Assembly: GCA_040882565.1 (NCBI GenBank)
Contig: JBBEAZ010000024.1
Coordinates: 301,137 to 365,136 of the forward strand
Direction of reading: 5' to 3'
DNA from: Dehalococcoidia bacterium
GTDB lineage: Bacteria > Chloroflexota > Dehalococcoidia > SM23-28-2 > RBG-16-64-32
Length of the DNA: 64,000 bases
Part shown: positions 1 to 64,000 of the stretch, one piece after another
Layout of the letters: every line of letters begins with the position of its first letter
Position numbering within the stretch: the first letter of the stretch is position 1
The notes under the pieces: model-generated
The model's database searches: none
The model's input: the letters and a program-made list of their open reading frames with translations, nothing else
Told to the model about the DNA's origin: nothing
Made by a program: the position numbers and the translations under genes

Positions 1-107
1 CCCGACACCAGGCTATCGATGACGGTGACGTCGTACCCCGCGGCGACCAGTTGATCGACGGTGACGGAGCCGATGTAGCCAGCGCCACCGACCACGAGTA
101 CGCGCAT
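1..107 (-). CDS. N-terminal fragment of NAD-dependent epimerase/dehydratase (GalE-like), truncated by window edge
   Basis: Reverse translation from ATG near 107 gives [31 protein letters not shown], the Rossmann GxxGxxG start typical of UDP-glucose 4-epimerase-type SDRs. Confidence 0.5.
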
Positions 108-156
108 CTAGATGGCCGGGGCCATGGAGGGACGGTCGTCGCACACAGCGATCAAC

Positions 157-1410
157 CTACGCCTCGTAGCGCTTGAAGACGAGGCAGGCGTTCTGGCCGC
201 CGAAGCCAAAGCTGTTGCTCAGCACTACGTCCACGTTCGCCTCGCGCGCCTTGTTCGGCACGTAGTCCAGGTCGCACTCGGGGTCGGGGTGCTCGTAGTT
301 GATCGTCGGGTGGATCGTCCCTGTCAGGATCGTCTGGATCGAGGCGACCGACTCGATCGCCCCGGCGGCGCCGAACGAATGCCCGACCATCGACTTCACC
401 GCGCTGATCGGCACGCGATAGGCGTCCTCGCCGAACAGCTTCTTGATCGCCAGCGTCTCCGACTTGTCGTTGAGCTGCGTCGAGGTGCCGTGCGCGTTGA
501 TGTAGTCGACATCGGTCGTGGCGATGTGCGCATCGTCAAGCGCTTCGCGCATCGCCCGCATCGCCCCGTTGCCGTCCTCGGAGGGGGCAACGACGTGGAA
601 GGCATCGTTACAGGCGCCGTATCCGGCGACCTCCGCGAGGACAGGCGCCTTGCGGGCCTTTGCGTGCTCCTCGCTCTCCAGGACGAGGATGCCGGCGCCT
701 TCGGCAGCGATGAAGCCGTCACGCTCGGCGTCGAATGGGCGGCTGGCCTTCGGTGGGTCGTCGTTAGCCTGCGAGAGCGCGCGGATCACGGCAAAGCCGC
801 AGAGGCCAAGCTCGCAGAGCGCAGCCTCGGTACCGCCGGTGATGCAGACGTCGACGCGTCCCGAACGCACGAGGTCCATCGCGTCGCCGATCGCCTGTGT
901 TCCCGCCGCGCAGGCAGTGATCACCGTGTTGTTGTAGCCACGCGCGCCGAAGTGCAGCGCGATGTGCGCCGCCGCCATGTTCGGCAGCATCTTCGGGTAG
1001 TAGAACGGGTCGACGCGCATCCCGCCGCGCGTGTCGATGATGCGCACGGCTTCCTGCGACTCCTGGATGCCGCCGATGCCGTTACCGATGAGGACGCCGA
1101 CTCGGTCCCGGTTCGTGTCCTCGAGGTCAAGGTCGGCCTGCTGCAGGGCCTGGGCGGTGGCAGCGATGCTGAACTGGCTGAAGCGCCCCATGCGGCGGGC
1201 TTCGCGGCGGTCCATGTGCTGTTCGGGCTCGAAGCCCTTCACCTCACCGGCGATGTGAACAGGGTAGGCGGAGTGGTCGAACGACTGGAGGATGTCGATC
1301 CCGGACTGCCCGGCGACCGCGTTCTCCCAGAACTCAGGTACGGAGTTGCCGATGGGGGTGATGGCGCCCATGCCGGTGACAACAACCCGGGTACCGTTCC
1401 TGCCTGCCAT
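157..1410 (-). CDS. fabF: 3-oxoacyl-[acyl-carrier-protein] synthase II
   Basis: 417 aa ORF with full-length KAS II pattern (active-site Cys in ITACAAG, HGTST, GHSFGAAG). Confidence 0.9.
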   Translation of the reverse strand: MAGRNGTRVVVTGMGAITPIGNSVPEFWENAVAGQSGIDILQSFDHSAYPVHIAGEVKGFEPEQHMDRREARRMGRFSQFSIAATAQALQQADLDLEDTNRDRVGVLIGNGIGGIQESQEAVRIIDTRGGMRVDPFYYPKMLPNMAAAHIALHFGARGYNNTVITACAAGTQAIGDAMDLVRSGRVDVCITGGTEAALCELGLCGFAVIRALSQANDDPPKASRPFDAERDGFIAAEGAGILVLESEEHAKARKAPVLAEVAGYGACNDAFHVVAPSEDGNGAMRAMREALDDAHIATTDVDYINAHGTSTQLNDKSETLAIKKLFGEDAYRVPISAVKSMVGHSFGAAGAIESVASIQTILTGTIHPTINYEHPDPECDLDYVPNKAREANVDVVLSNSFGFGGQNACLVFKRYEA

Positions 1411-1428
1411 ACGTACTACCTCCGCGTG

Positions 1429-2790
1429 CTAGCCGGCTGCAGTCATCAGATGCTCGCGCCCTTCCGCGGCCACGAAGAGCGAGCCCGCAAGACATATTAA
1501 CCCGTCACTTCCGCTAGCCGCCATCGCGCGTTCAAGCGCCTCACCAACGCTGTCCACATATTCCGCAGGTATGTCCAGCGCACGAAATGTTTCGGCGATC
1601 TGAACCGGGTCCATCGCTCGCGGATGCCCACTCCGCGCCGCGATGACGTGCCCGACGAGCGGCGCCAACTCCTCTGCGAGGCCACGCACGTCCTTGTCCG
1701 AGGAAGAGCCGATGACGAACGTCACCTCGGCGGCGTCGAAGTACTCACGAAGCGATTCCGCCAGGCGCCGCGCAGAGTCGCGATTATGAGCGCCATCGGC
1801 GACGATCAGGGGCGCTTCGCGGATCACTTCCAGTCGCCCCGGCCACGATACCGCCGCCAGCCCACCCGTGATCGCGGCGTCAGCAACAGCAATCCGTTCC
1901 TGCACCGCGTCGATCGCGGCAACCGCGGTCGCGGCGTTCTCTGCCTGATGCGCCCCGAGCAGCGGCAGACGCACGTCGAGCGCGCCGGTCGGCCGCTCGA
2001 TCCGGATGTCCTGCCCTCGCCGGTCGTGCGCGAGCACCTCAACACGGTACGTTGCGGCCACATCGATCAGGCGCGACTGCGCACGAAAGCTCGCCTCCCG
2101 CACCACGTATCCGCCGGCCTCGTACGGCTGCGGCGCCAGCACGACCGCGCAGCCTGGCGTGATGATCCCTGCCTTCTCCGCCGCGATCTGCTCGATCGTG
2201 TCGCCCAACACGGCCGTGTGCTCTAACGAGAGCGGGGTGATCACGGCGACTTCCTTCGTGTCGAAGACGTTCGTGCTGTCCACGCGCCCGCCAAGCCCGA
2301 CTTCGATCACTTGCGCGCCGAGGCCTGCATCCCGGAAGGCGAGAAAGCCCAGCGCCGTGAACAGATCGAAGGTCACCAACGCGCGTTCGCCCTTGTCGAG
2401 ACCCTCCACGGCCTCGCGCAAGTCGCCGCTCAGCTGCTCGAAGTGCCGGTGCGAGATCGGCTCGCCGTCGATGTGGATGCGCTCCGTGTAGTCGTGGAGG
2501 TGCGGACTCGTGTACAGGCCCGTCCTTACGCCGGCCATGCGCAGGACCGAATCGACCATCGCCGAGACGCTGCCCTTGCCCTTGCTCCCGGCCACGTGCA
2601 CGGTCAGCCGCCCAAGATGCGGGTCACCGAGCGCACTGAGCAACCGCCGCACCGGCTCCACGTCCGGCCGGTCCTGGAAGCGCCCCGACCGCTCAAAGTC
2701 CGCGAACGACAGCAGCCATTCGATCGCCTCGTCGTACGTCATGCGAAGCGTAGTGTATCGCCCCACGGACGGGGCCACGAGCCACGGCAA
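1429..2790 (-). CDS. folC: bifunctional folylpolyglutamate synthase / dihydrofolate synthase; likely true start at MTYDEAIEWL near 2742
   Basis: Mur-ligase family motifs (GSKGKGS P-loop, DGAHN), length typical of FolC; packed directly against fabF on the same strand. Confidence 0.85.
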   Translation of the reverse strand: MPWLVAPSVGRYTTLRMTYDEAIEWLLSFADFERSGRFQDRPDVEPVRRLLSALGDPHLGRLTVHVAGSKGKGSVSAMVDSVLRMAGVRTGLYTSPHLHDYTERIHIDGEPISHRHFEQLSGDLREAVEGLDKGERALVTFDLFTALGFLAFRDAGLGAQVIEVGLGGRVDSTNVFDTKEVAVITPLSLEHTAVLGDTIEQIAAEKAGIITPGCAVVLAPQPYEAGGYVVREASFRAQSRLIDVAATYRVEVLAHDRRGQDIRIERPTGALDVRLPLLGAHQAENAATAVAAIDAVQERIAVADAAITGGLAAVSWPGRLEVIREAPLIVADGAHNRDSARRLAESLREYFDAAEVTFVIGSSSDKDVRGLAEELAPLVGHVIAARSGHPRAMDPVQIAETFRALDIPAEYVDSVGEALERAMAASGSDGLICLAGSLFVAAEGREHLMTAAG

Positions 2791-2866
2791 GCGTTGCTTA
2801 ACCGGGTCTCAACGCGTACTGCCAATCGGTGTGACCAGCCATTAACATTGTGGTTACCCGTTTGGC

Positions 2867-2895
2867 TTGACACCACGCCCTGGGCGGTCTGTAAT
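2867..2895 (+). promoter_or_regulatory. sigma70-like promoter: TTGACA, 17 nt spacer, TGTAAT
   Basis: Near-consensus -35/-10 hexamers with 17-nt spacer about 40 nt upstream of the AGGAG RBS and ATG at 2938. Confidence 0.35.
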
Positions 2896-2937
2896 GGAAG
2901 CCCAACTAGAGACAGCGCTCCCAACAGGAGGCCGCAT

Positions 2938-3390
2938 ATGAGCACCCGCACCCGAGAATCGGCCGCAGACCGCATTTTCGATAACATTGTCGAGCGGCAG
3001 ACCAGCGTTTTCGACGCCGTCCGCAGTGGCAACGAGCGCGTTCACCGCTTCAATCGCAGCCTGATCGAAGGCGCACGCCAGAGCACCCGTGACTGGGCGG
3101 AAGTCGGCCGCGCCTGGGTCAATAACCCGACTGACCTCGTCAGCATGTACGAAACCGCATCCGAGGCCATCGGCAACTCGCAGGCTCGCTCGCTCGCGCT
3201 CGTTCGTGAGTGGGCCGAAGACACCGTCGAGGCCCAGCGCGAAAGCCGCGAAGTGCTCCGCCAGAGCCTCGGTGACGTGCGAGAGGTCGTGCAGCGTGTG
3301 CAGGAAGGAGCCCCGGAGCTACTCGAACGCGCGCGCACGGCAATCGCCGCCCGCCGCGCCAACGGCGGCACCGCCGGCGCCGAGTCGTAG
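2938..3390 (+). CDS. small alpha-helical protein, phasin-like (PHA granule-associated family pattern); function uncertain
   Basis: ORF 2311..3390 trimmed to the ATG preceded by AGGAG because its 5' part is antisense to folC; heptad-like amphipathic sequence resembling the Phasin_2 family. Confidence 0.45.
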   Translation: MSTRTRESAADRIFDNIVERQTSVFDAVRSGNERVHRFNRSLIEGARQSTRDWAEVGRAWVNNPTDLVSMYETASEAIGNSQARSLALVREWAEDTVEAQRESREVLRQSLGDVREVVQRVQEGAPELLERARTAIAARRANGGTAGAES

Positions 3391-3599
3391 AACAGTCTTC
3401 CGCTGGGCATCAACAGACGGTCCGTGAGCGCCGCGCGCCACGTACTGCTATCTCTATCGGCCAACAGTGTTAGGGTGTTGATACACTTTTCCTACGGATA
3501 GCGATCAACAGGATCGCGCCCTCCCATGCTACGCTTGTTCAGGGAAAGTTTAGCCGCGGTCAGGCTCAGCCTGCCGCTAATCAAACAAGGGAGTCGAAG

Positions 3600-4814
3600 A
3601 TGCAGACGGTAACGGGGTTGCGGCGTGCTCTAACGCCACTAATCGTGCTTGGAATTGCCGCCGGCGTCATTGTCGGCATCGTCTCTGTTGGCGACCGCGC
3701 AGGCGCCAATCATGATGCTATCGCCTGCAACGACGACATACCTGCCGGCTACACCTGCGTGCCCCTGGTCAACAAGCCCGATTCAGGTCCCGGCATCAAC
3801 ACGCCCGCCATCGGCGAGCTCTTCTACCAGTTCGTCGACGCCGATACGATGCGCATCGCCGTCCGCGCGCTGCCCAGCCAGGGCGCCGTCGACGTCGGCA
3901 CGAACCACCAGTTCTGCCTCGACGACGACAACGAGCCCTATGCGTGGCCCACTCCGGGCGCCAACGAGCCCAACCACTGCACGGGCGCCGCCGCAGCTGC
4001 CGTCAACGTCGTCGACGGATCGGCCGGCATCCCGGACTCCAGCGCCGAGCCCGATGATGACACCGCCGCCGGCCTCCTCGGCGAGTACGAAGTGCGAGTG
4101 GCCGGCCTCGTCAGCGACGGCACTGTGGCCAGCATGGACTACTACGAGTTCAACAACATCGACGGCTACTCGTTCTTCGTCTACCACGTCAACATCGGTC
4201 AGTCGTCCACCCAGGCGTTTTGGACCGGTGGCCCACCAGTCGAAACGGCTTCGCCAACGCCATCGCCGACCGCGTCACCGACCGCAACCGCCTCGCCTAC
4301 TGCCACAGCTTCGCCGACCGCAACCGCCTCGCCGACGGCGTCCGCCACAGCGACTGTGATGGGCTCACCCACCGCAACTTCCACACTGGCCGAAGACACG
4401 GCCACGCCGTCACCCACGCCAACGCCGACGAGCACAGCTACCCCGCCGCCCGATACTGACACTCCTGGACCCACGCCAACGCCGACGGGTACACCTACAG
4501 CAACGCCGACGAACCCGCCGACTGCGCCGCCCACTCCGACGCCCTCGCCAACCGCGGAACAGGCTACCCAGACGCCCGCTCCCACCAACACCCCGGCGCC
4601 GACTAATACGCCGGCGCCGACCAACTCGCCGACGCCCACGCCCTCAGCGACCGTCCTCCTCGCCACCGCGACGCCGGTTGGCTTCCCGCCCACCGGTGGC
4701 GGGCCGGCAGCGGATGGCACCACCGCTGGCTTGCTACTGACACTTCTCGCGGGGCTGGCGTTGCTGGCCGCGGGCGGCATGAGCCTCGCCGCGGCCCGCA
4801 CACCCCGCGACTAA
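3600..4814 (+). CDS. secreted or cell-surface protein with Thr/Pro/Ala-rich repeat linker and C-terminal sorting-signal-like tail
   Basis: N-terminal hydrophobic signal/anchor (LIVLGIAAGVIVGIVSV), globular domain, about 150 aa of (ASPTAT)n and (TPAPTN)n repeats, then FPPTGGG followed by a hydrophobic helix and the basic tail ARTPRD; GGGAG RBS. Confidence 0.7.
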   Translation: MQTVTGLRRALTPLIVLGIAAGVIVGIVSVGDRAGANHDAIACNDDIPAGYTCVPLVNKPDSGPGINTPAIGELFYQFVDADTMRIAVRALPSQGAVDVGTNHQFCLDDDNEPYAWPTPGANEPNHCTGAAAAAVNVVDGSAGIPDSSAEPDDDTAAGLLGEYEVRVAGLVSDGTVASMDYYEFNNIDGYSFFVYHVNIGQSSTQAFWTGGPPVETASPTPSPTASPTATASPTATASPTATASPTASATATVMGSPTATSTLAEDTATPSPTPTPTSTATPPPDTDTPGPTPTPTGTPTATPTNPPTAPPTPTPSPTAEQATQTPAPTNTPAPTNTPAPTNSPTPTPSATVLLATATPVGFPPTGGGPAADGTTAGLLLTLLAGLALLAAGGMSLAAARTPRD

Positions 4815-4829
4815 CCCCGCACCGCGCAC

Positions 4830-4877
4830 ACAAAAAACGGGGGTCGGGCATCAGCCCGGCCCCCGAATCTTTTCGTG
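4830..4877. terminator. bidirectional intrinsic terminator between convergent surface-protein gene and clpC
   Basis: 10-bp GC stem (GGGGGTCGGG/CCCGGCCCCC, one G-U pair) with 6-nt loop, A-tract upstream and TCTTTT downstream. Confidence 0.5.
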
Positions 4878-4883
4878 CTTGCT

Positions 4884-7337
4884 CTAGACCGCTACCGGCT
4901 CGGGCGTCTTCGCCTTGTCGAAGGCGTATTCGCCGTCCGCGTAGTCGACGTGGGCCACGTCGCCCTCGCTGAACTCGCCGGCGAGGATGCGCCGTGAGAG
5001 CGGGTTCGCGATACGCCGCTCGATCGTCCTGCGCAGGGGCCGCGCACCGTAGACCGGATCGTAGCCCTCGTGGACCAGCGCTTCCTTGGCCGCATCCGTC
5101 AGCTCGAGACCGACGCCACGGTCGGCGAGGCGCTCGCGCACGTCGGCCAGCAGCAGCTCGACGATCTTCTTGAGGTCGTCCTCGGTCAACGGATCGAAGA
5201 CGATTATCTCGTCGATGCGGTTCAGCAGCTCCGGCCGGAAGGTGGCCCGTAGCGCCTTCTCGATGTCCGCTTTTTGCTTGTCCTTCTCTGACTTCGACGG
5301 CTTGTCCTGCGCCAGGCCGAACCCGAGCGCTTGCCTGTGCAGCGCCTCTGTACCCAGGTTCGAAGTCATGATCACGACCGTGTTGCGGAAGTCGACCGTT
5401 CGGCCGTGGCCGTCCGTCAGGCGGCCGTCGTCCAGCATCTGCAAGAGGACGTTGAACACCTCCGGGTGCGCCTTCTCGATCTCGTCGAGGAGGATCAGCC
5501 GGTAAGGGCGCCGGCGCACCGCCTCGGTCAGTTGCCCGCCTTCGTCGTAGCCGACGTAGCCGGGCGGTGAGCCGATCATCCGCGAGACTGTGTGCCGTTC
5601 CTGGTACTCGCTCATGTCGAGCCGCACCATCGCGTCCTGGTCGTCGAAGAGGAACTCGGCGAGAGCCCTCGCCAGCTCTGTCTTGCCCACCCCGGTCGGC
5701 CCGAGGAAGATGAACGAGCCGATCGGCCGGTTCGGGTCCTTGAGCCCGGCGCGGGCGCGGCGGATCGCGTCCGACACAGCCTCGATCGCCTGATCCTGCC
5801 CGATCACCCGGTCGTGCAGGCGCTCCTCCATTTGCAGGAGCTTCTCCGGCTCGCCCTCAAGCATCCGGTTCACCGGGATGCCGGTGATCTTCGCCACCAG
5901 CTCGGCGATGTCGTGCTCGGTGACGCGCATGTCGTCTTGACCCGTTTCCTTGAGCCATTCGTCGCGCTTCTGCGTGAACTCGGCGCGCTTGGCTTCGAGT
6001 TCTGCCTTCACGCTGGCGTTCGTCTCCCAGTCCTCGCGCTCGGCGGCGGCTTCTGCCTCCCTCTCCAGCTTCTCGACTTCCTTTTCGAGCTTGCGGACGT
6101 CTGCCGGCATGCTCTGCGCATCGATGACGTGCTTCGAGGACGCCTCGTCGATCAGGTCGATCGCCTTGTCAGGGAGAAAGCGCTCAGTGACGTAGCGCGC
6201 CGAGAGCCGCACAGCAGCCTCGATCGCCTCGTCCGTGATCTGGACTTTGTGGTGCGCCTCGTAGCGCGGCCGCAGGCCCTTCAGGATCTCGATCGCCTCT
6301 TCCTCCGAGGGCTCGTCGACGTAGACCGGGGCGAAGCGGCGCTCCAGCGCCGGGTCCTTCTCGATGTACTTGCGGTATTCGTCGAGCGTTGTCGCGCCGA
6401 TGACGTGCAACTCGCCGCGCGCCAGCGCCGGCTTGAGCATCGTCGAGGCGTCGATCGCGCCTTCCGCGCCGCCCGCGCCGACGACCTGGTGGATCTCGTC
6501 GATAAAGATGATGATCTCGCCCTGCGAGCGCTTGATCTCGTCCACCACTGCCTTCAGCCGCTCCTCGAACTCACCGCGGAACTTCGAGCCGGCGACCATT
6601 GCGCCCATGTCGAGCGCGAGCACCCGCTTGTTCTGCAAGTTCTCCGGCACGTCGCCGGCGACGATCCGCTGGGCCAGCGCCTCGGCGATCGCCGTCTTGC
6701 CGACGCCGGCCTCGCCGATGATCACCGGGTTGTTCTTCGTCCGCCGGTTCAGCACCTGCATCACGCGCCGCACTTCGTCGTCCCGGCCAATGACCGGGTC
6801 GAGCTTGCCCTGTCGCGCCGCCTCTGTGAGGTCGATCGCGTACTTTTCGAGGGCGTTGTACTTAGACTCCGCCGTCGGGCTGTCGACGCGCGCGCCGCCG
6901 CGGACGTCCTGGAGCGCCTGGTAGATGCGCTCCTTCTCGATCCCGAACTGCTTGAGGATGCGCGCCGCCTCGCCCTCGCGCTCATCGCTCATCGCGATCA
7001 GGATGTGTTCGACGCCGACGTACTCGTCCTGCAGGCGCTCCGCCTCCGCGTTCGCCGCCTCGAGCAGGCGCACGATCCGCGGCGTCGTGTAAATCTGCAC
7101 GACGTCGTAAGAGAGCTTCGGGCTCGACTCCAGCGCTCGTGCGACGGCCTGCCGCAGGCGGTTCTTGTCGACGCCCAGCTTCTCGAATATCTGGGGCGTG
7201 ATGCCCTTGTCGTAAGTGACCAGCGCCATCAGCACGTGCTCCACGTCCCACTGAGCGTGCCGGTCGCGCCGGACCATCTCCTGTGAGGCCGCGAGTACTT
7301 CCTGCGCGCCTTCTGTGAATCTGTCTTGTCTCATCAT
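4884..7337 (-). CDS. clpC: AAA+ Clp ATPase, ClpC-type (double Clp_N, two NBDs, short M-domain, LGF ClpP-docking loop)
   Basis: 817 aa; Walker A GEAGVGKT and GPTGVGKT; M-domain about 80 aa (ClpC-length, not ClpB-length); HRQALGFGL loop insert typical of ClpP-binding Clp ATPases. Confidence 0.85.
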
Positions 7338-7351
7338 GTTGCGTTACCTCT

Positions 7352-8353
7352 CTACGGTTTGTGCCCGGCAGTAGCGGCTGAAATCGGCACGACGCCAAAA
7401 ATTCGCACGTTCCCCGGGTTCGGCTCATCAGTCTTGAACTTCGCTTCATAGGGACGGAACCACAATCCCGCCTCCCCTGATCCATCATCACGTGCGCCAG
7501 ACCCATCCATACCGGGAACGAAAAGGCCCGGCCCGAACTGATAGGCGATGCCCCTTGCTAGGCCTAGCTTTGCGTTGCCAGCGACGAAATTCTGGTTCGC
7601 CTCATGCCATACCACCCAAGGCGCGTAATTCTCCACCGGGTCCGCGGATGGGTGAAATGTGCTTCGAGCTAGGCCATTCTGGGTCAGCGAGACTGTCAAC
7701 ACTTCACCATTTATTATCTGGGCGAACTCTGACTTACTGGCCCCCATCCGAATCACTTCCACTAAGGCTGTCTCCACGCCGTCCAGTTGGCGATTCCTGA
7801 TGGCTGCGTCTAGACGTCGACGGCCTGCTCGGTCAATCGACTGGTGAGCACCTATGATCATTGCAAGCCCCCGCCCTGGCTTCTCAACCACAAAATGTTG
7901 GACAGAAAAATGGTCCTTCGTTGCGGTGCTTGAATCTGGAACGAAACCAAGATCTGTGTTGGAAACCACCCAAAGATGGGGTGCCACGGTTTTGCCGTCA
8001 TTCCGGTAGCCTGCTATTGAAAATGCGTGCTGCTTAGGAACATTCCGGATCCGCTCGAAGAGCTTGGTCGCGTGTTCGGCGATGATTTCGACGCCGACTT
8101 CAATCGGCAATTCAACCACGCCTTCAGTGGCCGCCAATTCCGCCAGCCATTGGTCCATGAATTTGCCGTTGTACATTCCGATGCCCGCGAACGTGATGGC
8201 AAACTGGCCATCCTCGGCATTCACGATGACGCCCTTGTTTGCATCATCCTTAATGGAAGACGTGAGCCGGCCCCTCGTATCGAGCATCACCATGCGGCGG
8301 TCAGACGCCTGAATGACGTAGCCCGCGGTAAGAAGGCTTATGTTGATCGTCAT
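7352..8353 (-). CDS. hypothetical protein X of unknown function, low-GC (about 50-53%) gene embedded in the heat-shock operon
   Basis: 333 aa ORF; start overlaps hspR stop in ATGA; 14 nt upstream of clpC start; no recognisable motifs; base composition clearly lower than neighbours. Confidence 0.6.
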   Translation of the reverse strand: MTINISLLTAGYVIQASDRRMVMLDTRGRLTSSIKDDANKGVIVNAEDGQFAITFAGIGMYNGKFMDQWLAELAATEGVVELPIEVGVEIIAEHATKLFERIRNVPKQHAFSIAGYRNDGKTVAPHLWVVSNTDLGFVPDSSTATKDHFSVQHFVVEKPGRGLAMIIGAHQSIDRAGRRRLDAAIRNRQLDGVETALVEVIRMGASKSEFAQIINGEVLTVSLTQNGLARSTFHPSADPVENYAPWVVWHEANQNFVAGNAKLGLARGIAYQFGPGLFVPGMDGSGARDDGSGEAGLWFRPYEAKFKTDEPNPGNVRIFGVVPISAATAGHKP

Positions 8354-8769
8354 CAGTCTCGTTCCTCCGCCCCCGGCACCGCCGGCAGCACCCTGTCCCG
8401 ATACACCTGCAGCTCCTGGCGCAGGCGATCCATGTCATGCTCCATGCGCTGGATGCGCTGCTTCATGTTCATGATCACTTCGACCCCGGCGAGGTTCACG
8501 CCGAGGTCCTGCACCAGCCGCTGGATGTTGCGCAGATGCTCGATGTCGGCCTGCGAGTACAGCCGCACCCGCCCCTGCGAACGCCCCGGCCGGATCAGTC
8601 CGATGCGCTCGTAGTTGCGCAACGACTGCGCGTGCATCCCGACCATCCGCGCCGCCACGCTGATCACGTAGCACGGCTCGTCCTGCGGGTGGCTGTTCGT
8701 GCGTCGTTCGTTCATCACTGGTTGTTCCATATCTGTTCGTCCGTATCGGAAATCCCTTGCGCTTCGCAC
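8353..8769 (-). CDS. hspR: MerR-family heat-shock transcriptional repressor HspR
   Basis: MerR HTH (YVISVAARMVGMHAQSLRNYERIGLI) and position immediately downstream of dnaJ as in dnaK/dnaJ-hspR operons; true start may be MEQPVMNE near 8730. Confidence 0.8.
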   Translation of the reverse strand: MRSARDFRYGRTDMEQPVMNERRTNSHPQDEPCYVISVAARMVGMHAQSLRNYERIGLIRPGRSQGRVRLYSQADIEHLRNIQRLVQDLGVNLAGVEVIMNMKQRIQRMEHDMDRLRQELQVYRDRVLPAVPGAEERD

Positions 8770-8777
8770 CGTGAAGG

Positions 8778-8870
8778 CACGAAGGTGCAGCGGGGCCGCT
8801 GCCGGGGGGTTCGGGGGGTGTCCCCCCGAGACCCCCTAATTTTTGGGCGGGGGGCGGGGGCAATGCCCCG
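8778..8870 (+). repeat. interspersed structured repeat, copy A (two adjacent GC hairpins plus G-tract tail)
   Basis: CGAAGGTGCAGCGGGGCCGCTGCCGGGGGGTTCGGGGGGTGTCCCCCCGA; shares the core with 4 other copies in this window. Confidence 0.85.
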
Positions 8871-8896
8871 CAGGGTGGACGAACGCAACAACAACG

Positions 8897-9946
8897 TCAT
8901 CGCTTTGCTCCCGCCGGCGCCTTACGCGATTCGCGCAACTGCTCGAACAACGCCCGTTGCTCATCCGTGAGCGACTCCGGAATCGCCAGCCGCACCCGAG
9001 CGTACAGGTCACCATGACCCTTGGCGCCGGCCCCGCGGGCGCCCGTCTGGGCGAGCTTCGGCATGCCAAGGCCCTTCAGCTTGATCTGCTTCCCGTTCTG
9101 CGTCAGCGGCGGCACCGTGATCGCGATCCGCTTGCCGGCGATCGTCTGCACCTCCACCTCGCCGCCGAGGACCGCGTCCTCGACCGGCACCGAGACGTCC
9201 TCGATCAGGTCGTCGCCCTTGCGCTCGAAGCGCGGGTGCGGCCTGACCTTCGTGACGACGTAGAGATCGCCGCGCGGGCCGCCGCGGCCGGATGAGCCCT
9301 CGCCGGCGATGCGGACGCGGGTGCCGTCGCGCGCCCCGGCCGGGATCTTGACCTCGATCGTCTTCGGCCGGGCGACGATGCCTGAGCCTTCGCAGGTGTG
9401 ACAAGTAGCGCTGGCGATGTGTCCCGTCCCGCCACACGTCGGACAAGGCTCTTCGCTCTGCAGGTGCAGTGTACGGGTCGTCCCGTTATACGCCTCCTCG
9501 AGCGTGATCTCGGTCGCGTACTCCACGTTCTGGCCGCGCATCGGACCGCGTCCCTGGCCGCCGAACATGCTGCCAAGGACGTCGCCGAAATCGAAGCCGC
9601 CGTTGTTCGCACCGCGGCCGCCGCCCGAACGTCGGAGCAGATCGTTTATGTCAAACGTGAATGTCTGCGAATTCCCACCGCCTTGCGATGCGTAATGGCT
9701 GCGCGCCTTCTCGTAGGCTTCGGCCTGTTCCCAGTTGTCACCGTAACGGTCGTACTTGGCACGCTTCTCCGCGTCGGAGAGAACGTCGTGCGCCGAGTTG
9801 ATCTCTTTGAACCTGCGCTCTGCCTCGGCATCGCCCGGATTCACGTCCGGGTGATGCTTACGGGCAAGCTTACGGAACGCCGCCTTGATCTCCTTCTGGG
9901 AGGCGTCCCGCTTGACGCCGAGCGCCTGGTAGTAGTCCTTCGCCAT
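8897..9946 (-). CDS. dnaJ: molecular chaperone DnaJ (ORF track extends to 10048; start at MAKDYYQ)
   Basis: J-domain with HPD, G/F-rich region, four CxxCxGxG zinc-finger repeats, C-terminal domains. Confidence 0.9.
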
Positions 9947-9956
9947 ATCTGACGTA

Positions 9957-9985
9957 ATTGTATCTGGAACAGGCGCGGCAGTCAA
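9957..9985 (-). promoter_or_regulatory. candidate sigma70-like promoter for dnaJ operon (TTGACT, 17 nt, TACAAT); implies leaderless or very short-leader mRNA
   Basis: On the minus strand TTGACT-17-TACAAT ends about 10 nt before the dnaJ ATG, with no SD in between. Confidence 0.3.
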
Positions 9986-10201
9986 CGCTAGGTGCAATAA
10001 AGTTGACACGATCATTGTCAGTGATATTGATATGCGGAATCGTCCCAATGGGAGGCCTTAGCCGCAGGGCTTCCGGCCCTGCCTCAAATCACAAATACGC
10101 GGGACCACTCCCGGGCCATCCACTCCCAGAACGTTGATTGAGTATAATTTCGCCTGCAGGCTGCAACCGCGAGTCGGAACTAGAGGAAGGAGCGATGTGA
10201 G

Positions 10202-10486
10202 ATGTACGCAGTCGTTGGGCAAGTAAAAGTCGACGCTAGCCGCGAGGACGAGGCGCGGAAGGCGCTGGGCGAGATCGTCGTACCACAAGCGAAGTCTTTA
10301 TCTGGTTTCGCCGGCGGCACCTGGCTTCGCGCCGCGCAAGACGACCGTGGGATATCCGTCCTGCTCTTCGAATCAGAGGAAGACGCTCGTGCCGCCGTCG
10401 AACGCATGCGATCACAGGGCCCTCCGCCCGGCACGCCAGCAACGTTTGTCTCTGCTGACCTCTTCGAGGTCGTCGCACAGGCGTAG
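10202..10486 (+). CDS. small ABM-like (antibiotic biosynthesis monooxygenase / Dabb fold) protein
   Basis: 94 aa, GGAAGGAG RBS, alpha+beta barrel-like pattern; weak family assignment. Confidence 0.45.
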   Translation: MYAVVGQVKVDASREDEARKALGEIVVPQAKSLSGFAGGTWLRAAQDDRGISVLLFESEEDARAAVERMRSQGPPPGTPATFVSADLFEVVAQA

Positions 10487-10510
10487 CTGCCCGACGTACC
10501 TTCAGCCGGC

Positions 10511-10592
10511 ATGGTGCAGCGCTCACGCTGCCGGGGGGCTTGGGGGGTGTCCCCCAATCCTCATTTTTCGGGAGGGATGGGGGGTGGGGCGC
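10511..10592 (+). repeat. interspersed structured repeat, copy B
   Basis: GGTGCAGCGCTCACGCTGCCGGGGGGCTTGGGGGGTGTCCCCCAA; hairpin 2 carries compensatory changes (TTGGGGG/CCCCCAA). Confidence 0.8.
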
Positions 10593-10598
10593 ACGCGC

Positions 10599-10994
10599 CT
10601 AGGCGGGCCGGTCCACCCACTCCGCCTCGGGCCCGAGCGCACGCCCACCGATGCAGTGCAGGTGGAAGTGGAACTCCGTCTGGTTGCCGTCCGGCCCGGT
10701 ATTCGTCAACAGGCGAAAGCCGGACTCAGCGACACCCAACTGACGCGCCAGCGCGCCCACCACCGTGAACAACCGCCCAGCCAGCGGCGCGTCCGCTTCC
10801 GTCAGCTCCAGCGCATCGCGGATGTGCCGGCGCGGGATCACAATGAAGTGCACGGGCGCACGCTTGTTCGGGTGGCTGTCCGGAATGTCGATCGCGACCA
10901 CCAGGTCATCTTCGTGTAGAAGCGTCGCGCTCGTGCCGCCGGCTGCGATCCGGCAGAACAGGCAGCCGTCGTCAGATACTTCCGGCGGTGGCAA
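10599..10994 (-). CDS. HIT-family (histidine triad) nucleotide hydrolase
   Basis: CLFCRI N-terminal motif and HFHLH histidine triad. Confidence 0.85.
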   Translation of the reverse strand: MPPPEVSDDGCLFCRIAAGGTSATLLHEDDLVVAIDIPDSHPNKRAPVHFIVIPRRHIRDALELTEADAPLAGRLFTVVGALARQLGVAESGFRLLTNTGPDGNQTEFHFHLHCIGGRALGPEAEWVDRPA

Positions 10995-11538
10995 TCTGAT
11001 AGCCGATGGCGTCGAGCCGCGGCGTCAGCACGCCCCGCTGGCTAAGAATGCTCACGATGTGCGCCCGGTGCTCCGTCGCGTGGTTGATCGCTTGCGTGAA
11101 CATGACAGAGGCCGGGATGTCGTACGGCTGGCCGCGCCATTCGCCGGTCAACCGCTGCGAGTCCGGAGTGCTCTCAGCAAGGCTGATCAGCGCCTCGCCA
11201 CTGGCGACCGACCGTTCGCGCAACGTCGGGAAGCCCGGGAACGGCTGACCTTCGTTCAGCGCGGGCTCGGGCCGATCGCCGGGGAACGTGACAACATAGC
11301 GGCCTTCCGAGGACAACAGGTGCTGAAATGTATCGCGCACCGCTCCGTAGGTGCCCGGCGCCGACGCGGAAAGGTGCTCTTCGTCTAAGGATGCGCAGAC
11401 ATCGAGCAACCGCAGATTCGCCCAGAGGTTGTGCCAAAAGAGATCGGCGAGAATCTGGCTCACGTCAGGCGGCCGGCGGCGCTGTGCCCCAGAAGCCGAC
11501 GATGCTCTCAAGCCGCCCATCCCCGGCAAGGAGACCAA
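10972..11538 (-). CDS. DinB/YfiT-like (DinB_2) metal-dependent four-helix-bundle protein; start uncertain, possibly GTG near 11463
   Basis: WHNLWANLRLL..HATEHRAHI pattern typical of the DinB_2 / mycothiol maleylpyruvate isomerase N-terminal-like family. Confidence 0.65.
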   Translation of the reverse strand: MVSLPGMGGLRASSASGAQRRRPPDVSQILADLFWHNLWANLRLLDVCASLDEEHLSASAPGTYGAVRDTFQHLLSSEGRYVVTFPGDRPEPALNEGQPFPGFPTLRERSVASGEALISLAESTPDSQRLTGEWRGQPYDIPASVMFTQAINHATEHRAHIVSILSQRGVLTPRLDAIGYQIATAGSI

Positions 11539-11824
11539 CGTCGATGCCTTCCATCGGCGTTGGCGCGCCGTCTAGCTTCCAGCCGAAGCGGATGCGGCCG
11601 TGGTGTTCATCGATCGCGCTGCTCAGAGCGATGCTCGCGCCCGGCATCTGCTGCTGAAAGCCGGCGATGAGACCGGCAAGCGCCTCGCGCCCTGCCACAT
11701 CGGACATCGGGTCCGTGTAAGTGCCGCTGTCGGCCCAGCAGCGCTCCAGGATCTGCTGACGCTTCGCCTCGTCCGTTTCATTCCACGCTGAGAGATAGGC
11801 TTCGACTGTTTCCTTGGTCGCCAT
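11465..11824 (-). CDS. SnoaL/NTF2-like small protein (ORF track 11465..11953, trimmed to MATKETVEAYL)
   Basis: about 120 aa with NTF2-like pattern (AYLSAWNETD..RIRFGWKLDG). Confidence 0.5.
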   Translation of the reverse strand: MATKETVEAYLSAWNETDEAKRQQILERCWADSGTYTDPMSDVAGREALAGLIAGFQQQMPGASIALSSAIDEHHGRIRFGWKLDGAPTPMEGIDVGLLAGDGRLESIVGFWGTAPPAA

Positions 11825-11894
11825 TTTGGGCCTCCTTCTTTTCGCGGCGCCATCATAGCAGACCGCCACGCCGTTTCGTATACTGGCGCTCGCT

Positions 11895-12707
11895 ATGGCC
11901 GAACTCGAAGGAAAAGTCGCAGTCGTCACCGGCGCCGGCCGCCACAAGGGCATCGGCCGTTACATCGCGCACTCGCTGGCGAAGGCCGGCGCGGACGTCG
12001 TCATCACCGGCTCGGGCCGGTCGCCAGACACCTTCCCCGACGCCGAGAAGGAGATCGGCTGGCGAGACGTCGACTCGGTCGCTGAAGAGATCCGCGCGAT
12101 GGGTCGCAAGGCTCTGCCGCTGATCACCGACATGACCAACGGCGACGACTGCCAGCGCCTGGCCGACGAAACCAAGCGCGAGTTCGGGCGCGTCGACATC
12201 CTCGTCAACAACGCCGCGGCCGGCCGCGGGAGCGACCGCGTCCCGGTGATCAACCTTGAAGAAAGCGAGTGGCGCCGCGTCCTCGACCTGAACCTGACGG
12301 GCACCTTCCTCGTCACGAAATCTGTCGGCGCGCAAATGGTCGCGCAGGGCGATGGCGGCCGCATCATCAACATCAGCTCGATCCTCGGCCGCCAGGGCAT
12401 GATCACGTCCTCCGCCTACAGCGCCAGCAAAGCCGGGGTCCTCCTCCTGACGCAGGTCCTGGCGCTGGAGATGGCGCCGCACAAGATCAACGTCAACGCC
12501 GTCTGCCCCGGTCTCATCGGCACCTCGCGCATGGACGACGTCACCGCGCCGGGCCCGATCCGCGACATGGTTATGCGCACGACGCCCTTGGGCCGCGAAG
12601 GCTATCCGGAGGAAGTCGGCGAGCTGGTCTCCTTCCTCGCCGGCCCCGGCGGCGCATACATCACCGGCCAGACGATCAACATCGATGGCGGCCGGGTGAT
12701 GAGCTAG
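11895..12707 (+). CDS. SDR-family oxidoreductase
   Basis: TGAGRHKGIG glycine motif, NNAA, catalytic YSASK. Confidence 0.85.
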   Translation: MAELEGKVAVVTGAGRHKGIGRYIAHSLAKAGADVVITGSGRSPDTFPDAEKEIGWRDVDSVAEEIRAMGRKALPLITDMTNGDDCQRLADETKREFGRVDILVNNAAAGRGSDRVPVINLEESEWRRVLDLNLTGTFLVTKSVGAQMVAQGDGGRIINISSILGRQGMITSSAYSASKAGVLLLTQVLALEMAPHKINVNAVCPGLIGTSRMDDVTAPGPIRDMVMRTTPLGREGYPEEVGELVSFLAGPGGAYITGQTINIDGGRVMS

Positions 12708-12721
12708 CGCTGGAACAAGGA

Positions 12722-12982
12722 CCGACCTCTCCCGCCAACCGCCGCTACGCCTGCGCTAAAGGCGAGATCGAGATCGCCGTCGCGAACGCTGACCAATGGC
12801 ACGCCCTCGCCGTCTGCCTCGGGCGCCCGGAACTCGCATACGAAGGCGCCTGGGACGCCGCACGCATCGCGCCGCCCGACGGCCCGTTGGCCGCCGTAGT
12901 CGCCGAAATGTTCGCGGAAGATACCGCCGAGCGTTGGCGCGAGCGCCTGCAGGCACACAGTGTGCCCTGCGTCACAGTCTAG
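12722..12982 (+). pseudogene. remnant of a family III CoA-transferase (CaiB/BaiF) gene, internal fragment without start codon
   Basis: Translation RRYACAKGEIEIAVANADQWHALAVCLGRPELA..TAERWRERLQAHSVPCVTV matches the conserved mid-region of CaiB/BaiF enzymes; no N-terminal or C-terminal part and no start. Confidence 0.5.
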
Positions 12983-13019
12983 CCACGCCCACTGCGAGAG
13001 AATGCGATGCGAGCACGCT

Positions 13020-13667
13020 ATGTGGGGATCAGGCGACATCGAGACGCGCGATTACGACCTGAGGGGGTTCCTTGCAGTTTGCGCGTCCAGCTTCAAGATA
13101 GAGGTCATTCAGTCGGACACGTTCGCCGTGACCGTGCACGCCGACAGGGATCTGTTCAACGGGCTCGACGTGCGGAAATCCGGCACGACGCTGCACCTGC
13201 ACAAGAAGCGCTTCCATTGGGACATCGGTCACGAGAGGCCGGAGGCGACGATACACATGCCGGCGATCGAGTCGGTCGAACTGAGTGGAGCCACTTCCGT
13301 CCGCATGCGCGACTTCCGCGGTATCGACCGCCTCAACATCAAGCTGACCGGCGCATCGGAACTCACAGCCCACCTCGACGCGGAGGCGATTGACGCGGAG
13401 GCCACGGGAGCAAGCCGGTTGAATCTGGACGGCTCCGCGACGCGCGTCATGTTGGACGCGTCGGGAGCGAGCAAGCTGGACCTCACCGGGCTGGTCGCCA
13501 CCAACGGCTCCGTTGAGCTGTCCGGCGCGAGCAGCGCAACCGTGAACTTCACTGAAGCCATCGACTTCGTCGAAGCGAGCGGGGCGTCGCATCTGCGCTA
13601 CCTCGGCGATCCGAAGATCGGGCAGTTCGAATCGTCCGGGGCCTCACGAGTGGCCCGCGTCGCGTAG
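13020..13667 (+). CDS. DUF2807/DUF4097-like putative adhesin (beta-helix repeat) protein
   Basis: Repeated about 20-aa units with xSGAS..L.L.G pattern (ELSGATSV, LTGASELT, ATGASRLNL, ASGASKLDL, LSGASSATV, ASGASHLRY). Confidence 0.6.
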   Translation: MWGSGDIETRDYDLRGFLAVCASSFKIEVIQSDTFAVTVHADRDLFNGLDVRKSGTTLHLHKKRFHWDIGHERPEATIHMPAIESVELSGATSVRMRDFRGIDRLNIKLTGASELTAHLDAEAIDAEATGASRLNLDGSATRVMLDASGASKLDLTGLVATNGSVELSGASSATVNFTEAIDFVEASGASHLRYLGDPKIGQFESSGASRVARVA

Positions 13668-13736
13668 CGCTCGCCTCGAATCTGGGCCTACGCCCGCGTA
13701 GAATAGCCCTCGCATCACAACGAACTGAGGCTACCC

Positions 13737-14897
13737 ATGGACTACGAACTCTCCGACGCCCACAAGCTCATCCGCGAAACCGCACGCCGCATCGCCCGCG
13801 AGAAGGTCGCACCGCGTGCCGCCGAGCTCGACGAGAGCGGCGAATACCCCGAAGACATCTTCCGGGTGTTCGCCGACGCCGGCCTGCTCGGCCTCACGAT
13901 CCCGGAGGCGTACGGCGGCTCCGGCGCCGGCTTTCTGGCGCTCGCCCTCGCCGTGGAGGAGACCGCCAAGCACGACAACGCCTGCTCGCTGATCCTCCTC
14001 CTATCCGCGCTCTCCACGCAGCCGATCAACCTCGGCTCCTCGGAGGAGCAGAAGCGCGAGTGGCTCTCGAAGTCCGCGACCGGCGCGATCAAGGGCGCGT
14101 TCTGCCTGACGGAGCCGAACACCGGCTCCGACGCCGCTGCGCTCGAGTCGAAGGCGCGGCGTGACGGCGACGACTACGTCATTAACGGCGAGAAGGTCTA
14201 CATCAGCGGCGGCAACGTCGCCGACTTCGTCGCCTTCTTCGCCAAGACCGCCGACAACGGCTCATCGGCGATCAGCGGCTTCATCGTGCCGACCGACTCA
14301 CCCGGCTTCTCGGTGCCCCGCTGCGACCGCAAGATGGGCGTGATCGGAGTGCCGACCGCGAACATACTCCTGCAGGACTGCCGCGTCCCCGCCGGCCTGC
14401 GCATCGGCGAGGAGAATCGCGGATTCAAAACCGCGATGCTCACTCTGAACACCTGTCGCCCGGTCGTCGGCGCGCGTGGCCTCGGCCTGGCGGAAGGTGC
14501 GATCGCTTACGCCCTGGACTACGCCCGCGAGCGCATGACCTTCGGACTGCCGCTCGTCAACCACCAGGCGATCCAGTTCATGCTCGCCGACGCCGCGATC
14601 GCCATCGAAGGCTCGCGCCACCTCGTCTACCATGCCGCCTCACTGGTCGACGAGGGCAAGTACGACCGCGAGTGGGCGCCTTACCTGTCGATCGCGAAGA
14701 CCTACGCGACGGAGACCGCGAACAAGGTCGCCTCAGACGCCATCCAGATCCTCGGCGCGCAGGGCTACATGAAAGACCACCCGCTCGAGCGCCACTTCCG
14801 CGACGCCCGCCAGCTGATGATCGTCGAAGGCACATCTCAGATTCAACGTCTCGTCATCGCCCGCGCCATGATCCAGGGTGAGCTGAACTACTGGTAA
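13737..14897 (+). CDS. acyl-CoA dehydrogenase
   Basis: 386 aa, full ACAD fold pattern (FCLTEPNTGSDAA, catalytic Glu region IVEGTSQIQ). Confidence 0.9.
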   Translation: MDYELSDAHKLIRETARRIAREKVAPRAAELDESGEYPEDIFRVFADAGLLGLTIPEAYGGSGAGFLALALAVEETAKHDNACSLILLLSALSTQPINLGSSEEQKREWLSKSATGAIKGAFCLTEPNTGSDAAALESKARRDGDDYVINGEKVYISGGNVADFVAFFAKTADNGSSAISGFIVPTDSPGFSVPRCDRKMGVIGVPTANILLQDCRVPAGLRIGEENRGFKTAMLTLNTCRPVVGARGLGLAEGAIAYALDYARERMTFGLPLVNHQAIQFMLADAAIAIEGSRHLVYHAASLVDEGKYDREWAPYLSIAKTYATETANKVASDAIQILGAQGYMKDHPLERHFRDARQLMIVEGTSQIQRLVIARAMIQGELNYW

Positions 14898-15202
14898 CGG
14901 CGCAGAGCACGGCGACTCGCCGAGTTAACACGCGCGCAACCACCCCATAGCACGCCCGTAAACTCTGCCCCGCAAAATGAAGCTCAGGATGAATCGTGGG
15001 TTGGACATGCCGCGTCCAGCCACATTCGTCCGATGCACACCTCCCTTTGGGCTGCCGGGACGAGGGGGTACTCCCTCGGTCCGGCCTGCCCATGTCTGTA
15101 ACAATCGCCAAATTGGCACGTCTCTACTGCCGATGTTCACACTTCCCAGCTTCGCTCCGCCCCCCAAGCCCAACACAACCAAACGCGTTACCCGCGAGGA
15201 GT

Positions 15203-15230
15203 TGACCCTGGCGGCCTATGTCCTTAGGAT
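15203..15230 (+). promoter_or_regulatory. candidate promoter TTGACC, 16 nt, TAGGAT inside a 540-bp intergenic region
   Basis: Good -35 with an acceptable -10; lies upstream of a possible 46-codon hydrophobic ORF. Confidence 0.25.
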
Positions 15231-15303
15231 GGTCTATGCCCTTTAGTGAAATTTGGCGCAATCGCTCTGAGGGGGCGATCGATGAGCGCCGCGGAGGTCT
15301 TTC

Positions 15304-15444
15304 TTGAGATTACTTGGTGCCTTGCTGTTCAGCTACGCCGCCCTCAATGCATACCTGCTGTTGAAGATCCGCCCATTGCCGATCTGCTTCATCCCCCGCT
15401 TCGCGAACGTTGACGAGCGCGAGCTGGACCGCCTCGCCGCTTAA
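15304..15444 (+). CDS. possible small hydrophobic peptide (46 codons, TTG start after GGAGG)
   Basis: GGAGG then 6 nt then TTG; translation LRLLGALLFSYAALNAYLLLKIRPLPICFIPRF...; not in ORF track (under 60 aa). Confidence 0.2.
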   Translation: MRLLGALLFSYAALNAYLLLKIRPLPICFIPRFANVDERELDRLAA

Positions 15445-16790
15445 CCTCCCGGGTCCAATTCCCACTCTGGCTCCACCTCAGGTGGCTTGATCGGCACGTC
15501 TTCGACCGGTCCGAAGCGCTTCGAGAACGTCAGATATCCCGCCGCCAACAGCGCGCTGAGCGCCGAGGCCAGCAGCGTCGCGCGGACGCCCACCACATCG
15601 GCCATCACACCCACCACCAGCAGCGGTATCAGCGAGAGGGCGTCGCCCAACGCCATCTGCATCGCGAAGATGCGTCCCTGCGCCTCTGGCGGCGCCTGCT
15701 CGTTCATCACCACCCTCGACGAGACGCTGAGGACTGTAAACGACAGGCCAAGCGGGATGGCCAGTAGCATCGTCACGGTGATGACCGAGGCGAGGCTGAA
15801 GTTGTCCTCCAGGAAGGAGATGCCGAAATCGAGGTTCTCGGTAATGAAGTCCCGCACGTAGACAACCAACCCCAGCGCGACGAGGCCGAGGACGAAAATG
15901 TAGAACGCCCCCGCCGCGACGCGCCAGGCCCCGAACAGCCTCGTGAAGATCGGGACAACCAGCAGCCCGATCCCGGCGCCGATCGCGGCCGGCGCGGCAA
16001 CGTAGACCGTATCCTCAGCCGCGATGTCGAGGACGTCCCGCGTGTACTTCGGCAAGAGGACGATTAGCATCCTTGATAGCGCCAGCCCCGTCGTCACGTA
16101 GACGACCGCAAGGTAGGCCTTGCGGTTTGTGCGCAGAATCCGGAAGCCCTCTTTCGTCGCCTCCATGAAGCCAATGCTCGGCCGCTTCTCGTCTTGTGCG
16201 CGCGTGAAGTCGGTCGCGAGCCAACCAACGATGTACGTCGCAACCAGATAGAGAGCGGCGGCGACGATGAAGACGGCGTCGGCGCTGACCAACTTGATCA
16301 GGATCGGCGCAATCACGACCATACCGGCGATCTGACCCAGCATCAGCACCAGCATCATCAGCGAGTTCGCCGTCGAGAGCTGGTCCGGGCGGACGATCGC
16401 GGGTACTGTCGCCGCCTCGGCAGGCCCGAAGAACTGGCCGATAGTCGAGTGGATGAGCACGATCACGTAGATGTAGAACAGGTCGCCGCTGTAGTAGAAA
16501 AGAGCGCCGGCCACGCCCGCCCTCGCGAGGTAGCCGAGCGTCAACGTGAACCGCCGTGGCAGGGCGTCCGCGATCGTCCCGCCGGGAATGCCAAGGACGA
16601 TCGCAGGAATCGTCAGGGCGACGATCAGCAGCGTGCTGTGTATCGCCGAACCGCTGTCCTTCACCAGAAGGATCAGCAGGGCGTAGATCATCGCGTTCTG
16701 CGCCGTCTGGCCGACGAGACGCGCCTCCAGCAAGCGCCGGAACTGGCTGTTCTTCAGCAGTTGGACGTCGTCTTCGAACTGGTAGTCCAT
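15441..16790 (-). CDS. MFS transporter (ORF track to 16874; start at MDYQFEDD)
   Basis: 12-14 predicted TM segments, MFS loop motifs. Confidence 0.8.
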   Translation of the reverse strand: MDYQFEDDVQLLKNSQFRRLLEARLVGQTAQNAMIYALLILLVKDSGSAIHSTLLIVALTIPAIVLGIPGGTIADALPRRFTLTLGYLARAGVAGALFYYSGDLFYIYVIVLIHSTIGQFFGPAEAATVPAIVRPDQLSTANSLMMLVLMLGQIAGMVVIAPILIKLVSADAVFIVAAALYLVATYIVGWLATDFTRAQDEKRPSIGFMEATKEGFRILRTNRKAYLAVVYVTTGLALSRMLIVLLPKYTRDVLDIAAEDTVYVAAPAAIGAGIGLLVVPIFTRLFGAWRVAAGAFYIFVLGLVALGLVVYVRDFITENLDFGISFLEDNFSLASVITVTMLLAIPLGLSFTVLSVSSRVVMNEQAPPEAQGRIFAMQMALGDALSLIPLLVVGVMADVVGVRATLLASALSALLAAGYLTFSKRFGPVEDVPIKPPEVEPEWELDPGG

Positions 16791-16898
16791 CGCAAAACGC
16801 CTGCATGAAATGTAGCACCCATCCGCGGTAGTGGCGTCCGCCGGGGCGGACCGCGCCCGCCCACGCCCGGTCATGCACGACCAGCGCGCTCACCCGAG

Positions 16899-17000
16899 CA
16901 CGAAGGTGCAGCGGAGCTGCTGCTGGGGGTTCGGGGGGTGTCCCCCGACCGAATAACATCTCGGGCCGGACGCCTGCCCGCCGTAGGCTGGGGTGGGCCG
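16899..17000 (+). repeat. interspersed structured repeat, copy C
   Basis: CACGAAGGTGCAGCGGAGCTGCTGCTGGGGGTTCGGGGGGTGTCCCCCGA plus AACATCTCGGGCC tail. Confidence 0.85.
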
Positions 17001-17079
17001 CACCACATCGCGCGGGGTCTACAAGTGGAGCCAAACGCCAAACCCATGGTACGTGCCACGTGCGCGCCTGAGCCCCCAG

Positions 17080-17180
17080 CGCGAAGGTGCAGCGGAGCCG
17101 CTGCCGGGGGTTCGGGGGGTGTCCCCCGACCAACCACCATCCCCTGGGGGGTGGGGGGGCGAACATCTCGGGGCCCGAAG
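17080..17180 (+). repeat. interspersed structured repeat, copy D (tandem with copy C, about 80 nt apart)
   Basis: GCGAAGGTGCAGCGGAGCCGCTGCCGGGGGTTCGGGGGGTGTCCCCCGA plus GGGGGGTGGGGGGG and AACATCTCGGGGCC. Confidence 0.85.
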
Positions 17181-17267
17181 TGGACCCCAAACTAACCGCG
17201 AACCGGAACCGCCCCGAAACCGTTTAACTCATGAACGCGCTGCTAAGATTTGATGGACAGGTTCCCG

Positions 17268-19472
17268 ATGCCCCGAAGTATGCTGCTCGCCGCCCCGCTC
17301 GCCGCCTGCGCGATCGCACTCGCCTGTGGCGGCAACGGCGACGGCGATCCAGGCACGACCGATCGCCCCCAAACTCCCAAGGAGACCGCCGAGCGCTGGC
17401 TCGAACTCTGGAACGACGACCAGTTCGACGACATGTGGGACCTCGTCGCCACGGAATCGCGCGCGGCCACCGACAAACAGACCTTCACCGACCGCTATGC
17501 CGCAATCAAGGACGCGGCGACGATCACCGGCATCGATTATGAACTCGAGCCCGAAAGCAGTGTCACGCCGGCGCCGGCCGATCCTCTCGACGACGAGGAC
17601 CTTCCAGAAGGCGCAGTCAAGGTACCTTTCGACGTCACCTTCCACACCTCGTTCTTCGGCGACTTCCCGGACACGAACTCGATGCCGCTAATCCAGGAAG
17701 AGGTCATCGTGCCGGCCGCCGAGGAGGGCGGCGACCCCTCAACGCACGACGAATGGCGCGTGCTCTGGACACCGTCGCTCTACTTCAGCACCCTCGACGA
17801 GACCTCGCTCGTGCACTTCTTCCAGCGCGTGCCCCGGCGCGGCACAATCTACGATCGCAATGGCCAACCCCTGGCTGTCGACGCCGACCTGCCCGTCATC
17901 GGCATCGTCCTCGACCTGATCACCGACGAGGAAGCGACCATCGCCGCTCTCAGCCAGGGCCTCGGCGGCGCGGACGCCGAAGTGCGCGCCGTCTTCGCCC
18001 AGGCGCACGCGCAACCGACTTACTATTTCGTCCCCGTTAGAACGCTGCCATACGGCACCAGCGACGCCGACGTCCAGAAGTTCCGGGATATGGTCCAACT
18101 CGGCGTCGTCGTCCGTGAGGAGACGCAACGCTACTACCCGCACAACTCGGCGGCGGCGCACGTCCTGGGCTACATGACGGAGGTCACTGAGGAGCAACTC
18201 GTAGACCTTGCCGAAAAGGGCTTCGGCCCCGGAGACCTGATCGGCGCGGCCGGTCTCGAAGGGCAGTACGAGGACACGCTCTCCGGCAACCGCGGCGGCC
18301 TCCTGGCCACTGTCAGCCCCGAGGGCACGATCACCGCAACGATCGCCGAGAAGGCATCCGAGCCCGGCAAGGACATCTGGCTGACCATCGACATCGCGGT
18401 GCAAGAACGCGCCGAAGCAGAGCTCGGCGAGCGACCAGGCTCAATCGTCGCCATGGACCCGCGGGATAACTCGGTCGTGGCACTGGCCTCCTACCCGCGC
18501 TTCGACCCCAACGCCTTCATCCGTGGCCTGACGTCGGATGAGGCCAACAGCCTGTTCAACAACCCGCAGCTGCCGTTCCTCAACCGCGCGTTGCTAGCCG
18601 AGTATCCGCCGGGCTCGACCTTCAAGCCGGTAACAATGGCGGCGGGAATCGAGAAAACCTCCTTCGAGACAGGGTCGACGATCCATTGCGTGCCCGTCTG
18701 GACAGGCCTCGGCGAGGACTATCCGCAGAAGAACTGGCAGACGGTGGACCGCGGTTTCCTGACCCCCGCGGAGGGCCTGATGGCCTCCTGCAACCCGGTT
18801 TTCTTCGAGCTGGCCAAAGCGCTGGACGAGGTCGACGAGAACGTGTTCCCGCAATTCATCCGCCAGTTCGGTTACGGTGCCCCAACCGGCATCGGCATGG
18901 AGGAAGCGTCCGGGCTCGTGCCGGACCCGGCGTGGAAAGAGGAGAACATCGGCGAGGCCTGGTTCCGCGGCGACGCCGTCAACATGGGCATCGGCCAGGG
19001 CTACGTTCTCGCCACGCCGATCCAGATCATCAACGCCTACTCGGCGATCGCCAGCACCGGCATCCTCCGCAAGCCGCTGCTCGTCTGGCGCGTCGGCGAG
19101 CCCTCGGCCGGCGGCGGCGTCGCCGTCCAGGAGTTCAAAGCCGAAGAAATCGCCCCGCTGCCGGTCACCCAGGAGACGCTGGACTCGATCCGCTACGGCC
19201 TCTACCTCGTGACCCAGAGCGCCGGCGGTACGTCCTACGCTGCCTGGGCCGGCACCAGCGTCGACGTCGCCGGCAAGTCCGGCACGGCCGAAGACCTGCA
19301 GGAGGGCGCCGACCACGTCTTCTTCGTCGCGTACGCCAACCGCGGCGACCCCAGCCTCGTCACCCTCGGCGCCCTCGAGACCGGCGAGTCCGGCTCGCGC
19401 GAGGTCGCGCCCATGCTCCGACGCCTGCTCGAGCAGTTCACGGGACTGACGCCGCTCGGTACGCTGCCCTAG
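17268..19472 (+). CDS. mrdA: penicillin-binding protein 2 (peptidoglycan D,D-transpeptidase) with lipoprotein-like N-terminus and an extra N-terminal domain
   Basis: SxxK (GSTFKP), SxN and KSGTAE motifs; dimerisation domain; N-terminal LAACAIALAC lipobox-like signal. Confidence 0.85.
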   Translation: MPRSMLLAAPLAACAIALACGGNGDGDPGTTDRPQTPKETAERWLELWNDDQFDDMWDLVATESRAATDKQTFTDRYAAIKDAATITGIDYELEPESSVTPAPADPLDDEDLPEGAVKVPFDVTFHTSFFGDFPDTNSMPLIQEEVIVPAAEEGGDPSTHDEWRVLWTPSLYFSTLDETSLVHFFQRVPRRGTIYDRNGQPLAVDADLPVIGIVLDLITDEEATIAALSQGLGGADAEVRAVFAQAHAQPTYYFVPVRTLPYGTSDADVQKFRDMVQLGVVVREETQRYYPHNSAAAHVLGYMTEVTEEQLVDLAEKGFGPGDLIGAAGLEGQYEDTLSGNRGGLLATVSPEGTITATIAEKASEPGKDIWLTIDIAVQERAEAELGERPGSIVAMDPRDNSVVALASYPRFDPNAFIRGLTSDEANSLFNNPQLPFLNRALLAEYPPGSTFKPVTMAAGIEKTSFETGSTIHCVPVWTGLGEDYPQKNWQTVDRGFLTPAEGLMASCNPVFFELAKALDEVDENVFPQFIRQFGYGAPTGIGMEEASGLVPDPAWKEENIGEAWFRGDAVNMGIGQGYVLATPIQIINAYSAIASTGILRKPLLVWRVGEPSAGGGVAVQEFKAEEIAPLPVTQETLDSIRYGLYLVTQSAGGTSYAAWAGTSVDVAGKSGTAEDLQEGADHVFFVAYANRGDPSLVTLGALETGESGSREVAPMLRRLLEQFTGLTPLGTLP

Positions 19473-20413
19473 GCTTCGCGGACAAACAGGCGCTTCACGG
19501 TGCGGAAGGCCTTGACGCGAAAGGGGACGCCCATCCCGTCGAGGCGCGGCTGCTTCGAGGTCGAGCGCTCGACCATCTGCAAGGCACGCGAGAACTCCGC
19601 GCCCAGGAGCATGATCTGCGCGCTGACGAAGACCCAGAAGAGGAAGGCGACTACCGCACCCAAAGAGCCAAAAATGACATCGAAGTTCTTGAAATTCGCG
19701 ACGTAGAACCCGAACAGGTTCTTGGCGATCTCGAAGAGCAAGGCCGCCAAAAGCGCGCCCGGCACCGCCGACCTGAAGTTGCGGTTCCGGCTCGGGACCA
19801 CCGTATATAGCACCACGAAGGCGATAAACGACAGTACGTAGCCGATCGCCAGCCCAGCCAGAGTCCACGCCCAGCCCATATCGTCCGAAAGGTCGCCCAG
19901 CCACGCCAGGTCGTCGCTACGCTCCTCCACGACCTGCAGAGCGCCTGTCGCGAAGACAGACGTCGCCAGGAAGACCCCGACCCCCAGGACCAGAGAGAGG
20001 TCGACCAGCTTCTGCTGCACCCACGGCCGCGAGTACGTGGGCTCCGAGTAGACGGTGTTGAGCGCTCGGCGGATCGCGCCGAACATCCCGCTGGCCCCCC
20101 AGACCATCCCGAGAAGGCCGATGATCCCGAGCGCCTGTCCGCCCCCGCCGGCCACGCTGTCGACCGCCTTCTCCACCTCCTCCCGGCCGTCCTCCTGGCT
20201 CAGCGGGATCACGTCCATCACCCGGTCGACGACCTCGCGCTGGGCCTCGGTGTCGAGGAAGAGCCCGGCGACAGCGACGACGAAAATCAGCAGCGGGAAG
20301 AGGGAGAAGAGGACGTAGTAGGAGATCGAAGCCGCGAGCTGAGGGCAGCCATCATCGCTGTACTTTTTGATCACTGCCCAGGCCACATTCTTGGCGTAAG
20401 TGAAGGGACTCAT
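19469..20413 (-). CDS. YihY/BrkB-family membrane protein
   Basis: 314 aa, 6 TM helices, family-typical N-terminus ISYYVLFSLFPLLIF. Confidence 0.8.
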   Translation of the reverse strand: MSPFTYAKNVAWAVIKKYSDDGCPQLAASISYYVLFSLFPLLIFVVAVAGLFLDTEAQREVVDRVMDVIPLSQEDGREEVEKAVDSVAGGGGQALGIIGLLGMVWGASGMFGAIRRALNTVYSEPTYSRPWVQQKLVDLSLVLGVGVFLATSVFATGALQVVEERSDDLAWLGDLSDDMGWAWTLAGLAIGYVLSFIAFVVLYTVVPSRNRNFRSAVPGALLAALLFEIAKNLFGFYVANFKNFDVIFGSLGAVVAFLFWVFVSAQIMLLGAEFSRALQMVERSTSKQPRLDGMGVPFRVKAFRTVKRLFVREA

Positions 20414-20509
20414 CGTGCCATTACTCTACCGGGCACGCGCCGGTTTTCCACATTCGCCGTTTCCGGTTTCAGTTAAATCTCCCTATCGTCGGTCGCGTTT
20501 TGCCGAGGG

Positions 20510-20540
20510 TTGACGCCGCGTGTTCCAGTTTGCGTATACT
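20510..20540 (+). promoter_or_regulatory. candidate promoter TTGACG, 19 nt, TATACT upstream of the HTH-PASTA gene
   Basis: Hexamers present with a long spacer; CTGCA-N5-TGCAG palindrome and CAGGAGG RBS follow. Confidence 0.2.
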
Positions 20541-20568
20541 GCAGACCGTGCAGCTACAGGAGGTCGAT

Positions 20569-21228
20569 ATGTCCCCGTCGTCGCCCCTGGGGGAGACGCT
20601 ACGGCGAGCCCGCCTCGACAAGAGTGTCACCTTCGAAGATGCCGAGAGAGTAACACGCATCCCGCGCAAGTACCTCGAAGCGCTCGAACTTGAGAACTTT
20701 GGAATATTGCCCGCCCCGGTCTACGCCCGGGGTTTCTTGCGTTCCTACGCCAGCTACCTCGGCCTCGACCCGAAGGACCTCATGCCGTTCTTCCCCGTCG
20801 GCCACGTCGACGAGCCGGCGCTCGAACAACTGCCCGAGATGAACGAGCCCCGCACCTGGAACGCCAGTGGCCTCATCGCCATGGGCGTCATCGGCGTGCT
20901 GATCATGCTCGTCGTCGCCCTCTACGCCGTCGGCAACGAGAGCAGCGCCGACTTCCGCGAGCCGGGCGAACTCGCCGGCGCGCAGAACGATTCCGTGATT
21001 ACCGGCGACAACCCCGGACAGGGCGGCGGCGCCGCACTCGCCCTACCCGACCTCACCGGCCTCACGCTCGGCGAAGCTGTCCTCAAGATCGAAGAGACCG
21101 GCGCCACCTACTTCGTGGTGGGTACAACCGAGGGCGACATCCCCGTCGGCCAGGTCGTCGATCAGAACCCCGGCCCCGGCACGTCAGTCGGCGAGGGTGA
21201 TCTCGTCACGCTGACCGTCAGCCAGTAG
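20569..21228 (+). CDS. RodZ-like HTH (XRE/HTH_25) single-pass membrane protein with C-terminal PASTA domain
   Basis: N-terminal HTH LGETLRRARLDKSVTFEDAERVTRIPRKYLEALE, TM GLIAMGVIGVLIMLVVALYAV, C-terminal PDLTGLTLGEAV..GQVVDQNPGPGTSVGEGDLVTLTVS matching PASTA consensus. Confidence 0.65.
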   Translation: MSPSSPLGETLRRARLDKSVTFEDAERVTRIPRKYLEALELENFGILPAPVYARGFLRSYASYLGLDPKDLMPFFPVGHVDEPALEQLPEMNEPRTWNASGLIAMGVIGVLIMLVVALYAVGNESSADFREPGELAGAQNDSVITGDNPGQGGGAALALPDLTGLTLGEAVLKIEETGATYFVVGTTEGDIPVGQVVDQNPGPGTSVGEGDLVTLTVSQ

Positions 21229-21234
21229 CGCCGC

Positions 21235-21528
21235 CTAGTCCGCGTCGATTATTTCTGTCTCGACGTCCAGGATTTCGGCGTCCAAGCGTTCGCTGCGGAT
21301 GAAGCTGACCACCGAAGCCATTACCTCATCCGCATGACGGTCGCTGTTGGAGACACACGCCACGCCGATCGTGGCGAGCTGCCACGAGTCGTTGTTTGCG
21401 ACCTCAGCGGCGGAGACGTGGAACTTGTTCTGCAGCCGCGCGATCAGCGACTTGATGACCTGGCGCTTCCCTTTCAGCGACTGATTTTCAGGCAGCCGCA
21501 GCTTGACCCGGCAAACACCTATCAGCAT
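21235..21528 (-). CDS. DUF503-family protein
   Basis: 97 aa, characteristic MLIGVCRVKLRLPENQSLKGKRQ N-terminus. Confidence 0.7.
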   Translation of the reverse strand: MLIGVCRVKLRLPENQSLKGKRQVIKSLIARLQNKFHVSAAEVANNDSWQLATIGVACVSNSDRHADEVMASVVSFIRSERLDAEILDVETEIIDAD

Positions 21529-21552
21529 TGTCCTCTTGCCCTGACCACAGCC

Positions 21553-22236
21553 TCAGATCGAGGCGTCGGGATCATCGTCGTCATCAGCGGTGGGCAAGTC
21601 GTCGTCGGCCTCCGCCTCACCGTCTAGCGATGCAGCCTCGACGGCTGCAGCCTCACGCGCGGTGGCGTCTGCCTCTGCCATCTCGATCTCGGGGAGCGGC
21701 GGCAGGTCCTCCGGCTTCTCGAGGCCGAAGTGCTCCAGGAACTTGAACGTCGTGCCGTAGAGGTACGGACGCCCGGCGCCGTGGGCACGGCCGACCTCAG
21801 CGATGAGGCCGCGCAGCTTCAGCATCTGCACGCCGTAGTCGCAGTTCTTGTCGAGGATGCGTTCGACGTCGCCCTTGGTGATCGGCTGCTTGTAGGCGAT
21901 CACGGTGAGCGTCGCGAGGACGGCCGGAGAGAGGCGCGCGTTCTCGTCGATGCCGAGGAAGCGCTGGAGGTACGTCGCGTTTTCGGGCGCGCTCACCATT
22001 TGCGCCGCCAAATCAGTGCGCTGGATGCGCACGCCCCGCGGCGCGCTCTCGATCGCTAGTTCCTCGACCGCGCGGACGACGTCCTCCACGCTCGCCTCGG
22101 TAAGGCGTGCCAGCGTCTTCATGTCGACGGATGAGTCCGCCACGAAGAGGATGCTCTCGACAGCGCGTTTCAGGGAATCGAGACTGAGGACCTCAGGCAC
22201 GGGCAGGCTACTGCGGATGGTCTGCGCGCTCTTCAT
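21553..22236 (-). CDS. scpB: segregation and condensation protein B
   Basis: ScpB winged-helix tandem pattern (ESILFVADSSVDMKTLARL, KQPITKGDVERI), acidic C-terminus. Confidence 0.85.
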   Translation of the reverse strand: MKSAQTIRSSLPVPEVLSLDSLKRAVESILFVADSSVDMKTLARLTEASVEDVVRAVEELAIESAPRGVRIQRTDLAAQMVSAPENATYLQRFLGIDENARLSPAVLATLTVIAYKQPITKGDVERILDKNCDYGVQMLKLRGLIAEVGRAHGAGRPYLYGTTFKFLEHFGLEKPEDLPPLPEIEMAEADATAREAAAVEAASLDGEAEADDDLPTADDDDDPDASI

Positions 22237-22960
22237 CGCCCGGCGTCACGTCGTAGACAAGCGGCCCAGGGGAGGCATCGGCGTGGCCGCTTTGCGACGG
22301 ATCGCCAAAGCTCGCGGATGGCACTTCACTCACTCGCTCGTCCGCGGTGTCTATCGGTGAGAACGGCCGCCGTGGTTCGCGCGGCATCACCGGTGCCGGC
22401 GCTGGCGCGCCACCATCGACACGCGAGCCGCCGAAGGTGATCTTTACGTCTGGAGTGCCGGAGACGGGCAGCCCGAGGTCGGTGTGCAGCGTGTCAACGA
22501 CGCTCCGCACAGCTTCCTGCGTGAGGGCGCCAACGTTGGCGCCCTGCGTCACCGTCAGGTCCATCGCCACGGACACACCCTTGTCACGCGGCCAGACCCG
22601 GGAGCGAGCGGCGGTGACGCCTGGGAGCTCCAGCAGCGCTTCTTCGAGCCGCAGGCGCAGCGCGTCGGCGGGGATGATCGTCGTCGCACCGGCCTGCTCG
22701 ATACGCAGCTCCTTGACGTCGTCCTCGGGCGCCAGCTCAACGACGATCCAGAGCAGGGCAAGCATGGCAGCTGCTGCCGCGCCGAGCGTGACGACGAGCT
22801 TGCCGGCGCTGCCGTCATTGTCGTTAAGGAACTCAGCGAAGTCGGCCACCTTGTCGATCGCGTCGTTGGGTGCCGCCCATGTGACGAAGATGACCACCGC
22901 CATTAGCACGATCCACCCTGCGGCGGCCAGAACAATGATGAAGCGGTTGGTTTCGTTCAT
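22208..22960 (-). CDS. membrane-anchored hypothetical protein, possibly Asp23/Gls24-like (ORF track to 23113; start at MNETNRF)
   Basis: N-terminal TM then a soluble domain with Asp23-like alternating pattern; Pro-rich C-terminus; sits where scpA is usually found. Confidence 0.45.
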   Translation of the reverse strand: MNETNRFIIVLAAAGWIVLMAVVIFVTWAAPNDAIDKVADFAEFLNDNDGSAGKLVVTLGAAAAAMLALLWIVVELAPEDDVKELRIEQAGATTIIPADALRLRLEEALLELPGVTAARSRVWPRDKGVSVAMDLTVTQGANVGALTQEAVRSVVDTLHTDLGLPVSGTPDVKITFGGSRVDGGAPAPAPVMPREPRRPFSPIDTADERVSEVPSASFGDPSQSGHADASPGPLVYDVTPGDEERADHPQ

Positions 22961-24264
22961 GGCAATTCGGGGACTCCGTAGACGCCTGCGCCGTCCAGGC
23001 GGACGAGCCTGGTGGGCGTGACCCGGTTGGTCAGGTCGGCACCGTCCGCAGCGTAAGTGCGCAGGTAGTTGCCGGTCAATCCTTGCCAGCGGCCGTCCAC
23101 CTGTTCCTCCCATAGCACTTCGAGCGTGCTCCCGAGATGCCGCCTGCGGAACGCCTCGGACGAGCGCTTCTGCACCGCCAGGAGCCGCTCTAGCCGCTCA
23201 CGGCGTACTGGTGGCGGCAGGTGACCGGTCATCCGGTCAGCGCCCGTCTGTGGCCGCCGTGAGTAGGGGAAGCAATGCATGTCCGCGAACGCAGCCTCGT
23301 CGCAGAGCGAAAGCGTCGCCTCGAAGTCCGCGCCAGTCTCGCCCGGGAAGCCAGCGATCACGTCCGTCGTGATCGCAACTCCGGGAACGTGCGCGCGAAT
23401 CAGCGCGAGTGCCCGATGGTAATCGTCCGCAGTGTAGTGACGGCGCATGGGCCCGAGGACGGCATCGGAGCCGCTCTGCAGCGGTAGGTGAAAGTGCGGG
23501 CAGAGCCGCGGGTCCTGCCAGAGCGCCAGCAGTTCCGGCGAGATGTCTTGCGCCTGCAGAGACGACAGCCGGATGCGGGGAATCGACGTTTGGGCGAGCA
23601 GCTCGGCGAGCAGTTGTCGCGGCCCTTGCTCCGCGCGCGGCCAGCCGAGGTCGCGGCCGTAGTTGCCCAGTTGAGTTCCGGTCAGGACGACCTCGATGAC
23701 CCCGTCCGCCTCGCGTTCCCGCACCTGCCGGACCACGTCCGCGATCGGCACGCTCTGCTCGCGGCCGCGCGTGTACGGGACGATGCAGAACGCGCACAGC
23801 TCGTTGCAGCCTTCCTGGATCTTGATGAAAGCACGAGTTCTCAGCGGATTGCGCACCGGCGTCGGGCAACCGGCAAACGGGTCGCCGCGCTCGGCGAGTC
23901 GGGCCAGTAGCCGGTCAGGAATCGTGACCTTGTCCGCATTCGAGAGCACCGCGTCGGCGCCAGTCACCTCACCGATGTTCGCCGGAGCGGTTTCGGCGTA
24001 GCAGCCGGTGAGCACGATCTCGGCGTCAGGCGACAGGCGCCGCGCCAACCTGACGAGGTGCCGGGCCTTGCTGTCGGCGACGTGAGTCACGGAACAGGTG
24101 TTGATGACGAAGGCGTCGGCGCCGGCCTCAGGCCTATCGATGATGCGCACGCCTTCGCCGGCCAGCCTGCGGGCGATCGCCTCGGAATCGGACTGGTTTA
24201 GCTTGCAGCCGAGCGTCAACACGGCGACCGTCGGCTGCTTATCAGTGGTCGTTCGGCTCACCAC
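22957..24264 (-). CDS. mtaB: MiaB-family radical SAM methylthiotransferase (MtaB-like)
   Basis: MTTase N-domain cysteines, CNELCAFCIVPY radical-SAM motif, C-terminal TRAM-like region. Confidence 0.8.
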   Translation of the reverse strand: MVSRTTTDKQPTVAVLTLGCKLNQSDSEAIARRLAGEGVRIIDRPEAGADAFVINTCSVTHVADSKARHLVRLARRLSPDAEIVLTGCYAETAPANIGEVTGADAVLSNADKVTIPDRLLARLAERGDPFAGCPTPVRNPLRTRAFIKIQEGCNELCAFCIVPYTRGREQSVPIADVVRQVREREADGVIEVVLTGTQLGNYGRDLGWPRAEQGPRQLLAELLAQTSIPRIRLSSLQAQDISPELLALWQDPRLCPHFHLPLQSGSDAVLGPMRRHYTADDYHRALALIRAHVPGVAITTDVIAGFPGETGADFEATLSLCDEAAFADMHCFPYSRRPQTGADRMTGHLPPPVRRERLERLLAVQKRSSEAFRRRHLGSTLEVLWEEQVDGRWQGLTGNYLRTYAADGADLTNRVTPTRLVRLDGAGVYGVPELP

Positions 24265-24312
24265 GCCATAATAGATGTCCGCGCGCTGGCACGTCCAACG
24301 ACGCGGGTGCGC

Positions 24313-24465
24313 CTAGTTGCCGCAGCGCGAGAAGCCGCAGACCGGGCAGGTGGCACAGCCCTCGCCGAATACGAGAGGGCCGCCGCAATCGGGACAGCGC
24401 GGCTGCTGGAAGAGCCGCAGGCGGAGCTGCGTGGCGGGCTGTTGTGTCAGCGTTGCGTTAGCCAT
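24313..24465 (-). CDS. small zinc-ribbon protein (50 aa, two CxxC pairs); not in ORF track
   Basis: ATG preceded by GGAGG at 6 nt; MANATLTQQPATQLRLRLFQQPRCPDCGGPLVFGEGCATCPVCGFSRCGN; nested palindrome in its upstream region. Confidence 0.4.
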   Translation of the reverse strand: MANATLTQQPATQLRLRLFQQPRCPDCGGPLVFGEGCATCPVCGFSRCGN

Positions 24466-24565
24466 ATCGGGCCTCCATAGAACGTCTGTGCTATACAGTT
24501 AGTAGCACGTCCGTTCTATTGTCAATCCAAAATGGCACTAAATCATATCGATTTCGTATTTAGCG

Positions 24566-25531
24566 TCAGACCGCGAAACCGGTCTCGAACAGACGCTTCG
24601 CTTCTCGCAGGTCCTCCTCCGGCAGCGGGGCAAACTCGGAAGCAGCCGCGTTCTCCTCGGACTGCTCGGCTGTCTTCGCGCCACTGATCACCGTCGATAC
24701 CGCCGGCTCCGAGAGCACGAAGGCGAGCGCCGTCTGCGCCAGCGAGCGCCCCGGCCGCGCAAGGAATCGCAGCGCCTCGACGCGACGCGCGCTCTCATGC
24801 CGACGCTGCGGTGACCACATGGACCGAAAGTCCGAAGGCGGGAAGTAGTGGTCTGCGGTGTATTTGCCGGCGAGTAGCCCGGAGGCCAGCGGCACCCGCG
24901 CGATCAATCCCCAGTCCTGCCGCATCGCCTCGACGAACACGCCTTTCGCAGCCGCCTCCTGGTCGAGCATGTTGTACGGCACCTGCAACGTATCGCCGAA
25001 GCGCCCCGTCTCGCCGGACTCCCGCTCTCGCTTGAGGTAGACCAGCGCGTCGTTCACCGTCTTTGCGGACACGCCGAAGAAGCGAATCTTGCCTTCTTTG
25101 CGGAGCAAGGCCAGCGTCTCCCACACAGCGTCATCCTTCGCGAGCTTCTGCGGCGGGTTGTGCAACTGGTAGAGATCGACGTAGTCCGTCCGCAACCGCT
25201 GGAGGCTGCGCTCGAGCGCCTCACAGATGTAGGCCGGGTCCCAATTGGCACGCGCCGGCTCGCCATGGTAGAAGTCCATCCCAACTTTCGTCGCGATCAG
25301 CACATTCGGGCGCACCTCGCCGACGGCCTGGCCGATCAACTCCTCGCTGTGCCCGTGCCCATAGATGTCGGCTGTATCGAAGAAGTTGACGCCGAGATCG
25401 TACGCCTTCTGCAGCGCCGCCAGCGAATCCTCATCCCGCACACCACCCCACCCATGTCCCCCAATCGCCAGCCCCCCAAACCCGCTCTCCGACACCATCA
25501 ACCCCGTGCGCCCAAGCCGCCTGTAAATCAT
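24566..25531 (-). CDS. aldo/keto reductase (ORF track to 25570)
   Basis: AKR catalytic tetrad region (DTADIYG, ..K.., H) and NADP-binding C-terminal motifs. Confidence 0.85.
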   Translation of the reverse strand: MIYRRLGRTGLMVSESGFGGLAIGGHGWGGVRDEDSLAALQKAYDLGVNFFDTADIYGHGHSEELIGQAVGEVRPNVLIATKVGMDFYHGEPARANWDPAYICEALERSLQRLRTDYVDLYQLHNPPQKLAKDDAVWETLALLRKEGKIRFFGVSAKTVNDALVYLKRERESGETGRFGDTLQVPYNMLDQEAAAKGVFVEAMRQDWGLIARVPLASGLLAGKYTADHYFPPSDFRSMWSPQRRHESARRVEALRFLARPGRSLAQTALAFVLSEPAVSTVISGAKTAEQSEENAAASEFAPLPEEDLREAKRLFETGFAV

Positions 25532-25662
25532 GAGCGCACGATACCACCGGATTACCGAACGGAGCGCCAACCACGTACCAAGGCACCGGTAGGGGCGTCG
25601 GCCGTGGCGGACCTCGACCTACCACGCTCCGATCGTGCAACAACCCTCGCGCTCAACACAAC

Positions 25663-25777
25663 GCGAAGGTGCAGCGGAGCCGCTGCTGGGGGTTCTGGGG
25701 TGTCCCCCCGAGATCTCAATCTTTTGGGGGCGGGGCGGGGCGGCAACCCCCAGGATCGCGAAGGTGGAGCACCACGC
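25663..25777 (+). repeat. interspersed structured repeat, copy E (with partial second core)
   Basis: CGCGAAGGTGCAGCGGAGCCGCTGCTGGGGGTTCTGGGGTGTCCCCCCGAG plus TTGGGGGCGGGGCGGGGCGG G-tract, then GCGAAGGTGGAGC again. Confidence 0.85.
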
Positions 25778-25824
25778 ACGCCACCAACGCAGGGTGCGGC
25801 AGCCACTCTGTGTATATTCTCCCC

Positions 25825-26964
25825 ATGCGAATCGTCATCTCCCCACAGGAGTACAAAGGCACCCTCACCGCCGAAGAGGCCGCAGCCGCAATGGCACAGG
25901 GCGCACGCCGCGCTCTCCCGGACGCAGACCTCGACGTAGTGCCGCTGCCGGACGGCGGCCCAGGCACCGTTCGTGCCATCGTCTCGATTACTGGCGGCGA
26001 CATCCGCCCCACGCGCGTTCAGGACCCCCGCGGCCGACCCGTCGACGCCGAATGGGCGCTCCTCCCCGACGGCAGCGCCGTCATCGAAATGGCTGCCGCG
26101 TCCGGCCTGGTCCTCGTACCGGAAAACGAACGTGACCCACGCTCCGCCACAACGAACGGCGTCGGCGAGCTCCTGCGCGCCGCGCTCGACGCCGGGGCCC
26201 GTCGCCTGATCATCGGCCTCGGCGGCAGTGCTACGAACGACGGCGGCGGCGGCATGACGGCCGCCCTCGGCGGCCGTTTCCTCGACGACGCAGGCCACGA
26301 GCTGCCGCCCGGCGGCGCGGCGCTTGCCCACCTCGCTCGTATCGATGTGACTAACCTCGACCCGCGCGTCCGTGAGGCCGAAATCGTCGGCGCGAGTGAT
26401 GTCACGAATCCGCTCTGCGGCCCCGAAGGCGCGTCCCTCATCTACGGCCCCCAGAAGGGCGCATCGCCACAAGTCGCCCGCGAGCTCGACCTCGCCCTGA
26501 AGAACTACGCCCGCGTCGTTGCGCGAGACCTTGGGGTGAGCGTGGCGGACGTGCCCGGCGCCGGCGCTGCCGGCGGTCTTGGCGCGGGCCTGATCGCCTT
26601 CCTCGGCGCAGACATTCGTCCCGGCGTCGAGGTCGTCGCCGCCGTCGTCGGCCTGCGCGAACGCCTGCAGGGTGCAGACCTCGTCCTCACCGGCGAAGGC
26701 CGCCTCGACGGCCAAACCCGCTACGGCAAGACCGTCGCCGGTGTCGCCCGCATGGCCTCGGACGCAGGCGTCCAGGTGATCGTGGTCCCCGGTACGCTCG
26801 GCGATGGCTGGGAATCAATCCTGTCGCTTGTCGCACACGTGGAGGCCATCGTTGCACAAGACGTAACACCCGAAGACGCAATGTCGCGGCCCGCTGAGCT
26901 ACTGGCGGCGACGGTCGAGCGCGTTCTCATGGGAGCAGGGCGTCGCGGCCCGACCGAGCCGTAG
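25825..26964 (+). CDS. glxK: glycerate kinase (GarK/GlxK family); ORF track from 25669 trimmed to MRIVISPQ
   Basis: Family-typical N-terminus MRIVI.PDSFKG-like and C-terminal GAGAAGGLGAGL, LVLTGEGRLDGQT motifs. Confidence 0.85.
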   Translation: MRIVISPQEYKGTLTAEEAAAAMAQGARRALPDADLDVVPLPDGGPGTVRAIVSITGGDIRPTRVQDPRGRPVDAEWALLPDGSAVIEMAAASGLVLVPENERDPRSATTNGVGELLRAALDAGARRLIIGLGGSATNDGGGGMTAALGGRFLDDAGHELPPGGAALAHLARIDVTNLDPRVREAEIVGASDVTNPLCGPEGASLIYGPQKGASPQVARELDLALKNYARVVARDLGVSVADVPGAGAAGGLGAGLIAFLGADIRPGVEVVAAVVGLRERLQGADLVLTGEGRLDGQTRYGKTVAGVARMASDAGVQVIVVPGTLGDGWESILSLVAHVEAIVAQDVTPEDAMSRPAELLAATVERVLMGAGRRGPTEP

Positions 26965-27084
26965 GGGCGCAGCACGTGCGATGACGGATCACTTGCGACC
27001 GGCAGACGACCATCCGGTTACGCATGGCCATTGAAGCGCGGACGTGCTGCGCCCCTACTGGGGTTGCGGCTGTGGGCGCCGGGG

Positions 27085-27576
27085 TCAGTCCCGGCGGTCG
27101 GTCGCCGTCTCCGGCTTCTCCTCGTCCGGCTGGAACATGTGGATCAGCACCAGCGCCATCAGCGTCAGCGACCCGGCGAGCGGCACCACCACACTCTCGA
27201 ACGAGAAGTCCTCGGTCCCTAGCCAGTGATAGAGCTGCGAGACGGAGAGAGCGCCCATGTGGATCAGCGCCAGCAGGAAGACCGGCCGGTATCGCGCCGG
27301 GTCCCGGAAGCAGAAGATGTACAGCGCGGCCAGCGGGATCCCCTCCCAACCGAACGCGAAGCCACCCAGCGCCCCGTCGAGACTGAGTTCCCCCTTGTTG
27401 TGGTTCTCCAGGAAAACGCCGCTGCTGGTAAAGGTCTGAGTGAGGACGCCCAGAAGAGACCACACTGCGAGCAACAGCAACATCAGCCGCGGCCGCTGGG
27501 CCAGCCCGATGAATGCGTTCCCGCGGTCGTACTTCTCCGCCCCACCCGTTGCCCCGGTACCCGGCGCGTCAGACAT
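27085..27576 (-). CDS. hypothetical membrane protein
   Basis: 163 aa, 3-4 hydrophobic helices; no family recognised. Confidence 0.45.
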   Translation of the reverse strand: MSDAPGTGATGGAEKYDRGNAFIGLAQRPRLMLLLLAVWSLLGVLTQTFTSSGVFLENHNKGELSLDGALGGFAFGWEGIPLAALYIFCFRDPARYRPVFLLALIHMGALSVSQLYHWLGTEDFSFESVVVPLAGSLTLMALVLIHMFQPDEEKPETATDRRD

Positions 27577-27587
27577 ACATGCCCTCC

Positions 27588-27962
27588 TTAACCCATTCCT
27601 AGCTCGTGCAGGCGGTCTTCATCGATGCCCATGTAGTGGCCGATCTCGTGCAACAGCGTCTTTCGCGCCTGCTTCACCATGTCTTCGGTGGTCGAGGCGA
27701 CGCGCTCGTGACTGCGCTGATAGAGGATGATCACGTCCGGCGCCACCATCGTATAGCCGTGCGTGCGGCGGGTGAGCGGCACGCCGAGGTAGACGCCGAA
27801 GAGGTCGTGGCCGGGCCGCAACCGCGTGCGCCGGCGCTCGTAAGGGTTGGGCGCCCAGCGCACCTGGATGTCGAGGTTGTCGATCGCGCGCTGGAACTCC
27901 ACGGGCAGCTCATCCAGGGCCTGCTGCACCACCTGCTGGAATTCCTTGCGCGTCATTCGCAC
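27588..27962 (-). CDS. zinc-dependent metallopeptidase-family protein (HExxH)
   Basis: HEIGHYMG zinc-binding motif in a 124-aa protein. Confidence 0.6.
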   Translation of the reverse strand: MRMTRKEFQQVVQQALDELPVEFQRAIDNLDIQVRWAPNPYERRRTRLRPGHDLFGVYLGVPLTRRTHGYTMVAPDVIILYQRSHERVASTTEDMVKQARKTLLHEIGHYMGIDEDRLHELGMG

Positions 27963-28014
27963 GTCAGGCCTATTCTACCCACAAGGCGCGTTGTAAAGCC
28001 GCAGCGCGCCTGCG

Positions 28015-31134
<3,120 letters not shown>

Positions 31135-31149
31135 AGTGCTTACCTCCGG

Positions 31150-31460
31150 TGGCGCGCATCAAAAAACCCGTCCCCTGTAGGGACGGGCCATATGGCTCGC
31201 GGTACCACCCTGCTTTCCCCGCCGAGGCGGGGACGCTTGTGTCAGTGCACGGTCTCCGCCTTAGCGGAGAGTTATGCGCTTGCCTCTGCTAACGGGGGCT
31301 TCCGGCCGAGTCTACTCTCCGTAAGGATTTCGGTCGGCGGCTCGGGAGTGATCTTCCGGCGGCTTTTCCGCACCCCGCTCGCACTGTCCGGGGCTCGCTT
31401 GGCGGTGATTGGCTGCCGTACTCGTCTCCGTCATCGCTTTTCGGGCGTCTTCAGTTGTGC
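31150..31460 (-). promoter_or_regulatory. T-box riboswitch leader (Ile specifier, probable AUC in GGAAGAUCACUCC) with terminator hairpin and upstream promoter
   Basis: Minus-strand AGGGUGGUACCGCG T-box motif at about 31195-31215; terminator CCCGUCCCUACAGGGGACGGG plus UUUUUU directly before the GGAGG RBS; promoter TTGACG-18-TACACT near 31465-31494. Confidence 0.8.
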
Positions 31461-31527
31461 GGACAGTGTACGGTCACACGGCGGAACCCGTCAATTCTGC
31501 GGCGCAAATGGACTCACCGTGGATGAA

Positions 31528-31605
31528 TGGTCGGGGTGGGCGGATTCGAACCGCCGACCTCACGGTCCCGAACCGTGCGCTCTAACCTGGCTGAGCTACA
31601 CCCCG
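31528..31605 (-). tRNA. tRNA-Pro (anticodon CGG), CCA encoded
   Basis: Reverse complement CGGGGTGTAGCTCAGCCAGGTTAGAGCGCACGGTTCGGGACCGTGAGGTCGGCGGTTCGAATCCGCCCACCCCGACCA folds as a cloverleaf with a 7-bp acceptor stem and GGTTCGAATCC T-arm. Confidence 0.9.
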
Positions 31606-31785
31606 AACCGGGCGTTCACATTGTACGCGCTTGTCCGTAGGGCTTGCCCGTATGGGCGGCGGCCTTACAAGCGAAACCGCCGGGGTGCGCCCGACGGCAC
31701 ATTCTAGGTTATCAGACGCGCTCGCAGGCTGTCGATGTTCGTTGCTGGGCCGGGAACCGGCGGTTACACTGGCGACAAGTCGCTA

Positions 31786-33183
31786 ATGCAGTCACAAGCA
31801 CAGAGCCGCGGCGGCTTCCTCTTCAACGTCAACCTTGTCCTCGTGTCGCAGTTCGCCATCTACGGCCTGGCGTTTGTCTTGCGCGTGATCCTGGCGCGCG
31901 GCCTTGGTGACGACGGGCTCGGGACCTACTCGCTCTTCTTCGTCGCCGTGCTTGTGGCCGGCGGCGTGGGCAATCTGGGCATCGGCCTCGGCAACGTCTA
32001 TTTCCTGAACAAAGGTGATTACACTTACCGCACGCTGCTGTCCGGGAGCATCGCGGCATACGGGGTGATGTCGCTCGCCGGGTGGTTGTTGATCGGTGCG
32101 TGGGGACTGGCCAGCGGCGCCGAACTGTTCGTCTCGGACGGCACGTACTGGCTGTACGCCGCCGCCCTGCCGGCGGTGATCGGCTACGTCATCTTCACGT
32201 CGTTCCTGCACGGCTCAAGCCGCTTCTTCGCGCTGGCGGCGGTCGCCGTCGTTCAGGGCGGGATCGCTGCGATCGGCGCGGGCGCCCTGCTCGCGGCCGA
32301 TGATCTGACTGTCGGCAACGCGATCGCCGTGTGGTCCGTGTCGTTCCTGGCGGCGGATGTCGTCACGCTGGCCCTGATCGCGCCGGGGAACGTTGACTGG
32401 CGGCTCGTCGTGTCGCCGCCGTTGGCGGTACTCAAGGAACAGATCAAGTACGGGGCGCAGGGACAGGCCGCAAACATAGCCGCACTGTTCAACTACCGCC
32501 TCGACCAGTTCCTGGTCGCCGCGTTCGTCTCGACGGCGGGCGTCGGTCACTACACGGTCGCTGTCGGCCTCGCTGAGAGCGTCTGGTGGATTTCTTCCGC
32601 CGTATCGATCGTGCTGCTGCCACGGCTGACAGCGATGGAGAAGGATGACGCCGAGGAAGTGACGCCGATCATCGCGCGCAACACGCTCCTCATCAGCGTC
32701 GTCGCCGCCATCGCGCTCGTCGCCGTTTCGCCGATCGCGATCCAGGTGCTGTTCGGCGACGAGTTCTATCCCGAGGCGTTCCTGCCGCTCGTCCTGCTGA
32801 TGCCGGGCATCGTCGCGGCGAGCGCGACGCGGGTGCTGGGGAGCTACCTCTTCAGCCAGGGACGCATCATCTACACGACGTTCGCGACGTTCATCGCGCT
32901 GGGTGTAACGATCGGTGCGGACCTGGTCCTGATCCCGCTCATCGAGGTCGAAGGCGCGGCGATTGCCTCATCGATCGCCTACGTGGCCGCGCTGGCCGCG
33001 ACGGCCTACTGGTACCGGAGGCAGTCCGGGCGCAGCGCGTTCGACGCGCTGGTCTGGCGACCGGACGACATCGGCTATTACATGGCGGCGCTGCGGCGGT
33101 TACGCGACCGGGGGAAGACTGACTCAACGTCAGGAAGGGCGCCGGAGGCGGGCGAGGAAGACGAGCCAGACGAAGACGGGTAG
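31786..33183 (+). CDS. wzx: polysaccharide flippase (Wzx/MOP superfamily); ORF track from 31735
   Basis: about 12-14 TM helices, MOP-family spacing, acidic C-terminal tail. Confidence 0.7.
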   Translation: MQSQAQSRGGFLFNVNLVLVSQFAIYGLAFVLRVILARGLGDDGLGTYSLFFVAVLVAGGVGNLGIGLGNVYFLNKGDYTYRTLLSGSIAAYGVMSLAGWLLIGAWGLASGAELFVSDGTYWLYAAALPAVIGYVIFTSFLHGSSRFFALAAVAVVQGGIAAIGAGALLAADDLTVGNAIAVWSVSFLAADVVTLALIAPGNVDWRLVVSPPLAVLKEQIKYGAQGQAANIAALFNYRLDQFLVAAFVSTAGVGHYTVAVGLAESVWWISSAVSIVLLPRLTAMEKDDAEEVTPIIARNTLLISVVAAIALVAVSPIAIQVLFGDEFYPEAFLPLVLLMPGIVAASATRVLGSYLFSQGRIIYTTFATFIALGVTIGADLVLIPLIEVEGAAIASSIAYVAALAATAYWYRRQSGRSAFDALVWRPDDIGYYMAALRRLRDRGKTDSTSGRAPEAGEEDEPDEDG

Positions 33184-33951
33184 GGCGAGCTGCCGGCGGA
33201 GGCGCGAGGGCTGACGGGCGAGGCGGTACAGCCACTCGAGGCCAGTGCGGCGCATCCAGCGCGGGGCGCGGCTGGTAGCGCCGGAGATGAACGAAAACGA
33301 GCCTCCCTCGGCAATAGCCACCCGGACTCCCAACTCCGCCAGGTTCTCGGCAATCCATAGCTCCTGCTGCGGGAACCCCATCGCGACAAGAAGGACGTCG
33401 GGAGCGGCGGCGTTGATCGCGCGGACAACGGCGAACTTTTCGGCGCGAGCGAAATAGCCGTCCCGGAAGCCGGCGATGCGCAGTGAAGGCAGACGCCTGC
33501 GGATCTTCTCCTCCGCTCCGGCGACTTCATCAGCCGTACCACCAAGTAGGTAAACGCTGCGTCCGGCACGGGCGAGCGCCTCGAGCATCGTCCAGGTGAA
33601 GTCGACCCCGGCCATCGCCTCCGGCAAAGGGTGACGGAGCGCGGAGGGCCGCAGCGCAAGCGATCCGAGTGAGAGTGGCAGCTGGACGGTCGCGCGCAAC
33701 TTTCCACCGGCCAGCGAGAGGTAGTGCGCCGCCCAGAGGACGCCGACGCCGTCCGGCAGGCAGAGCGCAGCGCCGTTCAGGACATCGCGGACGCGTGTGT
33801 CCCGGTGAGCACGCGGCAAGAACTCTGAGTACGGCTTGACGACGTACGCCGTCCCTTGTTGTCCTGCGAGGCGCGCGACCTCTGCCGCTGCTTCCAGACG
33901 GGTGAGCGCGTGGAAACGGACGCCGAGCACCTCGACGTCCCGGGCGGTCAC
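33130..33951 (-). CDS. WecB/TagA/CpsF-family glycosyltransferase (GT26)
   Basis: Full-length GT26 pattern (GGTADEV, AMGFPQQELW, LEWLYRL). Confidence 0.8.
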   Translation of the reverse strand: MTARDVEVLGVRFHALTRLEAAAEVARLAGQQGTAYVVKPYSEFLPRAHRDTRVRDVLNGAALCLPDGVGVLWAAHYLSLAGGKLRATVQLPLSLGSLALRPSALRHPLPEAMAGVDFTWTMLEALARAGRSVYLLGGTADEVAGAEEKIRRRLPSLRIAGFRDGYFARAEKFAVVRAINAAAPDVLLVAMGFPQQELWIAENLAELGVRVAIAEGGSFSFISGATSRAPRWMRRTGLEWLYRLARQPSRLRRQLALPVFVWLVFLARLRRPS

Positions 33952-35171
33952 CGCCGGCCTCGGCGCCGCTGCCGAGGGGCGGTCGCCGGCTCGCCGCCCA
34001 GCACCCGGTCGAGACCACGGAACGCGATCTCGGCGATGTACTTCCCGCGGATGAGGGCGCGGCCGTTCTCACTGAGGACCCGCCAGCGCACGCCATCCGT
34101 GAGCAGCATGACGACTGCGTTCGCGATCTCGCGGTCGGAGCGGGCGACGATGAGATGGTCGCCCGGCACCACATCGAGCCCGCGCGCAGCTTGAAAGCTG
34201 GCGACAACAGGGACGCCACGCGCCAGGGCGTTCAGCACTTTGAGACGTGTGCCTCCGCCGGTCTTCGTCGCCTCAACGAACACTCGAGCACGAGTGTAGA
34301 GGGTCTCGGCGTCGTCCACAGGGCCGACAAAGTCGACGGCCTGACTGGTCGTCACGAGCTTGACCAGCGACGACGGCGCATCCCGCCCGGCGACGGCGAG
34401 TCGCGCGTCCGGAATCCTTTTCGTGATGTCGGGCAGCACGCGGGTGATGAATCGCTCGAGCCCGTCGACGTTCGGCTGCCAGCTCAGCGTGCCGAAATAC
34501 AGGATCAGAGGCTCCGACGTGGCGAAGGAGAGCGCCGGCTGTCCGAGGAGCGCCGGGTCGGGGACGTTGGGTAGGATGCTGAAGCGCTTGCTGTCGCTGG
34601 CCAGGGCCGCGAGCGACCTTCTGTCGTCTTCCGAGACGGCGAAGATGGTGTCGAACCGGTTGACGAGCGATGCCTCGTAGCGGCGCACGCGACCCGCCTC
34701 TCGCCGGAGGAGGAAGCCCCTGAGGCCGCTGCCGCGCTCGGCGGCCTCACGTTGCCAGATGCGGTACTCAGCGTTGTGCTCGTGGAGTACCTTGAGGCCG
34801 GAGAACCAACCGGGAAGGTACTGCGCGACGAGCCAGCCGTCGACAAAGACGGCGTCCGGGAGGCTGGACTTGAGCTGTTCCTCGACGAGGCGCCGCATCG
34901 CTGACGATTCGTTGCGTTCAACGCTGAGGGGGACGCGGCTGAGGTAGCTGCGCGCGAGGTTCAAGGGATTGCGGCGTCGGTCCAGGACAACTGTCTGCAC
35001 ACCTGCTTCGTTGGCCCACGCTTGCTGCTCCGGGGTCAGGGGCAGGCGCGTCAGAGCGATCGCGTTGATCTCGTGGCGGGCGCGGAGGTGCTGGAAGACG
35101 CTCCATGTCTTTAGGGCGGCGCCGCTCTCCGGCGGGTAGGGGAAGTGTGAGGTGAGAAAGAGGATGCGCAT
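33948..35171 (-). CDS. glycosyltransferase family 4 (GT-B)
   Basis: 407 aa; C-terminal GT4 sugar-donor binding motifs (E..K.GGGTRLKVLNALARGVPVV). Confidence 0.8.
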   Translation of the reverse strand: MRILFLTSHFPYPPESGAALKTWSVFQHLRARHEINAIALTRLPLTPEQQAWANEAGVQTVVLDRRRNPLNLARSYLSRVPLSVERNESSAMRRLVEEQLKSSLPDAVFVDGWLVAQYLPGWFSGLKVLHEHNAEYRIWQREAAERGSGLRGFLLRREAGRVRRYEASLVNRFDTIFAVSEDDRRSLAALASDSKRFSILPNVPDPALLGQPALSFATSEPLILYFGTLSWQPNVDGLERFITRVLPDITKRIPDARLAVAGRDAPSSLVKLVTTSQAVDFVGPVDDAETLYTRARVFVEATKTGGGTRLKVLNALARGVPVVASFQAARGLDVVPGDHLIVARSDREIANAVVMLLTDGVRWRVLSENGRALIRGKYIAEIAFRGLDRVLGGEPATAPRQRRRGRR

Positions 35172-35180
35172 GCAGGTGGG

Positions 35181-35912
35181 CTAGCGCGCACCCTTCTTCG
35201 TCATCACGAGAATGACGGTGCGAAGCAGGATCATCAGGTCGACGGTCAGAGGGTGGCGGCGCACGTAGCGCAGGTCGTAGCGGACCTTTTCGTAGTGCGT
35301 GAGGTCGGAGCGGCCGTTGACCTGCGCGAGGCCAGTCATGCCGGGCTTGACCTGGTGCCTCTGCCGGAACTGCGCCGGCCACGCTGCAACGATGTCCGGG
35401 ATGTCCGGACGCGGGCCGACGAGGGTCATGTCGCCCTTGACGACGTTCACGAGTTGCGGCAGTTCGTCGACGGTCGTCTTGCGCAGGGTCCAACCGATCG
35501 CAGTGGCGTGCTTCGGGCGGCCGCGCGGGCTAAGCAGGCGGTTCATCAGGTCGCCGGTCGGGAGCCGCTCGGCAAGATCGCTGCTGGCGCGGTTGTGGTG
35601 CATCGTGCGGAACTTGAGGAAACGAAACGCGCGGCTGTTGAGACCGATCCGGTCCTGCTTGATGAGCACGGGTCCCGGCGATTCGAGCTTGATCAGGGCG
35701 GCAGCGAGCGCAAACACCGGCCAGAGTATGCCGATCATCATCCCGCCCACGGTGATGTCGATCAGGCGCTTGACCGGCGAAGTTGGCCCGGTCTCGACGC
35801 GGTCGGGGATTTCTGGATACGACTCCGTAGCCTCCGGGACGGGCTCAGCCGACTGGCCGTTCGACCCGCTGCGCGAAGCCGGCGACACCAGTTCGTCGGC
35901 CGGGTCGCGCAC
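35181..35912 (-). CDS. initiating sugar phosphotransferase (small bacterial sugar transferase, WbaP/PglC type)
   Basis: Bacterial sugar transferase C-domain ([20 protein letters not shown]); single re-entrant helix N-terminus. Confidence 0.85.
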
Positions 35913-36868
35913 TAGCGTCGCGCTCCGGCGGCGATCAACTCGGCCACCTGCGGCGTGCGCATGTGCTCTACGAGCGCCTCTCGCCAGGGACGCAGCGTGA
36001 TACCGAGGACGGCTGCGCGGTTGTTTGCGAGCGTCGAGTCGACCGGCTTGCGGAAGGGTAGGTTGAAGTCAGCCTGGACAGCGCCTTCGGTTGGCACATC
36101 GATGCCGGCGAGCCGAAGGACTTCCCGGGCCCACTCAAGCCTCGAACAACCGTCGCCCCCACCGGCCAGGTGGTAGACGCCGTACTCGCCGGTCTCGATA
36201 AGCTGTGCGATTGCCGCGGCAAGGTCGTGTGTCCACGTTGGCGTAGCGATCTCGTCTGTGACCCCGCGGACGCGGCCGTCAGCAAACGCGCGCTCGACGA
36301 TCTTCTCCGGGAAACTGACCCGTCCTGGGCCATACACCCATGAGGTTCGGACAATGTAGTGCTTCTCGGTCTCCCCCCGCACAGCGATTTCACCTGCAAG
36401 CTTCGACCGGCCATATTCGTTGACCGGGTTCGGAGTGTCCTCTTCTTCGTACGGGGCCTTCCTCGTGCCCTCGAAGACTTCGTTGCTGCTGATCTGCACC
36501 ATCGCAGCTCCAATTTGCGCGGCGGCCCGTGCCACATTCGCCGCTCCCTGCGAATTCACTTGAAGGGCGCGCCCGGGGTCACGCTCGCAGCCAGTCGTGT
36601 CGGTCCAAGCCGCGCAGTTGATGACGATCTCCGGTTCTTCGCCCGTTACAGCCTCGGCGACAGCGTCTTCGTCCGCGATGTCTAACGGTTTAGCAACATT
36701 GTGTCTGTATCGACGCTCGTGGTGGGCGTAGAGGGAAAGGTAATTGTTCTTTCCTCCCTTACGCCACGCCGCGGCGCGGCCATCGGTCCCCAGTTCAAGC
36801 TGGAGTGCACGCCCCAATTGCCCGTCTGCCCCGGTGATCAGGATGCGGTGGCGCCATTCCATTTTCAC
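35912..36868 (-). CDS. rfbD: dTDP-4-dehydrorhamnose reductase with about 30-aa low-GC insertion near the N-terminus
   Basis: RmlD pattern ([25 protein letters not shown]) interrupted by [35 protein letters not shown]. Confidence 0.8.
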
Positions 36869-37320
36869 TTAACTACGCCTTGTTCAAGCTCCTCCTGAGT
36901 GTACTCGACCTGCTCATCCTTGAGATCCGGATCGTAGGGCGGGTCAGGATAGTTGACGAGCCAACCTTCTTCCGGACCGATGTTTTCGAGGCCGGTGGCC
37001 ACGTTCTTCGGGATGAAGAGGCGTTTGGGCGCAGCTGCGTCGAGGATATGTTCTTCACGGACCCATGTCGTCCTGCCACCGGATGCAGTCGGCTGGTAGA
37101 GGATGATCCGCATGCGGCCCTTGAGGCAGACGTAGCGCGCGGACCGAACACGGTGCAGGTGATAGCCCTTGAAAGCGCCAGGCGTCGCGGCGGAGAGATA
37201 GACCTCGGTCAGGTGGCCGTCGGGGCTCTTAAACAGCTCGATCAAGAACCCGTTCTCGTTGCCGCCGTGGTCTTTGGTGGTGACGCGCTTCGCGGACTCT
37301 TCGCTGACTCGGTCGATCAT
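36865..37320 (-). CDS. rfbC: dTDP-4-dehydrorhamnose 3,5-epimerase-family cupin (short form); ORF track to 37536
   Basis: RmlC-like cupin motifs (KGYHLHR, NYPDPPYDPDLKDE); 151 aa. Confidence 0.7.
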   Translation of the reverse strand: MIDRVSEESAKRVTTKDHGGNENGFLIELFKSPDGHLTEVYLSAATPGAFKGYHLHRVRSARYVCLKGRMRIILYQPTASGGRTTWVREEHILDAAAPKRLFIPKNVATGLENIGPEEGWLVNYPDPPYDPDLKDEQVEYTQEELEQGVVK

Positions 37321-37324
37321 CGCC

Positions 37325-38365
37325 CTAGTCTGGGCCACGTGGCTTCGCTTCAGCAAGCCGTTTGCCGTACTGCTTCTCGTAGTACGCTTGGAAATCGGCG
37401 TCGCGCACCTTCTCCCACCACCAGCGGTTCTGTAGATACCACTCGACTGTCTTTTCGAGCGTTGCCTTGAAGTCGTGGCGAGGGTGCCAGCCCAGCGCCT
37501 GAATCTTCGAGGAGTCCAAGAAGTAGCCGCGGTCATGGCCTGCGCGGTCCTCGACGAAACGAATGAGGCTGCGCGGCTTCTCCAGCAGGTCGAGGATCAT
37601 TTCCGCCACCTCAAGGTTCGGGCGCTGGTTACCGGCGCCAATGTTGTAGGCCTCGCCCGGCACGCCTTCGTGGAGCAGCAGGTCGAGCGCCTCGCAGTGG
37701 TCTTCGACGAAAAGCCTGTCACGGGTCTGCTGGCCGTCGCCGTAGATCGGCAAGGGCAGCCCCTGCATAGCGTTGGTCGCGCAGAGTGGCACGAACTTCT
37801 CGACGTGCTGGCGGGGGCCAACGTTATTTGCCGGTCGCGCGACGACGACCGGCAGGTCGTAGGTCTCGACGTAGGCGCGACACTGCATCTCACCACCGGC
37901 CTTGCTCGCTGAGTAGGGGCTACGCGGCTTGAAGACGTCGGTCTCGACGGAAGGCAGGTCCGTCGGCAGGACCTCGCCGTAGACCTCATCGGTCGAGATG
38001 TGCAGGAAGCGCTGGAGGTGCATGTTCTGCCGTGCCGCCTCAAGAAGAGTGTAGGTACCGAAGACGTCGGTCTGGATAAACGAGCCGGGCTCCATCAGCG
38101 AGCGGTCAACGTGCGTCTCCGCGGCGAAGTGAGCGACATAGTCGGCATCCGGCATCAGCTTGCCGACGACCACCGGATCACAGATGTCACCCTGGACGAA
38201 GCGGTAGCGCGGGTCATCAGCGACGTCGCGGAGGTTGTCGGGGTTCCCGGCGTAGGTCAGCTTGTCGAGATTGATGACGCTAGCATCTAGATGCTCCTGG
38301 AGGAGACGGACGATGAAGTTACTACCGATGAAGCCGCAACCGCCTGTGACCAGGTAAGTGGTCAC
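37325..38365 (-). CDS. rfbB: dTDP-glucose 4,6-dehydratase
   Basis: TGGCGFIGSN, YSASKAG, full RmlB pattern. Confidence 0.9.
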   Translation of the reverse strand: MTTYLVTGGCGFIGSNFIVRLLQEHLDASVINLDKLTYAGNPDNLRDVADDPRYRFVQGDICDPVVVGKLMPDADYVAHFAAETHVDRSLMEPGSFIQTDVFGTYTLLEAARQNMHLQRFLHISTDEVYGEVLPTDLPSVETDVFKPRSPYSASKAGGEMQCRAYVETYDLPVVVARPANNVGPRQHVEKFVPLCATNAMQGLPLPIYGDGQQTRDRLFVEDHCEALDLLLHEGVPGEAYNIGAGNQRPNLEVAEMILDLLEKPRSLIRFVEDRAGHDRGYFLDSSKIQALGWHPRHDFKATLEKTVEWYLQNRWWWEKVRDADFQAYYEKQYGKRLAEAKPRGPD

Positions 38366-39501
38366 TCGGGGATCTCGATCCTGGAGTGGTCGCCGAGCGT
38401 CAGCGCGTAACCCGCGCCGCCGCCGTGCCCACCCGCCAACTCGACATTTCGGCCGATCATGCTCTTAACGATGGGCCAGTGCAGGTCTTCGATCCGGCTG
38501 TCTTCCATGACGATACTGTCCTCGATGCGACAGCCCTTGATCCGGCAGCGCGCATCGATCGAAGTGTTTGGACCGACGTAGGAGTCGATCACTTCAGCGC
38601 CCGCGCCGATGATCAGCGGGCCGCGGAGGACGCTGTTCTCGATCCGCGCGCCGGCTTCGATGACGACCGGCTCGTACACCCGAGTCTTTTCGTCGATCTC
38701 GCCGTCGCGGCGGTCGCTGAGCGTGCCGAGGACCATACGGTTGGCGTTCAGGATGTCGTCCATCTTGCCGGTGTCTATCCAGTAACGGTCCATCACCTCG
38801 GCGCGGACCCGGGCGCCGCGGTCGATCAGACCCTGGATTGCGTCCGTGATCTCGAGTTCGCCGCGCCATGACGGCTTCAGCGTCGCGATGACGTCATGTA
38901 CGGCTGGGTCGAATATGTAGATGCCGATGACGGCAAGGTTTCCCATCGGCTCCTTCGGCTTTTCGACGATGCGTGTGACAACGTCGTCCGTTAGTTGGGC
39001 GATGCCGAAAGCTTCCGGGTTGGAGACGGGATGGAGGAGGATCTGCGAGCCTTGGCCCGCGGCGCAGTGCTTCTCGACGTACGGCTGGATGCCGCCGAGC
39101 ACGAAGTTGTCGCCCAGGTAGAGGACAAATGGTGAGTCGCCCAAGAACCCATGCGCGGTGCGTACAGCGTGGGCGATGCCGCCGGGCTTGTCCTGCTGAA
39201 CGATCGTGATGTTTGCGCCGAACTGGGAGCCATCGCCGACCGCTGCCATCACCTGCTCGGCGGTGTCGCCAACGACGACGCCGATGTCGGTGATGCCGCA
39301 CTCGACGAGTTGCTCGATCGCGTAGAAGAGCACCGGCTTGTTGGCGATCGGCACGAGTTGCTTGGCATTGGTGTAGGTGAAGGGGCGAAGGCGGCTGCCG
39401 ACGCCGCCGCTGAGGACGAGGCCCTTGAGCGCGCCATCGGCGGCGCCACTCGCGGACGGGGCTGCGGGATCCCGGCTGGTCGTCGTGGTCGTGGTTGCCA
39501 T
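38362..39501 (-). CDS. rfbA: glucose-1-phosphate thymidylyltransferase (long form with C-terminal left-handed beta-helix)
   Basis: LKGLVLSGGVGSRLRPFTYTNAKQL nucleotidyltransferase motif plus hexapeptide-repeat C-domain; about 25-aa N-terminal extension if ATG 39501 is used. Confidence 0.85.
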   Translation of the reverse strand: MATTTTTTSRDPAAPSASGAADGALKGLVLSGGVGSRLRPFTYTNAKQLVPIANKPVLFYAIEQLVECGITDIGVVVGDTAEQVMAAVGDGSQFGANITIVQQDKPGGIAHAVRTAHGFLGDSPFVLYLGDNFVLGGIQPYVEKHCAAGQGSQILLHPVSNPEAFGIAQLTDDVVTRIVEKPKEPMGNLAVIGIYIFDPAVHDVIATLKPSWRGELEITDAIQGLIDRGARVRAEVMDRYWIDTGKMDDILNANRMVLGTLSDRRDGEIDEKTRVYEPVVIEAGARIENSVLRGPLIIGAGAEVIDSYVGPNTSIDARCRIKGCRIEDSIVMEDSRIEDLHWPIVKSMIGRNVELAGGHGGGAGYALTLGDHSRIEIPE

Positions 39502-39503
39502 GA

Positions 39504-40418
39504 TTAGACTAACGAGCGCCCTTTCGGCTGGTTATGCGTGTGCCAGAAAAGCGCGCGAATGGCGGGAATAGCACGGCCGATCCGCGTGGGATTACGCACG
39601 AAGTAGGCTGGGGCGTAGAACAACGCGTGCATCAGAAAGGCCGTGACGGCCTGCATACGGGTCCCACGCTTGCGCGCGAAAAGCAGTGCGTTGCGGCGGT
39701 AGAGGTAGTCGAAGCGGGCGTCTGGCTTTTGCGAGCGCGAGGCCTTGTGCCAGATGCGGGCCAGCGGCACGTAGTAGCAGTGGAGACCGTAAGCGCGGGC
39801 GCGAATGCACCAGTCAGTCTCTTCCCAGTAGGCGAAGTACTGCTCGTCCAGGAGGCCGACCTTCTCGATGGCCGAACGCGGGATCAGCATGCAGACGCCG
39901 TCCGCATAATCCCGGCGCTTGACGCGATCGTACTGGCCGGTGTCCTCTTCGCCGCGTCCGACCTGCGTCGCGACGGCGCGCCAGATGCTAACCTCGCCGC
40001 CGGTCGAGTAGATGACGCGCGGCCGGTCATAGAAGTTCGTGCGCGGGCAGGCCGCGGCGAGATCGGGCAGTTCGCGCGCGGCGTCGATCATCATCTGCAA
40101 AAACGTCGGGGCGACGACGGTGTCGTTGTTCAGGAGGAGAACGTAATCGCCATCAGCCTCCAGGGCGCGACGGATGCCTGCATTGGCGCCGCCGGCGAAG
40201 CCGCGGTTCTTCGACAAGCGCAGGACCTCGAGGAAGCTACCGAATTCTGCTTCGAGCTTGCCAGCCTCGTCATTGCGTGAGCCGTTGTCGACGACGATTG
40301 CACGGAAGGCGCCGTAGTCCACGGCCTGCAGGCTCTGAAGGCACTCACGAGTGTCGGCTAGGCCGTTCCAGTTGAGGATGACGATTGTGACGCTTGGTGG
40401 GGTGGTCATAGACTGCAT
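39504..40418 (-). CDS. glycosyltransferase family 2 (WbbL-like rhamnosyltransferase type)
   Basis: GT-A DxD (VDNGS, LLLNNDT), about 300 aa like dTDP-Rha rhamnosyltransferases. Confidence 0.8.
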   Translation of the reverse strand: MQSMTTPPSVTIVILNWNGLADTRECLQSLQAVDYGAFRAIVVDNGSRNDEAGKLEAEFGSFLEVLRLSKNRGFAGGANAGIRRALEADGDYVLLLNNDTVVAPTFLQMMIDAARELPDLAAACPRTNFYDRPRVIYSTGGEVSIWRAVATQVGRGEEDTGQYDRVKRRDYADGVCMLIPRSAIEKVGLLDEQYFAYWEETDWCIRARAYGLHCYYVPLARIWHKASRSQKPDARFDYLYRRNALLFARKRGTRMQAVTAFLMHALFYAPAYFVRNPTRIGRAIPAIRALFWHTHNQPKGRSLV

Positions 40419-40520
40419 ATGCGCTCGCCGGGCGGAAATTCGGCCGGGTCTGGGCGGGTGTTTGAGCGCTCGTGCTAAGTGTCGTGAACATCGCGCCTTT
40501 GGTCAAGCGAGCATATAATT

Positions 40521-43289
40521 TTGCTTGTGGACGCCCCCCGCTACGAATCCCAGATTGACCTTACCAACGAAAACAACTCGCAGACGCTCGTCATCCTACT
40601 CACTGGCGAAAACAAGCGTGTGCTGGAGACAGGCCCCGCTACTGGCTACGTCACCCGCGAACTCCAGGCTCGAAGTTGCAAGGTCACCGGTCTAGAGATA
40701 GACGAGCAAGCTGCTGCCATCGCTGAGCCATTCTGCGAGCGGATGATAGTCGGCGACCTCGAGAAGCTGGATTTCGCGGAGACGTTCAAGGGCGAGCTGT
40801 TTGACGTCGCCATCTTTGGCGACGTGCTGGAGCACCTGGCTGACCCTTGGCGCGTGCTGCGGGAGATACGTCCGTTCCTGGCGCCGGGCGGGTATATCGT
40901 AGCGTCAGTGCCCAACGTGGCTCACGCCAGCCTGCGTCTCTCAGTTCTGCAGGGCGACTTCAAGTACACAGAACTGGGCCTGCTGGACCGCACGCACCTG
41001 CGCTTCTTCACCCGTGAATCACTGGGCGAACTGTTTCGTGACACCGGCTACTCGATCATAGAGTGGCGCCGAGTCGTCCTCGACCCCTTCGCCACGGAGC
41101 AAGGGCTGCGGGAGTCAGACTACCCGCCCTACCTCGCCCAAGCGATGCGCAATGACGAAGAAGCGCTCACCTACCAGTACGTGGTAACCGCCGTGGTCAG
41201 CGATACGCCTATCGCGTTCAACGGACACGACGAGGCAGCGGTGCCTCGGACGGCACCGCTAAGCTCCGCGATGGCAGCGATCCGCGCCGAGGAGAACCGA
41301 ATCCTCGCGCTGGAACGACGCATGGCCACCATCACCGAGGGCTGGCACTCGCTGACGCCGCGCCTCGAGGAGGCGGAGGCGAAGCTGCTCAAAATGACGC
41401 AGCACGCCGGCAACCTCGGTAATGACCTGAGCCGAATGCGCAACAGCATCGGCTGGCGGCTGCTCCAGATCGCGCGCACGCCGATTCGAGTGTTGGCGCC
41501 GTCGGGAAGCCCGCAACGCCTGCCGCTGATCGCCGTGCGACGCGCGATCGGCCTCGCGGCGCGGCGCGGCCCCATGGCGCTGGTCAAGAAGGTAGCGAAC
41601 GTGCGGCAGTGGCCGGCGGTGATGCGCAACCTGCGTCGGCCCCAGGTCCCGCACATGGACCTGAACGCCGCGTACCAGATCTGGCTCGAACGATACAGCA
41701 TCACGCCCGAGAGGGCGGACCGCCTGCGCATCGAGGCGCTGACGCTGACTTACCGGCCGCGCATCAGCATCGTCACGCCCGTGTACAACCCGGAGGTGAG
41801 CTGGCTGCGCGACGCCATCGACTCGGTCGCCGGGCAGGTTTACGACAACTGGGAACTGTGTCTGGCGGACGACGGTTCGACAAAGCCAGGTATCCGCGAA
41901 CTCCTCGAGGACTACGGCTCGCGCGACAACCGGATCAAGGTGTCGTTCGCGGAGCAGAACGCAGGCATTTCAGCGGCATCGAACAGGGCGCTGGCTATGG
42001 CGACCGGCGAGTACGTCGGCTTGCTCGATCACGACGACGTGCTGACGCCGGACGCGCTCTACGTGGTGGCCAAGCAGCTCAACGAGCGCCCAGAGATCGA
42101 CTATATATACAGCGACGAGGACAAGATGGAGCTGGACGGCGGCCGCCTGGACCCGTTCTTCAAGCCGGACTGGTCACCGGACACGCTCTACTGCCTGAAC
42201 TACGCCACGCACTTCAGCGTCTATCGCAAATCGGTGCTGGACGGGGTCGGCGGGTTCCGGCTGGGGTTCGAAGGAAGCCAGGACTGGGACTTGACGCTGC
42301 GGGTGACTGAGCTGACGGACCGCGTCGCCCACATTGCGCGACCGCTGTACTCTTGGCGTAAGGTGCCGGGCTCGGCGGCGGCTGCCGACGACGCGAAGGA
42401 GTATGCGCACGTGGCCGCGCGGAAGGCGATTGGCGAGGCGCTGGAGCGGCGTGGCACTCCCGGCCAGGTGCTGGACGGCCCATACAAGGGTTACTACAGG
42501 GTGAAGTACGACATCATCGGCGAGCCGAAGGTGGCGATCGTGATCCCGACTCGCGACGGGCTCGACATGCTGCGCAAGTGCATCGACAGCATCCGCACCA
42601 AGTCTAGCTACACAAACTACGAGATCATCATCATCAACAACCAGAGCAGCGACCCAGCGACGCTGAAATACTTCGACCAGTTCGGCGGCCGCGTGATCGA
42701 TTACCCGCACCCGTTCAACTACTCGGCACAGATGAACCTCGGCGTGCGCGAGGCCGGCGCCGAGTACGTGCTCCTCCTCAACAACGACACGATCGTCATG
42801 AACGACGACTGGATCGAGGCGATGCTGGAGTACGGGCAGCGGGCTGACGTTGGCGCCGTCGGCGCGCGCCTGCTGTTCCCGGACGGCCGCGTGCAGCACG
42901 AGGGGGTCTACGTGGGTTGCGGCGGTGGGCTGGCGGGCCACATCGACCACAAAGGCTACTATGCCCTCGGTGAGTGCGTGCTCAACGTCTCGGCCGTGAC
43001 GGCAGCCTGCATGCTCGTGAAGGCGAGCGTTTACCAAGAGGTCGGCGGGCTCGACGAGGAACTGAATGTCGCCTACAACGACGTTGACTTCTGCCTCAGG
43101 CTGCGCGCTGCCGGATACGAGGTCATCTACACACCCCACGCCCGGCTAGTGCACCGCGAGGGCGGTACGCGCGGCCACCGCCACCCGGACGGCAACGAGA
43201 GCCTCTTCCGCAGCCGCTGGCCCAACTACCGCGACCCCTACTACAACCCTAACTTCGACGTCGACCATCCGTTTGCGCTGAAACTTTAG
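40521..43289 (+). CDS. trifunctional fusion: class I SAM methyltransferase, coiled-coil, two GT2 glycosyltransferase domains (WsaE-like chain elongation/terminator enzyme)
   Basis: MT motif I VLETGPATGY and ADPWRVL/PGGY post-motifs; about 60-aa heptad region; GT2 domain 1 ISIVTPVYN..DDGS..DHDD; GT2 domain 2 VAIVIPTRD..NNQS..NNDT; TTG start abuts a TATAAT box so the true start is uncertain. Confidence 0.8.
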   Translation: MLVDAPRYESQIDLTNENNSQTLVILLTGENKRVLETGPATGYVTRELQARSCKVTGLEIDEQAAAIAEPFCERMIVGDLEKLDFAETFKGELFDVAIFGDVLEHLADPWRVLREIRPFLAPGGYIVASVPNVAHASLRLSVLQGDFKYTELGLLDRTHLRFFTRESLGELFRDTGYSIIEWRRVVLDPFATEQGLRESDYPPYLAQAMRNDEEALTYQYVVTAVVSDTPIAFNGHDEAAVPRTAPLSSAMAAIRAEENRILALERRMATITEGWHSLTPRLEEAEAKLLKMTQHAGNLGNDLSRMRNSIGWRLLQIARTPIRVLAPSGSPQRLPLIAVRRAIGLAARRGPMALVKKVANVRQWPAVMRNLRRPQVPHMDLNAAYQIWLERYSITPERADRLRIEALTLTYRPRISIVTPVYNPEVSWLRDAIDSVAGQVYDNWELCLADDGSTKPGIRELLEDYGSRDNRIKVSFAEQNAGISAASNRALAMATGEYVGLLDHDDVLTPDALYVVAKQLNERPEIDYIYSDEDKMELDGGRLDPFFKPDWSPDTLYCLNYATHFSVYRKSVLDGVGGFRLGFEGSQDWDLTLRVTELTDRVAHIARPLYSWRKVPGSAAAADDAKEYAHVAARKAIGEALERRGTPGQVLDGPYKGYYRVKYDIIGEPKVAIVIPTRDGLDMLRKCIDSIRTKSSYTNYEIIIINNQSSDPATLKYFDQFGGRVIDYPHPFNYSAQMNLGVREAGAEYVLLLNNDTIVMNDDWIEAMLEYGQRADVGAVGARLLFPDGRVQHEGVYVGCGGGLAGHIDHKGYYALGECVLNVSAVTAACMLVKASVYQEVGGLDEELNVAYNDVDFCLRLRAAGYEVIYTPHARLVHREGGTRGHRHPDGNESLFRSRWPNYRDPYYNPNFDVDHPFALKL

Positions 43290-46158
43290 CGCGCTGCCGC
43301 TGGTAGGTCGCGTACAACGCTCCGCCAAGCACCAGCACCACGACCGTTGCGATGCTAATGCGCTGGCCCCAGACGTACTCGTCCGGACGGAACTGCATCA
43401 TCACCTCGTGCTCGCCGGCGGGCACGGCGATAACCTGAAGATCGTTGTCCCCGCGCAACACCTTCGCACCCTTGCCGTCGATCTTCACCTGCCAGCCGTC
43501 GTCGTAGCGCTCGCTGAGCAAAAGCCAGCCCCCAGCGCTAAAGTTCGTGCTTACCGCGAGGCTATCGCCGTCGTTGTCGGTGACCTCGGCCTCGAACGTG
43601 CCTTCTGCGGTCGTCGCCTCGGCGGTCGGAACGTCGTCTTCGGCGAACACAACCGACTGCGCCGGGTCGAAGCCGGCATCGGTGATGCGGATGAGAGCAT
43701 CGTCACGCGTCGGGACGACTTCCGACGCGCCAACGCCCCACGCGAGCGGCCTGGCGGCGGTGACCTCGTACACCATGCCGTCTGGCCCGTCGTAGACCTC
43801 CTTGGCCCAGTCACCGGGTGATCTCAGGGCGCGGTGCGTGAGCGTCCCATCGACAGGCGAGCCATCCACAATAAGCCGATTGACAGGGTTGGGGCTTTGC
43901 GGAGCGCCCCAGATGATCAGCGGCCTTTCCTTGGTCGCCGTCGGAGCCTCTATCACGATAGTTGGCGCCCCCGCGTATCCGAAGGGCAATTCAACACGCT
44001 GCCACGATCCGTCGGGCATTGAGCCGGCGTCGAAACTCGCCGAGGAGATCTCATGGCCCTGCGGCGCCTCAAGTACACGGATCGTTGCCTCGGTCCCGGG
44101 CGGTAGCCATCCTCCGTTGCTGACGAAGAACTCGACCGCGTCGGTTTCCGGCGGAACCCCGAATTGGAAGGTCTGGGTAACGTCACCGTACGCCGTGTAG
44201 GGTGTCTCCGCTGGGAGGAATTCGCTTACTGATGTCCATAACCCGGACGGGGTCGTGACGATGTACTTGACGCCGAGCAGCGACAGCAGGTTGCGGTTGA
44301 CCTCGCCGCGGTTTGGCGCGACACGGACGTAACCGAACGCGATGGCGCGGCCGGTGTCGTCGTCAGACATCATCGGGTCGAGGTAGTCGAGATAGGCTTC
44401 GTTGCGGTAGTGGTCGTACCCGATGATGGTGTTCAGCCCATAAACGTTGGGCGTGTTGCCGGGCATCACGTGGTCGCGGCCGTCTGACGCGATGGGCGCG
44501 ATGCGGAAGAAGCCTCCTTGTTCCTGAAGAAACTCGATCAGGGGAGTAGTCGGATAGAGGTCATCTTTATCGACTGTGGCGTTGTAGCCGCTACCAAAAG
44601 CGAAGAGGTCGAGGAAGGTCAGCGCCAGGAGAAAGGCCGCGGCCTGTCGCGCGAGCAGCGGCCTCAGGCAGGCCACCACCACCGTCGCCGCACCGAGCAC
44701 GATGAACGCGAGTTGCCGGTGGAAGGGCGTGCCGATCATCGTCCACGGAGCGGTGACGACACCATGCCCCTCGGTGATCCAGCGGAACGACTGGCCCTGG
44801 CCTCGGTCTATGTAAAGGACCGCGACAGCCATTAGCGCCACGGTTGCGACACCGGCGGTGACGGCCGCAAGTTGCCGGCGCTCACGCGCTGACGTTCTCG
44901 AATCGAGCAGCGCCGCAAGGCCTGCTGGGGCGACAAGAGCGACGGCTAGGTTGATCACAAAGAGCCACCGCCCCGCGGTGACCTGCTTGATGCCTGGAAG
45001 GTGTGCCAGCTCCTTGAGCGGCGGGATGCCGTAGACCTGCCCCGCTGCGAAGACGATTAGCGCTAGGCTGAACCAGCCCAGCCAGTTGCGGCGCAGGTGC
45101 CAGAGGCCAGCGATCGTGAGCGGGGCAATCGTTATCCCGATGTAGCCGAGCGCTTCGGGAGGATTGCCGAACGGCCCGAACCAGAAGTTCTCCGTGCCCC
45201 AGTAATCGGGAAAAAGGTTCGTCCAGGCGGTCTCCAGCGGCAAGTCGCCGAGGCCGACAGCGCGTCCGGTCTGGTAGCTACTGCCCGCAGCGCTCGATAC
45301 CGACGGAATGAGCGAATACGCCGCGAGCAGCATCCCGACGAGCCCAGCCGCCACGTAGCCCGCCGTGTCAGTGGCGGCTTCGCGGAAGCGCCGCGCATAG
45401 ACCGAAGGAGCCAGCCGCGTGGCACCGTAGAGCACCAGCACAGCACCGGTAACGATCCACGCCGGCACGTAGCCCAGGTATATCTCGATCGCGATGCAGG
45501 CGGCAGGTATCAAGAGATACGCGGGATTCCGCACTTCACGGAAACGTTCGAAGCCAAAAAGCATGAGCGGCACAACGCCAAGGCTGGCGGGCAGGTGAGA
45601 ATGCCCAAGCCAGACAATGAAGTGCCCGTTGAATGAGTAAATGACCGCACCGAGGACGCAGGCAAGCCAGGGGTATTTGAACTGCCAGAGTAGCAAGTAC
45701 ATCGCGAGGCCGGCCACCAGGATGATGATCAAGTGGTAGGCCGTATTGGCGACCTCGAAGGGCAATGCTTCGTAGACGTAGGCCGGCGGGTAAAATTGCA
45801 TCCCCAGCGCGTCGACGAGGAACGTATTGCGGTCGCTCGTGATGTAGTCGTCCTGCCACCAGGAGTCGCCGGTCCCGTTGTAGAGCGCGTAACGCCTGGG
45901 GTACAAGATGTCCGCGTCGTCGGTCTGGTAGGGGTTCTCAGGTGAGAAACCGTCGGGCGCGGACGCCTTCCAGGGATAGCTGTTGTACATCAAGTCGGCA
46001 GGCGAGATGATGCGCTGCTGGAGTGTCACCTGCCAGAAGAAGGCCGCGATGAACAGCATCAACACGCAAGCAGCGGCGACATGTGGGCACCGGAGAGCGG
46101 TCAGGCGGTCGAGGGGGCTACGGCGGGCCGGGGTGGTGGTTTCGCCCGCGGGCGTCAA
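43249..46158 (-). CDS. YfhO-family GT-C fold membrane glycosyltransferase-like protein
   Basis: 969 aa; about 12 N-terminal TM helices, large extracytoplasmic beta-rich domain, final C-terminal TM; architecture of YfhO (PF09586). Confidence 0.7.
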   Translation of the reverse strand: MTPAGETTTPARRSPLDRLTALRCPHVAAACVLMLFIAAFFWQVTLQQRIISPADLMYNSYPWKASAPDGFSPENPYQTDDADILYPRRYALYNGTGDSWWQDDYITSDRNTFLVDALGMQFYPPAYVYEALPFEVANTAYHLIIILVAGLAMYLLLWQFKYPWLACVLGAVIYSFNGHFIVWLGHSHLPASLGVVPLMLFGFERFREVRNPAYLLIPAACIAIEIYLGYVPAWIVTGAVLVLYGATRLAPSVYARRFREAATDTAGYVAAGLVGMLLAAYSLIPSVSSAAGSSYQTGRAVGLGDLPLETAWTNLFPDYWGTENFWFGPFGNPPEALGYIGITIAPLTIAGLWHLRRNWLGWFSLALIVFAAGQVYGIPPLKELAHLPGIKQVTAGRWLFVINLAVALVAPAGLAALLDSRTSARERRQLAAVTAGVATVALMAVAVLYIDRGQGQSFRWITEGHGVVTAPWTMIGTPFHRQLAFIVLGAATVVVACLRPLLARQAAAFLLALTFLDLFAFGSGYNATVDKDDLYPTTPLIEFLQEQGGFFRIAPIASDGRDHVMPGNTPNVYGLNTIIGYDHYRNEAYLDYLDPMMSDDDTGRAIAFGYVRVAPNRGEVNRNLLSLLGVKYIVTTPSGLWTSVSEFLPAETPYTAYGDVTQTFQFGVPPETDAVEFFVSNGGWLPPGTEATIRVLEAPQGHEISSASFDAGSMPDGSWQRVELPFGYAGAPTIVIEAPTATKERPLIIWGAPQSPNPVNRLIVDGSPVDGTLTHRALRSPGDWAKEVYDGPDGMVYEVTAARPLAWGVGASEVVPTRDDALIRITDAGFDPAQSVVFAEDDVPTAEATTAEGTFEAEVTDNDGDSLAVSTNFSAGGWLLLSERYDDGWQVKIDGKGAKVLRGDNDLQVIAVPAGEHEVMMQFRPDEYVWGQRISIATVVVLVLGGALYATYQRQRAKVSAQTDGRRRS

Positions 46159-46985
46159 ACCGCCTCCATGTAGTGGGGCACCGTCGCCATGTACTCGGCG
46201 ACGACCCGCTTGGCCGGGCCGTCAGCGGCGAGGCGGCCATGGTCCAGCCAAATGGCGCGGTCGCAGAAGCTAGTGATCGTCTCGGCGCTGTGAGAGACGA
46301 CCACAATCGTTATGCCGCGCTGTTTGAACTCGTGCATACGCTCATGGCACTTCTCCTGGAAGAACGCGTCCCCCACCGACAGCACCTCGTCCACGAGGAG
46401 GACTTCCGGATTGCTGTGGACGGCGACGGCGAAACCTAGACGAACGTACATGCCGGAGGAGTAGCGCTTGACCGGCATGTCGATAAATTCCTGCAGCTCG
46501 GCGAACTCGACGATCGCCGGGAACTGCTCGTTGATCTCACGCTCCGACATGCCGAGAATCGAGCCGTTAAGGTGCACGTTCTCACGGCCGGTAAGGTCGG
46601 GGTGGAAGCCAGCGCCCAGCTCGATAAGCGGCGAGACGCGGCCGCCGACGAACACCTGCCCCTCGCTCGGCGCGGTGACCCCGGCAATGAGCTTGAGCGC
46701 AGTACTCTTGCCGCTGCCGTTGCGGCCGATGATGCCCAACGTTTCGCCCCGCGCCACGGTGAAACTGACGTCCGTGAGCGCGCGAAACTCATCGCCCCAG
46801 GGCTTACGCGAGATGATGGCGGTGGCGAACTCGCGCAGGGTACGGCCGTCCTTCAGGAAGAAGCGCTTGGTGACGTCACGGAATTCGATCTCGGGCTCAG
46901 GATCGAGCGGATTAGATGCTGTCTGCAAATCCCTTTTCCATCTTCTTGAACAGGTAATAGCCGCCAAGGAACGTGACAACCGCAA
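46155..46985 (-). CDS. wzt: ABC transporter ATP-binding protein, Wzt/TagH type without C-terminal carbohydrate-binding module; start possibly TTG near 46928
   Basis: Walker A GRNGSGKST, signature YSSGM, Walker B LLVDEVL; only 276 aa. Confidence 0.85.
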   Translation of the reverse strand: MRLSRSLAAITCSRRWKRDLQTASNPLDPEPEIEFRDVTKRFFLKDGRTLREFATAIISRKPWGDEFRALTDVSFTVARGETLGIIGRNGSGKSTALKLIAGVTAPSEGQVFVGGRVSPLIELGAGFHPDLTGRENVHLNGSILGMSEREINEQFPAIVEFAELQEFIDMPVKRYSSGMYVRLGFAVAVHSNPEVLLVDEVLSVGDAFFQEKCHERMHEFKQRGITIVVVSHSAETITSFCDRAIWLDHGRLAADGPAKRVVAEYMATVPHYMEAV

Positions 46986-47757
46986 TCACAACGCCCAGCA
47001 AAACTTTCTCCACGTCCGGGTCCTCCCCGTAAAGCATCGTCCGGCGATAGGCGTCAATGAACACGGCATTGGGGTTGAGGTCGAAGAGGATCTCGTATTT
47101 GTCCGGAACGATATCCACCGGGTAGATCACCGGCGTCAGATAGAACCAGAGCGTGAGCGCCACACCAACGAGGAACCGGACGTCATGGAAGTAGAGGTTG
47201 AGCGCGGCCAGCGGGTATGTGAGCCCGAGCAGGAAGATGAGGTGGATGCCGAAGAGGAGGGGCAGCCAGTACGACGTGGCCTCGGGCAACCGGCCATAGT
47301 AGGCCATCAGCGCGCCGAGAATCACCAGCCCGAAGAACAGGTCGACTAGTTTCGTGAAGACGGCCGCCGTGGGCAAGACCTCGCGCGGGAAGTAGACCTT
47401 CGTGACGAGCGTCGAGGCATTCACGACGGAGTCGGTCCCGGACGACAGCGCGTTCGAGAAGAAGAGCCAGGGAATGAGGCCGACGAAGAGGAAGAGCGGA
47501 TACGGCAGGTCACCGGCCGGTTGCACCCGCAAGATCGTGGAGAATACGAACGAGAGGATGATCATCTGGCTGAGCGGGTTCACGAACGCCCAGGCATAGC
47601 CGAGGACCGATTGTTTGTACTGGCCGCGCAGGTGGCGGATCGTCATGTGCCAGAGCAGGTCGCGCCGGCGCCAGAAGCCGAGCAAGTTCGCGGCCATGTC
47701 GAACGGGCCGGTGGCAGTGGAAAGCGGTTGCCTGCGGAGGGATTGGGATCGAGCCAT
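46912..47757 (-). CDS. wzm: ABC-2 type polysaccharide export permease
   Basis: 281 aa, 6 TM helices, ABC-2 family pattern. Confidence 0.8.
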   Translation of the reverse strand: MARSQSLRRQPLSTATGPFDMAANLLGFWRRRDLLWHMTIRHLRGQYKQSVLGYAWAFVNPLSQMIILSFVFSTILRVQPAGDLPYPLFLFVGLIPWLFFSNALSSGTDSVVNASTLVTKVYFPREVLPTAAVFTKLVDLFFGLVILGALMAYYGRLPEATSYWLPLLFGIHLIFLLGLTYPLAALNLYFHDVRFLVGVALTLWFYLTPVIYPVDIVPDKYEILFDLNPNAVFIDAYRRTMLYGEDPDVEKVLLGVVIAVVTFLGGYYLFKKMEKGFADSI

Positions 47758-47834
47758 ATCAGAGGTGACAACGCGAAGCGTGGATGCGCGGGTTCGCTCG
47801 CCTGATGTTATGCGCCGCCTTCAGGCTGAGGCAA

Positions 47835-48638
47835 CTACTGGCGCTGCGCCGGGTCGGGGCGGCCGAAGCGCATCGGCGCCTCGATTAAGCGCGGTGGGCG
47901 CCCATAGATGACGGACATCGCGACGCCGTTCAGCTCTTCGTCGCGAATCAGTTGCATGACGGCCTCGGCGATCGTCGCCGGCTCGATCATCGGCATACTG
48001 TCGAGCATCGCCTCCACCTGCGCGCGCTCCTTTTGATCGAGGTCTTCGCGCACTCGGCGCACCATCGGCGTGTCGACGACACCCGGGCAGACGCAGTTCA
48101 CGCGGATGCCGTCCTCCTGCTGCAGGTAGGTCAACGACCGAGTCAGGCCGACGACGCCGTGCTTGGCCGCGGCGTAGATCGGGTCCGGCATGTAGCCCAT
48201 CAGCCCGGCGACTGAGGCCGTGCTGACGATGACGCCGCCACCGCGGCGTCGCATCGCAGGCACTTCCGCCTGGATGCCGGCGGCGACGGCCCAGAGGTCG
48301 ACGAAGAACGTGCGCTCCCAGTGTTCCGGAGGCGCATCGGGAAAGCGCGGCCTGGGCGTACCGATGCCCGCGTTGTTGTAGGCGATGTCCAAGCCGCCAA
48401 ACGTCTCCTCCGTGAACGAGACCATATGCTCGACGTCGTATCGCTTCGTGACGTCGGTGCGCACGAAGGCGGCTTGCCCACCGGCTCCCTTCACCATTCC
48501 CACGGTCTCGTTCCCGCCGTCCTCCTGAACGTCGGCGATGACCACAGAGGCCCTGGCCGCCGCGAGCGCGACCGCTGTCGCCCGGCCGATTCCCGAGCCG
48601 CCACCTGTGATCAGTGCTACCTTCCCGGCTGGGTCCAT
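47835..48638 (-). CDS. SDR-family oxidoreductase (ORF track to 48728; start at MDPAGKVALITGG)
   Basis: TGGGSGIGR, NNAG, YAAAKHG catalytic motif. Confidence 0.8.
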   Translation of the reverse strand: MDPAGKVALITGGGSGIGRATAVALAAARASVVIADVQEDGGNETVGMVKGAGGQAAFVRTDVTKRYDVEHMVSFTEETFGGLDIAYNNAGIGTPRPRFPDAPPEHWERTFFVDLWAVAAGIQAEVPAMRRRGGGVIVSTASVAGLMGYMPDPIYAAAKHGVVGLTRSLTYLQQEDGIRVNCVCPGVVDTPMVRRVREDLDQKERAQVEAMLDSMPMIEPATIAEAVMQLIRDEELNGVAMSVIYGRPPRLIEAPMRFGRPDPAQRQ

Positions 48639-48794
48639 GATTCGCTCCTCCTGCGCCGGTAGTCTGTGGCAATCGGGCGCGTCCTGCAACCCGGTGCACA
48701 TCGCCCCGCGGATACCTCCACAGCGCACGACAGAAGTTGTAGACTATGCGCCAAGCCCATCGCTCGGCGTGCGGCACGCCTGGAAGGGGGAACG

Positions 48795-49955
48795 ATGAGC
48801 ATCAGACTAGGCATCGTCGGCTCGCGGTTCGTCGCGAGCGCGCACGCAGAGGGGCTACGCCACGTGCCCGGTGTAGAGTTGGTTGCCGCCTGCTCGCCGA
48901 ACCCGGAGCACGTCTGGGACTTCCACAAGCGCTTCGGCATCGAGCATGCCTTCGCCGACTACAAGGACATGCTCGCCAGCGGCTTCATGGACGCGATCAC
49001 TGTCGCCTGTCCCAACGACCTGCACGCCGAGATCGCGATCGCCGCGGCCGAGGCCGGCAAGCACGTCTTCGTCGACAAACCGCTCGCCATGAACCTCGGC
49101 GAGTGCGATCGCATGATCGAGGCCTGCCAGAAGGCGGGCGTCATCCTGATGTACGGCGAGAACCTCTGCTTCGCTCCCAAGTATGTGCGGGCCAAGCAGC
49201 TCGCGGACGAAGGGGCGCTGGGGGACGTCTACTACGTACGGCAGGTTGAATGCCACTACGGCCCGCATGCCGACTGGTTCTGGGACGTCAACCGCTCCGG
49301 CGGCGGTGTCCTGATGGACATGGGCTGCCACTCGATCGCCTACTGCCGCTGGGTCTTCGGCAATGCGCCGGTCGAGTCCGTCTCAGCCGAGGCCGCAAAC
49401 TTCGTGCACAAAGGCCGGACAAAGGGCGACGACCACGCGATCGTCACGATGCGTTTCGCCCCCAGCGAGAAGCATCCGCGCGGCGGGCTCGGTGTCGCCG
49501 AGAACTCGTGGGCGCGCATCGGCGGCCTCGACGACCGCGCCGAAATCTACGGCTCGAAAGGCCTGACCGTCGCCGACATCGCCCGCGGCAGCGCCCTCCA
49601 CACCTACAGCGCCGAGGGCTATGGCTACGCCGGCGAGAAGGCGGAATGGACACGAGGCTGGACCTGGACGAGCTTCGACGAGGCGTGGAACTACGGCTTC
49701 CCCCAGGAAATGGCGCACTTCGCCCGCTGCATCGAGACCGGCGAGTCGCCGATGCTGACCGGCGAAGACGGCCGCGCGGTGCTCGAGATCATCTGCGCGG
49801 CGTATCTATCCGCGCGCACGGGCGAGCGGGTGAAGTTGCCGCTTGCGACCAACGCCCGCAAGCCGATCGACCTCTGGCTGAAGGGCGAACCGTCCACGCC
49901 GAATTTGAAGGCCGAGGCGCCCGCTCCGGATGCTGAATCGGCGTCACCTAAGTAA
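48795..49955 (+). CDS. Gfo/Idh/MocA-family oxidoreductase
   Basis: N-terminal Rossmann IVGSRFVA..., EKP motif (FVDKPLA), C-terminal alpha/beta domain; AAGGGGGA RBS. Confidence 0.85.
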   Translation: MSIRLGIVGSRFVASAHAEGLRHVPGVELVAACSPNPEHVWDFHKRFGIEHAFADYKDMLASGFMDAITVACPNDLHAEIAIAAAEAGKHVFVDKPLAMNLGECDRMIEACQKAGVILMYGENLCFAPKYVRAKQLADEGALGDVYYVRQVECHYGPHADWFWDVNRSGGGVLMDMGCHSIAYCRWVFGNAPVESVSAEAANFVHKGRTKGDDHAIVTMRFAPSEKHPRGGLGVAENSWARIGGLDDRAEIYGSKGLTVADIARGSALHTYSAEGYGYAGEKAEWTRGWTWTSFDEAWNYGFPQEMAHFARCIETGESPMLTGEDGRAVLEIICAAYLSARTGERVKLPLATNARKPIDLWLKGEPSTPNLKAEAPAPDAESASPK

Positions 49956-50040
49956 CATACTGACCGTTCAGTCACTTGTTGACTTCCCCACCTCTTAGTG
50001 CCATTATTTGGCCCGACATCGAATCCCAGGAGGTCCCCTC

Positions 50041-51294
50041 ATGAAGTTCGGCCTGTTTTACGAGCACCAGATCCCCCGCCCGCGCGACCAGGAGCAGTGG
50101 GACCCTGACGCCGAACACCAGATGATGAAGAACGCCCTCGACCAGATCGAGCTGGCGGACCAACTCGGTTTCGACTACGTCTTCGAGGTCGAGCACCACT
50201 TCCTCGAAGAGTACTCGCACTCTTCCGCGCCCGAGGTCTTCCTCGCGGCGGCCAGCCAGCGCACGAAGAACATCCGCCTGGGCCACGGCATCGTCCTCAT
50301 GCCGCCCCGCTACAACCACCCCGCCCGCGTCGCTGAGCGCATCGCCACGCTCGACCTCGTCTCCGACGGCCGCGTCGAGTTCGGCACGGGCGAATCCGGC
50401 TCCGAGATGGAGATGGGCGGTTTCGGCGTGCAGCGCGAGGACAAGAAGCAGATGTGGGAAGAGGCGACGCGCGAAGTCGTCAAGATGATGACCGAAACGC
50501 CGTACCCCGGCATGGAAGGCGCCTACTTCGGCATGCCTTCGCGCAACGTCGTACCCAAGCCGCTGCAGAAGCCGCACCCGCCGCTCTGGGTCGCCTCCTC
50601 GCGCCGCGAGACGACGATGGTCGGCGCCCGCCTCGGCATGGGTTCTCTGGGCTTCGCCTTCGAGACGCCGACAGAGGCCGAAGAGCGCGCCGAGGAGTAC
50701 TACCGCCTCGTCCGCGAAGAGTGCTATCCGATTGGCAAGGCGATCAACCCGGCGCTCGGCGTCGTCTCCGTCCTTTCCTGCTTCGACAGCGACGAAGAGG
50801 CGATCGAGAAGGGCATGGAGGGCGCGCAGTTCTTCGCTTACTCCCTCGCCTACTTTTACAACCCCTTCACCGGCGGCAACCACGCGCCGGGCAAGAAGAA
50901 CATCTACAAGCAGTTCGCCGATGCCCCGGAAGATCAGCGCTGGGGCCCGTTCGGCGACGCCTTCCGCGGTTTCGGTGGCTTCGGCGGTGGCGGTTCGGGC
51001 GACGAGCCGAAGGACGAGGTCACGCGCGCTCTCTGGCGCGCCGCTCAGCGTGGCGGCTGCATCGGCTCGCCGGACTTCATCAAGGACACGCTCCGCCAGT
51101 ACGAGGCATCACACCTCGACCTGATGATCTTCGTCGCCCAGTGCGGCGCCCGCAAGCACGACGACGTCATGGACTCGATCTACCGCACCGGCACGAAAGT
51201 CATCCCCGAGTTCAAGGAACGCCACGCAGAGCACCAGAAGTGGCGCGCCCGCCAGCTCGAGGGCGTCGAGCACCTGGTGAATTCGACGATCTAG
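50041..51294 (+). CDS. LLM-class (luciferase-like) flavin-dependent oxidoreductase; ORF track from 50008
   Basis: MKFGLFYEHQ start after GGAGG; TIM-barrel LLM pattern. Confidence 0.8.
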   Translation: MKFGLFYEHQIPRPRDQEQWDPDAEHQMMKNALDQIELADQLGFDYVFEVEHHFLEEYSHSSAPEVFLAAASQRTKNIRLGHGIVLMPPRYNHPARVAERIATLDLVSDGRVEFGTGESGSEMEMGGFGVQREDKKQMWEEATREVVKMMTETPYPGMEGAYFGMPSRNVVPKPLQKPHPPLWVASSRRETTMVGARLGMGSLGFAFETPTEAEERAEEYYRLVREECYPIGKAINPALGVVSVLSCFDSDEEAIEKGMEGAQFFAYSLAYFYNPFTGGNHAPGKKNIYKQFADAPEDQRWGPFGDAFRGFGGFGGGGSGDEPKDEVTRALWRAAQRGGCIGSPDFIKDTLRQYEASHLDLMIFVAQCGARKHDDVMDSIYRTGTKVIPEFKERHAEHQKWRARQLEGVEHLVNSTI

Positions 51295-51320
51295 AGGGCA
51301 GGCGCGAAAGTGGAGCAGAG

Positions 51321-51647
51321 TTGGCCTCAAAAGTAGACCGCATACAGGACGAGAGCCTGCGCACGGCGCTGCAGGACGCCCAGACTGCGCTCCGCACGGG
51401 CGACTACAAGAAGGTCGTCGAGTTGGCTTCAGGCGCCTACGTAGAGCTGCTGCGCCGCAAGCCCGAACTGCTGCAGGGCCAGGCGCAGTTCATGAGCGTG
51501 ATGTTTTTCCCGCGCCTCGGCGCCCATCTCGTCGTCAACACCAACGGCGTGCCGGAGATCGTCTGGGACCGCGAGAAGTTCATCTTCTCGGAGGCGATCA
51601 CTTACTACGAATACACAGTCGACAACCTGATCAAGAACAAACTCTAG
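51321..51647 (+). CDS. possible small protein (108 aa, TTG start after GGAG)
   Basis: In-frame tail of track ORF 50454..51647 beyond the LLM stop; lower-GC 3' end; no family recognised. Confidence 0.25.
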   Translation: MASKVDRIQDESLRTALQDAQTALRTGDYKKVVELASGAYVELLRRKPELLQGQAQFMSVMFFPRLGAHLVVNTNGVPEIVWDREKFIFSEAITYYEYTVDNLIKNKL

Positions 51648-51679
51648 CCGACAATGGGTGCGGGGTAACCGCAGCGGAG

Positions 51680-51988
51680 TTAGCCCGAGACGATCTCGCT
51701 GATCTGGACCTCGGGCCGCGCGTCCGTGTAGTTCGGCGTATCGGCCATGAACTCCGCCGCGTGAGGCGCGAACGCCTGCACGAACTCCGGCACTGAGTTG
51801 AAGTACATGTGGCCGACCGCCATGTAGGGCGCCGGCGACCCGGGCGCCGCGCCTGCCACGCCCTTGTCGACCTCAAACCGGATCATCGCCGGTCCCGCCT
51901 TCTCCGCCACCATCTTCATGTGATTGTTGATGTAATAGTCCTGGTCGAACTTGCCGCCGTTGGGGTACAGGATTGAAACACGGATCAT
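51680..51988 (-). CDS. EthD-family / dimeric alpha-beta barrel protein (ORF track to 52102 with TTG; likely start MIRVSILYP)
   Basis: about 100 aa matching EthD-like pattern (VSILYP..YY...HM); the longer ORF would overlap the MBL gene. Confidence 0.5.
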   Translation of the reverse strand: MIRVSILYPNGGKFDQDYYINNHMKMVAEKAGPAMIRFEVDKGVAGAAPGSPAPYMAVGHMYFNSVPEFVQAFAPHAAEFMADTPNYTDARPEVQISEIVSG

Positions 51989-52007
51989 CTGGGGCACCTC
52001 CTGCTCG

Positions 52008-52724
52008 CTATTTTGCCATCTTTTCAACGTAGCGTTTGAATTCCGCGTGCGCCTTGCCCTTGACAACTCCGCCGTGACCGAAGCAGGCCGTGTCGAACTC
52101 AAGCTCGGCCAGCTTGCGCATGCTCTTCCGCGCCTCCGCCATGTCCTCGGTGAAGATCAGCGCCGGCTTGCCGAGCCGGCCGAACATGTGCCCGCCGGCG
52201 TCGCCCGCGAAGAGCACGCCGCCATGGCCCTCGATCAAGAACGAGACGTGACCCATCGTGTGCCCGGGTGTATGGATCACCCGCACGCCACCGGCGATCG
52301 GCAGTTCGTCGCCGTCGTTGATCATTTGATCGGGCGTCACCGGCACGGGGTTGTTCTGGGGCAGGCGCGCTATGATCGGCCCGAGCACGCGTCCAGCGAT
52401 GCTGCCGGGGTTCGGGTCAGGGCGCTTCTGGTCGCCGGCGACGATCGGGGCGTCCAGCGGGTGGACGTATGTCGTCGCGCCGCCGGCCTGATTGAGCGCC
52501 GCCAGGCTGCCGACGTGGTCCGCGTGATGGTGCGTAACTAACACGTGGCTCAGGTCGCCCGGCTTGCGCCCGATCTCCGTAATCGCCTTCCAGAAGCGCC
52601 GGTCGTTCCCGGGCAGCCCGGCGTCGACGAGCGTCAACCCACCCTCCTCGGCCATCATGTAGGCGTTCACGTATCCCAGAGGGACGTGGTAGATGAACGG
52701 GAAGATCTCTTGGACCGCTGCCAC
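52008..52724 (-). CDS. MBL-fold metallo-hydrolase
   Basis: HHHADH metal-binding motif plus downstream His/Asp ligands. Confidence 0.8.
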   Translation of the reverse strand: MAAVQEIFPFIYHVPLGYVNAYMMAEEGGLTLVDAGLPGNDRRFWKAITEIGRKPGDLSHVLVTHHHADHVGSLAALNQAGGATTYVHPLDAPIVAGDQKRPDPNPGSIAGRVLGPIIARLPQNNPVPVTPDQMINDGDELPIAGGVRVIHTPGHTMGHVSFLIEGHGGVLFAGDAGGHMFGRLGKPALIFTEDMAEARKSMRKLAELEFDTACFGHGGVVKGKAHAEFKRYVEKMAK

Positions 52725-54229
52725 TACGCCTTCCCTCGCCGCAGCAGCCGACCGGCGTGCCTTTCCGCCTGCTCCTTGCCTTCCCCGGCTACCGTGCCGT
52801 TGACGACCACGTAGTCAACACCTGTCGGGTAATGGCGCGGCTCCTGGTATGTGGCCACGTCGGCGATCGTGTCCGAGTTGAATACGACGATGTCTGCGAA
52901 CCAGCCCTCGCGCAGCGTGCCGCGCTCCGCCAACTGGAAGCGCCCCGCCGGCAGCGAGGTCATCTTGCGCACGCCCTCCTCCAGCGAGAATAGGCGCTCC
53001 TGACGGACGTAGGTCTGGAGAACGCGCGGGAAGGTGCCGTAGAGGCGCGGGTGCGGCTTGCCGGTCGGCGTCGGGATGCCGTCCGAGCCGATCATGCACA
53101 TCGGGTGGGCGATGACCCGGCGAACGTCGTCCTCGTGCATCGAGAAGAAAATCGCGACAGCAAGCGGCTCCTCGGACAGTACCCGCGCGACGATTTCCTC
53201 GCCATCAGTAACCCCAATCATCTCGCCGATCTCAGTGAGGGTCTTGCCTTCGTACTCGCGATGATTCTGGGTCGAGGCGACGACAATGGTGTCGGGGTCA
53301 ATCTCACGACGCACGCCTCGGGCTGCTGAGAGGACTGTGCTGCCGGCCGTGTACGGATAGACATCGAAGGTGACGTCGAGGCCGGAGTCGCGTGCGTCTT
53401 CGATCATGCGAATGGAGTCGGCCGTTTTGCCCCAGACCGACGGCGCTGCGGCCTTGTGGTGCGAGATCTCGACCGGCAAACCGGCGTCGCGCCCGATTGT
53501 GATCGCCTCTTCGACCGCGGACAGCAAGTTCTCTGCCTCGTTACGAATGTGGCTCATGTAGATGCCCCCGCTACGCGCCGCCACCGCCGAGAGTGCGACG
53601 ATCTCGTCGGTCTGGGCGAAGGTGCCGGGTGGGTAGATGAGACCTGTCGAGAGGCCGAGAGCGCCTGCGGCCATGCCTTCGTCGATGTCGGCCTGCATGG
53701 CGGCGAGTTCGGCGGCGTCGGGTGGGCGCCGGTCCATGCCCATGTGGACGTAGCGAACCGCACCGTGGGGGACGAAGCAGCCGATGTTGATCGCGGGCTT
53801 GTGCGCCTCGACGGCGGCCATGTACTCGCCAAAGCTCTGCCATTTGACGTCGGGCAAAGCGCCCATGATCAGCTCCGTGCTGGGCACCGGCTGTCCGTCA
53901 CGCAGCGGTGCAACGCCGGCTCCGCAGTTGCCGACAATGTCCGTCGTCACACCCTGCAGCAGCTTGAAGTCGAGGGGCGTCGAGAGCGCCGCCGCGTCAT
54001 CGTGCGCATGCACGTCGACGAAACCTGGCGAGACTACGCGGCCCGTGGCGTCGATCACGCGCGCCGCGGTCGCCCCGTCCAGCGCGCCAACAGCGGCAAT
54101 CCGGTCGCCGCGGACGCCGACGTCCGCCTTCACACGCAGCGCGCCGGTGCCGTCGACGACGGTCCCGCCGCGGATCAGCAGGTCGTAGGGTTCGTCGGGC
54201 ATAGCGTCGAGCAACGTATCGCGAGTCAC
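52724..54229 (-). CDS. N-acyl-D-amino-acid deacylase (D-aminoacylase) family amidohydrolase
   Basis: GFVDVHAHDD metal-binding start of amidohydrolase barrel, 501 aa typical of D-aminoacylases. Confidence 0.8.
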   Translation of the reverse strand: MTRDTLLDAMPDEPYDLLIRGGTVVDGTGALRVKADVGVRGDRIAAVGALDGATAARVIDATGRVVSPGFVDVHAHDDAAALSTPLDFKLLQGVTTDIVGNCGAGVAPLRDGQPVPSTELIMGALPDVKWQSFGEYMAAVEAHKPAINIGCFVPHGAVRYVHMGMDRRPPDAAELAAMQADIDEGMAAGALGLSTGLIYPPGTFAQTDEIVALSAVAARSGGIYMSHIRNEAENLLSAVEEAITIGRDAGLPVEISHHKAAAPSVWGKTADSIRMIEDARDSGLDVTFDVYPYTAGSTVLSAARGVRREIDPDTIVVASTQNHREYEGKTLTEIGEMIGVTDGEEIVARVLSEEPLAVAIFFSMHEDDVRRVIAHPMCMIGSDGIPTPTGKPHPRLYGTFPRVLQTYVRQERLFSLEEGVRKMTSLPAGRFQLAERGTLREGWFADIVVFNSDTIADVATYQEPRHYPTGVDYVVVNGTVAGEGKEQAERHAGRLLRRGKA

Positions 54230-54245
54230 GCAACCTCGTCAACAA

Positions 54246-56573
54246 GTGACACTTCCCTATTGCTTGCGTCCCGGCGCGTCCCGCACCATGCTGGCCATGT
54301 TGTACGTACCTGAGAACCCAACCCACGCCGCCCCACCCAACGGCGCCGTCCGCGACGCCGCCCTCGTCGAGGTCACACCCGATCTGTCGCTGGTCTTGCA
54401 CAAGTACTTCGGTTTCGCCGAGTTCCGCCCGCTGCAAGAACAAGTCATCGACGACTGCCTCTCCGGTCGCGACGTAATCGCGTTGATGCCGACCGGAGGC
54501 GGCAAGTCGCTGTGTTACCAGCTACCGGCGCTTGTGCGACCAGGCCTGACCGTCGTCGTCTCGCCATTGATCGCCCTGATGAAGGACCAGGTCGATTTCC
54601 TGAAGCGGCGGGGGATCCCCGCCGCGCTGATCAACTCGACGCTGCCGCCCGACCGCCTGCAGGAAGTAGTCGCCGGGCTCGATCGGGGCGACTACCGGTT
54701 GCTCTACGTCGCGCCGGAGCGGCTGATGCAGCCGGCGTTCCTCGACCGGCTCGCCCGCTGGAACGTGGCGATGGTGGCGATAGACGAGGCTCACTGCATC
54801 AGCGACTGGGGCCACGACTTCCGGCCCGAGTACCGAATGCTGGCGGAGTTGCGGCTGCGTTTCCCCGAGACGCCGCTGATGGCGCTCACGGCCACGGCGA
54901 CCGACCGCGTGCGGGCCGACATCATCACGCAGCTTGGCCTGCGCGACCCCGGCGTGTACGTCGCCAGCTTCAACCGCCCAAACCTGCGCTACTACATCGA
55001 GCCCAAGCGGGCGCCGTACAATCGCCTGCTGACGTTCTTGCGCGAGCGCGAAGCGCAGGCCGGCATCGTCTACTGTGGCACGCGCAAAGCGACGGAAGGG
55101 CTGGCGGCGCGGCTGAAGGCGGACGGCATCGCGGCACTTCCCTATCACGCCGGGCTGGAACCGCGCCAACGCAGCCGCCACCAGGACCTGTTCCTGCGCG
55201 ACGAGGTGCGGGTTATCTGCGCGACGATCGCCTTCGGAATGGGCATCGACAAGGCGAACATCCGCTTCGTCGTGCACTACGCGCTACCAAAGAACATCGA
55301 GGGGTTCTACCAGGAGACAGGGCGCGCGGGCCGCGACGGCGACCCGGCGGACTGCCTGATGCTCTTCGGCGCCCAGGACCAGCAGATGCAGGAGTACTTC
55401 ATCAGCGAGCTGACCGACGCCCGCCAGCGCGAGATCGCGCGCGAGATGCTCGAGCGACTCGTCGACTTCGCCGGCTCACCGAACTGCCGCCGCAAGGAGC
55501 TACTGGCGTACTTCGGCGAGCATTTCCCCGGCGACAACTGCGGAGGGTGCGACAACTGCACGAAACCATTGAATGCGGCGCAGAGTCCGAGGGCTGAGCG
55601 GAGGGAACCCGAGTCGGCCCCTGTGGGCCCCGAGCAAGACCTCACGCTGGAGGCTCGCCGGTTCCTCGGCTGCCTTGCGCAGATCCAGAAAGCGAGCGGC
55701 TTCAGCGTTGGCGCCGGGCACGTTGCGGACGTGCTGACGCAGAGCGAGTCCGAGAAGGTGCGCCGCTGGGGCCACGACCAACTCACCGCGTACGGAGGCG
55801 GGCGCTCGCGTTCGAAGAAGGACTGGGCGGAGATCGCGAAGCGCCTGATCGAGGACGGCCACCTGGCGCGCAGCCAAGAGCGACTACCGGTGCTTACGAT
55901 CACGGCCAGTGGTCGGGAGGTCCTGGCCGGCAACGCGACGTGGACCGCCGCGCTGCCACTGCCGCCGGCCCCGGCCGCGGGCGATTGCGACACCGTCCTG
56001 TTCGAGCGGCTCCGAGCCCTGCGCAAGCGTCTCGCCGAGGAGCGCAGCGCTCCCGCGTTCGTCATCTTCAGCGACGTGGCGCTGGCACAAATGGCACGCG
56101 AATACCCCGCGGCCCCCGAAGCGTTCGTGCGCATCGCCGGCGTCGGCCAGGCGAAGCTCGCCGAGTTCGGCGCGTTGTTCATGAGCGAGATAGAGGCGCA
56201 CCTGGCCGACAATCCACGGCTCGAGTTCGACGGCGCGCCGATCGCCTTCGTGCCGAAGGAACTCGGCGACTCGGAGTGGGACACATTGCGCCGGTTCCGC
56301 GAAGGTGAATCGCTCGAGGAGATCGCAGCCCAGCGTGAAATCAAAGCAAGCACCGTGCTCGGCCACCTTGGGCGCGCGGTCGACCTGGGCGAAGAGATGG
56401 ACCACCGCCGCCTCGTGACCGAAGAAGACGAGCGCGCGGTCATCGCCGCGTTCGGCGAGATGGGCTGGGCGAACCTGACGGGTGTCCACGAGCAGTTGGG
56501 CGGCCGCATCGACTTTGGTGTGCTGCGCATCGTGCGCACTGTTCAGCAGCGCGCATCGCGCGTGCTAACCTGA
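54246..56573 (+). CDS. recQ: ATP-dependent DNA helicase RecQ with HRDC and extra C-terminal winged-helix (HTH_40-like) domain
   Basis: MPTGGGKS Walker A, DEAH, RQC zinc cysteines (CRRKELLAYFGE..CGGCDNC), HRDC (FVIFSDVALAQMA), then about 120-aa C-terminal extension. Confidence 0.9.
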   Translation: MTLPYCLRPGASRTMLAMLYVPENPTHAAPPNGAVRDAALVEVTPDLSLVLHKYFGFAEFRPLQEQVIDDCLSGRDVIALMPTGGGKSLCYQLPALVRPGLTVVVSPLIALMKDQVDFLKRRGIPAALINSTLPPDRLQEVVAGLDRGDYRLLYVAPERLMQPAFLDRLARWNVAMVAIDEAHCISDWGHDFRPEYRMLAELRLRFPETPLMALTATATDRVRADIITQLGLRDPGVYVASFNRPNLRYYIEPKRAPYNRLLTFLREREAQAGIVYCGTRKATEGLAARLKADGIAALPYHAGLEPRQRSRHQDLFLRDEVRVICATIAFGMGIDKANIRFVVHYALPKNIEGFYQETGRAGRDGDPADCLMLFGAQDQQMQEYFISELTDARQREIAREMLERLVDFAGSPNCRRKELLAYFGEHFPGDNCGGCDNCTKPLNAAQSPRAERREPESAPVGPEQDLTLEARRFLGCLAQIQKASGFSVGAGHVADVLTQSESEKVRRWGHDQLTAYGGGRSRSKKDWAEIAKRLIEDGHLARSQERLPVLTITASGREVLAGNATWTAALPLPPAPAAGDCDTVLFERLRALRKRLAEERSAPAFVIFSDVALAQMAREYPAAPEAFVRIAGVGQAKLAEFGALFMSEIEAHLADNPRLEFDGAPIAFVPKELGDSEWDTLRRFREGESLEEIAAQREIKASTVLGHLGRAVDLGEEMDHRRLVTEEDERAVIAAFGEMGWANLTGVHEQLGGRIDFGVLRIVRTVQQRASRVLT

Positions 56574-56577
56574 CGCC

Positions 56578-57615
56578 GTGCTCTACATCCTCTACGGCTC
56601 GGATCCAGTCGCGCGCAGGGAGGCGTTCGGCAAGCTAAAGGCGGGGCTCGACACCGACGGCGGCCTCGCCACCAACACCACGCACCTCGAGGCCGCCAAG
56701 ACCTCGCCGCAGGAAGTGATCGCCGCCTGCGACACGGTGCCATTCCTCGGCGAGCACCGCCTGGTCATCGTCGAGGGGCTACTCACCTGGGCGAGCAAAC
56801 GCGCCAAGAAGACCGCCAAGGACGCCAAAGATGGGCAAGACGAAGAAGGCGAAGAGGAGGAGGCGCAGCCCGACCCGGGTCGCTGGGAGCTACTCCTTGC
56901 ATACATCCCGAACATGCCGCCGTCGACGACGCTCTTGCTACTCGACGACGGCGTTCCCGCGACGACCGCGCTTCTCAAGAAGCTGACGCCGCTTGGCGAC
57001 GTCAAGCGGTTCAGCGCGCCGGGCGAGAAGGAGACAGCGGGCTGGGTGAGGGACTACGCCAGGGCGAACGGCTTCAAGATCGACGGCGCGGCCTGCAACC
57101 TGCTTGGTGAACTGATCGGCCCTGACACGCGCGCGCTCGTTTCGGAGCTGGACAAGCTCGCAGCATACGCGGGCACCGACACCGTCCGCGTGGACGACGT
57201 GCGGGAATTGGTCGGCCGGGCGAAAGAGCAGAAGGGGTATTTCCTGGCGGAGGCGGTCGTGAAAGGCAGGGGCGTCGAGGCCGCCAAACTCCTGCAGGAG
57301 CTGATCGACGACGGTCAGGTACCGCCTGTGCTGCTGTCGACAATCGCCGGGCGCTACCGCCGCATCGCTATCGCCAAGGACATGATGGAACGCCGCTCGG
57401 GGACCGCCGAAATTGCCCGCCGCCTCGCCACTACCGAGACTGCCGTCCGCTTCCTGATGGAGGCCGCCGAACACGTCTCGTGGGCGGCGATCCGGCGCGC
57501 CTACGACCGGTTCATCGAGGCCGAACTCGACCTCAAGCACGGCCTAATGGACGACCGCACCGCGCTCGAGCTGGCGGTACAGGAACTCGCGCTGCGCCCC
57601 GGCCGCGCGGCGTAA
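56578..57615 (+). CDS. holA: DNA polymerase III subunit delta (GTG start)
   Basis: 345 aa, delta-subunit N-terminal pattern MLYILYGSD and C-terminal helical domain. Confidence 0.75.
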   Translation: MLYILYGSDPVARREAFGKLKAGLDTDGGLATNTTHLEAAKTSPQEVIAACDTVPFLGEHRLVIVEGLLTWASKRAKKTAKDAKDGQDEEGEEEEAQPDPGRWELLLAYIPNMPPSTTLLLLDDGVPATTALLKKLTPLGDVKRFSAPGEKETAGWVRDYARANGFKIDGAACNLLGELIGPDTRALVSELDKLAAYAGTDTVRVDDVRELVGRAKEQKGYFLAEAVVKGRGVEAAKLLQELIDDGQVPPVLLSTIAGRYRRIAIAKDMMERRSGTAEIARRLATTETAVRFLMEAAEHVSWAAIRRAYDRFIEAELDLKHGLMDDRTALELAVQELALRPGRAA

Positions 57616-57660
57616 TCGCGCCCACGCGTGCGCTGAGACGTCCCGGCGCACCCGGCTATT

Positions 57661-57939
57661 TCACTGCGAAGCGCACGCTTCGTAGATCGCCTCAACCGGT
57701 ATGAAGCGGATGCTGATGCGGTCGCCGTCTTGCGGAACGTAGTTCGCTGGCACTATCCGGGCAAGTTCAGCAGGCTCGGGCGAATCGCATGGCCGTGGGC
57801 CATTGACGAACACGACGAGCATGCCCAGCCTTCCGTCACTAGGGACCGGATCACCGTTCTCGTAGGTGTCGTTGCTCCCTGGCATCCGCAGAGACGTATT
57901 GGTCAGTTCGCCGCCCGCGTAGTCGAAGTAGCGAGCCAA
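57661..57939 (-). CDS. small ORF in frame with, and 21 nt downstream of, the stop codon of the LuxR-type membrane protein
   Basis: TTG-initiated 92-aa ORF; same reading frame as the upstream gene, separated by a single TAA. Confidence 0.3.
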   Translation of the reverse strand: MARYFDYAGGELTNTSLRMPGSNDTYENGDPVPSDGRLGMLVVFVNGPRPCDSPEPAELARIVPANYVPQDGDRISIRFIPVEAIYEACASQ

Positions 57940-57960
57940 CGACGCTCCGGCGTCCTCTTC

Positions 57961-58506
57961 TTAGGCCGTAAACGGGTGAATGTGGATGACGCCGTCGCCG
58001 GGAGTCTCTAGCCCTGCCTGGAATGCCGGTATCAGTGGCTGCCTCTCGTCGCCTATGTAGACGGTGTATCCCGCGTGCCAGTGGTCTTCACCTATCAGCG
58101 GCGCAGCCCCGTCATGTACGTACGGCGGAGGTGTCGGGAACAGCGACCCGGAGGCATCGCTGCCCTCGTCACTCACGACCCCAAGCGCCAGGACGCCGAG
58201 GCCAGCCACTGCAGCAACGAGCACAACTGCACCAGCTAACTTCGCGGCGAGCGGCACCCCCAGCCAGGACCAACGTCTGCCGACGGGCTCAGCAAGGCGG
58301 GCCGCTTCCTCGCGGGTCGATACGCCGAGCTTCGAGAGGATCGATGAGACATGATACTTCGCACCGTCAAGGCTGATGCCGAGTCGATCGGCGATCTCTT
58401 CGTTGGTCAGACCAGCGCGCACAAGCTCGAAGACCTCGCGCTCCCGCGGTGTCAGTTCGTCTGTCACCATGCCCAAGATTCTGGCATGCGCGCCACCGCC
58501 GGACAC
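57961..58506 (-). CDS. membrane-anchored LuxR/GerE-family HTH regulator (probable start MVTDELTPRE near 58472)
   Basis: LuxR-type HTH (LTPREREVFELVRAGLTNEEIADRLGISLDGAKYHVSSILSKLGV), single TM, extracytoplasmic His-rich tail. Confidence 0.6.
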   Translation of the reverse strand: MSGGGAHARILGMVTDELTPREREVFELVRAGLTNEEIADRLGISLDGAKYHVSSILSKLGVSTREEAARLAEPVGRRWSWLGVPLAAKLAGAVVLVAAVAGLGVLALGVVSDEGSDASGSLFPTPPPYVHDGAAPLIGEDHWHAGYTVYIGDERQPLIPAFQAGLETPGDGVIHIHPFTA

Positions 58507-58540
58507 TACCCGAAAGCTGGGCGAACCTCCCAGCCGGTGC

Positions 58541-58858
58541 CTATCCGCTTAGCTTCACCGCCGTACCCGACGCCGAGACCATCATCATGTTGTTGCCGAC
58601 GGTCTCGTAGTCGATGTCGACGCCGACCACGGCGTCCGCGCCGAGAGCGACGGCCTTCTCTGTCATCTCGTTGATCGCCGTCTCGCGGGCCTCGTTCATC
58701 TTCTTCTCGTAGGACCCGGACCTGCCGCCAACCACATCGCGGAGGGCGGCGCCGATGTCGCGAAAGATGTTGGTGGCGACAATCGTCTCGCCGATGACGA
58801 TGCCGAGGTACTCGCCGATTGGCCTGTTCTGGATGTCGTGTGTTGTCGTGACGATCAT
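58541..58858 (-). CDS. YbjQ/UPF0145-family protein
   Basis: 105 aa, family pattern ([31 protein letters not shown]). Confidence 0.8.
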
Positions 58859-58870
58859 TGGATTCTCCTC

Positions 58871-60037
58871 CTAGAGTGAGGCGTAGACGGCGGCGATTAA
58901 GGGTGCCCAGCGTGGGTCTTCGAGCACGCTGGTCTGGCGCATCATGTTCATCACGTACCCGAAGCCGATCCGCGCGTCCGGATCGGCGAACCCGAGCGAG
59001 CCGCCGGCGCCGCTATGGCCGAACGAGCGCTCACCCGGGCCAAGTGGGCTCTCGGCCGAGTTGATGAAATAACCGAGGCCCCAGCGCGTGTTCTGCATCA
59101 GCACCGCGTCCGGGCCCTCGCACTGCACCGTTGTCGCGCGCTCGATGGCTTCAGGCGTCAGGATCCGCGTGCCGTCCAATTCGCCGCCACGGGCCAGCGC
59201 GCCGTAGAGGCGGGCGACGGCGCGGCCGTTGCCCTGGCCGTTCGCAGCCGGTATCTCGGCGGCGCGCCACTCTCGGGTGTTCCGCGTAGCCGGCAACATG
59301 ATTTCAGGCGGGTTGGTCAGCGTCTTGAACGTGAGCGACGACGGGTCGGTGATCGCCTTCACGATGGGGATATCCGGATCGGGCGGCGGACCACCCGACA
59401 CCATCTCCGCAGTGCGTGGCTCATCCGCTTCCGGCAGGCCGATCTGGAAATCGATGACGAACGGGCCGGCTATCTCGTCGCGCAGGTAGGCGCCGACGGT
59501 CTTGCCAGTGATCCGGCGGATCACCTCGCCCACCAGCCAGCCATAGGTGAAGGCGTGATAGCCGTGCTTCGTCCCCGGCTCCCACCACGGCTCCTGGCGG
59601 GCGATCGCTGCGGTCATCACGTCCCACTGGAACGACGAGCCCATCGGCATGGGCTCGCTGAGCGCGGGCAGGCCCGCCTGGTGCGAGAGCAAATAGCGGA
59701 CAGGAATGCCTTCCTTGCCCGCCTGCGCAAACTCCGGCCAGTACGTGACGACCGGCGCGTCGAGGTCCAGCTTGCCTTCACCGGCGAGCCGGTGGGCACA
59801 TGCCGCGACAATGCCCTTCGTTGTCGACCAAACCGTGGCAATCGTGTCGCGCTCCCAGGGTCGCGTCCGCGCGCCGTCAGCGTGACCGCCCCAGATGTCG
59901 ACGACTGTCCGGCCATCGACGACGACGGACAACGACGCGCCGACTTCCTCGAACCTGTCGAAGTTCTCGCGGAAGGCGTCCTCAACGGCGCGGAAGCGCG
60001 CGTCGGTGGCGCCGGCGAAATTCGTAGTAGTCGTCAT
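58871..60037 (-). CDS. serine hydrolase of the beta-lactamase/esterase (class C-like) family
   Basis: SxxK (WSTTKG), YxN-like and HSG motifs; 388 aa. Confidence 0.8.
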   Translation of the reverse strand: MTTTTNFAGATDARFRAVEDAFRENFDRFEEVGASLSVVVDGRTVVDIWGGHADGARTRPWERDTIATVWSTTKGIVAACAHRLAGEGKLDLDAPVVTYWPEFAQAGKEGIPVRYLLSHQAGLPALSEPMPMGSSFQWDVMTAAIARQEPWWEPGTKHGYHAFTYGWLVGEVIRRITGKTVGAYLRDEIAGPFVIDFQIGLPEADEPRTAEMVSGGPPPDPDIPIVKAITDPSSLTFKTLTNPPEIMLPATRNTREWRAAEIPAANGQGNGRAVARLYGALARGGELDGTRILTPEAIERATTVQCEGPDAVLMQNTRWGLGYFINSAESPLGPGERSFGHSGAGGSLGFADPDARIGFGYVMNMMRQTSVLEDPRWAPLIAAVYASL

Positions 60038-60070
60038 GTCACTCCTCCGGCGGTACTGTAGCAGATGAGC

Positions 60071-60409
60071 TTAGGTGTACACCGTGAACTTCCACCACCG
60101 TCCTTCGAAGTGATCGAACGAGTGGTAGCCTTGAGGCTTGGTAGGCGCGCCGCCATCGCATCGGGCAAAGCCACTGGGGCCAACCAAGAACGAACCACCG
60201 GTGACAACGAAGACACAGTCACCCCGCAAGTAGACATCATCGACGTGGTACAGTCCCGCCCAATCGTCGGGGCCGCCACCGGTTGCCCCCGTGGCCAGGT
60301 ATTCATCGGCGACGCGGTTGAGGGCTGCTTCGCTCACATCAAATCTTGCATGCATGGGCAATTCGGCCCGGGCCGCCAGAATGAATACTGCCAGAGCCAT
60401 GCCGAGCAA
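60071..60409 (-). CDS. hypothetical small secreted protein (signal-peptide-like N-terminus)
   Basis: MLGMALAVFILAARA signal-like start; lower-GC region; overlaps the next ORF. Confidence 0.3.
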   Translation of the reverse strand: MLGMALAVFILAARAELPMHARFDVSEAALNRVADEYLATGATGGGPDDWAGLYHVDDVYLRGDCVFVVTGGSFLVGPSGFARCDGGAPTKPQGYHSFDHFEGRWWKFTVYT

Positions 60410-60743
60410 TCACGAGACTCGCGGCGACACTCACAGCCCTTAAGAAATTCTGACGCGCAAAGCCGGAAACCCCGAGGACGATAAGCGCCATTCCAAATGC
60501 ATACATCCCCAGGCAGGCAAAGAGCCATGCGAAGAAGAGAAGGTCTCCCACCATCAACGTTCCAGAGCGTTCGCTAAGCTCGAACAGCGACCAGAGCAAC
60601 CAGCTGAGTGCGATCGCTGAGCTGATTAGAAAGACAGCTCGGGGCGAGAAGTCCTCAACTGCCTGCGGGAACAGTGACCTCACGGCGACATCCCGAACTG
60701 ATCGGTGGGCTGATGGTGGAATTGGGTTGCAGTTCGACGACAT
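60339..60743 (-). CDS. hypothetical membrane protein
   Basis: 134 aa with 3 hydrophobic helices in a lower-GC (about 55%) stretch; overlaps 60071..60409, so only one of the pair may be real. Confidence 0.3.
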   Translation of the reverse strand: MSSNCNPIPPSAHRSVRDVAVRSLFPQAVEDFSPRAVFLISSAIALSWLLWSLFELSERSGTLMVGDLLFFAWLFACLGMYAFGMALIVLGVSGFARQNFLRAVSVAASLVIARHGSGSIHSGGPGRIAHACKI

Positions 60744-60749
60744 AGTTAT

Positions 60750-60800
60750 GCGAACTAAACGAATACAGGGGCGCGAAGTTCCGCGCCCCTGTATGTATGA
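60750..60800. terminator. hairpin terminator downstream of leuA
   Basis: 13-bp stem ATACAGGGGCGCG/CGCGCCCCTGTAT with 6-nt loop and U-rich flanks on both strands. Confidence 0.45.
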
Positions 60801-60812
60801 CGTTGATTTGGG

Positions 60813-62381
60813 CTAGGGGTTGCTGAGCGCCGGGCGCTCGGCGTGGTCGGGCATGTGCGAGATCGCCCGGTTGAGCGCGTTGAGCAGCGCCTTCGCCGAG
60901 GCCACCACGATGTCTGTATCCGCGGACCGCCCGACGAACGTGCGGCCGTCGGCCTCGATGCGCACCGTCACTTCGCCCTGGGCGTCGATGCCCTCGGTCA
61001 CGCTGTTCACGGCGTACTCGACGAGCTGGTTTGGGACGCCGATGAGCGAGTTGAGGCCCTGGTAGGCGGCGTCCACCGGCCCGGTGCCCGTCGAAGTCGT
61101 CGTCAGTTCCTCACCCTTTGGGCCGATTACACGCACCGTCGCCGTCGCCACCGCCTGGTTGCCACACGATACCTGCAGGAGGTCGAGCTTGTAGATGTCA
61201 TCAATCGCCCGGCGTTCGCCCGAGACCAGTGCGTCGAGGTCGCGGTCGTCGATCTCGCCCTTCTTGTCGGCCAGGTCCTTGAACGCGATGAAAACCAGGT
61301 CCATCTCGGCGCTCGTGATCTCGTAGCCCAGGTCGTCCAGGCGCGCCTTGAGGCCGTGTCGGCCCGAGTTCTTGTTGAGGACCAGGGTTGTCCCCCTCGG
61401 CAGGCCGATCGTCTCCGGGTCGATGATCTCGTACGTCTCGCGCATCTTCGTCATCCCGTGCTGGTGGATGCCCGACTGGTGACGAAAGGCGTTGATGCCG
61501 ACGATCGACTTGTTCGGCTGGACAGTCATGCCGGTGAGCTGCGAGACCAGGCGGCTCGTGCGGTGGATCTGCGTCGTGTCGAGACCGGTCGTGGCCTTGA
61601 AGTAGTCGGGCCGTGTCTTGATCGACATCACGACCTCTTCCAGAGAGGCGTTGCCCGCCCGCTCGCCGATACCGTTCACGCAGACTTCGATCTGCCGCGC
61701 ACCGGCCTGCACAGCGGCCAGGCTGTTCGCCACGGCCAGCCCCAGGTCGTTGTGGCAGTGCACGGAGATAGTCGCCTTGTCGATGTTCGGCACGTTCTTC
61801 TTGATGTCGTGGATGAACTGCGTAAACTCCTCCGGGATCGCGTAGCCGACGGTGTCGGGGATGTTCACGGTCGTCGCCCCGGCTTCGATCACTTCAGTCA
61901 GCATCCGATACACGTACTCCGGCACGGAGCGCGTGGCGTCCATCGGCGAGAACTCGACGTCTTCGCAGTAGCTCTTGGCCCGCGCCACGTTCTCGCGCGC
62001 CATCTGGAGGACGTTCTCCTTGTCCTTCTCGAGCTGGTGCATGATGTGGATGTCCGAGCTCGAGAGGAAGACGTGGATGCGCGGCCTCTCGGCGTGGCGG
62101 ACCGCCTGCCAGCAGGCGTCGACGTCATTCGCTACGGCCCGCGCCAGCCCGGCGATTACCGAGCCGCGGACCTCCTTGGCGATCGCGCTCACGGACTCCA
62201 GGTCGCCGGGCGATGAGGCCGGGAAGCCGGCCTCGATAATGTCGACACGCATGCGCTCCAGCGCGCGGGCGATCTCCAGCTTCTCTTCAACGTTCAGGGC
62301 GACGCCGGGCGACTGTTCGCCGTCGCGCAGCGTCGTATCGAAAATCAGTACGCGGTCTTCGTTTGCCATTTGGTCTCTCAA
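60813..62381 (-). CDS. leuA: 2-isopropylmalate synthase (likely start [19 protein letters not shown] near 62366)
   Basis: DTTLRDGEQ and HCHNDLG motifs, C-terminal LeuA dimerisation/regulatory domain. Confidence 0.9.
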
Positions 62382-62529
62382 CCTCCATTTGTAACTCGTT
62401 CGGTGGGGGCGCTGATTACTGCACCCGGGAACGTCCGCTTGGGCCCCCTCGTCTGAAAATCAGACGGAGGGCCGGCTAAGGTTGAGGCTGCGGATTCGAA
62501 GTACCACTATCGTCTCTCGTTACGCCGCT

Positions 62530-63846
62530 CTACGGCGCGCCTCCCCAGCGGTCAGGGTCGTTGTCCGAAGGACGCGCCGGTGTGCTCCCCCAACGATCGC
62601 TGCTGCTACTGCTGTCTGCAGGTGGCGGCGCGCTCGGAGTGCGAGTCCACGGCGGTAGTGGCGGAGTTGGACTAGCCTCCGGTTCGTGGGCCGGCGCCCC
62701 GGGGTTGTCGTACTTGAACGGATCGTCAGGCGCCGTGTGTGACGGGTCGACCGCCGGCGCGCTCGCGTATGAGGGTGCGCTCGAAGCCGGCGCGGGCGCC
62801 ATCGTGGGCGCCTGGCTCGCGGACGACGCGACCGGCGCGCTCGCCGTCTTAGTCTTTGGTTTGAGCCACGGCATCATGCCCCGCAGCTCGGCGCCGACGC
62901 CCTCGATCATGTGCTCGGCGTTCTGGCGGCGCAGCGCGAGGAAGCTCGGCCGGCCGGCCTGGTTCTCCAGGATCCACTCGCGGGCGAACGCGCCACTGCG
63001 GATGTTCTGCAGCACCTGCTTCATGTTCTGGCGCACGTGGTCGTCAATCACCTTCGGGCCGCGGGTGTAGTCGCCGTACTCGGCCGTGTCCGAGATCGAG
63101 TAGCGCATGTAGGCCATGCCGCCCTCGTGCATCATGTCGACCAGCAGCTTCAGTTCGTGCATGCACTCGAAGTAGGCGATCTCCGGCTGGTAGCCGGCCT
63201 GCACCAGCGTCTCGAACGCGGTCTTTACCAGCGCTGTCACGCCGCCGCAGAGCACCACCTGCTCGCCGAAGAGGTCCGTCTCCGTCTCTTCCTCAAACGT
63301 CGTTTCGATGATCCCCGCCTTGGCTGAGCCGATCCCGCGGCCGTAGGCCAGCGCCATCTCGCGGGCGTTCTCGGTCGCGTTCTGGTGCACCGCGATGATC
63401 GCGGGTACGCCGTTGCCGTCGACGTACGCCTCGCGCACCTTGTGACCGGGCGCCTTCGGGGCGATCATCGTCACGTCGACGTCCGCCGGCGCGACGATCT
63501 GGTTGTAGTGGATGTTGAAGCCGTGCGCGAACATCAGCATGTTGCCGGCCTCCAGGCCGGGCTCGATGCTCTCGTAGTAGATCTGCTTCTGCACCTGGTC
63601 TGGCGCCAGCACCATCAGGATGTCCGCTTCGCGGGCTACTTCCTCGACCGTACCGACCCGCAGGCCGGCCATCTGCGCCTGCTGCCAGGAACTCGACCCC
63701 GGATAGAGGCCGACCATCACGTTCATCCCGCTATCGCGCAGGTTCAGCGCGTGGGCGTGTCCCTGCGAGCCGAAGCCGATGATCCCGATCGTCTTCCCCT
63801 TCAGCAGGTCAAGGTTCGCGTCGTTCTCGTAGTAAATCTTGGGCAT
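62530..63846 (-). CDS. ilvC: ketol-acid reductoisomerase with about 100-aa Pro/Ser/Ala-rich C-terminal extension
   Basis: N-terminal Rossmann ([17 protein letters not shown]), class I KARI core of about 330 aa, then low-complexity tail. Confidence 0.9.
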
Positions 63847-63849
63847 GGG

Positions 63850-64000
63850 CTTACTCCTCGCTTGAATCTGTCGTAAAAGAATCTAGCATCTCGCGGAATA
63901 CTTCGTCGTAAACACCGGGGTTTTGTGGCGGTGAACCCAAGCCCAATAGCCAGAAACGACCTCTCGAAACAAAAGCCACTGACGTGACGAGGACATCGGC
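63850..64000 (-). CDS. C-terminal fragment of upstream gene, possibly acetolactate synthase small subunit (window edge)
   Basis: Open frame ending ..[16 protein letters not shown] just before the GAGGAG RBS of ilvC; ilvN commonly precedes ilvC. Confidence 0.3.

Follow-up and report, generated by a model that had tools for sequence, protein, structure and literature searches.

The window analysed here is the whole 64,000-nt stretch of a Dehalococcoidia contig, and all coordinates refer to it. On its minus strand, a gene of 333 codons, gene X, lies between hspR and an Hsp100 gene in an operon that opens with dnaJ. The genes and signals of this operon, in the order of transcription, are listed below.

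10004..10020, unstranded: HAIR-like inverted repeat TGACA-N7-TGTCA 5' of dnaJ, candidate HspR operator
9957..9985, minus strand: sigma-70-like promoter TTGACT-17-TACAAT directly 5' of dnaJ (10 of 12 positions, by consensus match only)
8897..9946, minus strand: dnaJ, 349 aa, true start ATG at 9946 (MAKDYY...), Pfam DnaJ and DnaJ_C; the gene call from the NCBI contig agrees on this start
8353..8769, minus strand: hspR, MerR-family heat-shock repressor (NCBIfam NF047375, 118.7 bits against a cut-off of 105)
7355..8371, minus strand: inserted foreign segment of about 1.0 kb, comprising only a ribosome-binding site and an ORF (from alignments A3 and A4 with relatives)
8364..8368, minus strand: Shine-Dalgarno GGAGG of gene X, inside the final hspR codons, 10 nt 5' of the ATG
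7352..8353, minus strand: gene X, 333 aa, ATG start, predicted proteasome-like N-terminal-nucleophile (Thr1) hydrolase
4884..7337, minus strand: Hsp100 of ClpC architecture, 817 aa (Pfam Clp_N, AAA, AAA_lid_9, AAA_2 and ClpB_D2-small)
4838..4865, unstranded: GC-rich hairpin 3' of the Hsp100 gene, with a 12-pair stem that contains 11 G-C pairs

Gene X differs from its neighbours in composition. At 0.556, its GC content falls below that of dnaJ, hspR and the Hsp100 gene (0.64–0.66) and of the window as a whole (0.651); its GC3 is 0.62, which no other window gene undercuts, against 0.79–0.90 in those three neighbours. Among about 50 long ORFs of the window (mean GC 0.653, sd 0.024) it has the lowest GC, and its codon adaptation (0.418) is the lowest of 38 window genes (mean 0.672, sd 0.066, z -3.8). 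The original prediction had described the gene as compositionally foreign and proposed the codon-usage and GC3 comparison, which bears the description out. At its 5' end, the hspR stop (TGA, 8355–8353) shares one base with the ATG of gene X (8353–8351), and a second in-frame TGA follows this TGATG. At its 3' end, 14 nt lie between the stop (TAG, 7354–7352) and the Hsp100 ATG at 7337, a gap that holds the Hsp100 Shine-Dalgarno GAGG (7350–7347). The 14-nt distance and the overlap with the hspR stop had thus been described correctly, but the overlap is the single base of TGATG and not a four-base ATGA. An NCBI MAG contig and two independent Logan assemblies reproduce the hspR-X-clpC junction, and the protein corresponds to three NCBI accessions, which excludes a chimeric assembly at this locus.

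The alignment of the Hsp100 with B. subtilis ClpC runs in one stretch through both proteins (5–806 against 4–803), but that with ClpB breaks into two pieces, so the gene may fairly be called clpC. The label ClpB, the best NCBIfam match of the Hsp100, was set aside since that match is under the cut-off and the architecture favours ClpC. The D2 region contains the motif ALGFGL, which we read as a ClpC-like LGF loop that may dock ClpP. The canonical HAIR sequence (CTTGAGT-N7-ACTCAAG) was not found in the window with up to three mismatches allowed, so we infer HspR control from the variant repeat; thirteen relatives carry TGAGT-N7-ACTCA at the equivalent site just 5' of dnaJ. The hairpin downstream of the Hsp100 gene is likely to terminate both this operon and the convergent gene. 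A scan for terminator-like sites found none at the hspR/X and X/Hsp100 junctions and one weak match within X. This agrees with the original view of a clean insertion between hspR and the Hsp100 gene. Gene X is probably co-expressed with the HspR-controlled operon, and the earlier claim of co-regulation with the heat-shock response is in this sense probable, given the uninterrupted junctions and the promoter-like site and HAIR-like repeat 5' of dnaJ.

The history of the insertion was followed through related loci. hspR and clpC are neighbours in 74 of 74 loci with detectable hspR (of 80 clpC loci compared), with a median gap of 80 nt, and gene X is missing at all 80. The original prediction had named presence at this position, with the same composition, across the whole clade as a finding that would speak against it, and the synteny comparison gave the opposite. 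Homology with the relatives' hspR ends at ...GTGCCGGGG (about 8371) and picks up again with the native clpC leader, TAGAGAGGTAAC, from 7354 onward. Correspondingly, the C-terminus of HspR is conserved up to ...VLPAVPG and departs from its relatives beyond it, the last ~5 codons having been remodelled by the insertion, and the low-GC tract coincides with the inserted segment. Neither the junction sequence nor the alignments with relatives showed a recognisable attC, inverted repeat or target duplication. A test of gene X as an integron cassette found no bounding attC sites, and there is no room for one, since the stop abuts the clpC Shine-Dalgarno and the start overlaps hspR.

The spacer between hspR and clpC holds cargo of more than 300 nt in 13 of the 74 loci, among them 12 of the 16 closest relatives. 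The cargo includes Spore_YtfJ, a methyltransferase, unknown proteins and, at locus L021, a foreign Trypsin_2 peptidase that is unrelated to gene X. The spacer is a recurrent gene-gain slot, a hotspot inside the conserved operon of this clade. The insertion had been called unusual; the insert is indeed foreign, but unrelated cargo repeatedly occupies the same spacer in the nearest relatives. The tight packing of gene X by clpC and the independent insertion of the L021 peptidase could mean that the location is selected rather than incidental.

The fold of X was probed by structure prediction and profile comparison. The AF2 model (pLDDT 92.6, pTM 0.92) contains the alpha-beta-beta-alpha Ntn sandwich with strands S1–S10 and helices H1–H4. 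A Foldseek search with the first model of X gave 47 PDB matches at E<1e-3, essentially all to 20S proteasome subunits, plus one taspase-1 chain. The domains and the predicted active-site residues map as follows.

7649..8353, minus strand: Ntn core, residues 1 to ~235, strands S1–S10 and helices H1–H4
7355..7648, minus strand: C-terminal beta-rich extension, residues ~236–333, model strands E241–E323, with no counterpart in 20S beta/HslV
8348..8350, minus strand: Thr2 codon, predicted nucleophile Thr1 once Met is removed; nearly invariant in alignment A2
8300..8302, minus strand: Asp18 codon, equivalent to proteasome Asp17; invariant in 111 sequences
8234..8236, minus strand: Lys40 codon, equivalent to proteasome Lys33; invariant in 111 sequences, the hairpin of X being 6 residues longer
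8183..8185, minus strand: Gly57 codon, equivalent to Gly47 of the oxyanion hole; invariant in 111 sequences

Thr occupies position 2 in 127 of 155 family proteins, nearly all of which align from residue 1, and members with a short loop, such as P0055, have a mature numbering of exactly T1/D17/K33. The start of another homolog, P0002, had been mis-called; it resolves to TTG-Thr after GGAGG, and the arrangement (GGAGG, 8 nt, TTG-Thr) is like that of gene X. Comparison of the family profile with single sequences by hhalign pairs Asp18 with Glu17 in the beta subunit of T. acidophilum and with Asp17 in E. coli HslV; the register is right, but the matches fall short of significance (E 0.02–0.03) and count as supporting evidence only. 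The C-terminal extension is shorter or missing in family members of 260–290 aa, and that of X has no Pfam match. PF00227 (Proteasome) was matched by 2 of 111 family members (best E 9.4e-4), X not being one of them. Single-sequence scans of X against Pfam and NCBIfam gave no match, and searching PDB sequences with the A1 and A2 profiles returned nothing significant for X, so the proteasome-like assignment rests on predicted structure and residue conservation. PheRS, beta-lactamase and LmuA were rejected as relatives of X, their PDB profile matches being at chance level (E>0.05). Judged by the model and the conserved residues, X is a proteasome-like Ntn hydrolase fold with the Thr1/Asp17/Lys33/Gly47 set. 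It had been said to contain no recognisable motifs, a statement that does not hold: fold and residue set together constitute a proteasome-family N-terminal-nucleophile signature.

An exhaustive profile search recovered 2041 clusters (50% identity), 598 of them at E<1e-10 and almost all aligned from residue 1. The family includes SEC-C-tailed and TPR-fused forms, and its clusters are tiny and sporadic. The word-indexed homolog search for A2 was dominated by SEC-C-motif proteins. The contexts of several members are those of mobile elements. P0160 (locus L093) lies in an integron-type cassette with attC-like hairpin repeats at 7892–7993 and 8855–8956, in an array that also carries toxin-antitoxin cassettes. 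Gp30 of Gordonia phage Nymphadora lies by integrase and HipA in the lysogeny-side region of this temperate phage. A viral scan with family sub-alignments yielded a single locus. Mycobacterium plasmid pJCM17324 carries a member adjoining a recombinase, and toxin-antitoxin (TA) genes are present on the plasmid. The plasmid and phage members were found with a more central family member as the tblastn query; X itself gave no match against plasmids. Transposase or resolvase neighbours occur at further family loci, and several members sit among ordinary metabolic genes. An all-against-all BLASTP of neighbouring ORFs identified a serine recombinase as the only recurrent neighbour, and none of 134 neighbouring ORFs encodes an AAA+ ATPase; in all, about 30 other family loci show no AAA+ neighbour. 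A PADLOC-DB 2.0 scan of X matched 0 families at E up to 10, and a PHROGs scan gave one weak match of unknown function. The integron, prophage, plasmid and recombinase contexts, with no AAA+ neighbour, point to cargo of mobile elements and away from a chaperone partner that co-evolved. The suggestion of a novel stress or proteostasis factor is possible only loosely: X is a putative peptidase, and the contexts of its family point elsewhere.

We consider it likely that X is a stand-alone proteasome-like hydrolase, carried as mobile cargo and acquired horizontally into the hspR-clpC slot, and that its adjacency to ClpC is incidental. If X works as proteasome beta subunits and HslV do, Met1 would be cut off by methionine aminopeptidase, exposing Thr1, whose hydroxyl would attack an amide (peptide) bond of the substrate. 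Lys33 (Lys40 in X) and Asp17 (Asp18) would assist Thr1, and the backbone of Gly47 (Gly57) would provide the oxyanion hole. The C-terminal beta domain of ~100 residues probably binds a substrate or a partner. This Dehalococcoidia lineage would have gained X as a minimal unit of ribosome-binding site and ORF, which took the place of the ~100-nt spacer between hspR and clpC. Most likely, X is transcribed from the HspR-controlled dnaJ promoter with its translation coupled to that of hspR, and it would thus be induced by heat shock. Adjacency to ClpC would then be a result of the landing site and not a sign of a co-evolved AAA+ partnership.

The same position suggests another explanation, in which X serves the neighbouring ClpC-type unfoldase as its peptidase and forms rings fed by the Hsp100 during heat shock, in the manner of HslUV or ClpCP. 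X is packed translationally between hspR and the Hsp100 gene, with its stop against the Hsp100 Shine-Dalgarno; the unrelated foreign peptidase of L021 occupies the same slot; and the characterised proteasome-fold proteases (20S proteasome and HslV) act with AAA+ rings (PMC8665760). We nevertheless regard such a partnership as improbable. Eighty relatives have the same Hsp100 and no X, the composition of X is foreign, which implies a recent arrival, and the slot gathers non-protease cargo too. AAA+ neighbours are missing at the other family loci (about 30), and among the new proteasome homologs described by Fuchs et al. none was found to have an AAA+ partner (PMC8665760). The Hsp100 has neither an HbYX-type nor an HslU-type C-terminal tail, and its LGF loop, in our reading, would suit ClpP. 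The broader proposal that the hspR-clpC junction is a docking slot that recruits foreign peptidases to a heat-shock unfoldase, X here and the trypsin-like enzyme in L021, and that X and the Hsp100 make up an unseen AAA+/proteasome-like protease, seems to us just as doubtful.

X and its family may instead be conflict or anti-phage effector proteases, set off in infection or stress, for which the heat-shock operon is an incidental home. The integron array with toxin-antitoxin cassettes, the lysogeny side of the temperate Gordonia phage, the plasmid with TA genes and the tiny, sporadic clusters are all consistent with this, and uncharacterised integron cassettes reportedly code for phage defence (bioRxiv 10.1101/2024.07.02.601719). 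The scans of X gave no PADLOC match and only the weak PHROG match, however, defence-type partner genes do not recur (the sole repeated neighbour is the serine recombinase) and several members keep metabolic company. An argument from association with mobile elements is a weak one, and we think an effector role unlikely but worth keeping in mind. That X acts as a sequence-specific ligase or transpeptidase in the manner of archaeal connectase (MJ0548; PDB 6ZW0), and not as a hydrolase, appears very improbable; helices H1/H2 are missing from connectase, which has an S3/S4 helical lid, whereas X keeps H1–H4. The original prediction had also offered a ClpC adaptor, and a non-catalytic adaptor or scaffold would account for the position by clpC, the one observation in its favour. 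It is hard to reconcile with the modelled enzyme fold and with a nucleophile, Asp, Lys and oxyanion Gly that are invariant or nearly so in more than 100 diverged sequences. Pfam and NCBIfam show no similarity of X to MecA, McsB or ClpS, and the family is found without ClpC neighbours; we give this reading hardly any credence.

Orphan proteasome homologs are numerous, but only HslV, Anbu, BPH and connectase have been characterised, and for the newer ones neither an AAA+ partner nor a telling genomic context has been reported (PMC8665760). The present analysis shows one such family to be far bigger than catalogued (~2,000 clusters, with no Pfam model) and to travel as mobile-element cargo, as an integron cassette, a prophage-region gene, a plasmid gene and a neighbour of recombinases. 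It also supplies a natural case of a member inside an HspR-controlled operon, directly 5' of a gene for a ClpC-type unfoldase, where the ability of such homologs to work with a housekeeping AAA+ protein can be examined. Should X and the Hsp100 assemble, this would be the first AAA+ partner for an 'orphan' proteasome homolog.

In the HspR regulon of Streptomyces and Mycobacterium, hspR is co-transcribed with chaperone genes (dnaK-grpE-dnaJ-hspR, and clpB) under an upstream inverted-repeat operator, a feature shared by TGAGT-N7-ACTCA in the relatives studied here. Unlike those operons, the present one has the order dnaJ-hspR-(cargo)-clpC-like, takes foreign genes at its hspR-clpC junction and has, in the window, the variant TGACA-N7-TGTCA as operator. 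X and the 20S proteasome beta subunits and HslV (MEROPS T1, PF00227) have in common the alpha-beta-beta-alpha Ntn fold and the Thr1/Asp17/Lys33/Gly47 constellation. E. coli HslV and X both start with Met-Thr and have no propeptide, and the heat-shock operon of X recalls hslVU. However, X has 333 aa against 175–230 aa in 20S beta/HslV, and it is a foreign, sporadic gene, whereas the 20S proteasome and HslV are housekeeping. Nor is X an HslV (ClpQ) in the strict sense: it matches no HslV model, is not ~175 aa and has no adjacent hslU. Genes for an alpha subunit, HslU, Mpa or PAN are likewise not found beside it.

The X family is closest to Anbu (ancestral beta subunit, PDB 5LOY/5LOX), although Anbu has 13% identity to X with no sequence-level match. 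Anbu has a long C-terminal helix where X has its ~100-residue beta-rich domain, and X neighbours hspR and clpC in place of the conserved Anbu-type operon context. A further counterpart is the 'Distant Actinobacterial proteasome Homolog' (DAH) of Fuchs, Alva & Lupas (2021), a distant homolog from group II (Anbu/WPH) that carries an extra C-terminal domain, its fold unknown, and has a range of Actinobacteria, Proteobacteria, Cyanobacteria, other bacteria and phages (PMC8665760). DAH was described from 77 sequences, with WP_085249540.1 as the representative (PMC8665760). This accession was not among the NCBI members in a family-cluster look-up. Against those 77 sequences, the present search counts ~2,000 clusters for the X family, SEC-C-tailed and TPR-fused forms included. 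The X family, like DAH, has an extra C-terminal domain, Mycobacterium plasmid and Gordonia phage members and an affinity to the Anbu side, and it is probably the DAH of Fuchs et al. (2021).

The cluster examined lies on the minus strand of the window and comprises the following genes in the order dnaJ, hspR, X, Hsp100.

8897-9946, minus strand: dnaJ, first in the order
8353-8769, minus strand: hspR, between dnaJ and X
7352..8353, minus strand: X, ATG start, 333 aa
4884-7337, minus strand: Hsp100, 817 aa, downstream of X

The hspR stop codon (TGA, 8355-8353) and the X start codon (ATG, 8353-8351) have one base in common, so the overlap is TGATG and not the ATGA given in the original prediction. 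The 14 nt predicted between X and clpC were found: they separate the X stop codon (TAG, 7354-7352) from the ATG at 7337, and the Hsp100 Shine-Dalgarno sequence (GAGG, 7350-7347) lies within this gap. Identical hspR-X-clpC order in Dehalococcoidia MAG GCA_040876785.1 and two independent Logan assemblies, together with three NCBI accessions for the X protein, establishes that the feature is genuine and not an assembly artefact. Hsp100 aligns with B. subtilis ClpC in a single stretch (5-806 against 4-803) but with ClpB in two, and scores under the ClpB equivalog cut-off, which makes "ClpC-type" a fair label. A 404-aa ORF (3600-4814, plus strand; no Pfam family on record) is convergent with the Hsp100 gene and has an unusual codon-position GC pattern (GC2 0.64); the two share a hairpin (4838-4865) that is likely a bidirectional terminator.

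The composition of X is foreign to its neighbors, as had been proposed. Its GC content is 0.556 (0.64-0.66 in dnaJ, hspR, and Hsp100), the lowest among ~50 window ORFs (mean 0.653, sd 0.024), and its GC3 is 0.62 (0.79-0.90 in the same three genes). It also has the lowest codon adaptation among 38 genes (0.418 versus 0.672 ± 0.066, z -3.8). Two other plus-strand ORFs, 46468-47349 (CAI 0.488, GC 0.61) and 60065-60484 (GC 0.59, GC3 0.61), are atypical and may be foreign.

An Hsp100-based scan of species-representative genomes yielded 80 Dehalococcoidia/Chloroflexota loci (61-87% identity). Both hspR and the Hsp100 gene were detected in 74, with dnaJ upstream in most of these; X was present in none of the 80 and is thus not clade-wide at this position. 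The hspR-clpC gap has a median of 80 nt and measures 122 and 107 nt in the two closest relatives. In junction alignments, homology to relatives stops inside the hspR tail (...GTGCCGGGG, ~8371) and restarts at TAGAGAGGTAAC, the native clpC leader, which delimits a foreign segment of ~1.0 kb consisting of a GGAGG ribosome-binding site and the ORF; the insertion is as clean as predicted. The inserted GGAGG now forms the final hspR codons. The X stop codon sits at the border with the native leader, where one related locus (L010) has the same GTAGAGAGGTAAC and another (L012) has TAGAGGT. At the insertion boundaries we saw neither an attC nor an inverted repeat nor a duplication. In the closest relative (L047:3868-3905), the hspR 3′ end carries ~5 copies of a 7-nt tandem repeat, GGTGACA, so the HspR C-terminal tail is variable; this is the tail remodeled by the X insertion in the window.

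We surveyed the hspR-clpC spacers of L010-L089, counting cargo where the spacer exceeded 300 nt. Cargo of 0.4-2.1 kb was present in 13 of the 74 loci, and 12 of these 13 are among the 16 closest relatives. It comprises at least eight kinds, indicating repeated gain in the clade closest to the window organism: a YtfJ/GerW-like protein (nine loci), an O-methyltransferase, four unrelated unknown proteins, a PLD-like protein (weak match), and, in L021, a foreign Trypsin_2 peptidase (GC 0.54 versus 0.66) packed as tightly as X. Example loci are as follows.

L021:451-1311, spacer cargo
L013:813-1655, spacer cargo
L017:1927-3984, spacer cargo
L014:3435-4004, spacer cargo
L022:2794-3987, spacer cargo
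L037:3249-3947, spacer cargo

We conclude with high confidence that X is foreign and, equally, that it was inserted as a bare ribosome-binding site and ORF unit into a slot where gene gain is frequent.

Family-library scans with the X sequence (Pfam, NCBIfam, PADLOC, PHROGs) gave no informative match, and a word-indexed search of 5.8 billion proteins returned only five relatives (36-41% identity). In their alignment, every sequence opens with Met-Thr-(Ile/Leu)-Asn-Ile-Thr and then carries Q-A-S-D-R-R, D-A-N-K-G, and F-A-G-I-G; the seeming exception, P0002, has a TTG start behind GGAGG that restores Met-Thr. When 1.84 billion representatives were searched exhaustively by HMM, 2041 clusters matched (598 of them at E<1e-10), and in almost every one the alignment begins at the cluster's own residue 1. 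Thr occupies position 2 in 127 of 155 family proteins. Asp18, Lys40, and Gly57 do not vary across an alignment of 111 sequences, in which Met1, Thr2, Ser17, Arg19, and Arg20 are almost invariant. Once Met is removed, this set would be the proteasome constellation Thr1/Asp17/Lys33/Gly47, and proteasome numbering matches exactly in members whose first hairpin is short (e.g., P0055). Two family members match Pfam PF00227 at ~1e-3. Comparison by hhalign with T. acidophilum beta and E. coli HslV gave the expected register without significance: SDRR pairs with TERR and GDGQ, and NK pairs with KK.

An AF2 model of X from six sequences had a usable core (pTM 0.73); compared with the PDB by Foldseek, it matched 20S proteasome subunits almost exclusively at E<1e-3, with one taspase-1 chain besides. 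The model from 111 sequences is confident (pLDDT 92.6, pTM 0.92), with S1-S10/H1-H4 order in the core (residues 1 to ~235) and an additional beta-rich domain (~236-333). The original prediction had described X as lacking recognizable motifs and as a possible ClpC adaptor; the proteasome-like fold and intact catalytic set argue against both. We have high confidence in X as a putative proteasome-fold (N-terminal-nucleophile) Thr1 hydrolase, and low confidence in any statement of what it cleaves. HslV was rejected because there is no HslV model match, the size differs, and no hslU lies alongside; Anbu was rejected because there is no sequence match and both C-terminus and context differ.

Annotations of the family in all sources read "hypothetical" or "SEC-C domain-containing". 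Some members have a C-terminal SEC-C zinc motif (P0095, P0156-P0167, P0251-P0256) or long fused TPR arrays (P0083, P0102, P0148), a hint that these modules recruit partners or substrates. The family's clusters are tiny and their contexts heterogeneous. P0160 is a cassette (L093:8001-8852) in an integron-like array (L093:1-12936; ENA ERZ25039495 contig_10163), where an imperfect hairpin repeat of ~100 nt (CTAATCACTGCATGCAGCTGACAAAGGC...GCCTTTGCAGCTGATGCGACTGCATTAG, fold z -4.4), present in 11-14 copies, separates unidirectional small ORFs, including BrnT and Gp49 toxin cassettes. The family also includes Gordonia phage Nymphadora gp30 (hhalign E 3e-34, Foldseek E 2e-13), encoded by the first leftward gene past the tail genes, near an integrase and a HipA toxin. 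A Mycobacterium marseillense plasmid member (E 9e-26) adjoins a recombinase, and P0005, the closest homolog with context, has a Mutator-type transposase alongside. Some other members are surrounded by ordinary metabolic genes. A Pfam census of 134 neighboring ORFs at 28 family loci contained no AAA+ ATPase; the only mobility-related recurrences were resolvase (3 hits) and transposase (2 hits), and the only recurrent neighbor by all-against-all BLASTP was a serine recombinase.

No terminator-like site was found by scanning the X/hspR and X/clpC junctions; one weak match lies within X (7538-7526), and a strong hairpin lies downstream of the Hsp100 gene. The dnaJ start is ATG 9946 (MAKDYY), and the 383-aa ORF call from TTG 10048 is probably over-extended. 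Immediately 5′ is a promoter-like TTGACT-17-TACAAT (9985-9957), whose -10 box is only ~10 nt from the ATG, pointing to a heat-shock mRNA with no leader or almost none. Upstream of this site is an inverted repeat, TGACA-N7-TGTCA (10004-10020). The canonical HspR operator inverted repeat (HAIR) is absent from the window; its core, TGAGT-N7-ACTCA, occurs at the equivalent position just upstream of dnaJ in 13 relatives (L035, L036, L038, L042-L044, L048, L053, L055, L056, L059, L062, and L078), which makes HspR autoregulation of the dnaJ-hspR-X-clpC operon likely. Both half-sites of the window repeat differ from this core in a compensating manner. X would then be heat-inducible and coupled in translation to hspR, and we have moderate confidence that X and the HspR regulon are expressed together.

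The adjacency of X to the Hsp100 gene, with one parallel case in the L021 Trypsin_2 peptidase, is the whole basis for the reading in which X and the ClpC-type Hsp100 form a new ClpC/proteasome-like protease pair and the slot recruits peptidases; we consider this reading improbable. X remains a single-lineage insertion and a member of a known superfamily. The position of X nonetheless provides the first natural juxtaposition of these orphan proteasome homologs with an unfoldase, and an anonymous ORF has become a testable enzyme worth modest follow-up.

Fuchs, Alva and Lupas (2021; PMC8665760) described 22 new proteasome-like subfamilies, for which neither informative context nor an AAA+ partner was reported. 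Among the papers found citing that study, none characterizes DAH-like proteins. DAH ("Distant Actinobacterial proteasome Homolog"; representative WP_085249540.1) is a distant group II homolog whose C-terminal domain has no match, and it occurs in Actinobacteria, Proteobacteria, Cyanobacteria, other bacteria, and phages (PMC8665760). Set beside this published description, the X family is a good fit and is probably DAH.

Follow-up and report, generated by a model that had tools for sequence, protein, structure and literature searches.

Intergenic DNA of an uncultured Dehalococcoidia genome carries a family of repeats built on two adjacent, covarying hairpins with conserved G-rich tags. Related genomes and phage contigs contain the same module, which also occurs in one rml operon while being absent from a homologous one. 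We tentatively propose that these elements form a new REP-like family of single-strand-hairpin repeats that would be spreading and duplicating in intergenic DNA, with an intercistronic structured RNA as the main rival to this reading.

Results

Within the window, by which we mean the whole 64-kb stretch of DNA that was analyzed, the original prediction placed five same-orientation copies, and three treatments of the sequence agree with it. Each half of the core gave four matches at up to three mismatches, against 0.00 to 0.03 expected from 100 shuffles; a repeat search clustered all five copies as one family; and a covariance model built from the copies recovered the five, all on the + strand, at 64.9 to 80.1 bits. 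With filters off, the model found no other match above 16.4 bits in the 64-kb window, the weaker ones being the reverse strands of the copies themselves. Beyond the right edge of the window, at a distance of 8 kb, are two further same-strand copies, F and G (contig L026, 353 to 270 and 156 to 70, reverse strand), so that the source genome holds seven copies in ~82 kb, or ~1 per 12 kb, all of them intergenic and on one strand.

The conserved core of ~55 nt comprises AGGTG, hairpin 1 (GCAGCG/CGCTGC), CYGGGGG-TT, and hairpin 2 (G-run/C-run), and it is followed on its 3' side by a variable tail rich in pyrimidines and G. The 3' boundaries of the copies are ragged, and the upstream flanks are unrelated apart from a weak GCGC motif. 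Nearly half of the window's runs of five or more G residues (16 of 33) fall within the five copies. Over the ~82 kb covered, the hairpin units, at 16 to 19 nt each plus the tag, are of the size of REPs (multicopy extragenic palindromes of 20 to 40 bp). A Logan contig (L020) ends exactly where copy E begins, a break that nearly identical copies at other places in the sample would be expected to cause.

Copy A (8778 to 8870, +; 71 bits with model R1) occupies the gap between the dnaJ stop codon (8897) and the start of hspR (8730 or 8769) and is antisense to the dnaJ-hspR operon. Its hairpin 1 (8787 to 8802, +) reads GCAGCGG-GG-CCGCTGC, its hairpin 2 (8811 to 8829, +) reads TCGGGGGG-TGT-CCCCCCGA and is extended by an outer GGGGG/CCCCC helix, and its tail on the same strand consists of TAATTTTT, G-tracts, and a possible third hairpin, GCGGGG-GCAATG-CCCCGC. 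A neighboring hypothetical protein (7352 to 8353) has just five distant relatives, at no more than 41% identity and on contigs that are not syntenic.

Copy B (10507 to 10592, +), a covariance-model match whose 5' end reads CATGG and not CGAAGG as first described, occupies a convergent gap between an ABM-like gene of 94 amino acids, which is a real gene (10202 to 10486, +; stop codon 20 nt 5' of the copy), and the HIT stop codon at 10599 (-). Hairpin 1 (10516 to 10531, +) is GCAGCG-CTCA-CGCTGC, hairpin 2 (10540 to 10557, +) is TTGGGGG-GTGT-CCCCCAA, and the + strand continues with TCCTCATTTTTC and then GGGAGGGATGGGGGGTGGGG. Compensatory changes had been claimed for both stems of this copy. In hairpin 2 the C-G pair has indeed become T-A, but in hairpin 1 the 6-bp GCAGCG/CGCTGC stem is the same, while the loop is altered and the innermost pair is lost (GG-AG-CC to GC-TC-AC). 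Because only one of the two changes is compensatory, copy B does not carry the claim that structure is conserved. A canonical G-quadruplex motif is present in copy B alone, and G-quadruplex potential is thus not a feature of the family.

Copies C (16899 to 17000, +) and D (17080 to 17180, +) form a tandem pair 181 bp apart; both are covariance-model matches, with the top score among the copies going to D (80.1 bits). Hairpins 1 and 2 lie at 16908 to 16923 and 16931 to 16948 (+) in copy C and at 17089 to 17104 and 17112 to 17129 (+) in copy D, where a 28-nt C-run/G-run insert follows. An extra tail motif had been noted in two copies, and AACATCTCGGG does occur exactly twice, at 16955 to 16965 in C and at 17162 to 17172 in D (both +). 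The pair sits in the divergent region between an MFS gene (-) and a PBP2 gene (+), with the 3' end of copy D ~70 to 90 nt 5' of the PBP2 start. By sequence inspection, a TAAGAT motif is present 5' of PBP2.

Copy E (25662 to 25770, +), also a covariance-model match, has hairpin 1 at 25671 to 25686 (+), an imperfect, slipped hairpin 2 at ~25694 to 25711 (+), and a + strand tail of AATCTTTT plus G-tracts. Contrary to the original prediction, the hairpins are therefore not all perfect, since hairpin 1 of copy C also contains a G.T pair. Copy E is flanked by a 14-nt direct repeat, CGCGAAGGTG[C/G]AGC, at 25662 and 25757, the 3' member of which is the first 14 nt of another unit, i.e., the element's own 5' end; target-site duplications had been proposed as a check, and none specific to the copies was found. 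The divergent region that holds this copy is bounded by genes for an aldo-keto reductase (-) and a glycerate kinase (+, ATG at 25825). Inspection of the sequence also showed a -10-like TATATT at 25813 to 25818, 6 nt 5' of the glycerate kinase ATG.

The gene contexts given originally (the dnaJ/hspR junction, two divergent regions, and one convergent gap) are borne out by the flanking genes. Copies F and G, downstream of a response-regulator/histidine-kinase pair, add to a diverse set of settings: an antisense intraoperon junction, a convergent gap, two divergent regions, and the 3' side of a regulator/kinase pair. Local tandem duplications take in the flanks as well, with copies 181 bp (C/D), 197 bp (F/G), and 158 bp (L009a/b, in the relative described below) apart. 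Among imperfect pairs, the G.T of copy C is on the + strand, whereas copy F and L009a have A.C (G.U on the opposite strand), so that neither strand is preferred as the transcribed one.

That the structure itself is conserved, as the original prediction argued, is confirmed in a wider set of copies and rests on relatives outside the window. Hairpin 1, in which relatives have C-G swapped to G-C, is 96% paired in the aligned copies, one pair being GC in 17 copies and CG in 9, and another GC in 11, CG in 6, and AU in 3. Hairpin 2 is present in all 27 copies and is formed by 24 different stems, with four to five pair types at positions 5 to 8 from the loop and a mean z of -2.7 against shuffles; these counts come from a loop-anchored tabulation, covariance-model realignment having misregistered hairpin 2 (63% paired). 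A viral scan that permitted noncomplementary combinations at the varying position of hairpin 1 found none with a second hairpin, and the viral-contig matches to other hairpin 1 stem variants, which also had no second hairpin, were due to chance or lay in coding sequence. Because the phage copies were found with search patterns that constrain hairpin 1, its invariance among them is in part a product of those patterns.

The unpaired nucleotides GGUG and CCGGGG-U are conserved, and both hairpins bear the same G-rich 5' tag, with (A/G)GGTG preceding hairpin 1 and GGGG(G)T(T/G) preceding hairpin 2. On an IMG/VR contig (L048), two identical 25-nt units stand in direct tandem. Variants are lineage specific at the base of hairpin 2 (TTC...GA versus TTT...AAA) and in the tails.

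The copies are not confined to the window, and the module is also present in two other Dehalococcoidia MAGs (SRP136066_co1_19 and SRP263991_co7_909). In one of them, at locus L009, the order is rmlA-[2 copies]-rmlC-rmlD-[1 copy]-rmlB, with all copies sense, and the rmlA-B-C-D genes of the window (35912 to 39501) abut or overlap with no copy between them; the two genomes are distant (~50% amino acid identity) and differ in gene order, so that the comparison is not a clean empty-site test. An exact-pattern scan of a genome contig collection gave 12 matches, of which 2 are real, and all 6 from a metagenome contig collection are chance matches; the pattern fixed the GCAGCG stem, and both scans therefore missed the GCAGGG variant. 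A six-frame peptide profile of the element identified two soil metagenome proteins made of three to four tandem copies, read through in several frames, and a second peptide search with a single concatenated sequence found nothing.

About 13 IMG/VR contigs bear the module. The one that was checked proved to be a genuine tailed phage: it has genes for terminase, portal, major head, endolysin, and holin and contains the module three times. In the phage contigs, copies start 3 to 6 nt after a stop codon and end 20 to 40 nt before a ribosome-binding site and ATG, as in the example between endolysin and holin, and these compact genomes keep two to three copies. Phage copy v1 is antisense within its operon. 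Cultured phages (INPHARED) gave no convincing match, and records of Microviridae, which are single-stranded DNA (ssDNA) phages, gave weak 25-nt matches that are borderline (E = 0.04 to 0.4) and could be due to chance.

The window form has no match in PLSDB. A hairpin-1-type unit does occur on plasmids, in short matches of 25 to 43 nt (E = 0.009 to 0.4). In pNOR-2000 and a Xanthomonas plasmid, it lies in the intergenic region between traA (the MOBQ relaxase gene) and traC and is followed by a second inverted repeat and GTAAGTGCGC, which matches the MOBQ oriT consensus NWACCNNTAAGTGCGCCCTYNN (PMC3832669); this second hairpin and nick motif are not homologous to hairpin 2 of the window. In Paracoccus pLM20P2 the unit lies 16 nt upstream of mobC-relaxase, and in a Gloeothece plasmid it lies 2.1 kb from mobC-relaxase.

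Several other identities of the element were considered and rejected. No HAIR site is present that would point to HspR/HAIR regulation. A small open reading frame within the element is excluded by indels that shift the frame between copies, and an outward promoter by inconsistent spacing and by a promoter scan that found none. The motifs of an attC site were absent on inspection. A tRNA origin was dismissed because the hairpin 1 loops are not T-loops (TTCRANY) and ARAGORN finds nothing at the elements in ten phage loci; the window's only Rfam tRNA match is at 31531 to 31605, and one phage-pattern match (L037) is a true T-arm/acceptor look-alike that has no hairpin 2.

Discussion

In the REP-like reading that we favor, the basic unit is a GC-rich palindrome behind a conserved unpaired G-rich tag (GGGG-T-G/T), and each element consists of two units, head to tail. 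Unit 1 is kept in sequence (GGTG-GCAG[C/G]G...C[G/C]CTGC-C) and unit 2 mainly as a hairpin, and unit 2 is followed by degenerate further units or simple G-/C-rich tails. Such noncoding elements would land or persist in intergenic DNA irrespective of their neighbors, would be amplified locally by tandem duplication, and would pass from one genome, phage, or plasmid to another. REPs, IS200/IS605 ends, and oriT sites all have hairpins that are recognized in ssDNA by HUH enzymes, and a trans-acting HUH-type enzyme, either a Y1 transposase or a relaxase, may recognize the hairpins of this element in the same state. In copies transcribed as part of an operon, the hairpins would probably serve as mRNA stem-loops, such as partial terminators or stabilizers. 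Searches for a transposition event, an empty site, or a target-site signature found none, nor was a candidate mobilizing enzyme linked to the element found in ~82 kb of the source genome.

Where both flanking genes are on one strand, copies are sense in eight cases and antisense in two, and this count, together with the placement of the phage copies, favors a role in RNA and weighs against the REP-like reading, although the bias is not significant (one-sided p ~0.05). We consider it possible, if rather unlikely, that the element works in the transcript as an intercistronic structured RNA of the G-rich (sense) strand, i.e., an RNase processing site, an end-stabilizing stem-loop, or a partial terminator or attenuator, with phages and hosts sharing it through a conserved host factor that would read hairpin 1 and its unpaired flanks. 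Covariation of both hairpins while unpaired nucleotides stay conserved would fit such an RNA, as would the phage copies tightly placed between a stop codon and the next ribosome-binding site, the three L009 copies sense inside the rml operon, and the location of copies B, F, and G just 3' of co-oriented genes. However, copies C, D, and E lie in divergent regions, apparently 5' of the promoters of the downstream genes (TATATT and TAAGAT), copy A and phage copy v1 run antisense to the operons that contain them, and the copies have no gene class in common. Folding energies are unremarkable for the base composition (z, -2.0 to +0.2), wobble pairs favor neither strand, and no Rfam family matches. 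Nor do the copies as a family qualify as intrinsic terminators: in a terminator scan copy B alone was terminator-like, and C/D and E have no upstream co-oriented gene. Hardly probable at all is a family of independently transcribed small RNA genes, one of the possibilities raised originally: the stable two-hairpin structure and the T-run after hairpin 2 in copies A, B, and E would suit such genes, but no conserved promoter lies upstream and a promoter scan finds none at the elements, the T-run is missing from C, D, F, G, and the phage copies, no consistent terminator accompanies the family, and the 3' boundaries are ragged.

The association of hairpin-1-type units with plasmid transfer regions suggests instead a nonmobile signal for the handling of ssDNA, such as an ssi priming signal or a relaxosome accessory site serving conjugation, phage replication, or the lagging strand. 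On Ti-type MOBQ plasmids such a unit is directly adjacent to the inverted repeat and nick motif of oriT, and one adjoins the MobC-relaxase operon of an unrelated plasmid, and the weak Microviridae matches and the single strand shared by all seven copies in the source genome point the same way. We nevertheless judge this explanation improbable, as the Microviridae matches could be chance, dozens of priming or oriT-accessory sites would be of no obvious use to a chromosome, and the 82 kb examined contains no relaxase or conjugation gene. Moreover, in the source genome the element strand is opposite to most genes and has a slightly negative GC skew, whereas the L009 copies are co-oriented with all genes; by these weak proxies, orientation relative to replication is inconsistent. 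Duplex DNA binding sites for a regulator or a nucleoid-associated protein, which the original prediction also mentioned, seem quite improbable. The copies are intergenic, three of five loci in the source genome are upstream of genes, and sequence conservation in and around hairpin 1 is strong, but compensatory stem changes and freely varying hairpin 2 stems are unexpected for a sequence-specific site. The copies share no regulon, lie at varying distances (144 to 229 nt) from start codons, involve no HspR (HAIR) site, and occur inside operons and in phages as well.

The conserved hairpin-1 unit (GGGG-TGCAGGGG-loop-CCCCTGCC, of which the GCAGCG form here is a variant) ranges over Chloroflexota chromosomes, tailed phages, cyanobacterial and proteobacterial plasmids, and soil metagenomes. 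This leads us to speculate, with considerable doubt, that the unit together with a second hairpin is a module through which one conserved activity recognizes its targets across phyla. The module could be either a new class of hairpin-guided mobile DNA lacking terminal inverted repeats (TIRs) and target-site duplications (TSDs) that colonizes phages, plasmids (at oriT), and chromosomes, or a new functional RNA that phages and hosts both use, for instance, as a processing signal or a catalytic motif.

For a lineage that is uncultured and poorly sampled, and in whose MAGs intergenic DNA is otherwise uncharacterized, the family would represent an unannotated repeat or structural motif; no prior annotation as a repeat of this lineage was found, and neither Rfam nor the literature searched contains the motif. 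As it is shared with phage contigs and plasmid transfer origins, it is a candidate marker of genetic exchange, e.g., for linking phages to hosts, and a candidate substrate for enzymes that work on ssDNA. Handling by an HUH enzyme would widen the REP/RAYT paradigm to include a new tag class and head-to-tail units; if the element acts in RNA, it would be a new intercistronic element common to phages and hosts. The repeats also interrupt short-read assemblies and are located where operons have been rearranged (the rml cluster), and they thus affect MAG quality and synteny analysis.

Comparison with known systems

Among structured RNAs, searches of Rfam 15 with the window and with the host and phage loci gave nothing at gathering thresholds, self-cleaving ribozymes and phage RNA motifs being among the families covered, and the best subthreshold scores being at most 20 bits against thresholds of at least 50. 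The Chloroflexi-1 RNA motif (RF01698) is likewise a multicopy candidate RNA motif from a member of the same phylum, Chloroflexus aggregans being the sole organism from which it is reported (Weinberg et al. 2010, PMC2864571), but it does not match the element even at an E value of 10 or less (cmscan). The phage copies resemble another group of elements in that similar hairpin modules are repeated between phage genes, mostly sense. The T7 RNase III sites and T4 PeSL cassettes that make up this group are phage-specific repeated intergenic stem-loops that are not known to be dispersed in host chromosomes; the element showed no similarity to them in sequence, and an RNase III-type internal loop is not among the described features of the element.

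Like MITEs, the elements are small, noncoding, dispersed intergenic repeats of ~100 bp, but they differ in having no TSDs, the flanking direct repeat being found at copy E only and being the start of another unit, and a repeat search of each copy with its flanks yielded internal hairpins alone and no TIRs. A MOBQ oriT lies next to a relaxase gene and has an inverted repeat that is followed by TAAGTGCGCCCT, the nick motif (consensus as given in PMC3832669). The element shares with it the succession of hairpin, short spacer, and second hairpin, and the pNOR-2000 unit, nearly identical to the phage form, lies directly 5' of the oriT inverted repeat and nick motif. In contrast, the window copies have no TAAGTGCGCCCT after hairpin 2, are present in many copies per genome, and do not qualify as MOBQ oriT sites. 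IS200/IS605 ends and their derivatives without open reading frames (PATEs) resemble the elements in their strand-specific hairpins, an orientation bias, and the lack of TIRs and TSDs, and the subterminal hairpins of IS200/IS605 are recognized as ssDNA by an HUH Y1 enzyme. The elements differ from them in that the 82 kb examined contains no full-length IS with these ends and no TnpA or TnpB, and in their ragged 3' boundary with no conserved target tetranucleotide found.

REPs carry the tags GTAG (GT[AG]G) or CGTC and occur predominantly as inverted head-to-head or tail-to-tail dimers, with head-to-tail arrangements being rare (Di Nocera et al. 2013, PMC3733652). The elements described here are not REPs in this classical sense: their tag is GGTG or GGGG-T, with no GTAG or CGTC on either strand; units and copies are all head to tail on one strand, with no inverted pairs; each element is a fixed module of two nonidentical units plus a variable tail; and the family extends to phages and the vicinity of plasmid oriT regions. 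No RAYT gene flanked by this element was found in the part of the source genome covered, the sole nearby Y1/RAYT-like gene (L021, 19717 to 20196; 65.6 bits against NF047646, cutoff 80) being flanked by inverted GGTAGGGGCGCYGCTTGCYGCGCCC, a different, GTAG-headed REP. In common with REPs and REPINs, however, they are short, GC-rich extragenic palindromes with an unpaired tag at one end of a covarying stem, and they are multicopy, intergenic, clustered, and variable between lineages, without TIRs or TSDs. Of the original suggestion of REP- or MITE-like elements, the MITE part thus falls for lack of the hallmarks, and the REP-like part provides the best fit to a tagged palindrome that is dispersed, occurs in tandem, is present in one rml cluster and absent from another, and is shared with other replicons.

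RESULTS

The two-hairpin elements form a real and discrete family. All five copies lie on the plus strand where originally predicted (as delimited here: A, 8778-8870; B, 10507-10592; C, 16899-17000; D, 17080-17180; E, 25662-25770), and a repeat finder grouped all five. Each half of the core gave 4 matches in the window at up to 3 mismatches, against 0.00 to 0.03 expected in shuffles, and a covariance model (R1) built on the 55-nt core scored copies A to E at 64.9 to 80.1 bits, with no other match above 16.4 bits in the 64 kb when filters were off. Common to the five copies is a 5' part, (R)CGAAGGTG, that precedes hairpin 1 (GCAGCG(G)-loop-(C)CGCTGC); a linker, CYGGGGG(G)TT, leads to hairpin 2, in which a G-run and a C-run enclose a TGT or GTGT loop above a C-G or T-A basal pair, and a pyrimidine- or T-rich stretch (AAYMTYTYGGG) and G-tracts of variable length complete the element. 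The hairpins had been described as perfect, which does not hold for copy C, with its G.T pair, or copy E, in which hairpin 2 is slipped, and the compensatory changes reported for both stems of copy B are present in hairpin 2 only. Folding energies are unexceptional for base composition (z, -2.0 to +0.2), and among these copies B alone contains a canonical G-quadruplex motif.

With 65% GC, the window is an ordinary part of the chromosome of the metagenome-assembled genome (MAG) "Dehalococcoidia bacterium" GCA_040876785.1, and the gene contexts agree with those of the original prediction. Copy A lies between dnaJ and hspR, antisense to a minus-strand dnaJ-hspR-hyp-clpB operon. Copy B occupies a convergent gap, 20 nt past a 94-amino-acid ABM-like gene, which is real and has a strong ribosome-binding site, and ahead of the stop of a HIT gene. 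Divergent gene pairs flank the others: MFS and PBP2 for copies C and D, and aldo-keto reductase and glycerate kinase for copy E. The other genes of the window are housekeeping and polysaccharide genes, and no transposase gene was found there. A promoter-like site for dnaJ (TTGACT-17-TACAAT, 9985-9957, minus strand) lies 500 bp from copy B; it is near consensus and only about 10 nt ahead of the ATG (9946), implying that the dnaJ-hspR-clpB operon has no leader or a very short one. A search of the window for HAIR (HspR) sites found none.

Edge proteins led to a further 10 kb of sequence to the left (L021) and 8.4 kb to the right (L026), bringing the part of the source genome examined to about 82 kb. 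In the right-hand extension are two more copies, F and G, oriented as A to E, which form a 197-bp tandem duplication directly downstream of a response-regulator/histidine-kinase pair. This gives 7 copies at 5 independent loci, all on a single strand, an orientation with a chance probability of 1/16 that is suggestive only. A Logan contig has its start exactly at the copy E core, as would be expected of a repeat that fragments assembly graphs. Separately, an assembly break at window 18924-18978, where the public MAG contigs JBBDPA010000040.1 and JBBDPA010000031.1 share about 55 bp of overlap, implies that the window derives from a more contiguous assembly of this organism.

Other features of the window were recorded in passing. 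A 36-nt palindrome with a GTAG head at each end (GGTAGGGGCG...CGACCTACC, 25588-25623), 40 nt upstream of copy E, looks like a small RAYT-associated REP doublet. A probable unannotated open reading frame (ORF) of about 110 amino acids (51295-51650, plus strand) is preceded by CGCGAAAGTGGAGC, which differs by a single mismatch from the direct repeat that copy E bears at its 3' end. At 4242-4644, within a gap lacking gene calls (2791-4883), families D1 and D4 are imperfect tandem repeats in which ACG, CCG and GCC codons abound; they may be part of a Pro/Thr/Ala-rich repetitive protein. A ketol-acid reductoisomerase ORF (62530-63846, minus strand) with about 110 extra, Pro/Ser/Ala-rich C-terminal residues past KARI_C has no entry at its position in the MAG gene table, and no gene for such a product is recorded.

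Exact-pattern scans, with an over-narrow pattern, found two true relatives among one genome per GTDB species, both Dehalococcoidia MAGs, and none in JGI metagenomes. One (L001) carries one copy, placed 229 nt ahead of a gene resembling a P450 N terminus (no Pfam match). The other (L009) has three copies on a single strand, one with a CAGGGA/TCCCTG hairpin 1 stem carrying two compensatory changes. They lie in an rml operon ordered rmlA-[2 copies]-rmlC-rmlD-[1 copy]-rmlB, exactly at both junctions where gene order differs from that of the window, whereas the homologous rmlA-B-C-D genes of the window (35912-39501) abut or overlap and contain no copy, which argues that the element is not tied to particular genes. 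Simple tandem repeat units of GGCTCATAGCTCAT occur 5' of the L009 copies (5730-5960, minus strand).

A search with the element's six-frame peptide profile retrieved two soil-metagenome "proteins", each of 3 to 4 tandem copies in differing frames, whose back-translation implies a GCAGGG/CCCTGC stem. IMG/VR scans, one with a pattern that made no demand for a second hairpin, found this variant as real DNA: about 13 contigs carry GGGTGCAGGG(G)-loop-(C)CCCTGCC-NGGG(G) with a second hairpin directly 3'. Scanning IMG/VR with non-complementary bases at the variable hairpin 1 position gave chance or coding matches only, without the second hairpin. Phage identity was verified for one contig (L027 and L029), which encodes terminase, portal, major head, endolysin and holin genes and has three intergenic copies, two sense and one antisense. 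TAGCCCC tandem units lie 3' of two of these (L029 6750-6790; L027 925-945). Three loci contain arrays of hairpin-1-like hairpins (GGGGTGCAGGGGG-TCA-CCCCCTGC) without hairpin 2, spaced about 93 nt in L038 (480-660) and about 123 nt in L041 (1540-1915) and L044 (3000-3410); the L038 array is directly upstream of a gene read by eye as terminase, and such arrays may act as a signal for packaging or replication. At L037 (5000-5095), a sequence resembling a tRNA, with an acceptor stem, one arm and a T-arm (GGTGCAGGGTTCGACTCCCTGCCGGGGCA) but no ARAGORN call, fits the hairpin 1 pattern, as do both its flanks.

Short blastn matches of a phage copy to PLSDB (E = 0.009 to 0.4) placed a hairpin-1-type unit between traA (MOBQ relaxase) and traC on pNOR-2000-type and Xanthomonas plasmids, 16 nt 5' of the mobC-relaxase operon of Paracoccus pLM20P2, and 2.1 kb from mobC-relaxase on a plasmid of Gloeothece, where it forms a GC-rich island in an AT-rich spacer. 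The pNOR-2000 unit precedes another inverted repeat and GTAAGTGCGC, the latter agreeing with the MOBQ oriT consensus as quoted in PMC3832669. We regard these plasmid resemblances as a lead, not proof.

Across 27 tabulated copies, hairpin 1 is 96% paired, with one pair GC in 17 and CG in 9 and another GC in 11, CG in 6 and AU in 3; its invariance in phage copies partly results from the search patterns used. Hairpin 2 is present in 27 of 27 copies with 24 different stems and 4 to 5 pair types at positions 5 to 8 from the loop, and its segment folds more stably than shuffles (mean z, -2.7). The same G-rich tag lies 5' of both hairpins, and L048 has two identical 25-nt units in direct tandem, so that the module can be read as two paralogous tagged palindromes arranged head to tail.

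DISCUSSION

Our results lead us to propose, tentatively, that the two-hairpin element represents a new REP-like family of tagged, covarying palindromes. Such palindromes would accumulate in intergenic DNA, undergo tandem duplication and come to differ between lineages, and they may cross between chromosomes, phages and plasmids, with the hairpins probably recognized as single-stranded DNA by an HUH-type enzyme. The main alternative, that the element is an intercistronic RNA element, seems less likely to us. In its favor, unpaired nucleotides are conserved, the sense orientation predominates 8:2 where both neighboring genes share a strand, and copies fit tightly between phage genes; against it, likely promoters lie downstream of some copies in divergent regions, two copies are antisense, and wobble pairs have no strand preference. 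Signals for handling single-stranded DNA, duplex protein-binding sites and small RNA genes, the last two also proposed originally alongside REP/MITE-like elements, are lesser candidates.

No Rfam 15 family matched at gathering thresholds, sub-threshold matches being noise, and the Chloroflexi-1 RNA motif did not match. Neither terminal inverted repeats nor target-site duplications were found on the copies, and no conserved promoter or tRNA features were found at the element. An intrinsic terminator was also rejected, copy B alone looking like one. Literature searches, including by the element's own sequence, found no earlier description. The GTAG or CGTC tag and the inverted dimers that define REPs (PMC3733652) are both missing from the two-hairpin element.

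A classical RAYT/REP arrangement does exist nearby. About 8.5 kb left of the window start (L021 19640-20340, JBBDPA010000040.1), a 159-amino-acid Y1 transposase gene, whose best match is REP-associated tyrosine transposase (65.6 bits; cut-off, 80), has inverted copies of a palindrome with a GTAG head, GGTAGGGGCGCYGCTTGCYGCGCCC, on its two sides. This palindrome has no sequence kinship with the two-hairpin element and is essentially absent from the window, so the Y1 gene is not evidently the element's partner. The REP-like and intercistronic RNA readings do not exclude each other; classical REPs are mobile and are also used as mRNA stem-loops.

Follow-up and report, generated by a model that had tools for sequence, protein, structure and literature searches.

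In classical three-component side-chain systems, a GT-C glycosyltransferase, a GtrB-like GT2 and a flippase act together in glycosylation outside the membrane. GT-C enzymes commonly add side chains to ABC-exported O antigens (PMC11127046), and a Wzx-type flippase (GacK) and a GT-C enzyme also stand beside an ABC-exported rhamnan in the GacI/J/K/L system of the group A carbohydrate of group A Streptococcus (PMC8035078). Every characterised enzyme of the YfhO family moves a single sugar from an undecaprenyl-phosphate-sugar; the acceptors are LTA, WTA or Ser/Thr-rich proteins, and the GT-A partner is often encoded at an unlinked site (PMC8035078; bioRxiv 10.1101/2024.05.05.592596). For rhamnan synthesis, described enzymes include the trifunctional WsaE (PMC2943079) and ORF6 of K. 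pneumoniae O7, a methyltransferase-coiled coil-GT2-GT2 polymerase/terminator (PMC11231755). In every characterised terminated O-polysaccharide system, Wzt carries a carbohydrate-binding module (PMC11231755). Here we describe a 13-gene, 16-kb locus from the metagenome-assembled genome (MAG) of an uncultured Dehalococcoidia (Chloroflexota), whose products most likely assemble a rhamnose-type surface polysaccharide, export it and afterwards decorate it.

Results

The locus was analyzed within a 64-kb window, the whole stretch of DNA under study. All 13 open reading frames proposed by an earlier sequence-only reading were found at the coordinates given there or within a few codons of them, and its domain calls held. 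The codon-position GC of all 13 followed the pattern of real genes, and an independent caller recovered the same gene set from identical metagenome contigs. Matches to Pfam and NCBIfam domain and equivalog models supported the gene calls, with the cupin in the rmlC slot detected by neither PF00908 nor TIGR01221. To the left of the locus lie IleRS and tRNA-Pro, to its right SDR and GFO oxidoreductases; these are housekeeping genes, and thus the proposed borders are right. Synteny was kept in >15 Chloroflexota contigs, and many independent ones shared the gene order, with amino-acid identities of 50-80%, which argues that the cluster is a selected unit and not a chance assembly. Within this order, wzm-wzt-yfhO keeps its 4-nt overlap, and fusion/yfhO and wzx/tagA remain convergent pairs. 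Because the window also contains genes for a Mur ligase, a PBP and a PASTA protein, a peptidoglycan wall is present. The window ORFs that passed a codon-position GC filter were scanned and included neither an S-layer gene nor a Wzy_C-type ligase; likewise, no LCP gene and no GtrB/CsbB-like GT-A were detected in the locus or among these ORFs, and no SLH gene was seen near the locus.

The genes are tightly packed. Eight of them had been described as coupled through 4-nt ATGA overlaps, but none of the junctions proved to be ATGA. GTGA overlaps were found at GT4/tagA and rmlA/rmlB, and at cupin/rmlD, where a 2-nt gap results if rmlD starts at ATG 36862. The rmlD/PGT junction is a 1-nt overlap, wzt/yfhO is a TTGA overlap, and gaps of 9, 4 and 2 nt separate PGT/GT4, rmlB/cupin and GT2/rmlA, respectively. 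Despite the absent ATGA motif, this packing is compatible with operons. The 3' end of wzx overlaps the convergent tagA by 54 nt, a pairing kept in 16 related loci.

Four adjacent genes on the minus strand correspond to a dTDP-rhamnose pathway, as had been proposed under the names RfbD/C/B/A. Three of these assignments were borne out: rmlA (38362..39501; TIGR01208, 415.8 bits, cutoff 320) encodes a long-form glucose-1-phosphate thymidylyltransferase with a C-terminal left-handed beta-helix, rmlB (37325..38365; TIGR01181, 441.7 bits, cutoff 365) a dTDP-glucose 4,6-dehydratase, and rmlD (35912..36868, from GTG 36868 or the ATG noted above; TIGR01214, 237 bits, cutoff 224; PF04321, E 3e-74) a dTDP-4-dehydrorhamnose reductase. 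By contrast, the supposed RfbC is a divergent short cupin of 151 aa (36865..37320) that matched neither the RmlC Pfam model nor TIGR01221. A second 151-aa cupin, which occupies the same slot in sister loci, is its homologue (phmmer 1e-13 to 1e-15) and does match TIGR01221 (2e-14). A joint profile matched solved RmlC structures (3ejk, 3.6e-21; 1ep0, 4e-11). His54 and Tyr129 are invariant and the canonical Lys is missing. Slot replacement and these matches thus suggest, at the profile level, a divergent epimerase of the RmlC superfamily, which could act as a 3- or 5-epimerase and so lead to a different 6-deoxyhexose.

The candidate polymerase/terminator is encoded on the plus strand (40521..43289; the NCBI start, GTG 40527, gives 920 aa) as a 922-aa methyltransferase-helical spacer-GT2-GT2 fusion, identified from Pfam domains, an AF2 model and Foldseek. 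Pfam placed the methyltransferase at residues 28-180 and the GT2 domains at 416-604 and 669-880; in the AF2 model (pLDDT 84) these modules span 20-226, 415-644 and 669-900. The coiled coil described earlier stood only as a predicted long helix (253-307) followed by a helical region to ~407, and a coiled coil as such was unsupported. That the N-terminal domain is a methyltransferase was confirmed by matches to several SAM-methyltransferase Pfam families, by similarity to PDB 3cc8 (E 5e-36, TM-score 0.80) and by a glycine-rich motif invariant across homologues. Foldseek also matched the fusion to two-module GT-A polymerases (K4CP, heparosan synthase 2) and to the TDP-rhamnose transferase RmlT. 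More than 1000 homologues were found, some fused to a WsaF domain; full-length homologues ~40% identical to the fusion carry this additional WsaF-family rhamnosyltransferase domain. The domain order resembles that of WsaE and K. pneumoniae O7 ORF6, and together with Wzm/Wzt and the dTDP-rhamnose genes it upholds the sequence-only reading's comparison to S-layer glycan and rhamnan clusters. The adjoining gene (39504..40418, minus strand) encodes a 304-aa WbbL/WsaD-like GT2 (PF00535; TIGR01556 'rhamnosyltransferase', E 4.5e-19, below cutoff) that is soluble, with no transmembrane (TM) helix by hydropathy; it is kept beside the fusion gene in loci L003-L008, L036 and L037 and is a candidate adaptor rhamnosyltransferase.

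The exporter genes are also on the minus strand. The permease gene wzm (46912..47757) encodes an ABC-2 type protein (PF01061, E 1.4e-14; galactan-export Wzm, 5.7e-17) with six hydrophobic segments. The nucleotide-binding subunit gene wzt (46155..46928) likely starts at TTG 46928 within a frame open from 46985, which gives the same 17-nt wzt/wzm overlap as in relatives; TagH/Wzt NCBIfam matches cover residues 33-272 of the 276-aa ORF. Unlike its counterparts in characterised terminated O-polysaccharide systems (PMC11231755), this Wzt consists of a nucleotide-binding domain only and is devoid of the C-terminal carbohydrate-binding module, so that a 'cap and recognise' logic is conjectural here.

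At the other end of the locus lie a small monotopic polyprenyl-phosphate phosphoglycosyltransferase (PGT) of the Bac_transf type, a putative initiating enzyme (35181..35912, minus strand; PF02397, E 7.5e-54) with a single hydrophobic helix at residues 58-76, a GT4 (GT-B) glycosyltransferase (33948..35171, minus strand; PF13692, PF00534; best NCBIfam match TIGR03087, E 2e-44, below cutoff), a TagA/WecG-family (GT26) enzyme (33130..33951, minus strand; PF03808, E 5.9e-54; TIGR00696, 137 bits, cutoff 69) and a MOP-superfamily, Wzx-type flippase (31735..33183, plus strand; PF13440, E 4e-13; MurJ/PF03023, 1e-8). The flippase has ~9-12 TM segments by hydropathy and scores far under the MurJ equivalog cutoff; its presence alongside an ABC exporter has a precedent in GacK.

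The 969-aa YfhO-family GT-C membrane glycosyltransferase (43249..46158, minus strand; PF09586, 74.6 bits, cutoff 28.5) has ~10-13 TM helices by hydropathy, the last at 934-952. Alignment invariants and hydropathy place D80-D81 in the first outside loop. Residues ~630-925 form C-terminal beta-sandwich domains, and the C-terminus weakly matches PgfM1/PgfM2. In a poor AF2 model (pLDDT 59), the top Foldseek match was ArnT (5ezm) and the C-terminal part resembled CBM6/BcsB. The GT-C slot beside the fusion gene was filled in sister loci by YfhO, DUF6311 or PMT_2/DUF2142 proteins, often accompanied by a membrane-anchored GtrB-like GT2 and an MprF-like flippase. In L006, L036 and L011, YfhO adjoins a GtrB-like GT2 that has two C-terminal TM helices and gives AglJ/PpgS/PgfS-like matches. 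The YfhO proteins of L006 and L036 are orthologous (47-50% identity), and both loci also encode a GT2 of 312-313 aa and a protein with an MprF-like flippase domain; in L011, YfhO is distant (23%), the GT2 is of that type and 310 aa long, and the amino-sugar genes are variable. L037, L039 and L040 encode the other GT-C families; in L040, a PMT_2/DUF2142 protein replaces YfhO, again with a GtrB-like GT2 and an MprF-like flippase. Two Actinomycetota-type fusion loci, L010 and L038, have no GT-C within 10 kb.

Discussion

We propose, with moderate confidence, that the locus specifies a wall-associated polysaccharide of the rhamnose (6-deoxyhexose) type, made by an ABC-transporter-dependent pathway with YfhO side-chain addition, in a peptidoglycan-bearing Dehalococcoidia. 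By homology, RmlA, RmlB, the RmlC-like cupin and RmlD would supply dTDP-L-rhamnose, the stereochemistry depending on the presumed activity of the cupin. The PGT would prime undecaprenyl phosphate, and the TagA-like, GT4 and WbbL-like GT2 enzymes would add a short linker or adaptor. With WsaE and O7 ORF6 as models, the two GT2 modules of the fusion would polymerise the chain and its methyltransferase, borne on the helical spacer, would O-methylate it, probably as a cap, although it might modify internal residues instead. After export of the lipid-linked polymer, presumably by Wzm/Wzt, YfhO may add side-chain sugar(s) on the outer face from a polyprenyl-phosphate-linked donor, which the Wzx-type protein may flip in the manner of GacK/GacL in group A Streptococcus. 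This step is modelled on the sister loci and on family precedent; yfhO is translationally linked to wzt, and its product has predicted CBM-like outer domains. The donor-loading GT-A and an LCP-type peptidoglycan ligase would lie elsewhere in the genome.

The sequence-only reading had put YfhO in the position of a WaaL-like O-oligosaccharyltransferase, that is, replacing a WaaL/WsaB-type enzyme and moving the finished rhamnan with its methyl cap off Und-PP and onto a surface protein, such as an S-layer protein, or directly onto the wall. The lack of Wzy_C/O-antigen-ligase and LCP genes in the locus or scanned window ORFs, the co-transcription and overlap of yfhO with wzt, the weak match to PgfM1/PgfM2 and the glycosylation of proteins by the family members PgfM1 and PgtC2 (bioRxiv 10.1101/2024.05.05.592596) speak for such a ligase. 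Yet known protein glycosylation by this family involves single sugars and Und-P donors, not polymers. The GtrB-like GT-A and flippase that accompany the sister-locus GT-C would be superfluous for a ligase, Wzx would be left without a role, S-layer and SLH genes were not found nearby, and the Actinomycetota-type loci indicate that a GT-C is not an obligatory end-step. We therefore consider this reading very unlikely. Because the GT-C of sister loci is often found together with a GtrB-like GT2 and an MprF-like flippase, the most likely role of YfhO is to glycosylate side chains after export. That YfhO, together with Wzx, is a mere neighbor of the rhamnan genes and acts on another acceptor, such as Ser/Thr-rich membrane proteins or a different wall polymer, would accord with the LTA, WTA and disordered protein regions modified by the characterised family and with its often unlinked GT-A partners (PMC8035078; bioRxiv 10.1101/2024.05.05.592596). 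We find this improbable: the convergent yfhO-fusion pair and the wzt-yfhO overlap persist where surrounding modules change across lineages, and other GT-C families take the same slot, which argues for a functional link of the GT-C to the polymer.

Somewhat less doubtful, but still unlikely, is a scheme with two chains, in which an unlinked WecA/TagO-type enzyme primes a rhamnan that is extended by the WbbL-like GT2 and the fusion and exported by Wzm/Wzt, while PGT, TagA and GT4 make an Und-PP-linked oligosaccharide that is flipped by Wzx and joined to the rhamnan outside, en bloc, by YfhO. It would resemble the Lactococcus lactis rhamnan/pellicle system or enterococcal EPA decorations, such systems being described in PMC8035078. 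PGT, GT26, GT4 and Wzx form a Wzx-dependent repeat-unit gene set whose best NCBIfam matches are EPS families. This arm and wzx are never separated in related loci, and the conserved module could be the YfhO donor pathway. No local Wzy was found to polymerise a flipped unit, a local initiating PGT is absent from many fusion loci of other phyla, and the missing GtrB-like GT2 would be explained, as all donor-side parts would be local. On the other hand, an Und-PP-oligosaccharide donor is known for no YfhO-family enzyme, and the YfhO orthologues of sister loci are paired with monosaccharide-type GT-A enzymes, on contigs that end before reaching the possible position of a PGT-GT4-TagA-Wzx arm. Moreover, PGT, GT4 and TagA share one translationally packed operon with the rml genes, an arrangement to be expected of a rhamnan primer, and the Geobacillus PGT WsaP primes an ABC-exported rhamnan (PMC2943079).

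The earlier suggestion of an undescribed variant pathway is not supported either. The MAG annotation is generic ('glycosyltransferase', 'YfhO family protein') and names no known O-antigen cluster, but precedents exist in GacI/J/K/L (PMC8035078) and in GT-C side-chain addition after ABC export (PMC11127046). Since every part is of a known kind, the locus is new in its arrangement and not as a pathway.

Gene content and packing of the locus

Thirteen genes, distributed over both strands, were found to occupy bases 31735-47757, and in all 13 the third-position GC is high, as is typical of genuine genes in a sequence of 65% GC. By Pfam and NCBIfam searches, the plus strand was found to encode a Wzx/MOP flippase at one edge and, further inside the locus, a 922-aa fusion of a SAM methyltransferase with two GT2 domains (40521-43289). 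The minus strand carries two runs of genes. The first (40418 down to 33130) encodes a 304-aa GT2, a long-form RmlA, RmlB, a 151-aa cupin, RmlD, a small phosphoglycosyltransferase of Bac_transf type (PGT; 35181-35912), a GT4 and a TagA/WecG protein, and the second encodes Wzm (46912-47757), Wzt (46155-46928) and a 969-aa YfhO-family protein (43249-46158). The same genes were called by a gene caller on short identical metagenome contigs, found via RmlB of the window, and exact or near-exact copies of the YfhO and fusion proteins are present at NCBI as 'MAG: YfhO family protein' and 'MAG: glycosyltransferase', both of Dehalococcoidia bacterium and encoded on contigs that reach 373 kb in length. 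The locus is flanked by tRNA-Pro(CGG) and ileS on the left and by SDR and GFO-type oxidoreductase genes on the right, and these housekeeping-type borders bear out the extent assigned to the locus by the sequence-only reading. Horizontal acquisition beside tRNA-Pro was considered and found to be unsupported, as GC and codon-position GC are those of the rest of the window. Assignment of Wzx as MurJ was likewise ruled out (28.5 bits vs. a cutoff of 235).

The packing is tight enough for two minus-strand operons, but the ATGA overlaps proposed by the sequence-only reading were not recovered at any junction. GTGA overlaps were found instead at GT4/tagA and rmlA/rmlB, and the cupin/rmlD junction is either a GTGA overlap or, with the ATG at 36862 taken as start codon, a 2-nt spacing. 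The rmlD and PGT genes overlap by 1 base, and the other junctions of the first minus-strand run are gaps of 2, 4 and 9 nt. In the second run, wzt and yfhO overlap by TTGA, and wzt most likely starts at the TTG at 46928, which results in a 17-nt overlap with wzm that is the same as in relatives. Convergent 3'-ends also overlap, by 54 nt for wzx/tagA (33130-33183) and by 41 nt for fusion/yfhO (43249-43289). In related loci, the 3' ends of wzx and tagA, as judged by tblastn spans, overlap in most and are tens of nt apart in some. The called fusion and yfhO genes overlap by 17 nt in three relatives (L003, L005 and L006), whereas a gap of 34 nt separates them in a fourth (L036).

A perfect TATAAT is located at 40514-40519 (plus strand), within the 102-nt divergent intergenic region that precedes the fusion gene. 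It ends 2 nt before the TTG at 40521 and 8 nt before the GTG at 40527 (the NCBI start), so near to the start that the fusion mRNA may be leaderless. A promoter and terminator scan returned matches at a frequency that did not exceed that of shuffled sequence.

Conservation of the locus

Full gene order was found to be conserved, at approximately 60-80% amino-acid identity, in five Chloroflexota MAGs or metagenome contigs (L003, L005, L007, L008 and L014). A scan of GTDB genomes with the YfhO alignment yielded three Chloroflexota MAG loci only, none from a cultured relative. The convergent arrangement of wzx and tagA was present in every related contig that reached past wzx into the tagA position (15 from the metagenome scan plus L037), and the genes upstream of wzx in relatives were unrelated ones and included no Wzy or ligase. 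Thus, the locus is conserved as a functional unit, and wzx marks its edge.

Predicted dTDP-rhamnose genes

RmlA, RmlB and RmlD each scored above the curated cutoff of their equivalog models (TIGR01208, TIGR01181 and TIGR01214, respectively). The cupin had been read as RfbC, an assignment that stood only as to superfamily: it is not a canonical RmlC, as the cupin alone matched neither PF00908 nor TIGR01221, but it is tied to the RmlC superfamily by slot, homology and profile. Loci of the sister group encode another 151-aa cupin in the rmlB-rmlD slot that matches TIGR01221 at 2e-14, and the two types of cupin are homologous (phmmer, 1e-13 to 1e-15). A joint profile that includes the slot-equivalent cupins matched many solved RmlC structures (E 1e-11 to 1e-21, including 3ejk at 3.6e-21 and 1ep0 at 4e-11), with full conservation of the catalytic His and Tyr. 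As the joint profile also matched 3- and 5-monoepimerases and CapF, L-rhamnose is the likely, rather than the proven, product predicted for this Rml set. An FdtA/QdtA-type 3,4-ketoisomerase was considered and rejected, with those structures matched far more weakly (E 3e-5 to 5e-2) than RmlC. In two related loci the genes are broken: tblastn splits the cupin of L014 (13098-13711) into two overlapping segments, and rmlA of L037 (7912-9013) is divided between two ORFs, both of which are frameshifts due to assembly error or pseudogenisation.

Putative polymerase-terminator fusion and ABC exporter

The N-domain of the fusion is a methyltransferase, as had been read from the sequence. It matched PF13489 (E 4e-22) and other methyltransferase families, resembled PDB 3cc8 (E 5e-36; TM-score 0.80 by Foldseek, with matches at the sequence level as well), and includes G38 and G42 that are invariant across 30 homologues. 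In the AF2 model (mean pLDDT 84), the methyltransferase (residues 20-226) is followed by a disordered stretch, a Pro-interrupted 55-residue helix (253-307) with more helices to residue 407 (pLDDT 40-73), and GT-A domains at 415-644 and 669-900. Two PF00535 stretches were detected in the protein, and Foldseek retrieved K4CP and heparosan synthase 2, both of them two-module polymerases, as well as the TDP-rhamnose transferase RmlT. The architecture resembles that of WsaE, in which one protein likewise combines an N-terminal methyltransferase with two GT2 modules (PMC2943079), and, with a predicted helical spacer in the place of the coiled coil, that of Klebsiella pneumoniae O7 ORF6, where a methyltransferase, a coiled coil and two GT2 modules make up a rhamnan polymerase/terminator (PMC11231755).

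More than 1000 homologues of the fusion were found in Chloroflexota, Actinomycetota, Cyanobacteria, Bifidobacterium and Firmicutes, with lengths of approximately 720 to 1580 aa that reflect in part longer spacers and in part extra C-terminal GT domains; some carry an additional WsaF-family domain. In close relatives (L003:4361-8065 and L008), the orthologue is 1234 aa compared to 922 aa in the window. The N-terminal 264 residues of this longer form were unaligned at the tblastn threshold, which indicates that the methyltransferase/spacer part varies much faster than the GT2 modules. Such variation would fit a model in which the length of the chain is set by that of the spacer.

Wzm and Wzt were identified by PF01061 and PF00005, respectively, with NCBIfam matches to TagH and to galactan Wzt/Wzm. 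The nucleotide-binding domain extends to residue 272 of a Wzt ORF that has no more than 276 aa; no carbohydrate-binding module was found on Wzt here or in any related locus with wzt seen (247-279 aa). By contrast, Wzt carries such a module in all terminated systems that have been characterised (PMC11231755), and the restriction of Wzt to a nucleotide-binding domain is the stand-out departure of this locus from them. Neither a Wzy polymerase nor a chain-length regulator was detected in the locus, in the window or upstream of wzx in relatives.

YfhO-family protein and its donor side

The 969-aa protein matched PF09586, and its C-terminus matched the PgfM1/PgfM2 models. Beyond the first TM helix (27-45), the first outer loop contains two adjacent conserved residues, D80 and D81, and residues 630-925 comprise beta-sandwich domains that precede the last TM helix. 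A sequence search found no solved YfhO structure. In an AF2 model that was itself weak (pLDDT 59, built from an 11-sequence alignment), the best structural match by Foldseek was the GT-C enzyme ArnT and the C-terminal part resembled CBM6/BcsB, likenesses that are only indicative. Characterised YfhO enzymes all act as transferases of single sugars, with an undecaprenyl-phosphate donor and with LTA, WTA or Ser/Thr-rich proteins as acceptors (PMC8035078; bioRxiv 10.1101/2024.05.05.592596).

The candidate donor flippase is the Wzx-type MOP protein conserved at the locus edge. No membrane-anchored GT-A of the GtrB/CsbB type was found in the locus or among the window ORFs scanned, and the sole small GT2 of the locus (304 aa) has no TM helix. 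When a profile of the GtrB-like GT2s of sister loci was searched, none of the best 120 of more than 7900 matches was on the 373-kb and 191-kb contigs that carry the window genes. Wzy_C/O-antigen ligases of the WsaB/WsfB type (PF04932) had no match in the locus genes or flanking window ORFs scanned, and no SLH or S-layer family was detected among the window ORFs scanned.

In the sister loci L006 and L036, a YfhO orthologue (47-50% identity) lies beside the fusion gene in a convergent pair, and in L011 a distant YfhO is likewise located beside it. Variable sugar-nucleotide genes accompany YfhO in these three loci, as does a GT2 of 310-313 aa that has a pair of C-terminal TM helices and matches of AglJ/PpgS/PgfS type; of the three, only L006 and L036 also encode an MprF-like flippase-domain protein. 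In other loci a different GT-C family is present: L037 encodes a DUF6311 membrane protein (16221-17606) downstream of the fusion after an extra methyltransferase-GT4 gene; L039 encodes a PMT_2 protein (1788-3470) on the other side of the fusion gene, elsewhere in the locus; and L040 encodes a convergent PMT_2/DUF2142 protein (7794-9281) with a GtrB-like GT2 and an MprF-like flippase. The GT-C slot thus looks like a swappable module (YfhO, DUF6311 or PMT_2/DUF2142). A GtrB-like GT2 was found beside the GT-C protein in L006, L011, L036 and L040, and of these the contigs of L006, L036 and L040 stop before the PGT-GT4-TagA-Wzx region.

Flipping of polyprenyl-phosphate sugars is usually credited to GtrA, Wzx or MATE proteins. 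Based on their position beside the GtrB-like GT2, the MprF-like 'flippase-like domain' proteins (LPG_synthase_TM, TIGR00374) of L006 (4784-5848), L036 (6882-7925) and L040 (12156-13217) are candidate flippases for such sugars. The GT-A, flippase and GT-C of sister loci form a classical multi-component transmembrane glycosylation system. In such a system, undecaprenyl phosphate is loaded by the GT-A and the exported polymer is decorated by the GT-C, with a flippase as the third component (PMC8035078, PMC11127046).

Proposed pathway and alternatives

The model we favour, which as a whole we rate at somewhat better than even, is that of a PGT-primed, ABC-exported, YfhO-decorated and wall-fixed rhamnan. 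A dTDP-rhamnose-fed rhamnan would be primed on Und-P by the PGT, with the primer extended by TagA, GT4 and GT2, and would be polymerised and methylated by the fusion. Once exported by Wzm/Wzt, the rhamnan would be decorated outside the membrane by YfhO, with a donor flipped by Wzx, and fixed to peptidoglycan by an unlinked LCP enzyme. A precedent is found in group A Streptococcus, where the Wzx-type GacK works with a GT-C on an ABC-exported rhamnan (PMC8035078). The model has two weak points, namely the lack of a local GtrB-like GT-A in the lineage of the window and the likeness of the PGT-GT4-TagA-Wzx arm to a Wzx-dependent repeat-unit module without Wzy. They leave some room for a dual-chain reading, which we consider unlikely, in which Wzx flips an Und-PP-oligosaccharide that YfhO grafts onto the rhamnan. 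More broadly, it is doubtful, though conceivable, that YfhO acts en bloc on an Und-PP-linked glycan and not on a monosaccharide, by grafting of the Wzx-flipped PGT/TagA/GT4 oligosaccharide or by ligation of the rhamnan to its final acceptor. If so, both the class of donor and the role would be new for the YfhO family, and the hybrid Wzx and ABC assembly line would operate without Wzy, WaaL or a local GT-A.

The sequence-only reading had placed YfhO in a WaaL-like position as a ligase or O-oligosaccharyltransferase. We find this improbable, as such a role is without precedent in the YfhO family, leaves the GT-A and flippase partners of sister loci unexplained, and is not accompanied by a nearby S-layer gene among the window ORFs scanned. 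That YfhO acts instead on an unrelated acceptor is equally improbable, as the GT-C slot stays linked to the fusion gene from locus to locus.

Comparison with known systems

The slg system of G. stearothermophilus NRS 2004/3a (WsaP, WsaC/D, WsaE, WsaF, Wzm/Wzt, RmlABCD and WsaB) shares with the window locus, beyond the architectural likeness of WsaE to the fusion, an ABC-dependent rhamnan, a Bac_transf-type PGT primer, small GT2 adaptor rhamnosyltransferase(s), in-cluster rml genes and tightly packed overlapping ORFs (PMC2943079). By contrast to slg, the window locus is without a Wzy_C-type O-oligosaccharyltransferase (WsaB), a WsaF gene and a nearby S-layer gene, has TagA-like, GT4, Wzx and YfhO genes in addition, and combines a non-canonical RmlC-like cupin and long-form RmlA with a 65% GC Chloroflexota host. 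The group A Streptococcus GacA-L and other streptococcal and lactococcal rhamnan systems share the scheme of cytoplasmic polyrhamnose with ABC export and, in Gac, a side-chain sugar added outside the membrane by a GT-C from a lipid-linked donor that is flipped by the Wzx-type GacK, with the polymer finally linked to the wall (PMC8035078). Gac differs in that GacL is of PMT_2 type and not YfhO, GacI/GacJ (a GT-A and its partner) are in the Gac locus and absent from that of the window, the polymerases are separate GT2/GT4 proteins without a methyltransferase terminator, and the initiator is the WecA-type GacO and not a PGT.

An N-terminal methyltransferase and two GT2 modules in a single polypeptide are shared with O7 ORF6 (as well as WbdD/WbdA of E. 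coli O9a and WbbB of K. pneumoniae O12), where an N-terminal methyltransferase terminator, a coiled-coil spacer and two C-terminal rhamnose-polymerising GT2 modules are found with Wzm/Wzt (PMC11231755). However, O7-type systems have a cap-reading carbohydrate-binding module on Wzt, whereas the window Wzt is a nucleotide-binding domain only; methyl-phosphate in O7 depends on an extra kinase domain, none of which is visible in the window fusion, and the window spacer is short (approximately 55 residues plus a helical bundle). With the YfhO family (B. subtilis and S. aureus YfhO, Listeria Lmo1079, S. mutans PgfM1/M2 and S. pyogenes PgtC2), the window protein shares PF09586, a polytopic membrane domain with acidic residues in its first outer loop, a last TM helix that is preceded by a large extracytoplasmic domain at the C-terminal end and, in its sister-locus orthologues, GtrB/CsbB-like GT-A partners. 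It differs in its very low identity to Firmicutes members (only the C-terminal 60-70 residues match PgfM models), its place within a rhamnan/ABC-exporter operon with no local GT-A, and its acceptor, presumably rhamnan as opposed to teichoic acid or protein.

Every component belongs to a known family, and the logic has direct precedents in ABC-dependent rhamnan synthesis, single-protein polymerase-terminators and post-export GT-C decoration. What is new is the setting in uncultured Dehalococcoidia, the YfhO-family GT-C in the slot beside the fusion, the attached PGT/TagA/GT4/Wzx arm and, as predicted from sequence, the pairing of a terminator-type polymerase with a Wzt devoid of a carbohydrate-binding module, together with a short and divergent RmlC-like cupin. 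To our knowledge, almost nothing is known of the cell-envelope chemistry of Dehalococcoidia and other uncultured Chloroflexota, for which the locus predicts a Gram-positive-style, rhamnose-rich wall polysaccharide with a conserved and testable gene set. The range of the WsaE/O7-ORF6-type polymerase-terminator is widened to over 1000 proteins, with Wzt lacking the cap-reading module where wzt was seen (all in Gram-positive-type loci), and that of the GT-C slot to interchangeable YfhO, DUF6311 and PMT_2/DUF2142 proteins beside the fusion. How capped chains are selected for export without a carbohydrate-binding module, and which donor a YfhO enzyme uses without a nearby GtrB-like partner, are questions raised by the locus that do not upset current models.

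Neighbouring genes

A Mur ligase (1429-2790), a class B penicillin-binding protein (17250-19472) and an HTH-PASTA protein (20500-21228) are encoded in the window, which indicates that the organism makes peptidoglycan. Dehalococcoides, in contrast to this peptidoglycan-bearing lineage of Dehalococcoidia, is wall-less. At the left border, a T-box leader is located at 31176-31443 (minus strand), between tRNA-Pro and the start of ileS (31134); its score of 90.5 bits (E 2e-20) is just below the Rfam gathering score of 93, and it was therefore missed by a default Rfam scan. An 11-bp GC-rich terminator-like hairpin with a T-run is found at 31189-31165 (minus strand), approximately 30 nt ahead of the ileS start codon, and together the T-box and hairpin are probably a tRNA-Ile-sensing attenuator.
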